This document shows positions 1-64,000 of a stretch of 64,000 bases of DNA, in pieces. The notes beneath the pieces are model-generated. The model was given only the letters and a program-made list of their open reading frames with translations. It did not search any database and had not been told where the DNA came from. The stretch lies in contig CAVUMN010000004.1 in NCBI GenBank assembly GCA_963742735.1, forward strand, positions 1,440,001 through 1,504,000, written 5' to 3'. Each line of letters begins with the position of its first letter. Within the stretch, counting starts at the first letter, position 1. A program made the translations under genes and the position numbers. The stretch is from an uncultured Actinomycetes bacterium (lineage in GTDB: Bacteria > Actinomycetota > UBA4738 > JBBDTT01).

Positions 1-2
1 AC

Positions 3-1757
3 CGCAAGTACGGCCACGTGCAGGAGGTCATCGTCCAGAACTTCCGGGCCAAGCCGAGGACCGCGATGCACGCGCACCCCGAGCCGGCCGAGGAGGAGTT
101 CCTGGCCGCGGTCGCGGCGGCCCGGGTCATCCTCGGCCCCCGGATGCACCTGCAGGCCCCGCCCAACCTCTCCGATCCGGACTACCCGCGCCTGCTCGAC
201 GCCGGCATCGACGACTGGGGCGGCGTCTCGCCGGTCACGATCGACCACGTGAACCCCGAGGCGCCGTGGCCGAAGCTCGACGCCCTCCGCGCCCGCTCGG
301 CCGAGCGCGGCCACGAGCTCCGCGAGCGGCTGACGATCTACCCGGAGTACGCGACGCGTCCGGACCCGTGGCTGTCCGGAAGGATGCACGCGCCGGTGGC
401 CGCGCTGCTCGGGCCCGGCGGCCTGGGGGTCGAGGGACAGGTACCCGAGCCCATCGCGTGGCAGGACCCCGACGTCACCTGGAAGCCACGGGAGATCGCC
501 CTCACGTTCGCGAAGGGCGCCGACGCGGGACTGCGGGAGGACGCCGCGGACGTGTACGGAGACGTCCACGCCTTCGAGGTCCCGGTGACCGAGGCGTGGG
601 CGCGCGAGACGCCGGAGCCCGCGCGGATCGACGCCGAGATCCGCTCGGCGCTCGCGAAGGCGGCCGACGGACGGACCGGCGCGATCACCGACGACGAGGC
701 GCTCGCGCTGTTCCGCGCGGAGGGCGCCGCGCTGGAGGCGCTGTGCCGCGTGGCCGACGACCTTCGCCGCGACGTGAACGGCGACGAGGTCACCTACGTC
801 GTGAACCGCAATATCAACTTCACCAACGTCTGCTACACGGGCTGCCGCTTCTGCGCGTTCGCCCAGCGGGAGGTCGACCCCGAGTCCTACACCCTCACCC
901 TGCGTGAGGTCGGCGACCGCGCGGTGGAGGCCCGCGAGTACGGGGCGACCGAGGTGTGCATCCAGGGGGGCCTGCACCCGGACCTGCCGGGGACCTTCTA
1001 CTTCGACCTGCTCGACGAGATCCGGACGCGCGCGCCAGAGCTGCACGTCCACGCGTTCAGCCCGATGGAGGTGCTGAACGGCTCGGCCCGCCTTGGGATC
1101 TCCTTCGCCGAGTTCCTGCAGGAGTGCCGCGATCGCGGCCTGGGGAGCATCCCCGGGACGGCCGCGGAGATCCTCGACGACGACGTTCGGTGGGTGCTGA
1201 CGAAGGGGAAGCTCCCGGCCGACACCTGGGAGGAGGTCGTGAAGACCGCCCACGGCCTGGGGATCCGGTCGTCCTCCACGATCATGTACGGCCACGTGGA
1301 CGCGCCGCCGCACTGGGTGGGTCACATCCGCCGGCTCGGCCGGATCCAGTCCGAGACGGGAGGGTTCACCGAGTGGGTGCCGCTCCCGTTCGTTCACCAG
1401 AACTCGCCGATCTACCTGGCCGGCAAGGCCCGTCCCGGTCCCACCCTGGAGGACAACCGGCGGATGCACGCGGTCGGGAGGATCCTGCTCCACGGGCTGA
1501 TCTCGAACGTCCAGGTGTCGTGGGTGAAGATGGGCCTCGAGTACTGCCAGCTCATCCTGCAGGGCGGCGCGAACGACTTCGGCGGGACGCTGATGGAGGA
1601 GACGATCAGCCGGATGGCCGGCGCCGAGTGGGGGATCCGCAAGGAGCCCGAGGAGCTTCGGGAGGCGATCCACGCGATCGGCCGCGTCCCCGCCGAGCGC
1701 ACCACGACGTACGGCCGCGTTCTCCGAGAAGGGGAACTCGTCAAGCTCCCTGACTAA
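3..1757 (+). CDS. fbiC: FO synthase FbiC (CofG-CofH fusion), 5'-truncated by window edge
   Basis: End of CofG half (QEVIVQNFRAKP, IDDWGGVSPVT) then CofH radical SAM motif NRNINFTNVCYTGCRFCAF and GGANDFGGTLMEETISR; frame open to left edge. Confidence 0.93.
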   Translation, partial: RKYGHVQEVIVQNFRAKPRTAMHAHPEPAEEEFLAAVAAARVILGPRMHLQAPPNLSDPDYPRLLDAGIDDWGGVSPVTIDHVNPEAPWPKLDALRARSAERGHELRERLTIYPEYATRPDPWLSGRMHAPVAALLGPGGLGVEGQVPEPIAWQDPDVTWKPREIALTFAKGADAGLREDAADVYGDVHAFEVPVTEAWARETPEPARIDAEIRSALAKAADGRTGAITDDEALALFRAEGAALEALCRVADDLRRDVNGDEVTYVVNRNINFTNVCYTGCRFCAFAQREVDPESYTLTLREVGDRAVEAREYGATEVCIQGGLHPDLPGTFYFDLLDEIRTRAPELHVHAFSPMEVLNGSARLGISFAEFLQECRDRGLGSIPGTAAEILDDDVRWVLTKGKLPADTWEEVVKTAHGLGIRSSSTIMYGHVDAPPHWVGHIRRLGRIQSETGGFTEWVPLPFVHQNSPIYLAGKARPGPTLEDNRRMHAVGRILLHGLISNVQVSWVKMGLEYCQLILQGGANDFGGTLMEETISRMAGAEWGIRKEPEELREAIHAIGRVPAERTTTYGRVLREGELVKLPD

Positions 1758-1922
1758 ACTCGTCAAGGTACTTGACCATTTACACACGCGCACTTTTTCG
1801 CGCGAAACCCTTGCACTCGTTACATGCACCCACGACCATCGTTCTTCGAGGTATCGCGTATGGAACTGCCTTTCCAGATTTCGACGATTGCCCCCTTGCG
1901 CGCGAGGCCGCAACTCCTGTTG

Positions 1923-1940
1923 AATTACAAGAATGTAATT
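1923..1940. promoter_or_regulatory. Perfect AT-rich palindrome upstream of whiB (putative operator)
   Basis: AATTACA-AGAA-TGTAATT, 16 nt before the whiB ATG. Confidence 0.55.
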
Positions 1941-1956
1941 TGGGGGAGGGGCGGTC

Positions 1957-2184
1957 ATGCACCATTTCATCCCGTGGCAGGAACGGGCCCGATGCCGCGA
2001 GTACGACCCGGAAGTCTTCTTTCCAGAGAAGGGCGGGTCATCGCGGGAGGCCAAGCGGATCTGCGCGGAGTGCCCTGTGAGGGTCGAGTGCCTGAACTAC
2101 GCGCTGCGCCGCGACGAGCGGTACGGGGTGTGGGGGGGCATGAGCGAACGGGAGAGGCGACGCCTGAAGCGTATGGCGTCCTGA
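1957..2184 (+). CDS. whiB: WhiB family Fe-S transcriptional regulator (WhiB/WhiB2-like)
   Basis: Four Cys (C..CAEC..C), FFPEKGGSSREAKRIC, GVWGG turn, basic tail; SD GGGGAGG. Confidence 0.95.
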   Translation: MHHFIPWQERARCREYDPEVFFPEKGGSSREAKRICAECPVRVECLNYALRRDERYGVWGGMSERERRRLKRMAS

Positions 2185-2204
2185 CGGGAGAGAGGGGGTG
2201 AGCG

Positions 2205-2564
2205 ATGGCGACCGCAAAGAAACGTCCTGCGAAGAAGCGCACGGCGAAGAAGTCGGCGGCTCGTAAGAAGCCGGCGGCGAAGAAGCGCACGGTGAAGAAG
2301 ACCGCGGCGCGCAAGCCGGCGACGAAGAAGCGCACGGCGAAGAAGTCGACGGCTCGCAAGCCGGCGGCGAAGAAGCGCACGGCGAAGAAGCGCACGGCGA
2401 AGAAGTCGACGGCACGCAAGCCGGCGGCCAAGAAGCGCACCGCCAAGAAGGCCACGGCGAAGAAGCGGACGGCGAAGAAGTCGACCGCGAAGAGGCGCCC
2501 GGCCAAGAAGCGGGCAGCGAAGAAGACGACGGCGAGAAAGAAGGCCACAGCCCGGAAGAAGTAG
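2205..2564 (+). CDS. Histone H1-like Lys/Ala-rich nucleoid protein
   Basis: 119 aa almost entirely AKKRT/AKKST/ARKPA repeats; SD AGGGGG; 20 bp after whiB. Confidence 0.8.
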   Translation: MATAKKRPAKKRTAKKSAARKKPAAKKRTVKKTAARKPATKKRTAKKSTARKPAAKKRTAKKRTAKKSTARKPAAKKRTAKKATAKKRTAKKSTAKRRPAKKRAAKKTTARKKATARKK

Positions 2565-2584
2565 CCGTCGACCGGGAACCACTC

Positions 2585-2609
2585 GGAGGGGGGCCGTAGG
2601 CCCCCTTCC
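2585..2609 (+). terminator. Hairpin after whiB-histone-like operon
   Basis: GGAGGGGGGCC-GTA-GGCCCCCTTCC stem-loop. Confidence 0.55.
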
Positions 2610-2689
2610 GTGCGTCCGGGGCCGGTTCGAAGTGAGCCGGTTCGGGCCTTGGCAACCCCGGGCGGTAAGATGCGAGCTTCATCCGCTCG

Positions 2690-5600
2690 ATGGCCAAGAC
2701 CAAGACCACATCCGGCTCCACCGCGAGCCGCACCCGGAAGGCGCCGAGCGTCCTGGTCATCCTCGTGGTGAAGGACGGCGAAGCCTGGGTGCGCGGAACG
2801 CTCGCCGCGCTGTCCAAGCAGCGCTACCCCCGCCTGGGCATCATTGCCGTCGACAACGGCTCTCGCGACGGGTCGGCCCAGATCCTGCGGACGATGCTCG
2901 GCGAACCCCGCGTGGTGTCCCTGCCCACCAACCGAGGGTTCCCCGCCGCGGTGGCCGAGGCGCTGCGCCGTGCCGGCAACGCCGCGGAGGCCGACTACCT
3001 GCTGATGCTGCACGACGACGCGGTCCTGTCCCCGGGCTCGCTGGCCAGGATGGTGGAGACCGCCGAGCGCATCGAGGGGGTCGGCGTGGTCGGGCCGAAG
3101 GTCGTGGACTGGGACGACCCCACGATCCTGCGCGAGGTCGGCCTGTCGACCGACCGGTTCGGCTATCCCTTCTCTCCCCTGGAAGAGGAGGAGCTCGACC
3201 AGGGCCAGTACGACCGGGCCCGGGACGTCCTGTACGTGTCCTCCTCGGCCATGCTCGTCTCCCGCGAGGCGCTCAAACGGGTCGGCCTGCCCGACGAGCG
3301 CTACGGCAGCTACTTCGAGGACATGGACTTCGGGTGGCGTTCCCGGCTCGCGGGTTTCCGCGTGGTGATGACGCCGCGCGCGGTGGTCCGCCACCGGCAG
3401 GCCTCCTTCCGCGACGAGCGGCCGGGGAGCGCCGCGGCGAAGCGGAGCCGCTACTACACGGAGCGCGCCAGCCTGGCCAGCCTGCTCAAGAACTACTCCG
3501 TCCTCACCCTGTTGTGGGTCCTGCCGCTCTACGCCGCGTTCGGGTTCGTGCGGCTGCTTCTGTTCCTTCTGGAGCGCCGCTTCGCCGAGGCCACGCAGAT
3601 CCTCGCGGCCTGGGGCTGGAACCTCGCCCACCTTCCGGGCACCGTCCGACGGCGGGTCCGTGCCCAGGCCGTCCGCGCCGTCCCCGATCGTGAGATCCGC
3701 CGCTTCATGGCCCCGGCCGGCATCCGGATCCGCCGATGGCTCCAGGCCGGCGCGGCGGTCCTGTTCGGCCGGGGTCAGATGGAGGAGGAGGACATCATCG
3801 AGCGGCCGCCGCTGCGCCAGCGGGCCGGCTCGTACGCCCTGTCCCACCCCGTCGGCGTGGCGTGGGGGGTCTTCGCCCTGGTCGCGCTGTTCGCGTACCG
3901 GACCGTGTGGGGGGCCGACCCGCTCACCGGCGGCGCGCTCGGAGAGCTCCCGGCGGGATCGAGGGGGTTCCTGACCGCGTTCGTCTCGGGGTGGCGGGAC
4001 ACCGCCCTGGGCGGAGCGCAGTCCGCCAGTCCCGCGGTGGGGATGTGGTGGGTGGGATCGTTCCTCTCGTTCGGCAGCGCCGAGCTGTTCCAGAAGATCG
4101 CGCTCATGGCCCTCCCCCCGCTGGCCGGGGCCTCCGCCTACCGGGCCACCTTCCTGATCGGCGGGCAGCGGGGACCGGCGGTGCTGTCGGGGGCGACGTT
4201 CGCCCTGTCCTCGGGCGTGCTGTACGCGTTCTCCCAGGGGCGGATCGACCTGCTGGTGGTCATGGCCCTGACACCGTGGATGGCCCACCGTCTGTGGTCG
4301 TTCTTCGACCGGGCCGTCCCGGCGCATCCCCTGCGATGGCTGGTGGGAGGCGGGCTGGGCCTGGCCCTGGGGGCGGCGTTCCATCCCGGGATCGTCCTCA
4401 GCGCGGCGCTGTGCCTGGGCGTCGGCGTCCTGGTGCGGGGGAGCGACGGGAGCATCTGGCGCGGCCTTCGCTACGGGCTCGGGGCCGGCGCGGTAGCCGC
4501 CGCGCTGCTGTTCCCGACCGTCATCGAGTACCTCGGTGCCCCGGGGGCCCTGGCCGACGGGTCCGGCCAGGCCGACGTCTTCGAGCTGCTACGCGGCTCG
4601 CTCGGCCCGTCGCCCGGCTCGTGGGTGCTGGGGGCGTTCCTGCCGCTGGCGGCCGTGGTGGCCCTCGCGTTCGTCGACCGGCGGTTCATCCGGTGGGCGG
4701 CGCGGGCGTCGCTCGCCGCCCTGACCGGCACCGGGCTGGCGTGGGCGGGCGCCGCGGGCTACCTGCCCCCCGTCGTGTCTGACCCGGCCGTCTTCGTCGC
4801 GCTGGCGTTGTTCTGCTACGCGTTCGTCCTGGGGCTGGCGCTGTCCTCGATGGTCCTCGACGTCGAGCGCCACGCGTTCGGGGCCCGCCAGCTCGCGATC
4901 GGCCTGATCGGCGCGCTGGTCACCTTCGGCCTGATCGGCCAGACCTTCGAGACGATCCGCGGCGCTTGGGCCATCGGCGAGGACAAGCGTCCCGCGGCGT
5001 GGCCCGTCGTGTCCGAGGACGGATCCGAGGGGCCCTTCCGTGTCCTGTGGCTGGGCCGTCCGCTGGGGGCGGAGTTTCCGGCACCGGGCGGGCTTCCCCA
5101 GGGGATCCTCCAGGACGGGCGGTCGCTGCGGTTCGCGGTGACCGGGCGCGATGGGTCGAGCGCGGTCGACCTCGCCCGGCCGGGAACCGGCCCCGGGTAC
5201 GACTATCTGCGCGCGGCCCTGGCGGAGGCCATGTCCGGACGGACCCGCCATCTGGGGGCCATGCTCGCCCCGCTCGGCGTGCGGTACCTGGTCGCCGGGC
5301 AGGGCGACCTCCCCAAGGGCGCCGGGAGCCGTATCGACGCGCAGGTCGACCTGGACCTGGTGCAGTCGGCGGGCGGCCTGGTGATCTTCCGCAACGCCCG
5401 CGCGGTTCCGCCGCCGGCGGTGATCTCCGACGACGAGTGGGCGATCCTGTCGGCGGGCGGCCTGGACGACGCGGCCCGGGCCCTGAACCCCCGGGCCACC
5501 CTCCTGGCCGGGGGCGAAACGGAGTACCGCGGGCGCGCCGACGGCGGTGACGTGGTGTACCTCTCGGCGCAGGCGGCCAGCTGGGTCCTGGAGCCCGAGG

Positions 5601-5788
5601 GCGGCGAGGCGATCCGGCCGCGGGCCGCGTTCGGCTGGGCGATGGCCTTCGAGCCCTCGGAGCCCGCGGCGTTCGTGGCTCGCTTCGACGGACAGTGGGC
5701 CCGCCGCCTCGAGCTGCTGCTGCTCACGTTGCTGTGGGGCGCCGCCCTGTTCATCACCCGGCGCCTGCCGAGGGCGCCTCGCACGTGA
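2690..5788 (+). CDS. Glycosyltransferase family 2 with large multi-TM C-terminus
   Basis: VDNGSRD, LHDDA, FEDMDFGWR GT2 motifs followed by many hydrophobic segments; usual neighbour of whiB in Actinobacteria. Confidence 0.88.
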   Translation: MAKTKTTSGSTASRTRKAPSVLVILVVKDGEAWVRGTLAALSKQRYPRLGIIAVDNGSRDGSAQILRTMLGEPRVVSLPTNRGFPAAVAEALRRAGNAAEADYLLMLHDDAVLSPGSLARMVETAERIEGVGVVGPKVVDWDDPTILREVGLSTDRFGYPFSPLEEEELDQGQYDRARDVLYVSSSAMLVSREALKRVGLPDERYGSYFEDMDFGWRSRLAGFRVVMTPRAVVRHRQASFRDERPGSAAAKRSRYYTERASLASLLKNYSVLTLLWVLPLYAAFGFVRLLLFLLERRFAEATQILAAWGWNLAHLPGTVRRRVRAQAVRAVPDREIRRFMAPAGIRIRRWLQAGAAVLFGRGQMEEEDIIERPPLRQRAGSYALSHPVGVAWGVFALVALFAYRTVWGADPLTGGALGELPAGSRGFLTAFVSGWRDTALGGAQSASPAVGMWWVGSFLSFGSAELFQKIALMALPPLAGASAYRATFLIGGQRGPAVLSGATFALSSGVLYAFSQGRIDLLVVMALTPWMAHRLWSFFDRAVPAHPLRWLVGGGLGLALGAAFHPGIVLSAALCLGVGVLVRGSDGSIWRGLRYGLGAGAVAAALLFPTVIEYLGAPGALADGSGQADVFELLRGSLGPSPGSWVLGAFLPLAAVVALAFVDRRFIRWAARASLAALTGTGLAWAGAAGYLPPVVSDPAVFVALALFCYAFVLGLALSSMVLDVERHAFGARQLAIGLIGALVTFGLIGQTFETIRGAWAIGEDKRPAAWPVVSEDGSEGPFRVLWLGRPLGAEFPAPGGLPQGILQDGRSLRFAVTGRDGSSAVDLARPGTGPGYDYLRAALAEAMSGRTRHLGAMLAPLGVRYLVAGQGDLPKGAGSRIDAQVDLDLVQSAGGLVIFRNARAVPPPAVISDDEWAILSAGGLDDAARALNPRATLLAGGETEYRGRADGGDVVYLSAQAASWVLEPEGGEAIRPRAAFGWAMAFEPSEPAAFVARFDGQWARRLELLLLTLLWGAALFITRRLPRAPRT

Positions 5789-7164
5789 ACGTCCGCGCAC
5801 GACTGCTGCTTTCGGGGATCGTGGCGATCCTCGTCGTGGGCGCGGGCGCGGTGCTCCAGACGCGGGTCGGCCCCGATGAGTCCGCGGTACCCCAGCCCGT
5901 GTCCGCGGAGACGGGCGCGTGGTTCTGTCCCCACGGCGGCCTGTGGAAGACGTGGGTCACGGTGGGCAACCCCGGGGTGGAGACGGCCACGGTGCGGCTG
6001 ACGACCTACGGGGGAGAGGGCGTGGCGGGACGGGAGGACTTCGACCTCGCCGGGGGCGAGCAGCGCTACGTGCTGGTGCCCACCCCGAACGCCGGCACCG
6101 GCACCGTGGTGGAGTTCTTCGGGGCCGAGGTGGCGGCGGGCTGGATCTCGGAGGGCGACGGCGGGGTGGCCGCTGAGTCCTGCCGGGCCTCCGCCGGCCG
6201 CACCTGGTACGTCGCGGACGGCATCACCGAGCTCACCCAGGGCCAGCTGGAGCGGACGTCCTGGCTGGTGGTGATGAACCCGTTCGCGGTGGACGCCGCG
6301 TTCGACGTGACCCTGCTCACGGCCGAGGGCGCGCCCACGCGGGTCGGCGCGCTGCGCGGGTACGTCCTGAAGGCCCACCGCTCGATCGCGTTCAACCTCA
6401 ACCGCTACCTGCTGGGAGAGACGTCCATCGCCGCGAGCGTGAACGCCTCCCTCGGGTCGGTGTCGGTTTCCCAGCTCGGCCGGACCGAGAGCGTGGGCAT
6501 CCGCGCGGTCACGGCCGTCCCGCACCCGTCCCGGCGATGGGTGTTTCCCGCCGCTCTCGGTGCCGACGACTCGGCCCTGGTCGTCGCCGACCCGTTGGAG
6601 CAGAGCGCTGCGTTCAGCGTCCGCCAGCAGGGCCTCGAGGAGCAGCGGCCGGTGGACGACCTCACCGAGGCCAGCCTGCGAGGGCTGTCCGTGCAGACCT
6701 TCGAGGTGGCGACGGACCCGGGACCGTCGGGGATCGTGGTCGACGCCAACGCGGACGTGCCGGTGGTCGCGGCCCGGCGGACCGACGGCCACCGAGGCGA
6801 CGTGGGGGCGGTCTCGGGCGCCTCGTCCGTGGCCGCCGCGTGGGTGGTCCCGCCCACGGTCCCACCCACCGGGGGAGGCCAGCAGCGGCTGCTGCTCGAG
6901 AACCCCGGGCTGCAGGACATCACGGTGAGCGTCCGGGTGTTCGGCGACGCCGACCAGGACCTGGGGACGGTCGAGGTCCCCGCGGGCCGGACCGTGGCGG
7001 TCGGGCTGGACGAATCCTCGGACGGCGCTCCGGCGTGGGCCTACGTCGAGTCCCAGGATGGAACGTTCGTGGCCGGATCCGCGTCTTTGTCTCTGGAGGG
7101 TGCGTACGCGCTCTCGATCGGCCTGCCACTCGGGGGCGAGCGAGCGGTGATCCCGGAGTCGTGA
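5785..7164 (+). CDS. DUF5719 family secreted protein
   Basis: GTGA overlap with GT2 stop; N-terminal TM, WFCP, AAESC..WYVADG, LVVMNP motifs; synteny. Confidence 0.75.
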   Translation: MNVRARLLLSGIVAILVVGAGAVLQTRVGPDESAVPQPVSAETGAWFCPHGGLWKTWVTVGNPGVETATVRLTTYGGEGVAGREDFDLAGGEQRYVLVPTPNAGTGTVVEFFGAEVAAGWISEGDGGVAAESCRASAGRTWYVADGITELTQGQLERTSWLVVMNPFAVDAAFDVTLLTAEGAPTRVGALRGYVLKAHRSIAFNLNRYLLGETSIAASVNASLGSVSVSQLGRTESVGIRAVTAVPHPSRRWVFPAALGADDSALVVADPLEQSAAFSVRQQGLEEQRPVDDLTEASLRGLSVQTFEVATDPGPSGIVVDANADVPVVAARRTDGHRGDVGAVSGASSVAAAWVVPPTVPPTGGGQQRLLLENPGLQDITVSVRVFGDADQDLGTVEVPAGRTVAVGLDESSDGAPAWAYVESQDGTFVAGSASLSLEGAYALSIGLPLGGERAVIPES

Positions 7165-7167
7165 CCT

Positions 7168-8244
7168 ATGATTCGATCGAGACAGATGAGGCGAGGCAGA
7201 CACCGTAGGAACGGGCAACGCTCGCTGAGGATCGTCGTCCTGACGCTCCTCGTCCTCGGGCTGGCCTTCTCCGGGACCGCCTACGCCGGATACCGCTACG
7301 ACCTCGCCCGCGCCGACCGGATCCTTCCCGGCGTGTCCATCGACGGGGTGGACGTGGGCTGGCTCACTCGCGACGAGGCGATCTCCGCGCTCCGCAGCCG
7401 GGTGGAGGACCGCCTGGGCCGGGAGATCGAGGTGCAGGCGGGCGGCGCAACCCTGACGGTCACCCCCGGCGACCTGGGCTCCGCCGCCGACGTGGCGGCC
7501 GCGGTGGACGACGCGCTGGACGTCTCCCACTCCTACTCCTGGGTCAGCCGGGTGCTGGCCCGCCTGTGGAACCGCCCGGTCGGTCGCGAGGTGCCGATCG
7601 CCTACCAGCACGACGAGGCGAGCGTCGCCGCGTGGCTGGAGCGGGTCGCGGGCGAGCGCAACGTCTCCCCGAGGAGCGCCTCGGTCGACTGGATCGACGA
7701 CCACGTCGCCATCACCCGGTCCCGGCAGGGGCGGGCCCTGAAGCGTGCCCTGGCGGCCGAGGCCGTCCTGAAGGCGCTCGACGAGAGCGCCTCGGCCTTC
7801 ACGCTGCCGTTCAAGCGGCTGGCGCCGGCGGTGACCGAGGAGACGCTCGGCCACACCATCGTGGTGCGCACCGGGGTCAACAAGCTGATGCTGTTCGACG
7901 GGCTGAAGATGGTGAAGGAGTACGCCGTGGCCACCGGGACGCCGGGGTATCCCACCCCGCACGGACACTTCGAGATCATCAACAAACGCATGAACCCGAC
8001 CTGGGTGAACCCCGCGCCGAACGGATGGGGCGCCAGCCTGCCGGCCTCGATCGGGCCCGGTCCGGGGAACCCCCTGGGCACGCGCGCGCTGGATCTGGAC
8101 GCCCCCGGCATCCGCATCCACGGGACCTACGCGGACGACTCGATCGGGTCATGGGCCTCCCACGGCTGCATCCGCATGCACATCCCGGAGAGCGAGGAGC
8201 TGTTCGGGATCGTGGACGTGGGCACGTCCGTCGTCATCGTCTAG
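7168..8244 (+). CDS. L,D-transpeptidase (PG-binding + YkuD domain)
   Basis: N-terminal TM; GPGNPLGTRAL, IHGT and SHGCIRM catalytic motif. Confidence 0.92.
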   Translation: MIRSRQMRRGRHRRNGQRSLRIVVLTLLVLGLAFSGTAYAGYRYDLARADRILPGVSIDGVDVGWLTRDEAISALRSRVEDRLGREIEVQAGGATLTVTPGDLGSAADVAAAVDDALDVSHSYSWVSRVLARLWNRPVGREVPIAYQHDEASVAAWLERVAGERNVSPRSASVDWIDDHVAITRSRQGRALKRALAAEAVLKALDESASAFTLPFKRLAPAVTEETLGHTIVVRTGVNKLMLFDGLKMVKEYAVATGTPGYPTPHGHFEIINKRMNPTWVNPAPNGWGASLPASIGPGPGNPLGTRALDLDAPGIRIHGTYADDSIGSWASHGCIRMHIPESEELFGIVDVGTSVVIV

Positions 8245-8305
8245 ACCCCTCCGGGCCCCCACCCCGGATTTGGCACTCTTTCTTGCCCGGAACGGCCCTC
8301 TCGGC

Positions 8306-8334
8306 TTGCATGTTCTGCGTGGCAGCGGTAGTCT
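8306..8334 (+). promoter_or_regulatory. Sigma-A-like promoter for candidate sRNA
   Basis: TTGCAT-N17-TAGTCT; predicted TSS ~8341. Confidence 0.6.
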
Positions 8335-8340
8335 GGTGGG

Positions 8341-8438
8341 GTACCTCGCAGAGACCGGAAGGGTTCGCCCGGAAGGCCACTGCGGGGTACATCTCTATAT
8401 CGGAAGGCGCGGGAAACCCGCGTCTTCCTGCGGTTTTA
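8341..8438 (+). ncRNA. Candidate small structured RNA (two hairpins)
   Basis: Stem GTACCTCGCAG/CTGCGGGGTAC with GGAA/GGAA internal loop and UUCG-capped tip; linker ATCTCTATATC; hairpin GGAAGGCGCGGG-AAA-CCCGCGTCTTCC with TTTT shortly after. Confidence 0.55.
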
Positions 8439-8560
8439 GGTTCAGGGGGCCTCGAGGGCGGACCCCCGGATCCTCGTTCACGTGCTTAGGTAACGATCCG
8501 TTACACAAGACCCTCGCGGGGAACTTGAGAACGACATGAGTGTGATTTAGGGTATCGGCC

Positions 8561-8809
8561 GTGCGAACCTGTTCGAAGAGCACCTGCAGCGAGCCGTCGG
8601 TGGTCACGCTCGTGATGCGCTACGAGCGGCGGCAGGTAGCCATGGTCGCCCGGCTCCCCGAGTTCGACCCCAACCACCTGGAGCTGTGTGCCGACCACGC
8701 CGCCCGGCTGGTCCCGCCCATCGGCTGGTCCGTCCAGGACGAGCGCACGGGGGTGCGGTCCGCCGATCCCCTCGCCGAGCGCGGATTCGAGGAGTCGCTG
8801 CAGTCTTAG
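8561..8809 (+). CDS. DUF3499 family protein
   Basis: CSKSTC...TL..RY...LCADHAARLVPPIGW pattern; upstream of manB as in other Actinobacteria; leaderless -10 TAGGGT. Confidence 0.85.
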   Translation: MRTCSKSTCSEPSVVTLVMRYERRQVAMVARLPEFDPNHLELCADHAARLVPPIGWSVQDERTGVRSADPLAERGFEESLQS

Positions 8810-8825
8810 GTACGCTGTTACCTAA

Positions 8826-9116
8826 GTGGGACTCTCCAAGGATCTGATCCGCGAGGTACGGCACCTCGATGAGTACGACCTCCGCCGGCTGACGATCTTC
8901 ATCCGTGGGCTCCTAACGGCGCGCGGGGTCGACGAGCCCGCCGTCGAGCAGCTGATCGAACGCCCCGCCAACGTCACCTACCGGCAGGAGCGGGTCCGGT
9001 GCGGGCGCGAGGGATGCTCCCGATGTCCGCACGGCCCGTACTGGTACGCGTACTGGCGAGAGGGCGGGCGCCTGCGCTCCCGGTACATCGGCAAGGAGAT
9101 GCCCTCCCGCGCGTAG
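8826..9116 (+). CDS. Small putative zinc-binding protein (DUF6788-like)
   Basis: CGREGCSRCPHGPYWYAYWREGGRLRSRYIGK. Confidence 0.7.
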   Translation: MGLSKDLIREVRHLDEYDLRRLTIFIRGLLTARGVDEPAVEQLIERPANVTYRQERVRCGREGCSRCPHGPYWYAYWREGGRLRSRYIGKEMPSRA

Positions 9117-9212
9117 TCAGGGAGGACTATCCCGGTCTGGCCCGTTGAGCAACTCCGAAACCATCCCGGCGAGCCATGTGCCAAACCGTCCCGAAATGCC
9201 GAGAACCGAACC

Positions 9213-9410
9213 ATGAGCATGAACGTGAACGTGACCACCGAGAACCGGTGCCCCACGTGTGGATCCCGCGAGCTGCTGCGCGTCGACCTGGCGGTCGAGC
9301 ACGAGCCCATGGCGTTCACGACGTGTCCGCACTGCGAGAGTCGCTGGTGGGAGCGGGACGGCAACCCGCTTCCGCTCGAGGCCGTCCTGAAGGCCGTCGG
9401 CCGCAAGTAA
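9213..9410 (+). CDS. Small zinc-ribbon protein
   Basis: CPTC...CPHC pairs, 65 aa, GC-biased codons. Confidence 0.7.
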   Translation: MSMNVNVTTENRCPTCGSRELLRVDLAVEHEPMAFTTCPHCESRWWERDGNPLPLEAVLKAVGRK

Positions 9411-9428
9411 GTCCGTAGACTCGGGCGG

Positions 9429-10766
9429 GTGCAGCGCGACCTGTCCCGGATCTTCAAGGCGTACGACGTCCGCGGGGTCGTCCCCGACGAGCTCGACGAG
9501 GACGCGGCGCGCCGCATCGGCGCCGCCACCGTCGAGTTCCTGGGCGCCGACCGGCTGCTGATCGGCCGCGACTGCCGTCCCTCCTCGCCCGGCCTGGCCG
9601 GCGCGTTCATCGACGGAGCGACGGGCCGCGGGGCCGACGTCGTGGACATCGGCCTCGCCTCCACCGACCTCATCTATTTCGCCTCCGGGGCCCTCGGGCT
9701 GCCCGGAGCCATGTTCACGGCCAGCCACAACCCACCCCAGTACAACGGCATCAAGCTGTGCCGTGAGCGGGCGGGCCCGATCGGCGAGGAGTCCGGCCTG
9801 CCGGAGATCCAGGCGCTGGCCGAGGCCGGCCTGCAGCCCGGCCCGAACCGTGGCTCCGTGCGCGTCGAGGTGGTGCTTGACCGCTACGTCGAGCACCTGC
9901 TCGGCATGATCGACGTCTCGGCCCTGCGTCCGCTCTCGGTGGTGGCCGACGCCGCGAACGGGATGGGCGCGCTGACGATCCCGGCGGTGTTCGAGCGGCT
10001 GCCGTTCAAGCTCATCCCGCTCTACATGGAGCTCGACGGGACCTTCCCCAATCACCCGGCCGACCCGATCGTCCCCGAGAACCAGGCGGACCTGCGCCGG
10101 GCGGTGCTCGAGCACGGCGCGGACGCAGGCCTGGCGTTCGACGGCGACGCCGATCGCGTGTTCTTCGTGGACGAGCGCTCCGAGGGCGTGAGCGGGTCGC
10201 TGATCACGGCCCTGGTCGCCGAGGTGATGCTCGAGCGCGAGCCGGAAGCCAGCGTCATCCACAACCTGATCTGCTCCCGGGTCGTCCCGGAGGTGATCCG
10301 CGAGCACGGGGGAACGCCGATCCGCTCGCGCGTCGGGCACTCGTTCATCAAGCAGCTCATGGCCGAGACGGGCGCGATCTTCGGCGGAGAGCACTCGGGT
10401 CACTTCTACTTCCGCGACCTCTACCGGGCCGACTCGGGCCTCGCGGCCGCGCTGGTGGTGCTCGAGCGGCTGTCGAAGGCCGACGTCCCCCTCTCCGAGC
10501 TGCTGCAGCCGTATCGGCGCTACGAGGCGAGCGGGGAGATCAACACCGCCGTCGACGACCCGGCGGCGGTCATCGAACGGGTGGCCGCGACGTTCGCCGA
10601 CGGCGAGCAGGACCGCCTGGACGGACTGACCGTCGAGTACGAGGACTGGTGGTTCAACGTCCGCGCCTCGAACACCGAACCCCTGCTTCGGCTCAACGCC
10701 GAGGCGAGCACGCCCGAGCTGCTCGAGCGCACGTCGGCCGAGGTGCTCGAGGTGATCCGCGCGTGA
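9429..10766 (+). CDS. manB: Phosphomannomutase/phosphoglucomutase
   Basis: IFKAYDVRG, TASHNP, FDGDADR, GGEHSGH motifs. Confidence 0.93.
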   Translation: MQRDLSRIFKAYDVRGVVPDELDEDAARRIGAATVEFLGADRLLIGRDCRPSSPGLAGAFIDGATGRGADVVDIGLASTDLIYFASGALGLPGAMFTASHNPPQYNGIKLCRERAGPIGEESGLPEIQALAEAGLQPGPNRGSVRVEVVLDRYVEHLLGMIDVSALRPLSVVADAANGMGALTIPAVFERLPFKLIPLYMELDGTFPNHPADPIVPENQADLRRAVLEHGADAGLAFDGDADRVFFVDERSEGVSGSLITALVAEVMLEREPEASVIHNLICSRVVPEVIREHGGTPIRSRVGHSFIKQLMAETGAIFGGEHSGHFYFRDLYRADSGLAAALVVLERLSKADVPLSELLQPYRRYEASGEINTAVDDPAAVIERVAATFADGEQDRLDGLTVEYEDWWFNVRASNTEPLLRLNAEASTPELLERTSAEVLEVIRA

Positions 10767-10796
10767 GAAGGTATGCGGGACCCGAAAGGAGACTCC

Positions 10797-10979
10797 GTGG
10801 CCGCTGAGACCGTCGACAAGGAGCTGCTGGCGATCCTGGCCTGCCCGAACTGCCGCGGCGACGTCGAGTACCACAAGGATCAGAACGTCATCGAGTGCGT
10901 CGGCACCTGCCGCTACCGCTATCCGGTCCGCGACGGCATCCCCGTGATGCTCATCGACGAGGCCGAGAAGCCCCAGTAG
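10797..10979 (+). CDS. Trm112 family protein
   Basis: LLAILACPNC...YPVRDGIPVMLIDEA; GTG start after AAAGGAG. Confidence 0.88.
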   Translation: MAAETVDKELLAILACPNCRGDVEYHKDQNVIECVGTCRYRYPVRDGIPVMLIDEAEKPQ

Positions 10980-11027
10980 CCTGCGCCTTCGTATGTCCCC
11001 GGCACGGCTCGCGGAGGGATCGGTCGC

Positions 11028-12042
11028 ATGAGCATGCTCGCCGCGATCGGTTCGGTGGGCGAGCATCTGGTGGTCGGCTACCGACGGGGCCTGGGCGCGG
11101 CCGACCTTCCCGCCGCCGACGGCGTCCACTCGATCGCCATCTGCGGGATGGGTGGGAGCGGCGTCCCCGGCGACGCGGTCCAGTCGATGCTCGGTCACCG
11201 CCTCGGCGTGCCGATCGTCGTCTCGAAGGGCTATCGGCTCCCCGAGTTCTGCCACACCGACACGATGGTGTTCGCCGTCTCCTACTCCGGGAACACCGAG
11301 GAGGTCCTGGGGATGTACCGGGAGGCCGGCGTCCGCGGGTGTCGCGTCGTGGCGATCACCTCCGGCGGCGAGCTCGCCGCGACCGCCCGGGAGGAAGGGG
11401 TGGCCGTGGTGCAGGTCCCCGAAGACCTCCCCGCGCCACGGGCGGCGATCGGCTACCTGACCGGCGCCCTGCTCGGCGTCCTGGAGGCGACCGGGCTCGG
11501 CCCCGCCGTCGGCGCCGACGTGGACCACGCGGTCCGCGTGGTCGGGGCCGCGGCGAAGCGCGAGGGCCCGGAGGCGGACCGGCCGCCGCGCGCGGGAGCT
11601 CGCGCGGCGGATCGGCGCGCGCATCCCGATCATCTGGGGCTCCGAGGGGGTGGCCCAGGCCGCGGCCCTTCGCTGGAAGACCGAGTTCAACGAGAACGCG
11701 AAGCGGCCGGCGTTCCACGCCTCGTTCCCCGAGCTCGACCACAACGAGATCGAGGGCTGGAGCCGCTCGGCCGGCAAGGGCTTCTTCCTGATCGTGCTTC
11801 GGAGCCCGGACGAGCACGGCTCGGTCGCCCCACGGGTCGAGGCGACCCTGAGCGCGATCGCGGACGCGGGGCTCGACAGCGAGCAGGTGCACGCGGAGGG
11901 CACCCAGCCCCTGGCCAACCTGTTGTCGCTGGTGCAGGTGGGCGGCTTCGTGTCGTGCTACGCGGGCCTGGAGGCGGGGGTGGACCCCACCCCGATCGAG
12001 CGGATCGAGGCGATGAAAGCCCGGTTGAAGGAGCTCGGGTGA
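11028..12042 (+). CDS. Bifunctional phosphoglucose/phosphomannose isomerase (apparent frameshift ~11570-11620)
   Basis: SIS motifs GMGGSG, SYSGNTEE, ITSGG in one frame; RWKTEFNENAK, PELDHNEIEGW in the next; start uncertain. Confidence 0.8.
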
Positions 12043-12875
12043 GCGAACGGCGGTTCCCGGGGCCGGGGGACGACCACGCCGAGCGGGGGGCGGCGCTCGT
12101 CCGGGAGCGGACCGAGGTGGCCCCACGGATCGGGATCATCCTCGGCTCGGGCCTGGGGGACGCGGTCGGCGAGGACCTGGAGGTGGCGGCCGAGCTCGCG
12201 TTCGACGAGCTCCCCGGGTTTCCTGCGGCGGCGGTTCCCGGCCACGCCGGGCGGCTCGCGCTGGGGCAGATCTACGGCGCCCCGGCGGCGGTCATGTTCG
12301 GACGGGTCCACCTGTACGAGGGGCATCCCATGGCCGTGGTCACCCTGCCGGTCCGGCTGCTCGGCGCGCTGGGGGTGGACACCCTCATCCTGACCAACGC
12401 GTCGGGCGGGACGGATCCCGACATGGAGCTCGGGCTGCTGGTGCTGATCCGGGACCACATCAACTTCATGGGGGTCAACCCCCTGATGGGGTGGCGGTAC
12501 CCGGACGGTGCGCCGGCGTTCGTGGACGTGTCCTCGGTCTGGGACCCCGGCCTGCGCGAGATCGTCGCCGACGTCGCGGCGGCCGAGGGGGTCCATGTGC
12601 GCGAGGGTGTGTATGCGGCGGTCAGCGGGCCGTCCTACGAGACGGCGGCGGAGACGTCCATGCTCGCCGCCTGGGGGGCCGACACCATCGGGATGTCGAC
12701 CGTCCCCGAGGCGGTGGCCTCGGCCGCCCTGGGCATCCGCTGTGTGGGGATCTCGTGCGTGACCGACGTCGCCGGGACCGAGCTGACCCACGAGGACGTC
12801 GTTGCGGTAGCCTCCGGCGCCGCCCCGAACGTGCGACGACTACTCTCCGGGGCGATCCCGAAGTTCGACTCGTGA
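12039..12875 (+). CDS. punA: Purine-nucleoside phosphorylase
   Basis: GIILGSGLG, VPGHAG, GRVHLYEG, GPSYET, GMSTVPE; GTGA overlap. Confidence 0.9.
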   Translation: MSERRFPGPGDDHAERGAALVRERTEVAPRIGIILGSGLGDAVGEDLEVAAELAFDELPGFPAAAVPGHAGRLALGQIYGAPAAVMFGRVHLYEGHPMAVVTLPVRLLGALGVDTLILTNASGGTDPDMELGLLVLIRDHINFMGVNPLMGWRYPDGAPAFVDVSSVWDPGLREIVADVAAAEGVHVREGVYAAVSGPSYETAAETSMLAAWGADTIGMSTVPEAVASAALGIRCVGISCVTDVAGTELTHEDVVAVASGAAPNVRRLLSGAIPKFDS

Positions 12876-14457
<1,582 letters not shown>

Positions 14458-14461
<4 letters not shown>

Positions 14462-14955
14462 TCCACGAGATCCCGCTCCCCGAGGGGATCCCGGGGGCGC
14501 TGTTCGCCTCCCGGATGCCGGGGTTCCTCCACTGGCCGCTCGACGCGGCGTTCGCCCAGATCGCCGAGCGGGACATCGGCCGGGTGATCTGCCTGGAGCC
14601 CGGGGAGACGATGCACGATCGCTCGCCGTCGTACTGGGGCGCGCTCCAGCGAGAGGAGACGCCGGCGCCGGTGACCTGGCTGCCGGTTCCCGACTACGGC
14701 GTGCCCGAGGACCTCGAGGCCTACCTGGCCGTGGTCCGGGAGATCGCCGCGGCGCTGCGAACGGGGGAGCGCATCCTGGTGCACTGCGCCGGCGGGTGCG
14801 GGCGGGCCGGTACGTTCTCGGGGATGGTGCTGGTGGCCCTGGGGATGGACCCCGAGGCGGCCGAGGCGACGTACTGGGCCGCCCGCGGCTGCGGTCCCGA
14901 GAGCCCCGCCCAGCGCGAGCTCCTCCGCGGCTCGGCCTCCCTGCTCCGAAGCTGA
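14458..14955 (+). CDS. Protein-tyrosine/dual-specificity phosphatase
   Basis: HCAGGCGRAG (HCX5R) and PVPDYGVP; N-terminus extends to a CTG overlapping the previous stop. Confidence 0.85.
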
Positions 14956-14985
14956 CCTGTCAGCACCACGGGCTAGGGTTCGGGC

Positions 14986-15666
14986 GTGCGCCGGGGGGTG
15001 CTGGCCGATCTCCCCTATCCCGCCGGGTGCGTCTCGTGTGGCGCGCCCGGATGGCCGTGGTGCGCCCCGTGCGAGACGAGGGTGGAGGTCCTGGAGCCGC
15101 CGTGGTGCCTGCGGTGCGGCCGGCCACTGACGGTCGCCGCGAGCTCCTGCCGCGACTGCCCGCCGGGCGAGGTGGCCTCCCTGCGGGCGCCGTTCCGGTT
15201 CGAGGGGCCGGTCCGCGACGCGCTGCTGCAACTCAAGTTCGCGGGGGTCCGCGCCCTGGCCGGGCCGCTGGGACGGGCCATGTTCGCGGCCGCCGGGCCC
15301 GGCGACCTCCAGGTGACCTGGGTGCCGCTGTCCGCGCGCCGGCGGGCGACGCGCGGCTACGACCAGGCCGAGGCGCTGGCCCGCGCCGTGGCCGCGGCGT
15401 CCGGCCGGCGGCCGGTGCGCACGCTGGCCCGCGCCGTCGACGGGGGGCCACAGGCGCGGCGGGCGCGGGAGGAGCGGCTCGACGCGCTGCGGGGCGCGTT
15501 CCGCCCGGTGGGCTCGGTGCCGGGGGAGCTCATCCTGGTCGACGACGTCGTCACCACGGGCTCGACCGCGGCCGAGTGCGCCCGGGTCCTGCGCCGCGCG
15601 GGGGCGCGGCGCGTCCACGTGCTGGCGGCGGCCCGCACGCTCTCCGGGCCCCTTCCCGGCCGGTGA
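14986..15666 (+). CDS. comF: ComF family phosphoribosyltransferase-like protein
   Basis: N-terminal CxxC pairs, RGYDQA, LVDDVVTTGST. Confidence 0.9.
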   Translation: MRRGVLADLPYPAGCVSCGAPGWPWCAPCETRVEVLEPPWCLRCGRPLTVAASSCRDCPPGEVASLRAPFRFEGPVRDALLQLKFAGVRALAGPLGRAMFAAAGPGDLQVTWVPLSARRRATRGYDQAEALARAVAAASGRRPVRTLARAVDGGPQARRAREERLDALRGAFRPVGSVPGELILVDDVVTTGSTAAECARVLRRAGARRVHVLAAARTLSGPLPGR

Positions 15667-15680
15667 TAGACTCGGGTCTT

Positions 15681-15897
15681 GGTGCCGTCTGGGTCTGTGG
15701 TTGCTCGGGGATGAGGGCCATGTTCGCGTCCCCGATAGTCGATGCCAGTCGCAGGCGAAACGACCCACGTAAGGTGACCCTTGGTCGCCGAGCATGGTGC
15801 GACTTAGATGTAAGTCCTGCGCCGGGAGGCGCCGCGAACGCGACGCATTCCCTGCAGGCGGGTGTGGGGTCAAAGACCAGGTCAGCCGGACGACACC
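15681..15897 (+). ncRNA. raiA-motif RNA
   Basis: Hallmark blocks TGTGGTTG, AGTCGATGCCAGTCGCAGGCGAAACGACCCACGTAAG, GAGCATGGTGCGACTTAGATGTAAGTCCTGC, GCAGGCGGGTGTGGGGTCAAAGACCAGGTCA; closing stem GGTGCCGTCTGG/CCGGACGACACC; comF-hpf location; -10 TAGACT at 15667. Confidence 0.92.
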
Positions 15898-15903
15898 ACC
15901 GTG

Positions 15904-15931
15904 AGGGGCCGGGAGCGATCCCGGCCCCTTT
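15904..15931 (+). terminator. Intrinsic terminator after raiA RNA
   Basis: AGGGGCCGGGA-GCGA-TCCCGGCCCCT then TT. Confidence 0.7.
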
Positions 15932-15958
15932 CGCGTCCATCGGCCGAGAGGAGCACGC

Positions 15959-16333
15959 ATGGACCTCGTCCTGAAGAGCAGGGATGGCAGGATCCCCGAC
16001 GCCGTGAAGCGGCTCGCCGAGCACAAGCTCGCCAAGTTCGAGCGGATCGATCCCCGGGTCGTTCGGGTGGAGGTGGAGCTCCACGAGGAGCGGAACCCAC
16101 GCGTGGCGGGCCATCAGAAGGTCAAGGTGGTGGCCAGGACGCCGCGTCGCTCGTTTCGTGCGTCCGGGGCCGGTCAGGATGCTTCTGCGGCATTCGATCA
16201 AGTCGTGGACCGTATCGACCGACAATTAACCAGATACCGGACGAGATTTCGGGCTCGGCTGCTTGCCGGGGGCAATCGGCTAAGGTTGGGTCGCCGGCGT
16301 CCCGAGCCCGAAGGATGGGAGCCGACGGAGTGA
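15959..16333 (+). CDS. hpf: Ribosome hibernation factor HPF/RaiA (short form)
   Basis: AEHKLAKFER, VEVELHEERNPR, AAFDQVVDRIDRQLTRYR; SD AGGAG. Confidence 0.85.
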   Translation: MDLVLKSRDGRIPDAVKRLAEHKLAKFERIDPRVVRVEVELHEERNPRVAGHQKVKVVARTPRRSFRASGAGQDASAAFDQVVDRIDRQLTRYRTRFRARLLAGGNRLRLGRRRPEPEGWEPTE

Positions 16334-16362
16334 CGGGCACACCAGGACTGAGGGTCGTCGAG

Positions 16363-17049
16363 ATGGCCGAAGCCAAAGGCACGAAGCCGGACTCGCTCAG
16401 GGTCCTGATCGCGGACGACCACGCCCTCTTCCGGCGTGGCCTGCAGATGGTCCTGGAGGACGAGGACGACCTCGACGTCATCGGCGAGGCCGGCGACGGG
16501 GTCGAGGCCGTGCAGATGGCCCTGGAGCTCATGCCCGACGTGGTGCTCATGGACGTCCGCATGCCCAAGCACTCCGGGATCGAGGCCACCGAGCAGATCA
16601 AGGACTCGCTGCCCCACGTCAAGATCCTCATGCTCACGATCTCCGACGAGGAGGCCGACCTCTACGACGCGATCAAGGCGGGGGCCTCAGGCTACCTGCT
16701 GAAGGAGATCTCGATCGAGGAGGTCGCCGAGGCCATCCGCTCCGTGTGGGCCGGCCAGTCGCGGCTGTCCCCGTCCATGGCGTCGAAGCTCCTGCAGGAG
16801 TTCCAGGCGATGAGCAAGCGCGCCGAGGAGCCCGAGGAGCCCCGCGTCCCTCGACTGACCGAGCGGGAGATGGAGGTCCTCCGCCTGGTGGCGCAGGGTC
16901 TCAACAACCGGGACATCTCCAAGGAGCTGTTCATCTCCGAGAACACGGTGAAGAACCACATCCGGAACATCCTGGAGAAGCTCCACCTGCACTCGCGCAT
17001 GGAGGCGGTCGTCTACGCCGTTCGCGAGAAGCTGCTCGAGATCAAGTAG
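16363..17049 (+). CDS. NarL/LuxR family response regulator
   Basis: VLIADDH, LMDVRMP, GYLLK; HTH LTEREMEVL...ISENTVKNHIRNILEKL; alternative GTG start at 16330. Confidence 0.92.
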   Translation: MAEAKGTKPDSLRVLIADDHALFRRGLQMVLEDEDDLDVIGEAGDGVEAVQMALELMPDVVLMDVRMPKHSGIEATEQIKDSLPHVKILMLTISDEEADLYDAIKAGASGYLLKEISIEEVAEAIRSVWAGQSRLSPSMASKLLQEFQAMSKRAEEPEEPRVPRLTEREMEVLRLVAQGLNNRDISKELFISENTVKNHIRNILEKLHLHSRMEAVVYAVREKLLEIK

Positions 17050-17070
17050 CAACCCTCTAGGCTTCCCGGC

Positions 17071-18295
17071 GTGGACCGGGAGTCGGCCGTACGGCGCAAC
17101 ACCCACCGGCTCATGGTCGCCGAGCCGATGAACCGCGCCATCCTCACCCTGGCGTTCACCGTCGGGGTCGTCGCGGTCGTCGACTTCTCGGGGCGCGACT
17201 TCTTCGCCGGCCTGTACGTCGCCCTGAACGGCGCGCTGGTCGCGCTCGGGGCGTTCCTGACCGGCCGCGCCATGGACCGATGGGGCCGCCGTCCCGGCCT
17301 GGCCGCCGGCTACGTCGTCATGATCGTCGCCTCCGGCTCGTCGCGATGGCCGCGTTCGCCGGCCGGTCGACGCCTCCTGCTCATGGCGGCCGTCGGGGCT
17401 GATCGGGTTCGCCTCCGGCGCGGCCAACCTGGGGCGCGCGGCGGTGGCCGACATGTATCCGCCGGAGCGCCGGGCGCGGGCCGTGGGAATCGTCTTGGCC
17501 GTCGGAACGGTGGGGGCCGTCGGCGGCCCGTTGCTGGCCGGGCTCCTGGCCCGGATCGACCCCTCGGATGAGTCGCCGCTGCCCTGGGTGGCCACCGCCG
17601 TCCTGGCCGGGATCGCCCTGGCCGCCGTCGGCCTGCTGCGGCCGGACCCGCGCGAGCTCGCGGCGGCGCCGCCGCCGGGGCAGGCCCAGACGGGCCGCCG
17701 GGCCGTCGGCGTTCTTCTGCCCAGCCGCGCGTTCCGGGCGGCGGTGGCCGCGATCGGCGTGGCCCAGGCGGCGATGGTCGCGGTCATGGGCGCGACCCCC
17801 GTGGAGATCACGCACCACCACGGCAGCGCGCTCGTCGTGGGGACCACGGTCAGCCTGCACGTGGCAGGGATGTTCGCCTTCTCGCCGCTGATCGGCGCCG
17901 CACTCGATCGATGGGGGCGCCGTCTCGGGCTGCTGGCCGGGTCGCTGGTCGCGGCCGGCGGGGCGATCGTGACCGCGGTGGCCTCCGGCTCGACCCCGGT
18001 GCTCGCGACCGGGCTGTTCTTCGTGGGACTCGGCTGGTCGTCGGTCTACCTCGCCTCCACCGCGGTGATCAGCGACGTCACCACCGCCGCCGAGCGCGCG
18101 GGAGCGCTCGGCTTCGTGGATCTGGTGGCCGCGCTCTCGGCGGCGGCCGGCGCCCTGGTGGGCGGCGTGCTGCTCGAGTCGGTGGGGTTCGGCTGGGTCG
18201 GCGCGGGGTTCGCGCCGCTGCTGGTGGCCGTCCTGGTGCTCGTCGTTCCGCTGCGGGAGTCCGAGCCGGGCCGATGGGCCCCAGCCCCCGCCTAG
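17071..18295 (+). CDS. MFS transporter (apparent frameshift ~17340-17400)
   Basis: Motif A twice (GRAMDRWGRR; GAALDRWGRR) across two joined frames. Confidence 0.75.
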
Positions 18296-18331
18296 CGGCC
18301 GGGCCCTTCGGCACTCCCGGATTCCCGACGC

Positions 18332-19369
18332 CTACCGGCCGGGCTCGACCACCAGCCGGACGATCGACTCGTCCTTGCGCGTCAGGCGGTCGACGCCCTC
18401 GTTGACCCGGTCGAGCGGCAGGCGATCGGTGATGCTGCCGGACAGATCGAGCCGGCCCGACGCCACGAGCTGCAGGATCTCCTCCAGGTGGTGCTTGCGG
18501 TACCCCAGGTGTCCCAGGATCGACACGCCCCGGAAGGACAGGCCGAGCAGCGGTCCGGCGTCGAGCGACTGCAGCGACTGGCCGCACACCACAACGCGCC
18601 CGCCCCGCTCCAGCGACGCCAGTCCCTGCTGCGTGGCGGCGGGGTTGCCCACCATGTCGGCGGCCAGGTTCAGGCTCCGCCCACCCGTCGCGGCCTTGAT
18701 CGCGCCTCGCACGTCCTCACCGGGGTCCAGCGCGACGTCCGCGCCGAGGGCCAGGGCTCGCTCGCGCGCCGCCGGAAGGGGATCGATCGCGGCGATGAAG
18801 GCCGCCCCGGCCATCCGCGCGATCTGGATCCCGTGCGTCCCCAGCCCGCCGATCCCCCAGATCCCGACGCGTTCGCCGGGCCGGAGGTTCGCCCGGTCGA
18901 GGAGCGCCGCGTACGGAGTGCCGACCGAGTCGCTGGCGATCGCCGCGTGCTCGAAGGAGACGGCGTCGGGCACCCGGGCCAGCGTGTACCAGCGGGTGGC
19001 CATCAGCGGCGCGAACGCGCCGTCGTAGTAGACGCCCATGACCTCGGGCCGCAGGCATTCGTCGAGGGCGCCGGAGATGCACCGCTCGCACCGTTCGCAC
19101 GATCTCCCGGCGTTGATCGCGACTCGGTCGCCCTCGACCCAGCCCTGGACGGCCTCACCGACGGCCACGATCGTGCCGGCCGCCTCGTGGCCCATGGTCA
19201 CCGGCGGCGGGACCGGCATGGGCATCTCGCCGTGGATGAAGTGCAGATCCGAGGCGCAGATCCCGCACGCGGCGATCTCGACGACCACGTCCAGCGGTCC
19301 CGGCGTTGGGTCGGGGACCTCGTCGACCGACAGCGGCTGGTTCGGGGCGTGGAACCGGGCGGCACGCAT
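18332..19369 (-). CDS. Zinc-binding alcohol dehydrogenase (MDR family)
   Basis: [18 protein letters not shown]...C, GIGGLG. Confidence 0.92.
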
Positions 19370-19443
19370 CCGCGCAGTCTAGCGATGGGCCCTTCGAACG
19401 CGAGGTCCTCGCCTACAATCGAGTGGTCCCCCGAAAGGCGAAC

Positions 19444-22141
<2,698 letters not shown>

Positions 22142-22172
22142 CTCGGACGCCTCCGCTCCCTCGTGAGGCGCC

Positions 22173-23287
22173 ATGAGTGAGTACACGGAGCGGCTCGAGG
22201 ATCTGGCGCGCAGGTTGGACTCCGCGAAGGAGTACCTTTGACCTGCCGGCGAAGCAGCGCGCCCTCGCCGAGCTCCAGTCGGAGCTGAACGCTCCGGATC
22301 TCTGGAACGACCAGGAGAACGCGCAGCGCATCACGCAGCGCGCGTCCCGGCTCCGCGGTGAGATCGACCGCGACGTCGAGCTCGTCAAGGAGCTCGACGA
22401 TCTGCGGGCGATCGACGAGCTGGTCTCCGAGGCTCCCGACCCCGAGCTGCTGAAGGAGCTCACCGACGGCCTCCGGACCCTGTCCTCGAAGATCGACCGG
22501 CTCGAGCTCGCGTCGCTGCTGTCGGGGGAGTACGACGCGAACGACGCGATCGCCAGCATCCACGCCGGCGCGGGCGGTACCGAGAGCCAGGACTGGGCGG
22601 AGATGCTCCTGCGCATGTACCTGCGATGGGCCGAGCGCGAGGGCCTGGAGGCCGAGCTCGACGAGGTCCAGCCCGGGGAGGAGGCCGGCATCAAGAGCGC
22701 GACGTTCATGGTTCGGGGGACGAACGCGTACGGGCTGCTCCAGGCCGAGCGCGGCGTCCATCGGCTCGTGCGGATCTCGCCCTACGACGCGAGCAAGCGG
22801 CGGCACACCTCCTTCGCGTCGCTCGACGTGGTCCCGCTGCTCGGAGGACGACGCGGAGATCGATATCGACCCCAAGGACCTCCGCGTGGACACGTACCGC
22901 TCGAGCGGCGCCGGCGGCCAGCACGTGAACGTCACCGACTCGGCCGTGCGCATCACCCACATCCCCACGGGGATCACCGCGGCCTGCCAGAACGAGCGCA
23001 GCCAGATGCAGAACCGCGCGGTGGCCATGCGCATCCTCAAGGCCCGGCTGATGGACCTCGCCCGCGAACAGCGCCAGGACAGGATCGAGAACCTCCGCGG
23101 CGAGCGCCGCGACATCCAGTTCGGCTCCCAGATCCGCTCCTACGTCCTGCACCCCTACCGGATGGTCAAGGACCACCGGACCGGCGTGGAGATCGGCGAC
23201 GTCGACCGCGTGCTCGACGGCGACCTCGGCGAGCTCATCGACGCCGCGCTGCGGCAGCGCGCCGGCGCCGAGGCGGCCTCCTCCTAG
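22173..23287 (+). CDS. prfB: Peptide chain release factor 2 with programmed +1 frameshift
   Basis: ATG at 22173, AGGAG-TAC-CTT-TGA-C shift site at 22236-22242; [16 protein letters not shown] motif; second extra base ~22843 is likely an error. Confidence 0.93.
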
Positions 23288-23314
23288 CAGCCCGGTCACC
23301 GCACACACATTGAG

Positions 23315-23330
23315 CGTGACCGAGGTCACA
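23315..23330 (+). promoter_or_regulatory. CRP/GlxR-type box upstream of FecR gene 1
   Basis: CGTGA-CCGAGG-TCACA. Confidence 0.75.
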
Positions 23331-23341
23331 GCTTGAAAAGG

Positions 23342-23371
23342 TTGTCCATTTCGCGTGTTGTCTAGGAGAAT
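23342..23371 (+). promoter_or_regulatory. Promoter shared by the FecR paralogs (copy 1)
   Basis: TTGTCC-N18-GAGAAT. Confidence 0.6.
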
Positions 23372-23446
23372 GACCGTGGATCGGGCGCCCCCCTCACTTC
23401 GCTGAGAGTGCTCGGGACCGTGTGGGCGACTGGAGGCGGGTGACGG

Positions 23447-26400
23447 ATGGCGAAGGCGGGCAAGAGCCGGTGGGCGATCGTGATCGCCATCCTGGCCGTC
23501 GTCGCGGTCGCCGCCGGGATTCTCATCTTCACCGGAGGCCAGTCCGAGGCGAAGCAGTTCGCCACCCTCCAGGTCCGCGAGGGACAGGTCGACGTCCGGA
23601 AGGCCGGCGCCGGGTTCCAGCCCGGCCGTGACGGCCAAGCGCTCGCCCAGGGCGACCTGGTTCGAACCGGACCGGACGGCATCGCGGAGATCACCTACTT
23701 CGATGGATCGCTGACCCGTCTGGGCCCCGACACCGAGTTCACGATCGAGGAGCTGTCCAGCCTCGACAACGACGCGAAGTCGAAGCGGATCAAGGGGTCG
23801 CACGACCGGGGCCGCACGTGGAATCGCGTCGAGAAGCTCGCGGACTCGGCGAGCCGGTTCGAGATCGAGACGCCGGTGGCGACGGCCGCGGCGCGCGGGA
23901 CCGTCTTCGCGACCTTCTGCGACTTCTTCGAGAACTGCACCATCGTCGCCATCGAGGACACCACCGAGGTCCTGATGGCGGACGGAACGGTCATCACCCT
24001 GAACGCCCTGGACGCGGTGACGATCAACGCCGACGGGACGCCGGGTGAGGTCATCCACTTCGACTCCCTCGACGCGTTGATCGAGGCGTTCGAGTGGGTC
24101 GACGAGAACGCGTGCGACATCGAGGAGATCGTCGACTGCGAGCCGGCCGAGCCCGAGCCCACGCCGACCGTGACGCCTCTTCCCGGTCCTTCGCCGACCG
24201 ACGGCACGTCGCCGGAGCCGATCGTCGAGCCGGCCGCCGAACCGCCGTCGAACTCGGTACCCGCTGCCGACTTCGCGCCGGCCTCGGCCACGGGCGGCGC
24301 GCCCCTGACCGTCGAGTTCACGAACCTCTCGTCCGATCCGGACGGCGACGCCCTGACCTTCGTGTGGGACTTCGGCGACGGCACGCCGCTGTCCGCGGCC
24401 GTGAACCCCTCGCACACCTTCGGGCTCGGCACGTGGAACGTGACCCTCACCGCGCGCGACGGCGCGGGCGCGACCGACTCGGCGACCCACACCATCTCCG
24501 CACTCGACATGACGGCGCCGGCCCCGCCGGTCATCACGTCACCGAGCGGCGCCGGCGTCATCGGCTCGGTGCCGATTACCTTCTCCGGCGACGCCGAGCA
24601 GGGCTCGGTCGTCAGGCTCTTCGACGGCGGGAGCCAGATCGGGTCGGACCAGGCGAACTCGCCGTTCGTGATCGTCGCGTCCCTCGCCGACGGGTCCCAC
24701 TCGATCACGGCGACGGCGACGGACGGCGCGGGGAATGAGAGCGGCCCGAGCGACCCGCTCCTCCTGGACGTCGAGGCCGTGAACGATCCACCGACCGCGT
24801 CCCTGTCCGTGGCGCCGGGCTCGGGGACACTCCCGCTCGCCGTGTCGTTCGACGGCTCCGGTTCTTCGGACAGCGACGATCCGCTCGACTCCTGGGTGCT
24901 CGCCTTCGGTGACGAGTCCACGGACGCGTCCGGCTCGGGAACGCCTCCCGCCTCGATCCCGCACACCTACTCGCCGGCCGGGCAGTTCGTGGCCACCCTC
25001 ACCGTCATCGATGCCCGTGGCGCGACCGACACCGACACCGCCACGGTCGATGTCAGCGAACCTCCGAACGCCGAGCCAAACGCGGTCAACGACACCGCCA
25101 CGACCGATGAGGACGACGCGGTCACGATCGATGTCCTCCTCAACGACACGGATTCGGACGGCGACACCCTCGACATCACGTCGGTCGGGACGCCCGCCGA
25201 CGGGGGCGCACAGATCGTCCTGGGCGACGCCGGCGAGGAGATCCAGTACACGCCCGACTCCGACTTCAACGGGGCGGACTCGTTCACCTACGCGATCTCG
25301 GACGGCAACGGCGGGACCGACTCGGCGACCGTCAACCTGACTGTCGATCCCGTCGACGACGAGGGTTCGGCCTCGCTCACCGCGGACGAGCCGGAGGGGA
25401 CCGCGCCCCACGAGGTCACCTTCACCATCGACGGCGAGGATCCCGACGGCCTGGTGAGCTGGTCGCTGGTCTTCGGCGACGAGGACACGGAGGGCGTCTC
25501 CGTCGCGTCGACGAACGGGGCGTGGCCGCCTCCCGCCGCGGGCGTGGCGCACACCTACGAGCTCCCCGGCGAGTACACCGCAACCCTGACGGTCACCGAC
25601 TCCGAGGGCGGTACCAGCCAGGCGACGACCGGCGTGACCGTCAACGCCCCGAACGCCGGGCCGACCGCTGTGCTGCTCCCCGAGACGGATACGGGTCACT
25701 GGCCGTACACCGTCTCCTTCGACGGGTCGGGCAGCAGCGACCCCGACGACGGGATCGCGTCCTGGTCGCTCGACTTCGGCGACGACAGCACTGACGCGTC
25801 CGGCACGGGAACGCCGCTGGCCTTGATCCTGCACGAGTACGAAAACCCGGGCGTGTACACCGCGACGCTCACCGTGACCGACGGCGAGGGTCTGACGGAC
25901 ACCGACACGTCCGCGATCACGGTCACCAACACGGCTCCGAACGCCGACGACGACACCCAGGTGACTGAGGAGAACAACTCCGTGTTCGTCGATGTCCTCG
26001 ACAACGACGAGGACCCTGACGGCGACGAGCTGACGATCGTCTCGGTCGGTGACCCCGCGAACGGCTTCGCCGAGATCGTCGAAACGGAGAGTGGGGGGCA
26101 GGCGGTCGAGTACACGCCGGACGAGGGGTTCGTCGGCAACGACACCTTCACGTACACGATCAGCGACGGCCAGACGACGGACAGCGCGAATGTCTCCGTG
26201 ACCGTCAACGCCCCGCCCGACGCGGTGGAGGATGCGTACCTGACCACGGATGACGAGGACACGGATGCGCCCGGGATCAACATCGGCGCCGAGAACGGCG
26301 TTCTCGCCAACGACGTGGACGACGAGGCGATCACCGCGACGCTGGTGGGCGACCCGTCCGGGGTGACTCTAAATGCGGACGGGTCGTTCACCGTGCTGTT

Positions 26401-29095
26401 CGCGTCCCCGTACGAAGACCTCCCCGTGCAGTTCGCGTACTCGGCGTGTGACCCGCTTGGCGCCTGCGACACGGCCACCGTCACCGTGAGCGAGCCGGCC
26501 GTCGAACTCGACGCGGTGAACGACACGGCCTCGCAGACCGGCGAACCGATCTACATCGACGTGCTCGAAAACGACCATGGCACAGGGATCTTCGTGGAGA
26601 GCTTCACCCAGCCGGGGTCCTCGCCGACCCAGGGCGAGGGCGCCGACGTCCACCGCAGCGAGGCCGAGGACAACAGCAACACCCTCGTCTACGCCCCGGG
26701 CGGAGGCTTCAGCGGTACCGACTCGTTCACCTACACGATCGAGGACGAGAACGGTGACCGGGATACGGCGACGGTGACGATTGAGGGCAGCGCGGATTCG
26801 GTAACGATCGTCCTGCATTGGCCGGCGGTCGGACGGGACCTGGATCTTCACGTGCAACCACCCACAGGGCTGCAGCTCTACTACGGCCTCCGGTGTCTGG
26901 AAGGCGCCACCCTGCCCTGCTGGGCCGAGCAGGACATCGACGTCACCCAAGGCCCCCCCGGAACCGAGACCGACACGATCTACACGCTCGATCCGAACTA
27001 TCAGACGGGCGGGTACGTCATCTACATCGACAACTTCTCCTGCGGCCAGCACACGTACGAGGGAACCGGGGCGACGGTGACCGTGAACACCGCCTCGGGC
27101 AGCCAGACCTTCAGCCTTCCGACTGGAGATCAGACGCTCCGGCAGTGGAACGTCGGAACGCTCACGCTCGGCGCCGCCGGCGCTGGCTCGGTGACCCCGG
27201 CGCAGACGTTCTCCGGCGGGTTCTGTGGGAACAATCCTCCAGTGGCGGTGGACGATGAGCTGCAGACGGCTCCCAACACGCCGCTGACGTTCTCGACCGG
27301 CGATCTCGAGGTCAACGACTACGACCTCGAGTTCGACGACTTCCACGTGGCCTCGATCGATGCGAGCTCGGCTCAGGGGGGCATCATCCAGGAGCAGTTC
27401 TGCGAAGGGAGCTACTGCGAGTACATCTACACGCCACCGGCCGACATCGAGAGCGACTCCTTCGACTATGTGCTGGTGGACGACAACTTGAACTCCGGCG
27501 AGGAGAGCGTGGGCACGGTGACCGTGCTGGTCGGGAACTCGGCGCCGGTCGCGGAGGACGACGAGATCACCGCGTCGATCGATCGGCCCAAGACCTTCTC
27601 GCCCTTCGAGCTGCTCTGGAACGATGTCGACCCCGAGGAGGACGAGATCCGCGTGCTCGAGGTGGACCCGGCCTCGACCGAGGGGGGCACGGTCGTGTTG
27701 CTGAACGGGGAGGATCCGGAGAACGCGCAGATCGAGTACACGCCGCCGGCGGAGTACACGGGACCCGATTCGTTCACCTACACGGTCGTGGATGTATACG
27801 GCGCAACGGACCCGGGGAGCGTTGGAACCGTGAACGTGACGGTCCTGGGCGAGGAGCCGCCGGTGGCTGTGGACGATCCCGACCCGGAGGTTCGGGGGGA
27901 GTTCGTCGTTCCGCCCGGGGCCCCGACGGAGCTCGCCAGCTCCCTGCTGACGATCAACGACCACGACCCCAACGACGATCCGTTGTCGATCATCTCGGTC
28001 GACGGATCGTCCTCTCTGGGGACGGTCGCGATGGCGGGATCTGGAGGCGTGCTGTACACGCCCCCCGATGATTTCCAGGGCCTCGACACCTTCACCTACA
28101 CGATCGGGGACGGGACGGGATTTACCGACAGCGCGACCGTCACCGTGGCCGTCGACGACAACCCCTGCACGGAGTTCGGCTGCGTAAACGAACCGCCGGT
28201 GGCCGGGCCAGATTTCGCCAGTACCCCAGAGGGCACACTCCTGACCCTGTCTCAGGAGGACCTGTTCGTAAACGACTTCGACCCGAACGGCGACGCCTTC
28301 TTCATCCTAGGAGTGGACGCCGCTTCGGTCGAGGATGGTGGGGAACCCGGCGTGCATCAGGTAAACGGGGTCACGTTCGTCACCTACAGGGCGAACGCGG
28401 GTTTCACCGGGATCGACTCGTTCTCGTACTACCTGGTGGACGAGTGGGGGAACGGCTTCGATGAGGACACAGGCGTCTCTGAGAGCGCAGGCCTGATCAC
28501 CGTCACCGTCGGGTCCGAGTTCGCTGGGTTGGCAGCCCCGGAGGGTTCCGACGAACGACTCCCGCGGTCGAGGCGCCACGGGGGAGATGCGGCGTCCACG
28601 GGTTCGGGCGCCACCCTCTCCCGGCTGCGCGCGGAGCTCTCCGGTACGAGCGCAACGCTCACCTGGGACGAGGGGATCGAGGGCGTGGCGCGGTGGTCCA
28701 CGACCGAGTACCCGACGCGGCCCACGGCGGGGACCGAGGGCTGCCGGGGAGTCGGGGAGTGTCGGATCGACGGCCTGCCCGGGGGCTCGACCGTGTACGT
28801 GACGGTGTTCAGCGAGCGGGGGCGGGTGACGCCGGTGGTCGACGTGAACGCGGTCCAGGTGGCCGTCCCGGCCTCGACGGAGCCCATTCCGACGGAGCCC
28901 ACTCCGACCGAGCCGACCCCGATCGAGCCGACCCCGACGGAGCCCGCCCCGACGGAGCCCGCCCCGACGGAGCCCACTCCGGCGGAGCCGCCGCCGCCCG
29001 AGCCGCTGGAACCGGCGCCGGCCGACGAGGCCACCCCGCCTCCTGAGCCGGTGGCCACCGAGCCGCCTGAGGACCCGGTGGAGGTCCCCGACTAG
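23447..29095 (+). CDS. Giant surface protein 1: TM + FecR-like + PKD/Ig/cadherin-like + YfaP-like + FN3-like + PTEP tail
   Basis: GDLVRTGPDGIAEITYFDGSLTRLGPDT and FEIETPVATAAARGTVF; WDFGDG PKD motifs; DVLxND and F.G.DSFTY repeats; DLDLHV segment. Confidence 0.85.
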   Translation: MAKAGKSRWAIVIAILAVVAVAAGILIFTGGQSEAKQFATLQVREGQVDVRKAGAGFQPGRDGQALAQGDLVRTGPDGIAEITYFDGSLTRLGPDTEFTIEELSSLDNDAKSKRIKGSHDRGRTWNRVEKLADSASRFEIETPVATAAARGTVFATFCDFFENCTIVAIEDTTEVLMADGTVITLNALDAVTINADGTPGEVIHFDSLDALIEAFEWVDENACDIEEIVDCEPAEPEPTPTVTPLPGPSPTDGTSPEPIVEPAAEPPSNSVPAADFAPASATGGAPLTVEFTNLSSDPDGDALTFVWDFGDGTPLSAAVNPSHTFGLGTWNVTLTARDGAGATDSATHTISALDMTAPAPPVITSPSGAGVIGSVPITFSGDAEQGSVVRLFDGGSQIGSDQANSPFVIVASLADGSHSITATATDGAGNESGPSDPLLLDVEAVNDPPTASLSVAPGSGTLPLAVSFDGSGSSDSDDPLDSWVLAFGDESTDASGSGTPPASIPHTYSPAGQFVATLTVIDARGATDTDTATVDVSEPPNAEPNAVNDTATTDEDDAVTIDVLLNDTDSDGDTLDITSVGTPADGGAQIVLGDAGEEIQYTPDSDFNGADSFTYAISDGNGGTDSATVNLTVDPVDDEGSASLTADEPEGTAPHEVTFTIDGEDPDGLVSWSLVFGDEDTEGVSVASTNGAWPPPAAGVAHTYELPGEYTATLTVTDSEGGTSQATTGVTVNAPNAGPTAVLLPETDTGHWPYTVSFDGSGSSDPDDGIASWSLDFGDDSTDASGTGTPLALILHEYENPGVYTATLTVTDGEGLTDTDTSAITVTNTAPNADDDTQVTEENNSVFVDVLDNDEDPDGDELTIVSVGDPANGFAEIVETESGGQAVEYTPDEGFVGNDTFTYTISDGQTTDSANVSVTVNAPPDAVEDAYLTTDDEDTDAPGINIGAENGVLANDVDDEAITATLVGDPSGVTLNADGSFTVLFASPYEDLPVQFAYSACDPLGACDTATVTVSEPAVELDAVNDTASQTGEPIYIDVLENDHGTGIFVESFTQPGSSPTQGEGADVHRSEAEDNSNTLVYAPGGGFSGTDSFTYTIEDENGDRDTATVTIEGSADSVTIVLHWPAVGRDLDLHVQPPTGLQLYYGLRCLEGATLPCWAEQDIDVTQGPPGTETDTIYTLDPNYQTGGYVIYIDNFSCGQHTYEGTGATVTVNTASGSQTFSLPTGDQTLRQWNVGTLTLGAAGAGSVTPAQTFSGGFCGNNPPVAVDDELQTAPNTPLTFSTGDLEVNDYDLEFDDFHVASIDASSAQGGIIQEQFCEGSYCEYIYTPPADIESDSFDYVLVDDNLNSGEESVGTVTVLVGNSAPVAEDDEITASIDRPKTFSPFELLWNDVDPEEDEIRVLEVDPASTEGGTVVLLNGEDPENAQIEYTPPAEYTGPDSFTYTVVDVYGATDPGSVGTVNVTVLGEEPPVAVDDPDPEVRGEFVVPPGAPTELASSLLTINDHDPNDDPLSIISVDGSSSLGTVAMAGSGGVLYTPPDDFQGLDTFTYTIGDGTGFTDSATVTVAVDDNPCTEFGCVNEPPVAGPDFASTPEGTLLTLSQEDLFVNDFDPNGDAFFILGVDAASVEDGGEPGVHQVNGVTFVTYRANAGFTGIDSFSYYLVDEWGNGFDEDTGVSESAGLITVTVGSEFAGLAAPEGSDERLPRSRRHGGDAASTGSGATLSRLRAELSGTSATLTWDEGIEGVARWSTTEYPTRPTAGTEGCRGVGECRIDGLPGGSTVYVTVFSERGRVTPVVDVNAVQVAVPASTEPIPTEPTPTEPTPIEPTPTEPAPTEPAPTEPTPAEPPPPEPLEPAPADEATPPPEPVATEPPEDPVEVPD
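28877..29090 (+). repeat. Pro-rich (P-T-E-P-x)n 15-bp coding repeats
   Basis: CCGACGGAGCCC-type units encoding PTEPT/PTEPA. Confidence 0.7.
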
Positions 29096-29138
29096 CTCGG
29101 AGTCGCTCCACCCGCCAGACCCCAACTCGCTCGGCGTC

Positions 29139-29167
29139 TTGTCCGGATCGCTCCGGTCGGGGAGAAT
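29139..29167 (+). promoter_or_regulatory. Promoter shared by the FecR paralogs (copy 2, no CRP box seen)
   Basis: TTGTCC-N17-GAGAAT. Confidence 0.55.
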
Positions 29168-29215
29168 CATCCTTCCGTGCGCCGGGATGTCCCGGCGAGC
29201 CGGAAGGAGACAGCG

Positions 29216-32200
29216 TTGTCGAAGGTGCGCAGACGCCGCCTGGCCCTTCTGTCCGGCATCGTGGTTCTGGCGCTGATCGGCGTCGGCCTTTTCGTGTTCC
29301 TCGGCGGCGACGCCTCGGCGAAGCAGTTCGCGACGCTCACCGTCCTGGAAGGCCAGGTCGAGGTGGCCGAGGACGGGGGAGACTTCGGGCCTGCCCGCGA
29401 CGGCCAGCCCCTGTCCCAGGGCGACGTGGTTCGCACGGGCGACGACGGCCGCGCCGAGATCGAGTACTTCGAGGGTTCGCTCACCCGGCTGGACTTCGAC
29501 ACGGAGTTCGAGCTCGAGGAGCTCGCCACCCTCGACGGGACGAGCACGCGGATCGTCGGGAACAAGACCAAGGGCCAGACCTGGAATCGCGTCACCAAGC
29601 TCGCCGACGCGGACAGTCGCTTCGAGATCAAGACCCCGAATGCGACGGCCGCGGTCCGGGGCACGCTGTTCCTCACGCGGTGCGACCCGACCGGCTGCAC
29701 GTTCGTCTCGCTCGAAGAGGCCATCGAGGTCTGCGTCGACGAGGAGTGCGTGACGTTGAACCCGTTCGACGTCGTGTTCGTCTCGGCCGACGGGGAGATC
29801 GGCCCGGTGACCCAGACGACCGAGGCGGAGCTCGCCGAGCTCGAGTGGGTCGTCTACAACCAGTGCGAGCTGGGGGATCGGGCGTTCCTCGTCGTCTTCG
29901 TCCTGTGTCCACCCGAGGAGCCGCCGACGCCGGAGCCGACGCCGCTGCCGGAACCGAGTCCCACCCCGACCGAGACGCCGGACGAGGGCGACGGCGTCAC
30001 CCCGCCCGAGGGCGAGACCCCGGGTGACGAGGGGACACCCGACGGCGACGGCGACGGGGGCGGCGGCGGTCCGGGCCCGGTCACTCCGCCGGGCGACGAC
30101 GATGCTCCCGCGCCGCCGGTGATCCTGGAGCCGGACCCCGGCGACACCGTGACGGGCAACCCGGTGACGATCCAGGGCCTGGCCGAGTCGGGCTCGACCG
30201 TTGGTGTCCTCGAGGGCTCCGAGCTGCTCGGGGTGACCCCGGTCAACTCGCCGTGGCAGATCGACCTTCGCTTCGCGCCGGGGACGCACACGATCCGGGC
30301 GACGGCGACCGACGCCGCGGGGAACCGCAGCAAGCCGAGCGACCCCGTGACCTTCGTCCTGGAGCTGATGCAGCCGCCGCCTCCACCGCCACCTTCAGCG
30401 GACCTCGCGGTGGAGAAGTCCGGACCCTCGTCGATCTTCGACGACGAGATCGCGAACTACGTCGTCACCGTGACCAACCGCGGCCCGGACGTCGCCGCCG
30501 ACGTCGTCCTCACCGACCGGGTCGAGGGCGGCCGCACCGAGAGCTTTGCGGGACCCGGCGACTGCACCCTCTCCGACTCGGAGCGGCGCGTGGTGTGTCG
30601 CCTCGGCGATCTCGAGCCCGGTGAGTCCGTGGGCCTCGGGGTGGACGTCGCCCCGGGTCCGCTCGCGGGCTCCATCGTCAACACCGCGTCGGTGGACTCC
30701 GACACGGACGACCCGCGGACGGGCAACTCGTCGGCGACCGCGGTCACGAGCATCACCCGTCGCGCGGCCAACCTGTCGCTGGTCAAGACCGGGCCGGCCT
30801 CAGCGGACGAGGGGGACTCGGTCGTCCATACGCTGACCGTGTCGAACGCGGGTCCCGACGACGCGATCGGCGTCACCACCACCGACACCGTCACGGGCGG
30901 CACGGTTTCCTCCGTCTCGGATCCCGCGGGTACGAGCTGTACCTTCGCCGGCTCGCAGGTCGACTGCTTCACCGCGGTCCTTCCCTCGGGGACGCAGGCG
31001 GTCATCCAGGTGACCGTCATGCCCAACGAGGGCGTTGCCGTCGTGCGCGACTCGGCCGTGACGTCGTCGGAGACCCTCGACCCGAACGAGGCGAACAACG
31101 ACGACACGTTCACCACCGCGATCATCCCCGACGTCGCGAACCTCTCCATCCAGAAGACCGGTCCGAGCACCATCGACGCGGATGGGGTGGCGGTGTACAC
31201 GATCACCGTCACCAACAACGGTCCGGCGGCCGCGGAGAACCTGGTGGTGGAAGACGTGGTCTCCGGCGGATTCATCGTGGGGATGTCCTCGGCGTCCGCG
31301 GGCGTCGACTGCCCGGACTTCGAGACCACCGGCGGAGGGCCCAGCTCCGAGACCTGCACGCTGGCCTCGCTCGGCGTGGGGCAGTCCATCCACATCCAGG
31401 TCGAGGTGCAACACGACGGCTCGTCGTCCTCGATCGTCGACTCCGCCACCGCGTCCGCGGACAACGCCGAGCCGAAGTCCGACGGCGCGACGACCAACGT
31501 GGACTTCCCCGCCCCGGATCTGTCCATCAACAAGTCCGGCCCGAACGCCATCGAGTCGGGAGACGAGGCGACCTACACCATCACGGTGAGCAACGACGGG
31601 GACGCGGCGGCGACCAACGTCGTGGTGACCGACACCGTGCAGTTCGGTGGGTTCATCGACTCGATGTTCTCCGAGTCGCCGGGTGTGGACTGTCCCGGCG
31701 GAGGCGACGAGGTCACGGCCGCGTTCGATCAGGCGGCCTGCACCATGGAGTCGCTCGATCCCGGCGAGACGATCGAGATCGAGGTCGAGGTCGATCACGA
31801 CGGCGAGTCGCCGGCGATCCTGAACACGGCGAACGCCTCGGCCGACAACGCGCAATCGGTCTTCGACGGCAAGGTCACTCAGGTGAACGAACCGGCCGGA
31901 GCAGACCTCGAGGTGACCAAGACGGGGGACACCCTCATCGGAGAGTTCGACGACGCGGAGTACACCGTGACGGTTACGAACAACGGACCCGAGACGGCGA
32001 CCAACGTCCTGCTCGACGAGGAGCTGACCAACGCGACCTTCGACGAGGTCAGCGCGGGCAAGGGCAGTCCCTGTGGTTTCTTCACGCCGGGGAACATGAG
32101 CATCATCACGGACTGTCCCCTCGGAGACATCGCCCCCGGGGACTCGGTCTCGCTCTTCGTCGAGGCCGCTCCGGACGGGCCGGGCACGATGACCAACACC

Positions 32201-32821
32201 GCCTCCGTCACCTCCGACACCGCGGACCCGGTCCCGGGGAACAACATCGACACCGCGGTGACGGACGTCGAGGAGGAGATCGACGTCGATCTGACCGGGG
32301 CGGCGGCGCGGGACGGCATCCGGGAGGACAAGGAGGACGGCCGCCGGTCGCGCATGGGGATCGCCGGCATCCGCGCGGTCGGCACGCGCTTTGGCGTGCG
32401 GGTGACCTGGCAGCAGACGTCGGGCTCCGCGGCGATCGTTCGCTACGCCACCGCGGACTTCCCGACCTCGGTCGACGCCGGCCGGGCCGGCTGCTCCGGC
32501 GTGGGAGGCTGCACGATCACCGGTCTCCTTCGGGGGACGACGGTCTACCTGACGGTCTTCGCGCCCGGAGAGCGCTCGGTCACCCCGGTCCGCCGGGTGA
32601 ACGCCGCCTCGCTCAAGGTTCGGGTCGAGGCCACCTCGCCCGGAGCCGGCGATCGGAGGACGTCGGGGGCCGGAGGGACGCGCTCGGGCACCGGCGACGA
32701 CGCTCCGATCCGGTCCAGGACCGACCGGGATCGCCTCAGGTCCGACGCCCCCCGCGAGCGCACTCGGGACACCTCGGACGGCGGCGGCACGTCCAGATGG
32801 AGTGTGAAGCGGGAGCGCTGA
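29216..32821 (+). CDS. Giant surface protein 2: TM + FecR-like + Ig + 5x DUF11 + FN3-like
   Basis: TTG start after AAGGAG; FEIKTPNATAAVRGTLF; five (D/N)LxxxK(S/T)G...TVxNxG DUF11 units. Confidence 0.85.
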   Translation: MSKVRRRRLALLSGIVVLALIGVGLFVFLGGDASAKQFATLTVLEGQVEVAEDGGDFGPARDGQPLSQGDVVRTGDDGRAEIEYFEGSLTRLDFDTEFELEELATLDGTSTRIVGNKTKGQTWNRVTKLADADSRFEIKTPNATAAVRGTLFLTRCDPTGCTFVSLEEAIEVCVDEECVTLNPFDVVFVSADGEIGPVTQTTEAELAELEWVVYNQCELGDRAFLVVFVLCPPEEPPTPEPTPLPEPSPTPTETPDEGDGVTPPEGETPGDEGTPDGDGDGGGGGPGPVTPPGDDDAPAPPVILEPDPGDTVTGNPVTIQGLAESGSTVGVLEGSELLGVTPVNSPWQIDLRFAPGTHTIRATATDAAGNRSKPSDPVTFVLELMQPPPPPPPSADLAVEKSGPSSIFDDEIANYVVTVTNRGPDVAADVVLTDRVEGGRTESFAGPGDCTLSDSERRVVCRLGDLEPGESVGLGVDVAPGPLAGSIVNTASVDSDTDDPRTGNSSATAVTSITRRAANLSLVKTGPASADEGDSVVHTLTVSNAGPDDAIGVTTTDTVTGGTVSSVSDPAGTSCTFAGSQVDCFTAVLPSGTQAVIQVTVMPNEGVAVVRDSAVTSSETLDPNEANNDDTFTTAIIPDVANLSIQKTGPSTIDADGVAVYTITVTNNGPAAAENLVVEDVVSGGFIVGMSSASAGVDCPDFETTGGGPSSETCTLASLGVGQSIHIQVEVQHDGSSSSIVDSATASADNAEPKSDGATTNVDFPAPDLSINKSGPNAIESGDEATYTITVSNDGDAAATNVVVTDTVQFGGFIDSMFSESPGVDCPGGGDEVTAAFDQAACTMESLDPGETIEIEVEVDHDGESPAILNTANASADNAQSVFDGKVTQVNEPAGADLEVTKTGDTLIGEFDDAEYTVTVTNNGPETATNVLLDEELTNATFDEVSAGKGSPCGFFTPGNMSIITDCPLGDIAPGDSVSLFVEAAPDGPGTMTNTASVTSDTADPVPGNNIDTAVTDVEEEIDVDLTGAAARDGIREDKEDGRRSRMGIAGIRAVGTRFGVRVTWQQTSGSAAIVRYATADFPTSVDAGRAGCSGVGGCTITGLLRGTTVYLTVFAPGERSVTPVRRVNAASLKVRVEATSPGAGDRRTSGAGGTRSGTGDDAPIRSRTDRDRLRSDAPRERTRDTSDGGGTSRWSVKRER

Positions 32822-32851
32822 GCACAATTGTGTTCAAGAGTCCACGCTCAA

Positions 32852-32867
32852 CGTGACAAGGGTCACT
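32852..32867 (+). promoter_or_regulatory. CRP/GlxR-type box upstream of FecR gene 3
   Basis: CGTGA-CAAGGG-TCACT. Confidence 0.65.
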
Positions 32868-32876
32868 CTGGAAACC

Positions 32877-32906
32877 TTGTCCCATTCGGCCAGCATCAGG
32901 GAGAAT
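32877..32906 (+). promoter_or_regulatory. Promoter shared by the FecR paralogs (copy 3)
   Basis: TTGTCC-N18-GAGAAT. Confidence 0.6.
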
Positions 32907-32970
32907 AGGGCCGTTCGGGCGCCCCCCAGTCTCGCTGACGGCGCACCGGTACTTCTAGGGAAGCGGGCTG

Positions 32971-35900
32971 ATGGCGAAGGCTAAGAAGAGTCTGTGGGCC
33001 GTGCTGGTGGCCGTCGTTGCGATCGTCGCGGTCATCGCCGCCTTCCTCGTTTTCGGCGGTACCGAGAAGGCCGCCGCCAAGCAGTTCGCCACGCTGGAGG
33101 TCCTCGATGGCGGCGTCAACGTCAGCAAGGCGGGCGGCGCCTTTCAGGAAGGCGCCGATGGCCAGTCCCTGTCCGCAGGTGACGTCGTCCGAACGAACTC
33201 CGAGGGTCTTGCCGAGCTCGTCTACTTCGACGAGTCACTGACCCGGATCGGCCCCGATACCGAGTTCAAGCTCACCGAGCTCGTGAGCGTCGACAACGCG
33301 ACCGACACGAAGCGGATCAAGGGGTCGCAGGGACGCGGCCGCACCTGGAACCGGGTCACCGAGCTCGCCGACACACAGAGCCGGTTCGAGATCGAGACCC
33401 CGGTCGCCACGGCCGCGGTCAAGGGGACGCTCTTCGCAACCGAGTGCGACTTCTTCGGTGACTGCACCTTCATCGCGATCGAGAACGTCATCGAGGTCTG
33501 TAACGCCCTCGATGAGTGCGTGACGCTCGAGGCGTTCGCGGTCGTGCTCGTGAACGCCGACGGGACATTCGGCGACGTCCAGCCGTTCGACACCCTGGCG
33601 CAGCTGGTTGAGGCCTACCCCTGGATCTCGACAAACGTCTGCGACATCGAGGAGATCCAGGAGTGTGTCGAGCCGCTTCCGCCCGAGGTTGACGTCAACG
33701 AGCCCAACCCGACTCCGCTGCCGCCGCCCGGCAACTCCGGCGAGACTCCCGGCGGCTCGGGCGACACCCCCGGCGGTGAGACGCCCGGCGGCGGCCCCGG
33801 ACCGACGACTCCGCCACCTCCGCCACCCGGACCGCAGCCGAACCACGACCCGATCGCATCCTTCTCCGCCTCGACGTTGACGGGCGGAGCGCCGCTGATC
33901 GTCTCGTTCATCGACACGTCCACCGATCCCGACGGTGACGCGCTCGAGCATTCGTGGTCCTTCGGCGACGGAACGTCCTCGACGCAGACCAACCCGATCC
34001 ACATCTTCAGCCTGGGTACCTGGACCGTGACCGAGACGGTCACCGATCCGTCGGGTGCGTCGGACTCGGCGACGCGGACCGTCACCGCACTCGACCTGAC
34101 GCCTCCCGCCGCGCCGACGATCACCGACGGACCCGATAGTCCGACGAACGAGACCGACGCGACCTTCACCTTCGTCGCCGGCGGCGGGGCCGCCACGACG
34201 GCCGCCGTGTTCACCGCGGTCCTCGCCGCGGCGGACGACACCGTCGGGTTCGAGTGTCGCGTCGCCCCAGCTGCTTTCGGACCATGCGACTCGCCGGCCG
34301 CGTTCGGCGGACTGCCGGCGGGCTCCCGTCTGTTCGAGGTCCGCGCGTTGGACGCCGCGGGGAATCGCTCGGCCCCCACTTCCTTCAACTGGGTGATCGA
34401 CCTGACCGCGCCGACGGCCTCCGTCGACTCCGGTCCCGACGACCCGACGACGTCGCACGATGCGACCTTCGCGGTCTCGTCGAACGACCCCACGGCATCG
34501 CTGACGTGCGTCCTCGATGGCGGCGCGCCCGCGGATTGCTCCGACGGTTCGATCAGCTACTCGGACCTGGACGTCGCCGACCACACCTTCTCCGTCGTCG
34601 CGCAGGACCCAGCGGGCAACACCTCTTCGCCGGCGACCTACAGCTGGACGGTCGTGGCGCCGAATCAGGCGCCGGTCTGTGACAACGACTCCGGCACGAC
34701 CGACGAGGACACTCAGCTGGCCGACTCCGTGTCCTGCTCCGACCCCGACGGCGGCTCGCTGACCTACGCCGAAGGCACCGGGCCTACCAATGGATCCCTG
34801 ACGCTCAACGCCGACGGCACCTTCACCTACGACCCGGACCCGAACTTCAGCGGCTCGGACTCCTTCACGTTCACCGCCTCCGACGGCGCGGCCACCTCGG
34901 GGCCGGCGACCTACTCGATCACCGTTGACCCCGCGAACGACGGGCCCACCTGTGAGAACGACTCCGGCACGACCGCAGAGGACACTCAGCTGGCCGACTC
35001 GGTGGTCTGCACCGACCCCGACGGCGACTCGCTGACCTACGCCGAAGGCACCGGGCCTACCAATGGATCCCTGACGCTCAACGCCGATGGGACCTTCACC
35101 TACGACCCGGACCCGAACTTCAGCGGCTCGGACTCCTTCACGTTCACCGCCTCCGACGGCGAGCTCACCTCTGATGCCGCGACCTACTCGATCACCGTCG
35201 ACTCGGTGAACGACGGGCCCACCTGTGAGAACGACTCCGGCACGACCACGGAGGACACTCAGCTGGCCGACTCGGTGGTCTGCACCGACCCCGACGGCGA
35301 CTCGCTGACCTACGCCGAGGGCACCGGGCCTACCAATGGATCCCTGACGCTCAACGCCGACGGCACCTTCACCTACGACCCGGACCCGAACTTCAGCGGC
35401 TCGGACTCCTTCACGTTCACCGCCTCCGACGGCGCGGCCACCTCGGGGCCGGCGACCTACTCGATCACCGTTGACCCCGCGAACGACGGGCCCACCTGTG
35501 AGAACGACTCCGGCACGACCGCAGAGGACACTCAGCTGGCCGACTCGGTGGTCTGCACCGACCCCGACGGCGACTCGCTGACCTACGCCGAAGGCACCGG
35601 GCCTACCAATGGATCCCTGACGCTCAACGCCGATGGGACCTTCACCTACGACCCGGACCCGAACTTCAGCGGCTCGGACTCCTTCACGTTCACCGCCTCC
35701 GACGGCGAGCTCACCTCTGATGCCGCGACCTACTCGATCACCGTCGACTCGGTGAACGACGGGCCGAGCTGTGAGAACGACTCCGGCACGACCGCAGAGG
35801 ACACCCAGCTGGCCGACTCGGTGGTCTGCACCGACCCCGACGGCGACTCGCTGACCTACGCCGAGGGCACCGGGCCGGCGAACGGATCCCTGACGCTCAA

Positions 35901-38658
35901 CGCCGATGGGACCTTCACCTACGACCCGGACCCGAACTTCAGCGGCTCTGACTCCTTCACGTTCACCGCCTCCGACGGCTCGGCCGCCTCCGACCCGGCT
36001 ACCTACTCGATCACGGTCACCGCCGCGAACGACGGGCCCACCTGTGAGAACGACTCCGGCACGACCGCAGAGGACACTCAGCTGGCCGACTCGGTGGTCT
36101 GCACCGACCCCGACGGCGACTCGCTGACCTACGCCGAAGGCACCGGGCCTACCAATGGATCCCTGACGCTCAACGCCGATGGGACCTTCACCTACGACCC
36201 GGACCCGAACTTCAGCGGCTCGGACTCCTTCACGTTCACCGCCTCCGACGGCGAGCTCACCTCTGATGCCGCGACCTACTCGATCACCGTCGACTCGGTG
36301 AACGACGGGCCCACCTGTGAGAACGACTCCGGCACGACCACGGAGGACACTCAGCTGGCCGACTCGGTGGTCTGCACCGACCCCGACGGCGACTCGCTGA
36401 CCTACGCCGAGGGTACCGGGCCTACCAATGGATCCCTGACGCTCAACGCCGACGGCACCTTCACCTACGACCCGGACCCGAACTTCAGCGGCTCGGACTC
36501 CTTCACGTTCACCGCCAGCGACGGCTCGGCCACCTCCGACCCGGCCACGTACTCGATCACGGTCACCGCCGCGAACGATGGACCCAGCTGCTCGAACGAC
36601 TCAGGCACGACCGACGAGGACACTCAGCTGGCCGACACCGTCGCCTGCTCCGACCCCGACGGCGACTCGCTGACCTACGCCGAGGGCACCGGGCCGGCGA
36701 ACGGGACCCTGGCCTTCAACGCCGACGGCACCTTCACCTACGACCCGGACCCGAACTTCAGCGGCTCGGACTCCTTCACGTTCACCGCCTCCGACGGCGC
36801 GGCCACCTCGGGGCCGGCGACCTACTCGATCACCGTTGACCCCGTGAACGACGCGCCGGTCTGTACGAGCGACTCGGGTTCGACGAATGAGGACACCCAG
36901 CTCACCGACACGGTGGTGTGCACCGACACTGAGGGCGACAGCCTCACGTACGCCGAGGCGAGTGAGGCCTCCAACGGCGAGGTGACCGTCAACGCCGACG
37001 GCACCTTCACCTACGACCCGGACCCGAACTTCAGCGGCTCGGACGCCTTCACGTTCACCGCCTCCGACGGCGCGGCCACGTCGTCCCCGGCCACGTACTC
37101 GATCACGGTCACCGCCGCGAACGATGGACCGAGCTGTGAGAACGACTCCGGCACGACCGGCGAGGACACGCAACTGGCCGACACCGTGGCCTGCACCGAC
37201 CCCGAGGGCGACTCGCTGACCTACGCCGAGGGGACCGGGCCGGCGAACGGATCCCTGACGCTCAACGCCGATGGGACCTTCACCTACGACCCGGACCCGA
37301 ACTTCAGCGGCTCGGACTCCTTCACGTTCACCGCCAGCGACGGCTCGGCCACCTCCGACCCGGCCACGTACTCGATCACGGTCACCGCCGCGAACGATGG
37401 ACCCAGCTGCTCGAACGACTCAGGCACGACCGACGAGGACACTCAGCTGGCCGACACCGTCGCCTGCTCCGACCCCGATGGCGACTCGCTGACCTACGCC
37501 GAGGGCACTGGGCCGGCGAACGGGACCCTGGCCTTCAACTCCGATGGGACCTTCACCTACGACCCGGACCCGAACTTCAGCGGCTCTGACGCCTTCACGT
37601 TCACCGCCTCCGACGGCGAGCTCACCTCTGATGCCGCGACCTACTCGATCACCGTCGACTCGGTGAACGACGGGCCGAGCTGTGAGAACGACTCAGGCAC
37701 GACCGACGAGGACACTCAGCTGGCCGACACCGTCGCCTGCTCCGACCCCGATGGCGACTCGCTGACCTACGCCGAGGGCACCGGGCCGGCGAACGGGACC
37801 CTGGCCTTCAACTCCGATGGGACCTTCACCTACGACCCGGACCCGAACTTCAGCGGCTCTGACTCCTTCACGTTCACCGCCTCCGACGGCTCGGCCGCCT
37901 CCGACCCGGCTACCTACTCGATCACGGTGACGGCCGACGAGGAGGCCACCCTGACGGTGAACAAGAGCGGCACCGGGACCGGCTCGGTCTCCGGTGACGG
38001 GATCACGTGCGGCGGCGACTGCACCGAGACCGCCGAGGTTGGCACCGTCTTCGTGCTGTCCGCCACCGCCGACTCTGGGTCCTCGTTCGACGGCTGGTCG
38101 GGGTGCGACTCCGTCGACGGCAACAGCTGCACGGTGACCCTTGCTTCCGGCGGGACCACGGTGACGGCGAGCTTCCTTGAGGAGACGAACTTCGCGCCGC
38201 AGTGCGAGAACATCGAGGACAGCGTTCGCAACACTCAGCCGAACGTGACGATCCAGGTTGGGAGGGCGTGCTCCGATCCCAACGAGGACGACACGCTTTC
38301 GATCCTGAGCTTCACGGAGCCTGAGAACGGCGATGTCATCGTGCAGGCCGGTGGGAGCATGAACATCAAGTACAACCCGGACGACTGCTTCGTGGGCACG
38401 GACGTGTTCACCGTCACGGTGACCGACGGCGAGCTCTCCACCACGCTGACGGTCTCGATCCAGGTGACGGGCGAGAGTTGTGAAACGGCGAGTACGTCCT
38501 TGGCGATCACGAGCGAGGAGCCCCGACCCCGGCGTTCGTCGGATCCATCGCCCACCCGGAGAGAGCGCACCCGCGAAACGCGGACGACGGACACGACTCG
38601 CGAGCGCGACACGCGCGACCGGACCCGGGAACGCGACGGAACCCACTTCGGGCGGTGA
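32971..38658 (+). CDS. Giant surface protein 3: TM + FecR-like + PKD + Ig + 12 cadherin-like repeats + InlB B-repeat-like
   Basis: FEIETPVATAAVKGTLF; WSFGDG; tandem NGSLTLNADGTFTYDPDPNFSGSDSFTFTASDG; TLTVNKSGTGTGSV..FDGWSGC. Confidence 0.87.
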   Translation: MAKAKKSLWAVLVAVVAIVAVIAAFLVFGGTEKAAAKQFATLEVLDGGVNVSKAGGAFQEGADGQSLSAGDVVRTNSEGLAELVYFDESLTRIGPDTEFKLTELVSVDNATDTKRIKGSQGRGRTWNRVTELADTQSRFEIETPVATAAVKGTLFATECDFFGDCTFIAIENVIEVCNALDECVTLEAFAVVLVNADGTFGDVQPFDTLAQLVEAYPWISTNVCDIEEIQECVEPLPPEVDVNEPNPTPLPPPGNSGETPGGSGDTPGGETPGGGPGPTTPPPPPPGPQPNHDPIASFSASTLTGGAPLIVSFIDTSTDPDGDALEHSWSFGDGTSSTQTNPIHIFSLGTWTVTETVTDPSGASDSATRTVTALDLTPPAAPTITDGPDSPTNETDATFTFVAGGGAATTAAVFTAVLAAADDTVGFECRVAPAAFGPCDSPAAFGGLPAGSRLFEVRALDAAGNRSAPTSFNWVIDLTAPTASVDSGPDDPTTSHDATFAVSSNDPTASLTCVLDGGAPADCSDGSISYSDLDVADHTFSVVAQDPAGNTSSPATYSWTVVAPNQAPVCDNDSGTTDEDTQLADSVSCSDPDGGSLTYAEGTGPTNGSLTLNADGTFTYDPDPNFSGSDSFTFTASDGAATSGPATYSITVDPANDGPTCENDSGTTAEDTQLADSVVCTDPDGDSLTYAEGTGPTNGSLTLNADGTFTYDPDPNFSGSDSFTFTASDGELTSDAATYSITVDSVNDGPTCENDSGTTTEDTQLADSVVCTDPDGDSLTYAEGTGPTNGSLTLNADGTFTYDPDPNFSGSDSFTFTASDGAATSGPATYSITVDPANDGPTCENDSGTTAEDTQLADSVVCTDPDGDSLTYAEGTGPTNGSLTLNADGTFTYDPDPNFSGSDSFTFTASDGELTSDAATYSITVDSVNDGPSCENDSGTTAEDTQLADSVVCTDPDGDSLTYAEGTGPANGSLTLNADGTFTYDPDPNFSGSDSFTFTASDGSAASDPATYSITVTAANDGPTCENDSGTTAEDTQLADSVVCTDPDGDSLTYAEGTGPTNGSLTLNADGTFTYDPDPNFSGSDSFTFTASDGELTSDAATYSITVDSVNDGPTCENDSGTTTEDTQLADSVVCTDPDGDSLTYAEGTGPTNGSLTLNADGTFTYDPDPNFSGSDSFTFTASDGSATSDPATYSITVTAANDGPSCSNDSGTTDEDTQLADTVACSDPDGDSLTYAEGTGPANGTLAFNADGTFTYDPDPNFSGSDSFTFTASDGAATSGPATYSITVDPVNDAPVCTSDSGSTNEDTQLTDTVVCTDTEGDSLTYAEASEASNGEVTVNADGTFTYDPDPNFSGSDAFTFTASDGAATSSPATYSITVTAANDGPSCENDSGTTGEDTQLADTVACTDPEGDSLTYAEGTGPANGSLTLNADGTFTYDPDPNFSGSDSFTFTASDGSATSDPATYSITVTAANDGPSCSNDSGTTDEDTQLADTVACSDPDGDSLTYAEGTGPANGTLAFNSDGTFTYDPDPNFSGSDAFTFTASDGELTSDAATYSITVDSVNDGPSCENDSGTTDEDTQLADTVACSDPDGDSLTYAEGTGPANGTLAFNSDGTFTYDPDPNFSGSDSFTFTASDGSAASDPATYSITVTADEEATLTVNKSGTGTGSVSGDGITCGGDCTETAEVGTVFVLSATADSGSSFDGWSGCDSVDGNSCTVTLASGGTTVTASFLEETNFAPQCENIEDSVRNTQPNVTIQVGRACSDPNEDDTLSILSFTEPENGDVIVQAGGSMNIKYNPDDCFVGTDVFTVTVTDGELSTTLTVSIQVTGESCETASTSLAITSEEPRPRRSSDPSPTRRERTRETRTTDTTRERDTRDRTRERDGTHFGR
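34660..37935 (+). repeat. 12 tandem 273-bp (91-aa) coding repeats
   Basis: First-Cys codons at 34678, 34951, 35224 (period 273); 12 units counted in the translation. Confidence 0.92.
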
Positions 38659-38711
38659 CCCGGGGACTGTGACCCGGCTCGACGCGACGGACCTCGCGTG
38701 AGCACCAGCTC

Positions 38712-40691
38712 ATGAAGCGCTCGCCCCTGTTCCGCATCGCCGTTTCGATCGTGATCGCCGGCCTCGTCACGCTCGGCTCCTGGGCGGGCCTCGACGCCAA
38801 CATCTTCGGCGGCTCGCAGCTGCGCTTCGCGGACGCCCTGTTCCCCGCGACCGACGCCGACACCCGCGTGGTGGTCGTCGGGATCGATGACGCGAGCCAG
38901 ACCGAGCTCGGCCAGTGGCCGTTCCCGCGCCGGGTCCACGCCCGGATCGTCGACAACCTCTCCCGCGCGGGCGCGAACGTCATCGTCTACGACGTCGTGT
39001 TCGACCCGGGCACCCCCAATGACGCCGCGTTCGCGGCCTCGATCAAGGACGCCGGCAACGTCATCCTCGCGGCGGCGGCCGAGTTCCCGCCCGGAAAGCC
39101 CGAGGGCAACCTCCTGGTCGCGGATCAGTTCGTGCCGCCGGTTCCCGAGCTCGCCGAGCCGGCGCTCGCCGTGGCCCACGCCAACGTGACCCCCGACGCC
39201 GACCAGACCGTCCGCGCCATCCCCCTCGTCATCGACGTGGGAGGCGAGCTGGTGCCGTCGCTGTCGCTCCAGGCCCTGATGACCATGGAGGGCCTCGAGG
39301 GGCCCCTGACCCTTCGCAAGGAGGCCCTGCAGGTCGGCGACACGACCATCCCGGTGGGCGAGGGCCAGATCATGGACCTGAACTTCGCCGACGAGCTGAA
39401 GTTCGAGCCGGACCTCTCGGCGGGGCAGGTCTACAACAACGAGTTCGATCCCGAGGCGGTGACCGGCAAGACCATCTTCATCGGGACCACCGACTTCACC
39501 CTGCGCGATACCCGCATCACGCCGATCGGAGAGATCCCCGGGGTGTTCGTCCACGCCAACGCGCTCAACACCATGCTGCGCGGCGCGTTCATCGAGCCGG
39601 CCTCGCTCGGCACGAACCTCCTGGCCGTGTTCGTCCTTGCCTTCGCGATCGCGATCATCGTCCAGTTCCTGCCGATGACCCTGTCGTGGATCGCCGCGGT
39701 GGCCCTGGGCGTCGTCTACATCCTGTTCGTGTTCTCGAGGGCCGACAACGGCACCGTGATGAACTTCGTGTACCCGAACGGCGCCATCGGCTTCGGCTTC
39801 GTCGCGTCCCTCGGCGTGAAGTACTTCACCGAGGTCCGAGAGCGCCGGCGCGTAACCCAGACGTTCGGGCGGTACCTGTCCAAGGACGTGGTCGCGGAGG
39901 TCCTGTCCGCCCCCGAGGGGGCGGTCGCCACGCTGAAGGGAGCCATGCGTCCGCTCTCGGTCCTGTTCGCCGACCTCCGCGGGTTCACGGCCGCCTCCGA
40001 GAACGCCCTGCCGGGGGACGTCGTCACCGCACTCAACATCTACCTGGACGCCATGACCCGTGCCGTGGTCGAGGAGAAGGGGACCATCGACAAGTTCATG
40101 GGTGACTGCGTGATGGCGTTCTGGGGCGCGCCGAAGCCCGACGCCGACTACGTGAACCGCGCGGTCCGCGCCGGCATGCGGATGCTCGACTACATCGACG
40201 AGGCCGTGGCGACGCGCGAGGAGATCCAGCTGCTGAAGGTCAAGGGGTGCGGCGTGGGGATCTCCGCGGGGATGGCCGTGGTCGGCAACATCGGCTCGCA
40301 CGAGCGCCTGGACTACACGGCCATCGGCGACACCGTGAACACCGCCAGCCGGCTGTGCGGAGTGGCCGGCGCCGGCGAGGTCGTGGTGACCGAGGACGCC
40401 GCCGCGTTCCTGGACGAGGCGACCTTCCGGATGGCCGCGCTCCCGCCCCTGCTGGTGAAGGGCAAGGTCGAGCCGCTGCACGTCTTCCAGGTCCTGCGCG
40501 AGGGCCAGGAGGCGAAGGTGTTCGCCGAGGGCGAGACCATCGACACCGCCGAGGAGAAGGGCCATTTCGAGCCGGACCTCAAGGCCGTTCCCGAGCCCCC
40601 GAAGGCCGCCGGCTACGCACCCGTGGAGCCCGCCTCCACGAAGCCGGACGGCGCCGTGATCAGCCCCCAGGAGAAGGAACCGGCCGAGTAA
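38712..40691 (+). CDS. CHASE2-domain class III adenylate cyclase
   Basis: VVVGIDDAS..LGQWPFPR, YDVVF, PGVFVHANAL (CHASE2), TM cluster; catalytic LFADLRGFT, DKFMGDCVMAFW, DYTAIGDTVNTASRL (Lys/Thr specificity residues indicate ATP). Confidence 0.93.
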   Translation: MKRSPLFRIAVSIVIAGLVTLGSWAGLDANIFGGSQLRFADALFPATDADTRVVVVGIDDASQTELGQWPFPRRVHARIVDNLSRAGANVIVYDVVFDPGTPNDAAFAASIKDAGNVILAAAAEFPPGKPEGNLLVADQFVPPVPELAEPALAVAHANVTPDADQTVRAIPLVIDVGGELVPSLSLQALMTMEGLEGPLTLRKEALQVGDTTIPVGEGQIMDLNFADELKFEPDLSAGQVYNNEFDPEAVTGKTIFIGTTDFTLRDTRITPIGEIPGVFVHANALNTMLRGAFIEPASLGTNLLAVFVLAFAIAIIVQFLPMTLSWIAAVALGVVYILFVFSRADNGTVMNFVYPNGAIGFGFVASLGVKYFTEVRERRRVTQTFGRYLSKDVVAEVLSAPEGAVATLKGAMRPLSVLFADLRGFTAASENALPGDVVTALNIYLDAMTRAVVEEKGTIDKFMGDCVMAFWGAPKPDADYVNRAVRAGMRMLDYIDEAVATREEIQLLKVKGCGVGISAGMAVVGNIGSHERLDYTAIGDTVNTASRLCGVAGAGEVVVTEDAAAFLDEATFRMAALPPLLVKGKVEPLHVFQVLREGQEAKVFAEGETIDTAEEKGHFEPDLKAVPEPPKAAGYAPVEPASTKPDGAVISPQEKEPAE

Positions 40692-40734
40692 ACTTCCGCG
40701 GTACAGGCCTTCCCCCCGACCAGAGACGAGGCCC

Positions 40735-41598
40735 ATGGCCGAGGCACGCACCATCGACGCGGACAGGGAGGCGCAGGTCGAGCGCCTCAAGGACGTCGCC
40801 CGCGAGCTGCGCGTCACCGACATCGAGATGCTCACCGAGGCCGGCTCGGGCCACCCCGGCGGAACCCTCTCCGCGGCCGACCTGGTCGCGGCCCTCTACT
40901 TCTACAAGCTGCGCCTGCGGCCGGAGGAGCCGGCCTGGCCCGACCGGGACCGGTTCATCCTGTCGAAGGGCCACTGCATCCCGATCGTCTACGCGGCCAT
41001 GGCCAAGCTCGGGTTCTTCGAGGAGAAGCTCCTGATGACCCTGCGCAAGCTGGGCTCGCCTCTGCAGGGCCACCCCGACCGGACCCGCCTGCCGGGGATC
41101 GAGGCCTCGACGGGCTCGCTCGGGCAGGGCCTGTCCGTGGCGGTGGGGATGGCGATCGCGGCCAAGCTCGACAAGGCCAGCTGGCGCGTCTACTGCATGC
41201 TCGGCGACGGCGAGGTCCAGGGCGGCCCGGTGTGGGAGGCGTCGATGCTCGCGGGCTACCGCAAGCTCGACAACCTGTGCGGGATCCTGGACGCCAACCA
41301 GGTCCAGCAGACCGGCAAGGTCACGGATCGGCTGGACATCGAGCCGACCGTCGCCAAGTGGCGCGCGTTCAACTGGCACGTTCGCGAGATCGACGGGCAC
41401 GACATGGCCGAGATCGTCGACGCGCTCGACGAGGCCGAGGTCGTGGCCGACCGGCCGACGATGATCGTGGCCCGGACCGTGAAGGGGAAGGGCGTGTCCT
41501 GGATGGAGCTCAACTCGAGCTGGCACGGCAAGGCCCCGAACCCCGAGGAAGCCAAGAAGGCCATCGCCGAGCTCCGTGGCGAGGCAGGTGAGGCCTGA
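40735..41598 (+). CDS. Transketolase N-terminal subunit
   Basis: GSGHPGG, DRFILSKGH, TGSLGQG, GDGE, WHG. Confidence 0.92.
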   Translation: MAEARTIDADREAQVERLKDVARELRVTDIEMLTEAGSGHPGGTLSAADLVAALYFYKLRLRPEEPAWPDRDRFILSKGHCIPIVYAAMAKLGFFEEKLLMTLRKLGSPLQGHPDRTRLPGIEASTGSLGQGLSVAVGMAIAAKLDKASWRVYCMLGDGEVQGGPVWEASMLAGYRKLDNLCGILDANQVQQTGKVTDRLDIEPTVAKWRAFNWHVREIDGHDMAEIVDALDEAEVVADRPTMIVARTVKGKGVSWMELNSSWHGKAPNPEEAKKAIAELRGEAGEA

Positions 41599-42545
41599 TG
41601 GCCGGCGGCGGCAGCGGCGCCACCCGCGACGCGTGGGGCCAGGCCATCGCCCGCGTCGGCGCCGACGAGCGGATGGTCGTGCTGGCGGGCGACCTGCGCG
41701 ACTCCACCAAGGTGGAGGGGTTCATCGAGAAGTATCCCGAGCGCTACGTGGAGTGCGGCATCGCCGAGATGAACATGATCGGGGTCGCCTCGGGCCTGGC
41801 CCTGTCCGGGAAGGTCCCGTGGGCCTGCTCGTTCTCCGCGTTCGTGACCGGACGCATGGAGATCATCCGGGTGAGCGTGTCCTACCAGGAGGCGAACGTC
41901 CGCCTGGTCGGCACCCACTGCGGCGTCGGGGTGGGGGAGGACGGCTACTCGCAGATGGCGCTGCAGGACATCGCCGAGATCCGCTCGCTGCCGAACGTGG
42001 CCATCGTCCAGCCCGCCGACGCCGTCGAGACCGAACGGGCCGTCGAGTACCTGGCCGAGCACCAGGGGCCGGCGTTCCTGCGCCTGACCCGCCAGAAGGT
42101 CGACGACGTCCACGACGACGGCTACACGTTCGCCTTCGGCCGGGCCGACCGGCTCCGCGACGGGGACGACGTGGCGCTGATCGGCACGGGGGCGACCGTC
42201 GGGGAGTGCATGAAGGCCGCCGAGGTCCTGGAGGGCCGGGGCATCTCCGCGCGCGTGGTCAACATCCACACGATCAAGCCGCTCGACGAGGAGGCCATCC
42301 TGGACACGGCCTCGGCGTGCTCGGCGATCGTCACGGTCGAGGACCACGGCATCTGGGGCGGCCTGGGTGGCGCGGTGGCCGAGGTCCTGGCGGCGGCGCC
42401 CGAGAACGGCTCGCGGGCGCGGCTGCACATCATCGGTGTGCGCGGCTTCGGCGAGTCCGGCACGTCCGAGGAGCTCTACGAGCTGCACGGCCTGTCCGGC
42501 GCCCGCGTCGCCGACCAGACCGAGGCGTTCCTGAAGGGCATCTGA
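41598..42545 (+). CDS. Transketolase C-terminal subunit
   Basis: GIAEMNM, GEDGYSQ, TIKPLD, VEDH..GGLG. Confidence 0.9.
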   Translation: MAGGGSGATRDAWGQAIARVGADERMVVLAGDLRDSTKVEGFIEKYPERYVECGIAEMNMIGVASGLALSGKVPWACSFSAFVTGRMEIIRVSVSYQEANVRLVGTHCGVGVGEDGYSQMALQDIAEIRSLPNVAIVQPADAVETERAVEYLAEHQGPAFLRLTRQKVDDVHDDGYTFAFGRADRLRDGDDVALIGTGATVGECMKAAEVLEGRGISARVVNIHTIKPLDEEAILDTASACSAIVTVEDHGIWGGLGGAVAEVLAAAPENGSRARLHIIGVRGFGESGTSEELYELHGLSGARVADQTEAFLKGI

Positions 42546-42551
42546 CCGCCT

Positions 42552-42567
42552 TGTGAGGTCGGTCACA
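42552..42567 (+). promoter_or_regulatory. Perfect CRP/GlxR consensus box upstream of patatin-ABC operon
   Basis: TGTGA-GGTCGG-TCACA; candidate -10 CATACT at 42606-42611. Confidence 0.8.
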
Positions 42568-42621
42568 CTCGGGGCCTGGTCTAGTTTCGGGAGGGTCGAA
42601 GCGCGCATACTTCGCAAGGTG

Positions 42622-44874
42622 ATGCCCCGCGCTCCACGATCCTCCACCCCTCGACGCACGAAGATCTCCGCGATCGTCGAGGTACTCGGTCGCGCCGGGC
42701 CGTTCAAGGACCTCGGCCGGCGTGACCTGGCGGCCCTCGCCGAACGCCTCGAGCCTGTCGGGCTGGCCGCGGGCGAGACGCTGCTGTCCCAGGACGGAGC
42801 CGGGGACGACGTCTTCGTCGTCCTCGCCGGTTCGCTCGCCGTCCTCGCGGCCGACGGGAACGGCACCGCCCGGGTGGCGGAGGTGGGACCCGGTGACGTC
42901 GTCGGGGAGAACGCGGTGCTGACCGGCGAGCGCCGGGCCGCCACCGTCCGCGCGAACGGGCGTGCCCGGGTGGGCAGGCTGTCCCGGGAGGCGTTCGGAG
43001 AGATCCTGTCCGCGCATCCCCGGGTGGCCGAGCGCATGGCCAAGGAGATGGACCGGCGAACCATCGATCGTCTGCTGGCGACCGACCTCGCCCGGCTGTT
43101 CGGTCCCCTGGACCCGGAGGTCCGAGAGCAGCTGCGCTCCCGGCTCGAGTGGCGCCACCTGGCCGCCGGCGACGTCCTGTTCTCCGAGGGCGAGCCGGCC
43201 GACTCGGCGTACTTCGTGGTGCTCGGGCGCCTGCGCGCCCGGGCGAGCCCCTCGGCCAACGGCTCGGCCGAGGCGTGGACGGACGTCCCGGCGGGGGAGC
43301 TGGTTGGGGCAGCCGCCCTGCTCGACGGCGGCGTGCGGGCCCGAACGGTGGCCGCGGTCCGGGACTCCTACCTGGTGAAGCTCCCGGCCGACGTCCTCGC
43401 GCTGCTGTCGAAGGACCACCCCGAGGCGATCCTCGGCGTGGCCCGCAGCCTGGTCCGTCAGATCACCCAGCCGCCCGTCCGCGGCGGCGCGGGCCGGCGG
43501 TGCTCGGTGGTGCTCATCCCGGCCGCGCTCGACGTCGACCTCCGCATGTTCGCCTCGCGGCTGGCCGAGATGCTGTCCGAGGACGGTCCGACCTTCCACC
43601 TGTGGGGCGCGCGGGTCGACAGCGCGCTGGGGACGCCCGGGGTGTCCCAGTCGAAGGCCGGGGACCCGGGCGACGTGCGGGTCAGCCGATGGCTGGACAC
43701 CGTGGAAGAGGCGAATCGGTTCCTGGTGTTCGAGGCCGACGGCGAGGACTCGGCCTGGACCCGGCGGGCCCTGCGCCAGGCCGACCACGTCCTGATCCTG
43801 GCGGACGCCACGGCCGAGCCGGTCGCGCCCGGGGCCGCGGTCGCCGAGCTGATCCAGGCGGGCGGCACGCCGGTCTCCCTGGTGCTGCTCCAGCGCGGCG
43901 GCCCCCACCTGCCCACCGGCACGGACCGGTGGCTGGACGCGATGGGCGTCGACGACGTCATCCACCTCCGGCGGGGCTCACCCCACGACCTGCAGCGGCT
44001 GGGGCGCGTGGTGTCGGGGCGGGCGGTGGCCATGGTCTTCAGCGGAGGGGGCGCGCGAGGGTTCGCCCACCTCGGCGTCATTCGGGCCATGCACGGGCTG
44101 GGGGTTCCCATCGACATCGTGGGGGGGTCCTCGATGGGTGCGGCGGTCGCCACCGGCCTGGGGATGGGCGTCTCCATCGAGGACATGATCCCGATGGTCA
44201 AGAAGCGCTTCGCGCGGCTGCGCGACTACACCCTTCCGGTCGCCTCATTCCTGAAGGGGAAGCGCATCACCCAGGCCATGCAGGCGGAGTTCGGCGAGCA
44301 CCTCATCGAGGACCTGTGGCTGCCGTTCTTCTGCATCACGACGAACATGACGACGTTCGGCGAGGCCGTGCATCGCCGAGGCCCGCTGGTGCAGATCCTG
44401 CGTGCGTCCACGGCCCTGCCCGGCGTCCTGCCTCCCGCGTCGATCGGCGGCGAGGTTCACATCGACGGGGGAGTCATCAACGATTTCCCGATCGACGTGA
44501 TGCGCCGGCTGCATCCGAACTCGATCGTGATCGGCTCCGACGTGACCCCCAAGCGCGGGCCCGGCGCCAAGGACGACTACGGGCTGTGGCTGTCGGGGAT
44601 GCGGGCGATCGGCAAGAGGGTCGGCAGGCACCAGAGGATCCCCGGCATCGGCGACACGCTGATGCGGTCCATGACCGTGAGCGCCATGCGCCAGCGCGAC
44701 CGGGCGATCGAGGAACATCACGCCGACCTGGTGCTGCACCACGACATGCGCGGCGTGAGCCTGCTGGACTTCGACGCCGTCGAGGCCGTGGCCGAGCGCG
44801 GCTACCAGTCCGCCCTCCCGCAGCTGACGGCGTGGTTCGAGCAGCGGGACATCGCGACGAAGGGAGCGAGCTGA
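42622..44874 (+). CDS. cNMP-binding patatin-like phospholipase (NTE family)
   Basis: Two CNB domains (GENAVLTGERRAATV; second degenerate); GGGARG, GSSMG, IDGG patatin motifs. Confidence 0.9.
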   Translation: MPRAPRSSTPRRTKISAIVEVLGRAGPFKDLGRRDLAALAERLEPVGLAAGETLLSQDGAGDDVFVVLAGSLAVLAADGNGTARVAEVGPGDVVGENAVLTGERRAATVRANGRARVGRLSREAFGEILSAHPRVAERMAKEMDRRTIDRLLATDLARLFGPLDPEVREQLRSRLEWRHLAAGDVLFSEGEPADSAYFVVLGRLRARASPSANGSAEAWTDVPAGELVGAAALLDGGVRARTVAAVRDSYLVKLPADVLALLSKDHPEAILGVARSLVRQITQPPVRGGAGRRCSVVLIPAALDVDLRMFASRLAEMLSEDGPTFHLWGARVDSALGTPGVSQSKAGDPGDVRVSRWLDTVEEANRFLVFEADGEDSAWTRRALRQADHVLILADATAEPVAPGAAVAELIQAGGTPVSLVLLQRGGPHLPTGTDRWLDAMGVDDVIHLRRGSPHDLQRLGRVVSGRAVAMVFSGGGARGFAHLGVIRAMHGLGVPIDIVGGSSMGAAVATGLGMGVSIEDMIPMVKKRFARLRDYTLPVASFLKGKRITQAMQAEFGEHLIEDLWLPFFCITTNMTTFGEAVHRRGPLVQILRASTALPGVLPPASIGGEVHIDGGVINDFPIDVMRRLHPNSIVIGSDVTPKRGPGAKDDYGLWLSGMRAIGKRVGRHQRIPGIGDTLMRSMTVSAMRQRDRAIEEHHADLVLHHDMRGVSLLDFDAVEAVAERGYQSALPQLTAWFEQRDIATKGAS

Positions 44875-45920
44875 TGCTGTTGGTCACCCTGAGGGACCTT
44901 CAGTACCGCAAGGTCCGGTTCCTGCTGGTGACGCTGGGGACCGGGCTGGTGTTCGTGCTGCTGCTGTTGATGAGCGGGCTCACCGCGCAGTTCCGCCGCG
45001 AGCCGCTGGCCACCGTCGAGGCGATCGGGGCCGACGGCTGGGTCCTGCGAGCCGGCGCGACCGGGGCGTTCACCTCTGCGGCCACGCTGGAGCCTGGGAT
45101 CGCCGCGGGGATCCAGGGTGCGACGCGCGCGGATCCCCTGGTCATCGCGCGGCACAGCCTGGACGTGGACGGCGCGCCCATGGACATCGTGGTGATCGGC
45201 TACGTGCCGGGCGGGCTTGGGGTGCCGACGGTGATCGAGGGGCGCCTGCCGGCGTCGAGCGGCGAGGTCACGATCGACGAGTCCTCCGGCGTCGCGGTGG
45301 GTGATCCCGCCAAGGTCGGCTCGCAGACGTTCACCGTGGCGGGGCTGACCACCGACACGACGTTGCTGGGCGGCATGCCCCTGCTGTTCATGGAGCTCGA
45401 GGACGCCCAGGCGCTGGTCTACCGGGGGCGCCCCGCCGCGAGCGCCATCGTCGTGGAGGGCACGCCGACCTCGGTCCCGGAGGGGTACGCGCTGCTGTCG
45501 AACGAGGCGGTCGCCGAGGACGCCACCCGTCCGCTGGATCGCGCCATCTCCTCGGTCAGCCTGGTGCGAAGCCTGCTGTGGGTCGTGTCCGCGATGATCA
45601 TCGGCGGGGTCGTGTACCTCTCGGCGCTGGAGCGCCGGCGGGACTTCGCGGTCATGAAGGCCGTCGGCACGTCGACCGCGGCGCTGCTGTTCGGGCTCGC
45701 GCTCCAGGGGGTGCTCGTGGCGATCCTGGCGGCGATCCTGGCCACGGGCCTGCAGGCGGTCCTGGTCCCCATCTTCCCGCTGAAGGTGACGGTGACGACG
45801 TCGGTGCTCACCCAGCTGCCGGTCGTGGCGGTGTTGATCGCGATCCTTGCCAGCCTCGGCGGAATGCGCCAGGTGGCGCGGACCGATCCCGCGTCGGCGT
45901 TCGGGGGGCCGGCGTCATGA
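44874..45920 (+). CDS. ABC transporter permease (MacB/FtsX-like)
   Basis: LRDLQYR N-terminus, TM + extracellular loop + 3 TM, LERRRDFAVMKAVG. Confidence 0.88.
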   Translation: MLLVTLRDLQYRKVRFLLVTLGTGLVFVLLLLMSGLTAQFRREPLATVEAIGADGWVLRAGATGAFTSAATLEPGIAAGIQGATRADPLVIARHSLDVDGAPMDIVVIGYVPGGLGVPTVIEGRLPASSGEVTIDESSGVAVGDPAKVGSQTFTVAGLTTDTTLLGGMPLLFMELEDAQALVYRGRPAASAIVVEGTPTSVPEGYALLSNEAVAEDATRPLDRAISSVSLVRSLLWVVSAMIIGGVVYLSALERRRDFAVMKAVGTSTAALLFGLALQGVLVAILAAILATGLQAVLVPIFPLKVTVTTSVLTQLPVVAVLIAILASLGGMRQVARTDPASAFGGPAS

Positions 45921-47020
45921 CCCCGACCAAGCTCTCCGTTCGGGACCTGGTCGTCGAGTACCAGACCGAGAACTACAAGGTGCGACCCATCGAGGGTCTG
46001 AGCTTCGAGGCGTCCGAGGGCGAGATCGTCGTTCTGCTCGGTCCCTCGGGCTCCGGGAAGACCACGCTGCTGTCCTGTCTGGCGGGGATCCTGACCCCGA
46101 CGTGGGGGTGGATCGAGGTCGGCGACACGGTGGTCACCGAGCTCGCCGCGGGGAAGATGGCCGAGTACCGGCGGCGGCAGGTCGGGATCATCTTCCAGGC
46201 GTTCAACCTGATCGCCTCGCTGTCCGCCCGGGAGAACGTGGCGATGCCGCTCATGGTGGGCTCGGGGATCTTCAAGAACGAGGTCCCCAAATCCGAGGCC
46301 CTGAAGCGCGCCGACGAGCTCCTGGCGCTGGTGAACCTGGCCGACCGCGCCCATCACCGTCCCGGACAGCTCTCGGGAGGGCAGCAGCAGCGGGTGGCGA
46401 TCGCCCGCGCGCTGATCTACGACCCCCCGATGCTGCTGGCCGACGAGCCGACGGCGAACCTGGACTACATCCAGGCGGAGGGGATCGTTCGCGCCCTCCG
46501 TGACCTGAAGGCGAAGGGCCGGATCATCGTGATCGCCACCCACGACGAGCGCCTGGTGCCGATCGCGGACCGCGTCGTGCAGCTGGTGCCGGACGTGCAC
46601 GGCGAGAGCGGACCTCCCCAGCGCGTGGAGTACGCCGCCGGCGAGACGATCTTCCAGCAGGGCTCGCGGGGCCAGCTGATCTACGTGATCGAGGGGGGCC
46701 GGGTCGATCTGGTTCGCGACCTGGCGGACGGGGGCGAGGAACCGCTGGCGCTGCTCGACGCCGGCCAGTACTTCGGCGAGCTCGGCCCGTTCCTGGGGAT
46801 GCCCAGGGCGGCGACGGCGCGGGCCAAGACCGACGTGGTCCTCACCGCCTACGGCGTGCAGGACTTCCGCCGCAAGCTGGGCGAGCTCAAGGCGGGGCAG
46901 GACGGCAACGGAACCCGGATCAAGAGGAAGCGCCCCGCCAAGAAGACGGCGGCGAAGAGGTCCGCCGGGAAGAAGCCGGCCGCCAAGAAGGCCGCCGCGA
47001 GGGTTCGTTCCCGTTCCTGA
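45917..47020 (+). CDS. ABC ATPase fused to C-terminal cNMP-binding domain, Lys-rich tail
   Basis: GPSGSGKT, LSGGQQQR, LADEPT; GQYFGELGPFLGMPRAATARA; PAKK tail. Confidence 0.9.
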   Translation: MTPTKLSVRDLVVEYQTENYKVRPIEGLSFEASEGEIVVLLGPSGSGKTTLLSCLAGILTPTWGWIEVGDTVVTELAAGKMAEYRRRQVGIIFQAFNLIASLSARENVAMPLMVGSGIFKNEVPKSEALKRADELLALVNLADRAHHRPGQLSGGQQQRVAIARALIYDPPMLLADEPTANLDYIQAEGIVRALRDLKAKGRIIVIATHDERLVPIADRVVQLVPDVHGESGPPQRVEYAAGETIFQQGSRGQLIYVIEGGRVDLVRDLADGGEEPLALLDAGQYFGELGPFLGMPRAATARAKTDVVLTAYGVQDFRRKLGELKAGQDGNGTRIKRKRPAKKTAAKRSAGKKPAAKKAAARVRSRS

Positions 47021-47078
47021 GTTCCTCTGCTAGCATCGGGCGACCCACCCACCTACTTCCTGGGGATGAGGCGCGTCC

Positions 47079-47765
47079 ATGATCCGTTGCGACCACGTAA
47101 CCAAGACCTACAAGGATTCCGTTGTTGCCCTCGAGGATGTGTCGCTCGAGGTCGGCAAGGGCGAGTTCGTGTTCCTGGTCGGCCCGTCGGGCTCGGGCAA
47201 GAGCACGTTCCTGCGGCTGTGCCTGAAGGAGGAGGAGCCCAGCAAGGGCGCCATCTTCGTGGCCGGCAAGAACATCCGCACGCTGTCGACCTGGAAGGTG
47301 CCCTACCTGCGGCGAAACATCGGCACCGTGTTCCAGGACTTCAAGCTGCTCCCCGACAAGACGGTCTTCGACAACGTGGCGTTCGCGCTGGAGGTCATCG
47401 GCAAGCCCAAGCACACCATCGACACGCGCGTGCCGGAGATCCTGGAGCTGGTCGGGCTGGGGGACAAGCTGTCGAACTTCCCGGACGAGCTGTCCGGCGG
47501 CGAGCAGCAGCGGGTTTCCATCGCCCGGGCATTCGTGAACCGGCCGCTCATCCTGCTGGCCGACGAGCCGACGGGAAACCTCGACCCCGCCACGTCGGTG
47601 GACATCATGAAGCTGCTCGACCGCATCAACCGCACGGGCACCACCGTGATCATGGCTACGCACGACAACGCGATCGTGGACGCCATGCGCCGCCGGGTGA
47701 TCGAGCTCGAGGGCGGCCACGTCATCCGCGACCAGGCCCGAGGGGTGTACGGCTATGGCGCGTAG
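47079..47765 (+). CDS. ftsE: Cell division ATP-binding protein FtsE
   Basis: [35 protein letters not shown] end. Confidence 0.95.
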
Positions 47766-48633
47766 GTTCAGCTACTTCTTCCGCGAGACCGCGACCGGGC
47801 TGAAGCGCAACGGGCTCATCGCCTTCGCAGCGGTGTCCTCGGTGTTCGTGTCGCTGTTCCTGCTCGGCGCGGCCCTGCTGGTAGGGCGCCAGGTCGGCAT
47901 CATCGTCGACTACTCGACCGCCAAGGTCGAGGTCTCGGTGTTCCTGAAGGACTCCATCACCGAGCCCCAGCGACTGCACCTGCAGGAGACGCTCGTCGCG
48001 ATCCCCGAGGTCGACACCGTCGAGTACGAGTCGCGCGAGGAGGCCTACGAGCGGTTCAAGGAGATCTTCGCCAACCAGCCCAACCTGGTGCAGAACGTCC
48101 CGCCGGACGCGATGCCCATGTCCTACAGGGTGAAGCTCGCCGACCCCGAGAAGTTCGACGTGATCGCCGCGCGCCTCGCCGGCCAGCCGGGCATCGACAA
48201 GGTCGTGGACCAGCGCGAGATCCTCAAGCGGCTGTTCGCGGTGACGAACGTGCTGCAGGTCGGGGCGTTCGCGGCGGCGGTGATCATGCTGGTGTCGGCG
48301 GCCGCGCTGATCGGCAACACCGTGCGTATGGCGGTGTTCGCTCGGCGCAAGGAGATCGGCATCATGAAGCTCGTCGGCGCGACGAACTGGTTCATCCGCG
48401 TGCCGTTCCTGATCGAGGGCGTGGTCCAGGGTCTGTTCGGCGCGGCGGCGGCCATCGTGTCGCTGTTCGCGATCAAGGCCCTGTTCATCGACCCGCTGCG
48501 CAACAAGATCGGGTTCATGCCGCTGGTCCAGACCCAGGACGTGGTGTTCGCGGTGCCGTTCCTGCTGCTGGCCGGCGTGCTCGTAGCGGTGATCGCCAGC
48601 CTGCTCGCCATGCGCCGCTTCCTCGAGGTCTGA
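47755..48633 (+). CDS. ftsX: Cell division permease FtsX
   Basis: [38 protein letters not shown]. Confidence 0.95.
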
Positions 48634-48640
48634 GTCGCTC

Positions 48641-48713
48641 GGAGGTCACGCGCCGCATCGCTTCCCTCGCTCGCTGCGCTCGCTCAGTCCAGATGATGCG
48701 TCGCATGACCCCC
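48641..48713. repeat. Imperfect long palindrome (REP-like)
   Basis: GGAGGTCACGCGCCGCATCG / TGATGCGTCGCATGACCCCC arms around CTCGCTCGCTGCGCTCGCTC. Confidence 0.45.
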
Positions 48714-48769
48714 TCGCTCTGCAGAGGGTGCTTGAATCGCCCCCTTTGCGTTCCTAGGCTTGTGTACCC

Positions 48770-49966
48770 ATGAGGCTTCCCCGGCCGCTTGTGGCCCTCA
48801 TCGCCCTGTGCTTGCTCATGTCCCTGGCCGCCCCGGCCACCGCGGACGACGATCAGCGCCTGCGCGAGATCGACCAGGAGATCGCCCAGAAGCGCGCGCA
48901 GATCGAGGCCGCGGAGGACGCCCGGCAGAGCCTGCTGGAGCAGATCGCCGACTCCGACGACAAGCTCCGCGGGATCAACGCGACGCTCGCCGAGCTCCAG
49001 GCGCTGCTGCGGGAGACGCGTGCGAAGTTCGCCCCCGTCCAGGCCGCCTACGTCACCGCCGTGGCCCGCCACCGGAACCTCGTCGTGCGGGTCAACCGCA
49101 CCCAGCAGAGGCTCAACCTGCAGATCCAGGCCCTCGGCGACCGGGCCGCGGGCGCCTACGTCGCCGGCCCCGGCTCGTGGTTCGAGGTCGTCCTCACGTC
49201 GTCGTCCTTCGGCGACCTCATCGCGAAGCAGGAGCTGGCGAACCGCGTGCTGCTCTACGACTCCGACATCGTCGACCAGGTCGCCAACACCAAGGCCCGT
49301 CTGGAGGACATGCGCGAGGAGGCCGGCGAAGCCCGCGCCGAGATCAAGATTCGCCGCGACGAGCTGAAGCGGCAGGTCGACCGGGTGGCGAACCTCACCG
49401 CCAAGCAGGCCGCCGCGCAGGCGGCGCTGGAGCAGGAGCTCGCCACCCGGGAGGACGCCCTGCAGGATGTCGAGGCCGCGAAGTCGACGTACGAGGCGGC
49501 GGTCCGGGCGCTGCAGGCCGAGTCGGACCGCATCCGGGGGATCATCCAGGGGGGCGGCTCCAGCGGGTCTGGAAGCGCGGGCGGAACGTTCTACTGGCCG
49601 ACCGCCGGAACGGTTACCTCCGGGTTCGGTTGGCGGATCCACCCGATCTACGGCACCCGGCGGTTCCACTCGGGCGTCGACATGGGCGGGGCGTGCGGCC
49701 AGCCGATCTACGCGGCCGCGTCGGGAACCGTGCTCGACGTCTACTGGTCGGAGGGCTACGGGCTGTTCACGATCCTGGACCACGGCAACGGCCTGGCCAC
49801 CGCCTACGCGCACCAGTCCGCCACCCTCATCTCCGACGGCGAGCACGTCGGCCGTGGCGAACAGATCGGCCGGGTGGGGACCACCGGATGGTCCACCGGC
49901 TGCCACCTGCATTTCGAGGCCCGGGTCAACGGCAGCCCGGTCGACCCGATGCCGTACCTGACCTAG
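48770..49966 (+). CDS. Coiled-coil + M23 peptidoglycan endopeptidase (FtsEX partner)
   Basis: Signal peptide, long coiled coil, HSGVD and HLHFE Zn motifs. Confidence 0.9.
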   Translation: MRLPRPLVALIALCLLMSLAAPATADDDQRLREIDQEIAQKRAQIEAAEDARQSLLEQIADSDDKLRGINATLAELQALLRETRAKFAPVQAAYVTAVARHRNLVVRVNRTQQRLNLQIQALGDRAAGAYVAGPGSWFEVVLTSSSFGDLIAKQELANRVLLYDSDIVDQVANTKARLEDMREEAGEARAEIKIRRDELKRQVDRVANLTAKQAAAQAALEQELATREDALQDVEAAKSTYEAAVRALQAESDRIRGIIQGGGSSGSGSAGGTFYWPTAGTVTSGFGWRIHPIYGTRRFHSGVDMGGACGQPIYAAASGTVLDVYWSEGYGLFTILDHGNGLATAYAHQSATLISDGEHVGRGEQIGRVGTTGWSTGCHLHFEARVNGSPVDPMPYLT

Positions 49967-50047
49967 CCGGTGCCACCCTCGGGGGAGGACGGGTCGTTCT
50001 TCTGGGCGTCCGGTAGCATCGTGGTCCCCCCCGATCGCGAGGCAGGC

Positions 50048-51196
50048 ATGCGCCGACGTTTCCTGGCACGGATCACGGCGGCGACCCTCGCCGTCATCCT
50101 TCCCCTGGCCACCTTCGTCGCCGGCACGCGCGTTGCCGACCGGAACGAGCCCCCCGGGTTCGACCGGATCGCCGCCGCCGGCCTGCGGCTCCTGCAGGAG
50201 TCAGCCCTCCCGGTCACCGTCGATCAGCTCGTCGAGGCCGCGATCGAGGGGATGCTCGAGTCGATCGACGACCCGTATGCGGCCCTGCTCACGGCCGAGG
50301 AGCAGGCGCAGCTCGAGGACCTGGTCAGCGGCGGCGAGCTCGTCGGGATCGGCGTGTGGCTGCATCCCGCCAAGCACGGCCTCCGCGTGACCGGGGTGAT
50401 CCCCGACACCCCCGCGTCCGAGGCGGGCCTGCGGGCGGGCGACGTGATCGTCAAGGTCGACGGGGTGGCGACGGCGCCGGCCAAGAAGGGGGTCGACCGC
50501 ACCGAGCCGCTGCGGGGCGAGGCCGGGACCGCCGTCGAGCTCGAGATCTTCCGCGAGGGCAAGACGATCACTCGTGAGCTCGTCCGGCGCAGCATTCCGA
50601 TTCCCAACGTCGTTCCCCGCCGGCTGACCAGCGGGGTGGGTTACGTCCGGATGCTTCAGTTCGGCCAGGGCGTCTCGGACGAGCTCCGCGCCGCCGTCGC
50701 CGGCCTCCTCGCCGACGGCGCGTCCGGCATCCTGCTGGACCTGCGGGACAACCCCGGCGGCCTGGCCCACGAGGCGTTCGACTCGGCGAGCGTGTTCATC
50801 GACGAGGGCCTGCTGGGCACGGTCCACGCCCGGGGCGAGGACCCGCAGCAGGTCCACGCCGACGGGACCGCTCTGGAGGGCGACTTCCCTCTGGTCGTGC
50901 TGGTCAACGGGCACAGCGCAAGCGCCTCGGAGATCATGGCGGCGGCCCTCGACGACCGCGGCCGGGCCACGCTGGTCGGCAGCCGCACGTTCGGCAAGGG
51001 CTCGGTCCTCACCGTCGAGCCGGTCACCCCCGACGGCCCGACGATCAGGTACACCACCGCGTTCTTCATCCGCCCCAACGGCGAGCCCATCGAGGGGCTC
51101 GGCGTGAAGCCCCTCTACCCGGTTCCCACGACCGGGAAGGGCGACCGAGCGCTTCGGCTGGGCGAGCGGCTCGTCATCGCTCAGTCCAGGGTGTGA
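50048..51196 (+). CDS. S41 carboxy-terminal protease with PDZ domain
   Basis: DLRDNPGG, SASASE, TFGKGSV. Confidence 0.9.
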   Translation: MRRRFLARITAATLAVILPLATFVAGTRVADRNEPPGFDRIAAAGLRLLQESALPVTVDQLVEAAIEGMLESIDDPYAALLTAEEQAQLEDLVSGGELVGIGVWLHPAKHGLRVTGVIPDTPASEAGLRAGDVIVKVDGVATAPAKKGVDRTEPLRGEAGTAVELEIFREGKTITRELVRRSIPIPNVVPRRLTSGVGYVRMLQFGQGVSDELRAAVAGLLADGASGILLDLRDNPGGLAHEAFDSASVFIDEGLLGTVHARGEDPQQVHADGTALEGDFPLVVLVNGHSASASEIMAAALDDRGRATLVGSRTFGKGSVLTVEPVTPDGPTIRYTTAFFIRPNGEPIEGLGVKPLYPVPTTGKGDRALRLGERLVIAQSRV

Positions 51197-51678
51197 GCGA
51201 GGGCCGCAAGCTCGTCGCGTCGAACCGCCGGGCGCGCTTCGACTTCGCGCTCGAGGACACGTGGGAGGCGGGCATCGTCCTCACCGGCTCGGAGGTCAAG
51301 TCGCTGCGCGGCGGGCGCGCCTCGCTGAACGAGGCGTTCGCCCGCGTCGAGGGCAACGAGGTGTGGCTCGAGAACATGCACATCCCTCCCTACGAGCCGG
51401 CCGGGAAGACCCACGGGTACGACCCGCGGCGGCCGCGGAAACTCCTGATGCACAAGCGGGAGATCCAGCGGCTGATCGGCAAGACGGCCGAGAAAGGCCT
51501 GACTCTCGTCCCGGTGCGCGTGTACTTCAAGAACGGGCTGGCCAAGGTCGAGGTCGGCCTGGGCCGGGGCAAGGCCAAGTACGAGAAGCGGCAGACGCTG
51601 AAGCTCAAGGAGCACCAGCGCGAGATCGAGAAGGGATTCGGCTCGGCCCGCAAACGGACTACGCCGCCGGCGCGCTGA
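51193..51678 (+). CDS. smpB: SsrA-binding protein SmpB
   Basis: NRRARFDF..EAGIVLTGSEVKSLR, RKLLMHKREI, GRGKAKYEKR. Confidence 0.96.
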   Translation: MSEGRKLVASNRRARFDFALEDTWEAGIVLTGSEVKSLRGGRASLNEAFARVEGNEVWLENMHIPPYEPAGKTHGYDPRRPRKLLMHKREIQRLIGKTAEKGLTLVPVRVYFKNGLAKVEVGLGRGKAKYEKRQTLKLKEHQREIEKGFGSARKRTTPPAR

Positions 51679-51685
51679 TACTGGC

Positions 51686-53593
51686 TCAGCCCTCCACGTC
51701 GATCGACAGGGCCGCGGCCCCCTTGCGGGCGAGCAGCCGGTCGAGCGCGGCCTCGGCGTAGTCCACCGCCCCGCCCGGGATCTCGCCGCGCTTCGCGGCC
51801 GACAGGTGTGCGCAGGACAGGACCAGCGCCATGTGGCTGAACGCCTGCGGGAAGTTGCCGAGCGCCTCGCCGGTCTCGGGGTCGACCTCCTCGGCGTAGA
51901 GACCCACGTCGTTGGCGAAGCCCAGCAGCCGGTCGAGGAGGGCCTCGGCCTCCTCGAGCCGTCCGGCGTGGGTCAGGCAGTCCAGGAGCCAGAACGAGCA
52001 GAGCAGGAACGCGCCCTCGCCGCCCGCCAGGCCGTCGTCGGCCAGGTAGCGGTACAGCAGACCGGCCCCGTCCCCGCGCCCCAGGTCGGCCCGGACGCGG
52101 TCGATGGTGGCCGCGACGCGTGGGTCGTCCGACGCCACGATGCCGGTGGCCGGGACCAGCAGCGCGGCCGCGTCGGCCACGGAGCTCCCCGCGGCCTGGG
52201 GGAACCAGCCGTCGACGGCGGCCTCGTCGAGCAGGTGGGCGCGCAGGGCGTCGCGCTCCACGGCCCACCGCCCGACCGCCCCCGACCGGCCGCTCGCCGT
52301 CGCGATCTTGACCGCCCGGTCCAGCGCCACCCAGCAGTTGACCTTCGAGTGCACGAAGTGCCGGGGCTCGTCGCGGATCTCCCAGATCCCCTGGTCGGGA
52401 TCGCGCCATCGCTCGCACACCACGTCGGCCAGCCCGGCCAGGAACCGCCAGTTCTCCGTGGACAGAGAGCCTCCGGCCTTCCCGAACAGGTACGCGGCCT
52501 CCAGGATCTGGCCGTACGCGTCGAGCTGCATCTGCTTGACCGCGGCGTTGCCGATCCGGACCGGCCGCGACGCGCGATGGCCGTCCAGGTGGGACAGCTC
52601 CAACTCGGGCAGGGACCGCTCGCCGCCGATGCCGTACATGATCTGGAGGTCCTCGGGGCGGCCGGCGCCGGTCTGCTCCATGAACCGCTTGAACGCCTCG
52701 GCCTCCTCGGTGAACCCCAGGACGAACAGCGAGCCGAGGGTCAGCGTGGCGTCGCGGATCCAGGTATAGCGGTAGTCCCAGTTCCTGCCGCCGGCGACCT
52801 CCTCGGGGAGCGAGGTGGTGGGCGCGGCAACCACGGCGCCGGTGGGGGCATAGGTGAGGGCCTTCAGGGCCAGAGCCGAGCGCCGGACCTGGGCGGCGTG
52901 CTCGCCCTCGTACCAGCACCCGTCGATCCAGGCCCGCCAGAACCGGACGGTGTCGTCCAGCCGCCGGCGCATGTCGGCCAGGTCCTGCAGGGCATTCGTC
53001 GGCTCGCCGGGCGCCTCGGGCGACGGGCACCACGCGGCCTCGACGAAGACCTCCTCGCCCGCGCGCAGCTCGAACCGCCCGACGATCGCCTCCTCGGTGA
53101 CGTCGATCGGCTGGGAGGCCCGGACCATCAGCGCATCCGCCCCGCCCACCGCCTCGGCGCACCAGTCCGAGAGCAGCCGGAACCGGGGGACGAACCCCCC
53201 GTACTCGGGCCGCGGCGTCAGCGACAGCCGCACCGTCACCTCGCCGTCCGTGCAGGAGATGCGGCGCAGGATCGAGCGGTGCGACCCGACGCGGGTCGGC
53301 CGCTTCGGGTCCAGCGGCGCGACCGGCATGCAGTCGGTCAGGCCAACCGTGCCACGCTCGCACTCGAAGGACGTGACCAGGACGTTCGTCTCGTCCAGGT
53401 AGGCGCGGCGAACGTTGCGGACGCCGTCGGGGGTCAGGGCGAACGCCCCGCCCCGCTCGGCGTCAAGGATCTTGCAGAAGATGGCGGGGGAGTCGAACCG
53501 CGGGAAGCACGCCCAGTCCACGGACCCGTCGCGTCCGACCAGGGCCGCCGAGTGACAGTCGCCGAGGAGCGCGTAGTCGGCGATGCGGTTCAT
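51686..53593 (-). CDS. Glycoside hydrolase family 15 (glucoamylase/trehalase-like)
   Basis: IADYALLGD, APTTSLPE, RNWDYRYTWIRDA, GIWEIR, GNFPQAFSH; leaderless -10 TATCCT. Confidence 0.92.
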   Translation of the reverse strand: MNRIADYALLGDCHSAALVGRDGSVDWACFPRFDSPAIFCKILDAERGGAFALTPDGVRNVRRAYLDETNVLVTSFECERGTVGLTDCMPVAPLDPKRPTRVGSHRSILRRISCTDGEVTVRLSLTPRPEYGGFVPRFRLLSDWCAEAVGGADALMVRASQPIDVTEEAIVGRFELRAGEEVFVEAAWCPSPEAPGEPTNALQDLADMRRRLDDTVRFWRAWIDGCWYEGEHAAQVRRSALALKALTYAPTGAVVAAPTTSLPEEVAGGRNWDYRYTWIRDATLTLGSLFVLGFTEEAEAFKRFMEQTGAGRPEDLQIMYGIGGERSLPELELSHLDGHRASRPVRIGNAAVKQMQLDAYGQILEAAYLFGKAGGSLSTENWRFLAGLADVVCERWRDPDQGIWEIRDEPRHFVHSKVNCWVALDRAVKIATASGRSGAVGRWAVERDALRAHLLDEAAVDGWFPQAAGSSVADAAALLVPATGIVASDDPRVAATIDRVRADLGRGDGAGLLYRYLADDGLAGGEGAFLLCSFWLLDCLTHAGRLEEAEALLDRLLGFANDVGLYAEEVDPETGEALGNFPQAFSHMALVLSCAHLSAAKRGEIPGGAVDYAEAALDRLLARKGAAALSIDVEG

Positions 53594-53634
53594 CCGGGCA
53601 GGATAGGACAGCACGGTCGTCGAACCATTCGAGT

Positions 53635-55515
53635 ATGCCCAAAGCGTCGCGTTCGTTTCGTGCTGCCGCCGGACTGGTGCTGGCCCTGTTGCTGGCAGCC
53701 GGTCCGGCATCGGCCGCTCCAGGGCCCGCCGGGGGGTCTCGTTCCTCCGCGCCCCTGAGGAACGGGGTCACCCGCCTGCTCGCGACGGGCGCCGGTCTCG
53801 CCGAGACCGTGCGCGGGATCGCGACGTTCGGCCGCGTGCCCGCGGCGGCCGACGTCCGCCCCCTGCGCGCCCTCGGCCTGGCCGTCCAGCCGATGAAGCA
53901 CCTGCCCCTGGCCATCGTCACCGGGAGGGTGGACGCGATGCTCCGGGCGGTTCGCGACGGGCTCGCCGACGACGTCTACCCCGAGGACCCCATCGAGCTG
54001 CACGACCAGGCCTCGGCCGACGCGATCATGGCCGCGAGTGTCCGGGCCCGGGGACTGACCGGCAAGGGCGTGACGGTCGGCATCGTCGACAGCGGCTGCG
54101 ACGCGAGCCACCCCGACCTGGCCGATCACGTGATCCACAACGTGAAGCTCTACAGCGCCGAGTACGTGAACCTGCGGCCGGACTCGAGCAACACCATCGC
54201 CATCGAGGTCGACCAGCTGCCGGCCTACTCGAACAGCGACCTGGGCTCGGGCCACGGGACCCACGTCGCAGGCATCGTCGCCGCGGACGGGACCACCGAT
54301 CCGGCCCACATCGGGGTGGCCCCCGACGCCGAGCTCGTGTGCCTGTCCATCGGCGAGGTCATCGCCACGACCGCGGTGGTGACCGCCTACGACTACCTGC
54401 TCGACCAGCCCGACCTGTGGGGCGTCGACGTCATCAACAACTCCTGGGGGAACTCCTACCGACAGTTCGACCCGCGCGATCCTGTGAACACCGCCACGAA
54501 GGCCGTGGCCGACCTGGGCGTGTTCGTCGTGTTCTCCGCGGGCAACTCGGGCTACGAGAACGGCGAGATGAGCGTCAACCCGTTCTCGATCGCGCCCTGG
54601 GTCAGCTCGACCGCGAACATGAGCGTCGAGTTCCACCGGGCCGACTCGTCCTCGAACGGCCTGACGCACGACAACTCGAGGCCGGTGGCGATCGGCGCCG
54701 GCGGCCACACCACGTTCCTCGGGCACCGGGTCGGGATCTATCACCCCGACCTCACCGCGCCGGGATCGAGCATCTCCTCCTCGTGCGACACGGCAGGGAC
54801 CGCGGTCGGGCCCTGCCCGCCGGGTGAGAACACGAGCGCGTCGGGGACCAGCATGGCCTCGCCCCACGTCGCCGGCGCGGCCACCGTCCTGCTGCAGGCG
54901 AACCCTCGCCTCACGCCCGAGCAGACCCGCCAGGCCATGAACGCCACCGCCCGGCCGGTGATGAACTTCAACGTCGACGAGATCGCGCCGTTCTGGCAGG
55001 CCGGGTACGGCCGGGTCGACCTGGCCCGAGCCGTGGCCCTGGTGAAGCGCAGGGACTGGGCGAAGGCGATCGCCAAGGGGCAGCGGTCGGCCGACGCGCG
55101 GGTCCTCCGGGCCGGACAGGTCGTGCGCCGAGCGGACTTCTGGACCTTCGACGCGCCCCCGGTCGCGCTGATGAGAAGCGACGAGCGGACGTTCGCGGTC
55201 GAGGTTCCGAAGGGAACGACCCACCTGAAGGTCAGCATCGGCCACCCCTCGCTGCAGACGCTGGGTGCGAACCTGATGGAGTGGCCGGTCGAGGTCCGCG
55301 ACGCGTCCGGCCGGGTGCTCGGGACCACCCAGGAGTTCCTGTTCGCGGGCTCGGGGGTCGCCATGTTCGACCTGCGGGCGCTGAAGCCCGCCTTCGGCGA
55401 GTTCACGTTCGTCACGAGCGGCATGCTCGCGGTCTCGGACCCCGACACGATCGACAGCGAATCGATCCTGGGCCGCATGGTCATCCTGCACGTCGCCCAG
55501 ATCGCCGCGAAGTAG
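53635..55515 (+). CDS. Secreted S8 subtilisin-like peptidase
   Basis: Signal peptide; IVDSG, HGTHVAG, GTSMASPHVAG catalytic triad. Confidence 0.92.
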   Translation: MPKASRSFRAAAGLVLALLLAAGPASAAPGPAGGSRSSAPLRNGVTRLLATGAGLAETVRGIATFGRVPAAADVRPLRALGLAVQPMKHLPLAIVTGRVDAMLRAVRDGLADDVYPEDPIELHDQASADAIMAASVRARGLTGKGVTVGIVDSGCDASHPDLADHVIHNVKLYSAEYVNLRPDSSNTIAIEVDQLPAYSNSDLGSGHGTHVAGIVAADGTTDPAHIGVAPDAELVCLSIGEVIATTAVVTAYDYLLDQPDLWGVDVINNSWGNSYRQFDPRDPVNTATKAVADLGVFVVFSAGNSGYENGEMSVNPFSIAPWVSSTANMSVEFHRADSSSNGLTHDNSRPVAIGAGGHTTFLGHRVGIYHPDLTAPGSSISSSCDTAGTAVGPCPPGENTSASGTSMASPHVAGAATVLLQANPRLTPEQTRQAMNATARPVMNFNVDEIAPFWQAGYGRVDLARAVALVKRRDWAKAIAKGQRSADARVLRAGQVVRRADFWTFDAPPVALMRSDERTFAVEVPKGTTHLKVSIGHPSLQTLGANLMEWPVEVRDASGRVLGTTQEFLFAGSGVAMFDLRALKPAFGEFTFVTSGMLAVSDPDTIDSESILGRMVILHVAQIAAK

Positions 55516-55550
55516 CCCCGCCCTACGGTCGTATACTCGAGGGGCAACAC

Positions 55551-55898
55551 GGGGGTGATCTGGCATCGATTCGGTCGTTCACTTCCCGGGAGAAGCGAGC
55601 CGACGTCGCCGCATGCGTCGTAAAACAGGTGGCAAAACTAGAAGCGCCGATAACTACGCGCTCGCTGCCTAACTAACGGCAGCCGTTCGCCGGGGTCGCG
55701 CCTGCCGCTCCGGATCGAACGTCGCTAGCAGGCTCACCGGGCCGGTTGCGTCTCACGGCCGGACCGGGACATCGAAGTGAGACTGGACCGGTGGTCGGCC
55801 GCCTGCGGCGCTCCACCGGTCGAGATTAAGCGCAGGCTACGCTCGTAGAAGCCTCGGGGAGTCGCCCGAAGACAGGGGTTCGAATCCCCTCACCTCCA
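55551..55898 (+). ncRNA. ssrA: tmRNA
   Basis: 5' GGGGGTGA..GG..TCGA; 3' T-arm GGGGTTCGAATCCCC then CACCTCCA; tag ORF ADNYALAA* at 55646-55672; -10 TATACT at 55532. Confidence 0.93.
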
Positions 55899-55942
55899 CT
55901 GCTCCGGTACGATCCGACGTTCGAACCCGCGGGGGACCCCCC

Positions 55943-56365
55943 ATGAAACTCGAGGTCTCGCAGGTGATCGACCGGCCGCTGGCCGAGGTCTTCCGCTGGT
56001 ATGCCGTCGAGCACGTTCGGAACCATCCGCGATGGGACCCGGACATGGAGCTCGAACAGGTGTCCGACGGTCCGATCGGCGTGGGAACCGTCATCCGCAG
56101 GCGCAACACCCACAGCGGAACTCCCGTCGACGGGACGATGGAGGTCGTGGAGTTCGAGCCCGAGCGGGCGTTCGGGGTCGTCATTCACGATGGACCGGCC
56201 GAGACGCGCGGGCGGGTGACCTTCGCCGCCGAGGGCCAGGACGGCACGAAGATCACGATCAGCGCCGAGATGCTTGGGCTCGCCGAGTCGATGCGGGACC
56301 TGTTGACGAGCCTGATGGAACGAAGCGCCCGAAACATCAAGGAGCTCATCGAGTCCGAGGCGTAA
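55943..56365 (+). CDS. SRPBCC/START-like family protein
   Basis: IDRPLAEVF..NHPRWDP..GPIGVGT..EFEPER. Confidence 0.8.
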   Translation: MKLEVSQVIDRPLAEVFRWYAVEHVRNHPRWDPDMELEQVSDGPIGVGTVIRRRNTHSGTPVDGTMEVVEFEPERAFGVVIHDGPAETRGRVTFAAEGQDGTKITISAEMLGLAESMRDLLTSLMERSARNIKELIESEA

Positions 56366-56408
56366 CGCTCCCGCCGATTACCTGACATCCAAGGACAAGG
56401 ACACGACC

Positions 56409-57014
56409 ATGCGAGAGCTTCTCGTCGACTTCATCACCTCCCTCGACGGCTACGCGTCGGCTGACGGCTGGCCCGGCTTCTGGGGTCTCCAGGGGCCCGA
56501 GTACCTCGCCTGGCTCGAAGAGCAACCCGATGTCACCTACCTGATGGGAGCCAACACCTACCGACTGATGTCGGGCTTCGCGGCCGGGGAGACCCCGGCG
56601 GGAATCGACGAGTTCAACGCCGACGAGGAGGCCTCCGTCGACGACCTGACGCAAGCGTCGAAGGTGGTGTTCTCCACCTCTCTCGAGGAGCCGCTCACGT
56701 GGGCCAACACCACGCTCGTGCGCGACGAGGCGGTCGAGGTCGTCCGGGCGATGAAGGAGGACGGCTCCGGCATCCTGAGCACGCTCGGCAGCATCAGCCT
56801 GTGCCGATCGCTGCTGCGAGCCGGACTCGTCGATCGCTTCCGAGTCGTCATGTTCCCGGTGATCACCGGCGCCACGGGATCAGAACGCATCTACGACGGC
56901 TACCCGGACGTCGCCCTCGAGATGATCGACAACCGCACCTTCGACGGCCGCATCCAGCTCGTCGAGTACCGGCCCAGCGTGCTCGAGCACCCACCGCTCC
57001 AACCCAACGCATGA
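56409..57014 (+). CDS. Dihydrofolate reductase-like (RibD C-terminal) protein
   Basis: SLDGY, LMGANTY, KVVFS, GLVDRFRVVMFPVITG. Confidence 0.88.
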   Translation: MRELLVDFITSLDGYASADGWPGFWGLQGPEYLAWLEEQPDVTYLMGANTYRLMSGFAAGETPAGIDEFNADEEASVDDLTQASKVVFSTSLEEPLTWANTTLVRDEAVEVVRAMKEDGSGILSTLGSISLCRSLLRAGLVDRFRVVMFPVITGATGSERIYDGYPDVALEMIDNRTFDGRIQLVEYRPSVLEHPPLQPNA

Positions 57015-57098
57015 TTCGAGAAGCCAGCCGGGGGTCGGCAGGGCCGTGCGCTCTGACACCAGCCGGAATCCGCGAGGCCACGTATTAGGCTCCCTTCC

Positions 57099-57623
57099 GT
57101 GAGCGGCGAGCTCGTCGATCCGCTTCGGCACAACTCCTGGGCCACGGCTCGGCTGTTGGAGCTGTGCAAGGGGCTGACGCCGGAGCAGCTGCGGTCGTCG
57201 TCGCCGGGGAACTACGGGACCATCCTCGAGACCCTCCAGCACATCATCGGAGCCGAGGGGAACTACCGGGCTCGCTTGACGGGAACCCCGACGGCCTGGT
57301 CGCGGCCACCCAGGGAGGTCGAGGACATCGACGAGCTCGCGCGGCTGAACGAGGATCTGGCGAGGTTCTGGGAAGAGCTCGCGTCCAGGCCATTCGACCC
57401 CGAGCGGACAATCCGGTTCGCGTACTCCGACCCGGATCCCGAGGACGTGGGCAAGGAGTTCGACGTCAAGGCCGGCATCATGGTCGCCCAGACCATCAAC
57501 CATGGGAACGAGCACCGCGCCCAGATCTTCACGATCCTCACCACGCTCGGCGTCGAGGCCCCCGAGCTGAGCGGCTGGACCTACGCCGAAGCGACGGGCC
57601 GCTTCGGCGAAGCCACCACATAG
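57099..57623 (+). CDS. DinB family protein
   Basis: HNSWAT..LL, TLQHII, HGNEHRAQI His triad. Confidence 0.85.
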   Translation: MSGELVDPLRHNSWATARLLELCKGLTPEQLRSSSPGNYGTILETLQHIIGAEGNYRARLTGTPTAWSRPPREVEDIDELARLNEDLARFWEELASRPFDPERTIRFAYSDPDPEDVGKEFDVKAGIMVAQTINHGNEHRAQIFTILTTLGVEAPELSGWTYAEATGRFGEATT

Positions 57624-57646
57624 CGCCCACGCAAAGGGGGGACGGC

Positions 57647-58012
57647 ATGCAGTTCAACGGCATCATGATCGGCTCCGAGAACCCAGAACGACTCGCGGAG
57701 TACTACACGAAGCTCTTCGGCAAGCCGGTGTGGGAGGAGGGCGGATTCAACACCTGGCAGATCGGCAGCGGCGCGATCACCGTCATTCCGCACGACCAGG
57801 TGAAGGGGAAGAACGTCCACCCCGGCCGCATCATCCTGAACATCGAGACCGACGACGTTCCGGGTGAGTTCGAGCGGCTCAAGGCCGCCGGAGCGACGGT
57901 CGTCCAGGAGCCCTATCACCCGATGGAGGCGACCGACATGTGGGTGACGACGTTCTCCGATCCCGACGACAACTACTTCCAGCTGGTCAGCCCGATGGAG
58001 GTTCCCGGCTAG
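57647..58012 (+). CDS. VOC/glyoxalase family protein
   Basis: LAEYYTKLFG, ERLKAAGA, FSDPDDNYFQL. Confidence 0.85.
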   Translation: MQFNGIMIGSENPERLAEYYTKLFGKPVWEEGGFNTWQIGSGAITVIPHDQVKGKNVHPGRIILNIETDDVPGEFERLKAAGATVVQEPYHPMEATDMWVTTFSDPDDNYFQLVSPMEVPG

Positions 58013-59195
58013 GGCGGGAGATCGCCACCGTGGTCATCGCGGCCAGGGCCATCACCACGAGCCCGTAGCCGTACGTCGTCGGCTTCAGGCCGAACTCGGT
58101 CGTGGCGACGCCCGCGATGATCGCGGGCAGGCTGAAGGACAGGTACGTCGCGATGTAGATCGAGGCGAACAGGGCGTTTCGCTGCTCCGGCGGTGCGAGG
58201 GGCGCCAGGCTCCGGACCACTCCCGAGAACGCCGGCCCGAGGCCGAGGCCGGCCACCCCGCTGCCGAGGTACAGGCCGGCCGTCGAGTCGAACGCCACCG
58301 CGAGCAGGGTCACCCCGACGCCCCCCGCGATGACGACGGAGCCGCGCAGCAGGAGGAGCCGGGGTTCGATCCCGCGCACGGCCGTCGAGGCCACCGCGCC
58401 CGCCCCGGCCAGCACCACGATCACCAACCCGCCGGCGACGCGGTTCTCCGTCGGGATGAGGCTGGCCGCCAGCGAGGGGCCCAGCGACAGGTAGAGCCCG
58501 GCGAGGGCCCACATCGCGATCAGCGACGGCACCGAGGCGACGAAGACCGGTCGAGCCGCCGACGGCACCCCAACCCGTGGCCGGAGCGATCGCAGCCAGC
58601 CCGGCGTGCGCCGGACGACGTCGGGGATGACGAACGTCGCGGCGAGCATGATCGCGTAGGCGGCGGCGAGCACCCAGAACACGAGCCGGATCGGGTTCGG
58701 GCCGTACTCCACCAGCACGCTGGAGACGAGCGCGCCACCGGCCAGCCCAACGAGTGGGGCGATCCCGCCGACAAGGCCGGCGAAGCGCGGGTTCTCGGGC
58801 GGCTGGAGATCGAGCAACCACGCGCTGAGGGCCGCGGTGGCGACGCCGGTCCCCAGGCCCGTCAGGACCCGCCCGGCGTAGAGCATGCCCACGCCGTCCG
58901 CGAGGAGGAACGCGCCCATGCTGGCGATCTGCACCACGAGGGCGCCCATGACCACCGGCCGGCGCCCGAGGTGATCGGAGAGGCGCCCGGTGATGAGCAG
59001 CCCCACCAGCGCGCCGCCTGCGTACACCGCGTAGATCGCCGTGACCGTGAGCGGCGAGAAGTTCCACAGCGCGCCGTAGACCCGGTAGAGCGGAGACGGC
59101 GCGCTCGCGGCGAACAGGAACAGCGAAAGCAGCGACGCGAGGAGCCAGAACCCGGCGGCGCGGGCAAGCTCCGTCCTGGTGCCGGTCTCCGACAC
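57987..59195 (-). CDS. MFS transporter
   Basis: APSPLY, GRLSDHLGRRPV motif A, about 12 TM segments. Confidence 0.88.
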   Translation of the reverse strand: MSETGTRTELARAAGFWLLASLLSLFLFAASAPSPLYRVYGALWNFSPLTVTAIYAVYAGGALVGLLITGRLSDHLGRRPVVMGALVVQIASMGAFLLADGVGMLYAGRVLTGLGTGVATAALSAWLLDLQPPENPRFAGLVGGIAPLVGLAGGALVSSVLVEYGPNPIRLVFWVLAAAYAIMLAATFVIPDVVRRTPGWLRSLRPRVGVPSAARPVFVASVPSLIAMWALAGLYLSLGPSLAASLIPTENRVAGGLVIVVLAGAGAVASTAVRGIEPRLLLLRGSVVIAGGVGVTLLAVAFDSTAGLYLGSGVAGLGLGPAFSGVVRSLAPLAPPEQRNALFASIYIATYLSFSLPAIIAGVATTEFGLKPTTYGYGLVVMALAAMTTVAISRPSREPPSG

Positions 59196-59198
59196 GCC

Positions 59199-59987
59199 CT
59201 ATCCCTGAGCGGGGGCGCGGCGGACGGGCATCATCGTGGGGGTGGGGTCGTTCTGGAGGAAGTCCAGGACGAGCCGGGCAACGACGTCGGGTTTCTCCAT
59301 CGGGAGCCCGTGCGAGGATCCGGGGACGACGGCCAGCTGCGCGTTGGGGACCGAGTGGTACAGCTCGATCGTGTGCTCCAGTCGGATGACGTCGTCGTCC
59401 GACGAGATCACCAGGGTGGGTGCGTCGACCTTCGACAGGTCCCCCGGGTCGATGTTCGGACCCGCCAGGATCATCTCCTTGATCTTCTGGAAGGCCACCG
59501 GCCAGTGCTCGGCTCCGTCGGGGGAAAGGGCCTCGTAGTCGGACCGGGGAAAGTCCCACTCGGGGCTGTCGGGCCGCGCGTTCCGCAGTGCTTCTTCGCT
59601 CTCGGGAACGGGGGCGTGCTCGTTGAAGTTGGCCGAGAGCGTCACCACCTTCGTGACCAGGTCCGGACGCTGCATGGCGATGAGGAGCGCGACGTTCCCT
59701 CCGTCGCTCCAGCCGACCAGGGGGGCAGGCCCGCCGACCTGCTGGTCGAGGAACGCGATCGTGTCGTCGGCCATCAGCTGGTAGGTGATCGGGCCCTCGA
59801 CGTCGGGCGTGTGGCCGTGGGCGCGGCGTTCGGGTGCCACGACGCCGTAGTCCTCGGCGAGCAACGGCGCGAGCATGCCCCACGCCGAGTTCGAGGTGAG
59901 GCCGCCGTGCAACAGCACCAGCGGCGGACCTGACCCCCAGGTGTCGAACCAGGTCTTCAGACCCTTCACGTCCGCGTACTCGCCCAT
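59199..59987 (-). CDS. Alpha/beta hydrolase
   Basis: LLHGG, GWSDGG, VPGSSH. Confidence 0.9.
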   Translation of the reverse strand: MGEYADVKGLKTWFDTWGSGPPLVLLHGGLTSNSAWGMLAPLLAEDYGVVAPERRAHGHTPDVEGPITYQLMADDTIAFLDQQVGGPAPLVGWSDGGNVALLIAMQRPDLVTKVVTLSANFNEHAPVPESEEALRNARPDSPEWDFPRSDYEALSPDGAEHWPVAFQKIKEMILAGPNIDPGDLSKVDAPTLVISSDDDVIRLEHTIELYHSVPNAQLAVVPGSSHGLPMEKPDVVARLVLDFLQNDPTPTMMPVRRAPAQG

Positions 59988-60085
59988 CGCCCCTCCCTCG
60001 GTCTGAGGGGCAGCTTAGGGCCGAAGGGCGCGGCGGGGGTGTCCGCCGCTCGGTCACCGGTCTATCTTCTGGCCGGAGGCGCGAC

Positions 60086-61093
60086 GTGACCGAGCACCGG
60101 AGGACGAAACGGCGGATCGTCCTGTGCCTCCTGCTGATGGCCGGGGCCGGCGAGGCGAAGGCCCTCGCGCACGAGTCCGAGGCGGGCGTGTCCCTCCGGT
60201 TCTCCGCGGTGGTACCCGCGGTCGAGGGGCTCGAGGTCGAGGCCCGCGACGGCATCGCGCCCACGCTGACGGTCACCAACGCCACCGGGGAACGTTTCGA
60301 GGTCATCGGCAGGGACGGGGTTGCGTTCCTGCGGATCGGTCCCGAGGTCGTCCAGGCCAACCTGGCGTCCCCGGACTGGTGGGCCTCGGAACGGCCGGAG
60401 GCCGGGGCGCCGCCGCCCGCCACCGCGAGGCCCGGCGCCGAACCCAGATGGGCCCGGATCGCCGAGGCGGCGGAGTGGGCCTGGTTCGAGCACCGGCTCG
60501 ACGGCCCCGCGGCGGTCGCCGGCGCGGACTGGTCGATCCCTGCCCGCCTGGGGGCGCGCTCGATCCGGCTCACCGGCACGTGGGTGGCGGCGCAGGTGTA
60601 CGGCGTCTTCCGGAGCACGCTGACGGGAGTGGAACCCGCGACCGACGGGCTGGAGGTCACCATCCTGCCGGGGTCGGTGCCGGGACTGTTCGTCGAGAAC
60701 GCGACGGGCCTGGCGCTCGAGATCGACGATTCGGAGGGAAGGCCATTCCTGCGGATCGGGCCGGAGGAGGCCTTCCTGGCCGACCCGAACGGCGCCTATC
60801 AACGCGTGGGCGGAACGCCACGGTGGGGGTGGGTGGAGCCCCGCGCCGGGTGGGACGGCGGCGATCCTCCGGCCGCGCTCCGGGACGCGACCGAGCCCGT
60901 AGATGTCGGCGCCTGGTCCGTTCCGGGACGCCTGGGCGGCCGCGAGATCGAGATCCGAGGACGCCTGGAGTGGGTGCCCGTCCGGTCCCACCACGAGGCC
61001 TCGGCTTCCGCGAACCGTCGGTGGCCGGTCTTCCTGGGGATCGCCGCGGCGGCGGTGCTGATCGCGCTCGTGGTCCGGCGTCGCCGTGGCTGA
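60086..61093 (+). CDS. Exported protein with internal duplication and C-terminal TM anchor
   Basis: Signal ending ALA-H; two copies of PA..GLEV..NATG..FLRIGPE..W.W.E; TM + RRRR. Confidence 0.7.
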   Translation: MTEHRRTKRRIVLCLLLMAGAGEAKALAHESEAGVSLRFSAVVPAVEGLEVEARDGIAPTLTVTNATGERFEVIGRDGVAFLRIGPEVVQANLASPDWWASERPEAGAPPPATARPGAEPRWARIAEAAEWAWFEHRLDGPAAVAGADWSIPARLGARSIRLTGTWVAAQVYGVFRSTLTGVEPATDGLEVTILPGSVPGLFVENATGLALEIDDSEGRPFLRIGPEEAFLADPNGAYQRVGGTPRWGWVEPRAGWDGGDPPAALRDATEPVDVGAWSVPGRLGGREIEIRGRLEWVPVRSHHEASASANRRWPVFLGIAAAAVLIALVVRRRRG

Positions 61094-61254
61094 GAGTGTC
61101 GCGTTCGCCCCGACTTGACCCCCGCCGGATAGGGCGATCGCCCGACTTGCCTGCACTGCTCTTCGAGACTACGTTTGGGGTGTCGCCAAGAGGAAACGTC
61201 CCCGGTGTAGGTACTTCCCTCGTTCCATGCCCCCGTTCGGAAAGGGAGGGGACC

Positions 61255-63396
61255 GTGCTCGCTTCAGGTACTCGCACCCACCGAGCCCACAGCTTCGTCA
61301 TCCTCATCGCCCTGTTCGCCGTCGTGGCCGGCCCGGTCATGACGCCGGCCGGCGCGCAATCGGCCGACCCGTCGGTCCTGGGCGCCTTCTCGAAGCCGAT
61401 CGAGGAAGCCGGCGCCGCCCCCGCGTGCGTCGAGAAGGACGGAACCCAGGTCTGCAAGCCGACCGCCGTGAGCATCGGCGTCCTCAACGACGGCCGCGTC
61501 ATGTACTTCAACGGCATCGAGGCCTCGGAGAACGCCCAGTACTCCATCGCGCCGAGCAACGGCGTGTGGGGCCGCGACGCCAAGTCCCGCACCCTGGACC
61601 TGCGCAACGGCAAGCCCTTCTTCGCCGTGCCCACCCCCGAGAACGGCGGCGGGACGAACCCGAACATCGGCGCGAGCGACGACCCGCTCGTGAACCTGCT
61701 CGGCATGCTGGGTGTGCCCGGCCGTCCCGGTGACGGGCTGGTCGGCAGCACCATCGGCCAGTTCTATCCATCCTCGCCGTGGGCCTCGCCGGACGACCCG
61801 GCGGCCAACGACGTCGACATGTTCTGCTCGGATCTCTCCCACCTGGCCGACGGCCGCATCCTGGTGGCCGGCGGAAGCGACTTCTACGCCGAGCCGAACG
61901 TGCCGTACGACGCCCCGGAGATCGGCGGGTGGGGCCTGGCCGAGCTCGAGGGCATCCGCAACACCCGCATCTTCGATCCGAAGACGAACCGGTTCATGCA
62001 GGCCGGTCACATGAAGTACGGGCGCTGGTACCCGACGCTCGTCACCCGGCCCGACGGCAAGGTGTTCGTGGCCAGCGGCGTCGCCAAGCTCGTGAAGTCC
62101 ACGCAGGGCAGCAACGTCCGGCGCACGGAGACGTTCGACCCGAAGACCCTGAAGTGGACCGACAACTACACGAGCATGGCGTCGGAGAACTCGCTGCCCC
62201 TGTACGCGCGGCTGCACCTGGTGAACGGAAAGGTGTTCTACACCGGCGTCGGACAGGGCAACGGCTTCGGACCGACGGGCTGGGCCCTCGACGAGCCCTT
62301 GTGGGTGATGCAGCAGTTCTTCAACCTCGAGACGAACGAGTGGGAGATCTCGGGGCTGTCGCAGTTCGGCTTCCGCAGCGGCGCGTTCAGCGTGATGCTG
62401 CCGCTGAAGCCTCCGTATCACGAGACCAAGATCCTGATCGGCGGCGGCGTGCTGGGACAGACCCCGAGCACCGTCGCCGCGCTCCCGATCTCCGAGGTCC
62501 TGACCATCGACCACGAGGACAACGTGACGGCCGAGCGCACGTCGGACATGCTGAACTCGCGGTGGTTCACGACCGCGGTCGTGATGCCCGACGGGAAGGT
62601 CGCCGCGTTCAACGGCGCCAACACCGACGAGGTCCTGGTGCCCGGCCCGAACATCCCGGTCCGCCAGGCCGAGCTGTTCGACCCGGCGACGGGGGAGTGG
62701 ACCGCGCTGGCCACGAGCGGGCGTGACCGCACGTACCACAGCAGCGCGGTGCTCCTGCCAGACGCGCGGATCCTGGTGGGCGGCCACTCGCCGATCCCCG
62801 CGGGGAACCTGACCCACCGCGACCTGGGCGCGCCGTTCGCGAACAACGACAAGGACCCGAGCTTCGAGGTGTACAGCCCGCCGTATCTGTACCGCGGAGC
62901 GCGGCCCTCGATCGCGTACGCCCCGTCGGGCGTGAGGTGGGGCTCGACGTTCAACGTGAAGCTGGGCGGGCCGTACGACGGCGGCGACGTGGACTCCGTG
63001 GTGCTGATCCGGCTGCCGGACCAAACCCACACCCTGGACGCCGACCAGCGCAACGTGGAACTGGCCTTCACGGGCAGCGGGAAGACGCTGCGGGTCAAGG
63101 CGCCTCCGAGCGGTGAGATCGCGCCGCCGGGGCCGTACTACCTGTTCGTCAACCGCAAGTCGGCCAAGGGCCCGATCCCCTCGGTCGCGAAGGTCGTGAC
63201 GGTGGGCGGCAAGGCCAGCACGATCGCCGCCCGGACGCCGATGAAGAACTCGCTGATCGCCGTGTCGAAGGGCACGGCGTCGCAGCCGCAGGACTCGAGC
63301 GCGAGCAGCGACCTGCTCGAGCCCCTGGGAGCGGCGTTCGTCCCGCTGGCCGGCTTCGCGTTCCGCCGGCGCCGGAGGAAGGTGCTCGAGACCTAG
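61255..63396 (+). CDS. Galactose/glyoxal oxidase-like copper radical oxidase (AA5, kelch + C-terminal Ig)
   Basis: MFCS, RWYPT, RTYHS, QTHT motifs, PPGPYYLF; GTG after GGGAGG; hydrophobic + RRRRR tail. Confidence 0.85.
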   Translation: MLASGTRTHRAHSFVILIALFAVVAGPVMTPAGAQSADPSVLGAFSKPIEEAGAAPACVEKDGTQVCKPTAVSIGVLNDGRVMYFNGIEASENAQYSIAPSNGVWGRDAKSRTLDLRNGKPFFAVPTPENGGGTNPNIGASDDPLVNLLGMLGVPGRPGDGLVGSTIGQFYPSSPWASPDDPAANDVDMFCSDLSHLADGRILVAGGSDFYAEPNVPYDAPEIGGWGLAELEGIRNTRIFDPKTNRFMQAGHMKYGRWYPTLVTRPDGKVFVASGVAKLVKSTQGSNVRRTETFDPKTLKWTDNYTSMASENSLPLYARLHLVNGKVFYTGVGQGNGFGPTGWALDEPLWVMQQFFNLETNEWEISGLSQFGFRSGAFSVMLPLKPPYHETKILIGGGVLGQTPSTVAALPISEVLTIDHEDNVTAERTSDMLNSRWFTTAVVMPDGKVAAFNGANTDEVLVPGPNIPVRQAELFDPATGEWTALATSGRDRTYHSSAVLLPDARILVGGHSPIPAGNLTHRDLGAPFANNDKDPSFEVYSPPYLYRGARPSIAYAPSGVRWGSTFNVKLGGPYDGGDVDSVVLIRLPDQTHTLDADQRNVELAFTGSGKTLRVKAPPSGEIAPPGPYYLFVNRKSAKGPIPSVAKVVTVGGKASTIAARTPMKNSLIAVSKGTASQPQDSSASSDLLEPLGAAFVPLAGFAFRRRRRKVLET

Positions 63397-64000
63397 GGCC
63401 GGGTCTCGGGGAGGTCCAGCTGGACGTCGGCGGTGCCCGGAGCCTCGGGGACCTCGCCCGAGGGGCCGACCGCGACGAACTTCTTGCCCTGCATCTCGAC
63501 CGTGTACAGGACGCGGCGGTCGGTCCGGCTCTGGGCGGGCTGGGTGGTGACCACCACCTCGGTGTGCTCCGCGAGGGCTCCGGCGTTGACCTTCGGCACC
63601 ACGTACTCCTCGACCGGAAAGATGCCGGCCGAGTTCGACAGCTCGACCCGGATGAGGATCGGGCGAACCTTGCCCTTCTCGATGGAGACGCGCTCGATCG
63701 AGACCCCTCCGATCGTGTGGATGCTGATCGAGCCCATGTCCAGGGCGTAGCGGGACCGGCCCTTGGTCATGTCGCACGCGTCGGCAACGGCGACCACGGC
63801 CGACTCGACCGTGAGCGGGGGGACCTTGCCGTCGTGGGCACGGATCGAGTGCAGGATGAACGCCCGGAGCTCGTACCGTTGCTCGGGGTCGTCGTAGATC
63901 GGGGTCAGCAGACGGTCGAGGAGCCCGATAGCGATCATGACGCCGTACTGCTCGTGCCCCTCCCGATGGACCTGGTTGCCGATGTCGTGCAGGAGCGACG
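63393..64000 (-). CDS. HD-domain phosphohydrolase, 5'-truncated by window edge
   Basis: LLHDIGNQVHREGH, IRAH, VADACDMTKGRSR. Confidence 0.85.
   Translation of the reverse strand, partial: SLLHDIGNQVHREGHEQYGVMIAIGLLDRLLTPIYDDPEQRYELRAFILHSIRAHDGKVPPLTVESAVVAVADACDMTKGRSRYALDMGSISIHTIGGVSIERVSIEKGKVRPILIRVELSNSAGIFPVEEYVVPKVNAGALAEHTEVVVTTQPAQSRTDRRVLYTVEMQGKKFVAVGPSGEVPEAPGTADVQLDLPETRP

Follow-up and report, generated by a model that had tools for sequence, protein, structure and literature searches.

According to the parts of the published accounts that we consulted, the CHASE2 adenylate cyclases of Sinorhizobium meliloti depend for perception on a separate envelope protein encoded nearby (PMC7529298, PMC13001267), the outer-membrane protein NsrA being needed for signal perception through the cyclase CyaK (PMC7529298). 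Two further arrangements are described in the consulted portions of other sources, namely the 'BiofilmReg' operon of Burkholderia, in which a CHASE2 histidine kinase occurs with a LysM-FecR protein (PMC5192318), and a Campylobacterota cluster made of a CHASE2 cyclase, a FecR outer-membrane protein, a TPR component and a phosphodiesterase (PMC9239204). Burkholderia, Campylobacterota and Sinorhizobium are all diderm hosts. NsrA itself reportedly has a FecR domain. The periplasmic domains of FecR-type anti-sigma factors are protein-binding signalling modules. The literature that we consulted on CHASE2 gave neither a ligand nor an activation mechanism for this domain.

By analyzing a stretch of 64,000 nucleotides (hereafter the window) from an uncultured soil bacterium of the Actinomycetes, we found three giant surface-protein genes, A, B and C, followed on the same strand by a gene for a CHASE2 cyclase (Table 1). 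The measured gap between gene C and the cyclase is 53 bp, as originally predicted, and no gap from A through ftsX exceeds 149 bp, with all of these genes on a single strand. Every gene claimed in the original prediction was found in place on the + strand, and A, B and C are indeed tandem paralogs that share an N-terminal hydrophobic segment and a FecR-like head of about 200 residues. As for the cNMP-ABC exporter that had been claimed, cNMP and ABC domains are present, but they belong to a two-gene system in which the permease gene precedes that of the ATPase.

Table 1. Features of the FecR-CHASE2 block and its borders (positions within the window).
Feature	Position	Strand	Length or detail	Assigned from
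prfB (release factor 2)	22177..23313	+	upstream border of the block; two frames	
FecR-headed surface protein A	23447..29095	+	1882 aa	Pfam, AF2 model, fold match
Gly151-Thr152 codons of protein A	23897..23902	+	conserved GT dipeptide of the FecR head	
FecR-headed surface protein B	29177..32821	+	1214 aa	Pfam, head alignment
FecR-headed surface protein C	32971..38658	+	1895 aa	Pfam, head alignment, head tree
CHASE2 receptor class III adenylate cyclase (predicted)	38712..40691	+	659 aa	Pfam
Transketolase, two genes	40735..42545	+	N half 40735-41598, C half 41598-42545; 1-base overlap	Pfam, NCBIfam
NTE-like cNMP-binding patatin phospholipase	42553..44874	+	773 aa; two cNMP domains, NTE_Ploop, patatin	
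FtsX-like ABC permease	44874..45920	+	348 aa; start overlaps patatin stop by 1 base	
ABC ATPase, FtsE/LolD/MacB/DevA type	45917..47020	+	367 aa; start overlaps permease stop by 4 bases	
ftsE and ftsX, cell-division ABC pair	47079..48633	+	downstream border of the block	

The locus resembles that of NsrA with CyaK/CyaD1/CyaD2 and Clr in S. meliloti in that a FecR-domain partner gene is adjacent to a CHASE2 cyclase gene. However, NsrA is an outer-membrane beta-barrel, whereas the partners found here have a predicted N-terminal anchor, carry giant Ig-repeat stalks and come from a genome pointing to the lack of an outer membrane, with no Omp85 match where each of seven diderm controls had one. Moreover, there are three partners, and the block has no CRP-type regulator. 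The likeness to the Burkholderia operon and the Campylobacterota cluster, as far as the consulted text of these sources goes, lies in an exported FecR-domain protein encoded beside a CHASE2 receptor; the partner modules there are LysM or outer-membrane ones instead of Ig-repeat stalks, and the Burkholderia output is a kinase instead of a cyclase.

By searching the three surface proteins with the Pfam FecR profile (PF04773, cut-off 24 bits), we obtained matches at residues 71–181 of A (40.0 bits), 83–177 of B (39.5 bits) and 71–156 of C (27.9 bits), with which a six-frame search of the genome agreed. Over the first 300 residues A is 50% identical to B and 56% to C, four cysteines are invariant among the three, and the head tree pairs A with C (support 95/97), C being the closest paralogue of A. 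The AF2 model of the protein A head (pLDDT 82.4) has a helix at residues 7–27 and a beta domain at 39–193, the latter with pLDDT >90. Only four structures matched this model with E <= 0.001, among them 4m0n, 4m0h and 6ovk_R (E 3.7e-7 to 8.5e-6, 140–150 aligned columns, TM score per target 0.52–0.53). As modelled, the head has the fold of a periplasmic FecR-type anti-sigma domain, and this fold match, together with the Pfam scores above cut-off, bears out the FecR-like head that had been claimed.

The heads share with FecR-type anti-sigma factors this fold and the Pfam domain, and their conserved GT dipeptide aligns, weakly, with the self-cleavage site of FecR. In contrast to such factors, A, B and C have only about 6–25 residues before the membrane segment and no cytoplasmic anti-sigma domain N-terminal of it. 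Also, as the original prediction had stated for ECF sigma factors and TonB receptors in the window, none of the 33 Sigma70_r2 matches of the genome falls there, and PF00593 (TonB-dependent receptor/transducer) has no match anywhere in the genome, which is 88.9% complete. Since there is no anti-sigma domain, no nearby ECF sigma factor and no transducer, we dropped the reading of A, B and C as anti-sigma factors.

Beyond the head, which in A is followed by a Pro-rich linker, Pfam finds in A four PKD and nine Big_9/cadherin-like repeats, in B five DUF11 repeats and a CARDB domain, and in C one PKD and 13 Big_9/cadherin-like repeats. The three stalks had been called entirely different, which did not hold: A and C draw on a common set of domain families and are 29% identical over about 1500 residues, and A and B share a stretch of about 90 residues (44–45%) as well as a visibly similar C-terminal domain. 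We found no LPXTG motif and no C-terminal hydrophobic window or transmembrane segment in A, B or C, so that they are not sortase-anchored Gram-positive adhesins, and Pfam detected no barrel family in them. An A-x-A motif follows the N-terminal hydrophobic segment, which may thus serve as a signal anchor or else be a signal peptide that is cleaved off. If real, cleavage at this motif would release all three proteins, as their sequences offer no other anchor. In some relatives, a lipobox of the head protein points to a lipid anchor.

In the cyclase, Pfam places CHASE2 at residues 25–313 (167.5 bits) and Guanylate_cyc at residues 414–587 (78.4 bits), and hydrophobic windows at about 3–30 and 293–345 bracket CHASE2. 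The catalytic domain matches adenylate cyclases of known structure, 3r5g (CyaB) and 1wc0 among them. The catalytic residues are intact, as had been claimed: D421, K461, D465, T536, N543 and R547 are invariant among 20 cyclase orthologues and align with conserved motifs of CyaB 3r5g. We take these conserved residues to include the two metal-binding Asp, the substrate-binding Lys, and the transition-state Asn and Arg. The protein is thus predicted from its sequence to be a class III receptor adenylate cyclase that makes cAMP.

Then, we surveyed gene neighbourhoods, first in the genome itself (3.08 Mb), where all three FecR matches and the single CHASE2 match sit at this locus, and second in other genomes, which are related and overlap between surveys, so that the counts given here are not independent. 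Among actinobacterial loci gathered with the cyclase as query, 11 out of the 12 with at least 8 kb of upstream sequence have one to four FecR-head ORFs upstream of the cyclase and on its strand, the exception being L017, where the 10 kb ahead of the orthologous cyclase gene hold no FecR gene. The number of heads is three in L009 and four in L025. A head is also present in two of the 11 loci with less than 3 kb upstream, and a long upstream ORF runs off the contig in L003 and L005. What follows the head varies among these relatives. In a survey of 60 genomes of the same order, we found CHASE2 in 13, FecR in 15 and both in 11; FecR lies 1–6 kb upstream on the same strand in seven of these 11 (G012, G023, G046 and the unpublished genomes G014, G027, G031 and G052), and the two domains are on different contigs in the other four. 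At the level of the phylum, CHASE2 exceeds the cut-off in 26 of 400 genomes, of which 15 also have FecR; the latter adjoins CHASE2 in nine (eight on the same strand). In G384, an assembly of 20 contigs, three tandem FecR genes are on a contig other than that of the CHASE2 gene, and in G231 there is no FecR on the CHASE2 contig. Neither domain needs the other in general, because many genomes carry one alone: FecR is unmatched in 11 of the 26 CHASE2-positive genomes, and 36 FecR-positive genomes have no CHASE2 match over cut-off. Co-location of FecR genes and cyclase in relatives, whose absence had been set beforehand as counting against the original prediction, recurs across all surveys.

The pairing also extends beyond the phylum. 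The head HMM matches 13 of 19 non-actinobacterial CHASE2 cyclase loci, and in the monoderm Oscillospiraceae FecR partners without a barrel also precede CHASE2 cyclases. On both rhizobial plasmids that we inspected, the CHASE2 cyclases have a neighbour that RefSeq names a 'FecR domain-containing protein', and one metagenomic fusion protein joins LysM, FecR, CHASE2, PAS, GGDEF and EAL. No description of a FecR-CHASE2 pairing in Actinobacteria was found in the main texts of the papers listed by our literature searches. Hence the novelty that had been claimed holds for the actinobacterial form, which has an N-terminal anchor or lipobox, no barrel, Ig-repeat stalks of giant size and more than one head for a given cyclase, but not for the pairing itself, which is widespread and already in print.

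Together, gene neighbourhoods make FecR and CHASE2 a well-supported functional pair, and we consider it fairly probable that the core unit of the locus is a two-part extracytoplasmic sensor, made of one or more FecR-domain surface proteins and a CHASE2 receptor adenylate cyclase. In such a sensor, the N-terminal hydrophobic segment (or the lipid anchor in some relatives) would hold A, B and C at the outer face of the membrane, with the membrane-proximal FecR beta-domain placed beside the CHASE2 domain of the cyclase, and the long acidic Ig-repeat stalk would reach through and past the cell wall, where it may act as an adhesin. An event at the stalk or head, be it binding of a ligand or a surface, tension or proteolysis, would then be passed from the FecR head to CHASE2, presumably by direct contact and in this direction, and would alter the synthesis of cAMP in the cytoplasm. 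A complex prediction for residues 36–235 of head A with residues 28–298 of CHASE2, both entered as alignments, scored 0.00, which speaks neither for nor against binding.

A wider reading would make the whole 24-kb block one dedicated pathway, in which three antennae act on one cyclase and its cAMP on the local cNMP-patatin, for lipid remodelling, and on a cNMP-gated ABC exporter. It finds some backing in the gene order, since in addition to the common strand and short gaps described above, the gaps along tktN-tktC-patatin-permease-ABC are −1, 7, −1 and −4 bases, and tktN starts 43 bp after the cyclase. Among its putative effectors, the patatin scores in Pfam 109.4 bits for its two cNMP_binding domains, 66 bits for NTE_Ploop and 107.6 bits for Patatin, and the ABC ATPase ends with a cNMP-binding domain and a Lys/Ala-rich tail. 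The cNMP domain of the ATPase and the first of the two in the patatin both keep the Gly-Glu and the Arg of what is presumably the phosphate-binding cassette motif of such domains. Moreover, rhizobial loci with a CHASE2 cyclase and FecR are likewise beside ABC exporters. However, we regard this reading as doubtful, for three reasons. First, an HMM built from the 16 cNMP domains of the genome itself matched only one of 28 actinobacterial relative loci (L018, on the opposite strand), and the genes downstream of the cyclase vary in relatives (a YfhO-like protein, a subtilase or an amino-acid ABC importer). Second, the cNMP-patatin was matched in 13 of the 400 other genomes surveyed in the phylum, and a cNMP-ABC orthologue abuts it in L090 and L093, which belong to genomes without a CHASE2 match. 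Third, the genome has 44 cyclase-domain matches, and four of its 11 cNMP loci have one no more than 8 kb away, where 1.9 would be expected (P about 0.10). The same split transketolase pair occurs in L005, 2.7 kb downstream of the cyclase.

Hence, of the claim that cAMP drives local lipid and export effectors, the adjacency of cNMP genes stands; the link itself is weak, because relatives do not conserve it and, with more than 40 cyclase domains in the genome, it is not in excess of chance. We take M. tuberculosis Rv2564 and Rv2565 to resemble the patatin/cNMP-ABC pair found here, one being an ABC ATPase and the other an NTE-like patatin. Unlike the block, they have no linked CHASE2 cyclase. The two genes are adjacent and both encode cNMP-binding domains, according to the consulted part of the source (PMC4886424). 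For the operon of transketolase, cNMP-patatin, permease and cNMP-ABC, the best reading would be a cAMP-responsive cassette of its own, lying beside the sensor by happenstance; it may respond to the CHASE2 cyclase, though not demonstrably to it rather than to the 40-odd others. A scan of positions 28500–48000 returned no promoter-like sites and six terminator-like sites against 4.6 expected. A search with the PDEase_I profile had no match anywhere, controls included.

Returning to the two-part sensor, a conserved neighbourhood alone cannot separate a co-sensor from co-regulated cargo. A, B and C could thus be ordinary adhesins or wall proteins with FecR as a structural foot, their expression being controlled by cAMP or simply coupled to the cyclase by co-transcription. 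This would suit stalk repeats typical of adhesins (Big_9, cadherin-like, PKD and DUF11) and the sub-threshold NCBIfam matches of the head to the Leptospira surface proteins Lsa33 and LipL45. Nevertheless, it appears unlikely to us, since the linkage to the cyclase is no looser for short head proteins of 404–425 aa that all but lack a stalk (L001, L008 and L009), the FecR fold is a known signalling and protein-binding module, and the pairing tracks the extracytoplasmic CHASE2 domain rather than its output, which may be a cyclase, a histidine kinase, as in the consulted part of PMC5192318, or a GGDEF-EAL fusion.

The distance from prfB to ftsX is 25.6 kb here, compared to 3.2–8.4 kb in 23 of 24 relatives with both genes on one contig, in agreement with the prediction that the block is accessory between prfB and ftsEX. 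A recent foreign island is unsupported: GC is 0.66–0.70 across the block and about 0.70 in its surroundings, and the position after prfB is likewise used in L001, L007, G012 and G004. At the upstream border, prfB has a 1-base frameshift near 22845, with PCRF only in the listed ORF and the GGQ half in another frame, and tblastn with the prfB protein of L001 places the frame change at about 22838–22881. Sequencing run X1 over 19000–38900 gave thin and patchy cover of the adhesin genes, with four single-letter differences from single low-depth contigs. Among the sequencing runs listed for 37000–46900, there is no RNA run and one soil DNA run, with 0.14 of the words. The notion that the adhesin-cyclase adjacency is due to chance, or the ORFs to assembly artefact, could draw on indel errors in the assembly (at least three frames are needed to read secA and two to read prfB, and one short-read contig lacks the base at 20216), but it is hardly credible and effectively refuted because the arrangement recurs in many independent assemblies; besides, the three long ORFs are open, with domain matches along their length.

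The GT dipeptide of the head allows a more specific version of the two-part sensor. Among 31 heads, G151 is invariant and T152 at least 90% conserved (protein A numbering). In the consulted part of its source, E. coli FecR is described to cleave itself at Gly181-Thr182 (PMC8144685), which the head HMM puts onto Gly151-Thr152 of protein A, in a weak alignment of 5.9 bits. In this rather improbable version, the head would cleave itself between Gly and Thr, much as GAIN or SEA domains do in adhesion receptors of animals, and its two pieces, the N-terminal one anchored in the membrane and the C-terminal one bearing the stalk, would stay together non-covalently. Attachment to a surface or particle past the cell wall would then pull on the Ig-repeat stalk of these proteins of 1200–1900 residues and separate or deform the pieces, which CHASE2 would read out as a change in cAMP. 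If true, three interchangeable antennae on one cyclase would amount to mechanosensory surface sensing without an outer membrane, and would offer a tractable model of FecR-CHASE2 communication.

Taking the original prediction as a whole, the FecR-CHASE2 pairing stands, while the dedicated cNMP outputs are weak and the novelty was overstated. CHASE2 is a widespread sensor domain, and its recurrent FecR partner is the best lead to how it is activated. In diderms, the FecR partners are tied to outer-membrane barrels, which makes experiments harder, whereas the actinobacterial version is reduced to a single membrane with the receptor and the anchored FecR head. It also provides a natural series, which runs from head-only proteins of about 400 aa to giant-stalked ones of about 2000 aa, with one to four heads per cyclase, and suits the questions of whether FecR binds CHASE2, whether the GT site is self-cleaved and whether the stalks are antennae. 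More generally, the pairing shows FecR domains of Actinomycetota at work in a setting other than that of sigma and anti-sigma factors.

By searching the source genome (G000; 3.08 Mb in 5 contigs, completeness 88.9%, the window being part of contig C4), we found that all three of its FecR matches and its sole CHASE2 match lie in this one locus, where the genes for three giant surface proteins (A, B and C) precede a class III cyclase. The intergenic gaps from A to ftsE are, in order, 81, 149, 53, 43, -1, 7, -1, -4 and 58 bases.

Genes of the prfB-ftsX region, with the Pfam content of the A, B and C stalks, and separate DUF11 + RTX genes in related loci
Feature	Coordinates	Strand	Length or content
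secA	5' of prfB	+	
prfB	22177-23313	+	
A	23447-29095	+	1882 aa; stalk 4 PKD + 9 Big_9/cadherin-like stretches
B	29177-32821	+	1214 aa; stalk 5 DUF11 + CARDB
C	32971-38658	+	1895 aa; stalk 1 PKD + 13 Big_9
CHASE2 class III cyclase	38712-40691	+	659 aa
Two-gene transketolase (tkt)	40735-41598 and 41598-42545	+	
Patatin protein	42553-44874	+	cNMP x2 / NTE_Ploop / patatin
FtsX-like permease	44874-45920	+	
ABC ATPase (cNMP-ABC)	45917-47020	+	C-terminal cNMP domain
ftsE + ftsX	47079-48633	+	
Separate DUF11 + RTX gene	L004:7992-9989		
Separate DUF11 + RTX gene	L012:7282-9984		
Separate DUF11 + RTX gene	L016:264-1883		

The co-location of FecR genes with the cyclase recurs in relatives. Of 219 candidate stretches gathered with the cyclase, 190 code for a relative; we retained 80, 28 of them actinobacterial (L001-L028). 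By tblastn and the head HMM, 11 of the 12 actinobacterial loci with at least 8 kb of upstream sequence have head ORFs there, in the same orientation as the cyclase, L017 being the sole one in which no upstream head ORF was found. Loci with heads carry 1 to 4 copies, and the head proteins of relatives measure 404 to 1973 aa. Four loci have a separate DUF11 + RTX calcium-binding gene directly upstream of the cyclase (L004, L012 and L016; L011 by position); a FecR gene precedes it in L004, L011 and L012, and the L016 contig ends ~260 bp before it. Since DUF11 is fused to the head in B, the stalk-like protein can be either fused or separate.

FecR and CHASE2 were also counted in two genome surveys. 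First, in 60 genomes of the same order, CHASE2 occurs in 13, FecR in 15 and both in 11; FecR lies 1-6 kb upstream of CHASE2 on the same strand in seven of these 11 (published G012, G023, with three heads, and G046; unpublished G014, G027, G031 and G052), and the other four have the two on separate contigs of fragmented assemblies. Second, CHASE2 exceeds the cut-off in 26 of 400 genomes of the phylum, 15 of which also have FecR. The two adjoin in nine of the 15 (G012, unpublished G014, G068, G110, G139, G150, G171, G176 and G266, the last with FecR on the opposite strand) and are non-adjacent in six (G019, G137, G178, G231, G302 and G384). With three tandem FecR-domain genes at C3:211584-215042, its CHASE2 gene on another contig and an assembly of just 20 contigs, G384 is a real exception to strict adjacency. 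Because the genomes are related, and the two surveys have members in common and probably share some with the cyclase-fetched loci too, these counts are descriptive rather than independent.

The block between prfB and ftsEX had been proposed to be accessory, and comparison with relatives bears this out: the two start sites of prfB and ftsX are 25.6 kb apart here, against 3.2-8.4 kb in 23 of 24 relatives with both on one contig (four of the 24, G006, G014, G027 and G030, being unpublished) and 17.6 kb in the remaining one, G002. Moreover, FecR and CHASE2 genes of G014, G019, G023 and G027 lie on contigs other than that of prfB-ftsX, which is compact there. A FecR gene also follows prfB in L001, L007, G012 and G004, and the cyclase comes next in the first three, CHASE2 of G004 being on a different contig. 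The nearest relatives of the cyclase (identity 48-65%) belong to MAGs labelled Actinomycetota or Acidimicrobiia. The GC content of the window is 0.66-0.75, and by GC composition the block does not look foreign.

Some reading frames in this region call for care. Compared with SecA of L001, secA occupies at least three frames (19450-20220, 20207-21754, 21759-21977 and 22060-22131), and at 20216, the very point where the frame first changes, a base is missing from one short-read contig of a soil run. prfB has a one-base frame change at 22838-22881, its GGQ-containing half being in the next frame; the position differs from that of the classical programmed frameshift, near codon 26, and the kind of assembly error suspected in secA is the probable cause. 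Taken together, these make assembly indel errors likely, which may also have altered the Arg-rich 3' tails of B and C. These tails (32700-32821 and 38520-38658) are Arg/Thr/Asp-rich and of low complexity, and that of A is Pro/Thr/Glu-rich; they may be genuine, or one type may be a frame-shifted reading of the other. ORFs A, B and C are otherwise open and domain-covered along their length.

A, B and C share the order head, Pro-rich linker and repeats. Their first 300 residues are 50-56% identical pairwise, with four invariant Cys, and each has a Pfam FecR match over the cut-off. An AlphaFold2 head model built from a 31-sequence alignment (mean pLDDT 82.4) consists of a helix (7-27), an all-beta domain (39-193, pLDDT mostly >90) and two short helices (208-224). 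Foldseek against the PDB returned just four matches to it with E <= 0.001, every one a FecR-type anti-sigma periplasmic domain (4m0n, 4m0h chains A and B, and the PupR domain 6ovk_R). Nevertheless, A, B and C are FecR-domain proteins and not FecR-type anti-sigma factors: we found no cytoplasmic anti-sigma domain in them, none of the 33 Sigma70_r2 matches of the genome falls inside the window, and neither TonB-dependent receptor nor Omp85 has a match in this 88.9% complete genome, while diderm controls match both. The window thus lacks an ECF sigma factor and a TonB receptor, as originally stated, and the absence of Omp85 and TonB-dependent receptors is consistent with a monoderm host.

The stalks, previously described as entirely different, are not: those of A and C are homologous (29% identity across ~1500 residues), and B is distinct except for a ~90-residue stretch and a similar C-terminal domain. 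In the head tree A and C pair with support 95/97, and the heads of L025 and of L009 each form their own group; therefore, head duplications arose within lineages. Since no LPXTG motif or C-terminal hydrophobic segment was found in A, B or C, the strongly hydrophobic N-terminal segment (Kyte-Doolittle maxima over 19 residues of 2.8 in B and 3.2-3.3 in the other two) is their only candidate anchor. It is followed by an A-x-A motif, replaced by a lipobox-like L-A-[AG]-C in several relatives (L025, L008, L001). Both motifs would leave the head on the outside of the membrane, unless cleavage releases the proteins with A-x-A. A 346-aa head relative (P0015) is named by NCBI "FecR family protein [Cryobacterium psychrophilum]", so cultured Microbacteriaceae carry this family.

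Across 31 heads, G151 is invariant and T152 is conserved in at least 90%. The head HMM places this GT, by a weak alignment (5.9 bits), onto G181-T182 of E. coli FecR, its self-cleavage site according to the available part of PMC8144685. That the head is a self-cleaving, stalk-pulled mechanosensor, a reading based on the conserved GT, seems improbable.

The catalytic domain of the cyclase matches solved adenylate cyclases, namely P. aeruginosa CyaB 3r5g (E 1e-26) and 1wc0/1wc1; it also matches the chimera 6fht (E 6e-33), through the adenylate-cyclase part of the latter. Six residues to which we assign catalytic roles (D421, K461, D465, T536, N543 and R547) are invariant across 20 orthologues, in line with the intact catalytic residues noted before, and the Lys/Thr pair is presumably adenine-specific.

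The cNMP-patatin and cNMP-ABC genes do follow the cyclase as noted before, but a dedicated link to it seems unlikely. A cNMP domain lies near the cyclase in one of 28 actinobacterial loci (cNMP HMM), and the downstream genes of relatives are unrelated to one another. The cNMP-patatin occurs in 13 of 400 other phylum genomes; a cNMP-ABC orthologue abuts it in L090 and L093 (identity 55% and 48%), that is in at least 2 of 15 loci given patatin-locus flanks of 1.5 kb, and the corresponding genomes, G188 and G330, have no CHASE2 match. The cAMP signalling complement of the source genome is very large for 3.08 Mb, with 44 matches to the class III cyclase domain, of which 42 pass the cut-off, and 16 cNMP-binding domains; 4 of 11 cNMP loci have a cyclase domain no more than 8 kb away, with 1.9 expected (P ~0.10). 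For these reasons, we read tkt, patatin, permease and cNMP-ABC, predicted from their gaps (-1, 7, -1, -4) to be translationally coupled, as a cassette separate from the cyclase sensor. Both cNMP effectors keep residues that we take to be the key ones of the cNMP cassette. The ABC ATPase ends (46900-47020) in a Lys/Ala/Arg-rich basic tail of ~35 residues, like histone-like/DNA-binding tails. The non-cNMP domains of Rv2564 and Rv2565 of M. tuberculosis are presumably an ABC ATPase and an NTE-like patatin. The cNMP-patatin/cNMP-ABC pair resembles these adjacent cNMP genes as presented in the accessible portion of PMC4886424.

Outside Actinomycetota, the head HMM matches 13 of 19 CHASE2 cyclase loci. 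In three of the 13, from Oscillospiraceae/Faecalibacterium (L033, L034, L043), the cyclase has a head ORF of ~340 aa as its immediate neighbour, so the present lineage is not the only monoderm one with barrel-less FecR partners. On each of the two rhizobial plasmids inspected (L081, L082), RefSeq annotates a FecR-domain protein next to the CHASE2 cyclase, and these genes adjoin secretion genes and an NHLP-type ABC transporter for bacteriocin export. A single metagenomic record (P0025, 1569 aa) joins LysM (75-117), FecR (160-265), CHASE2 (625-926), PAS, GGDEF and EAL in one chain. Two Clostridia MAGs carry a small cNMP-domain protein gene directly upstream of the cyclase (L029:2261-2983, L030:7041-7937), and the head HMM found no FecR head in these loci. 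A literature search, supplementary material aside, found no description of the FecR-CHASE2 pairing in Actinobacteria, as had been supposed; the pairing itself, however, is in print, in the available portions of the sources, for Burkholderia (PMC5192318) and Campylobacterota (PMC9239204) as a gene neighbourhood, and for NsrA-CyaK of S. meliloti (PMC7529298, PMC13001267) as a functional counterpart. What is new is the actinobacterial form of a known pairing: monoderm and anchored, with giant stalks and multiple heads.
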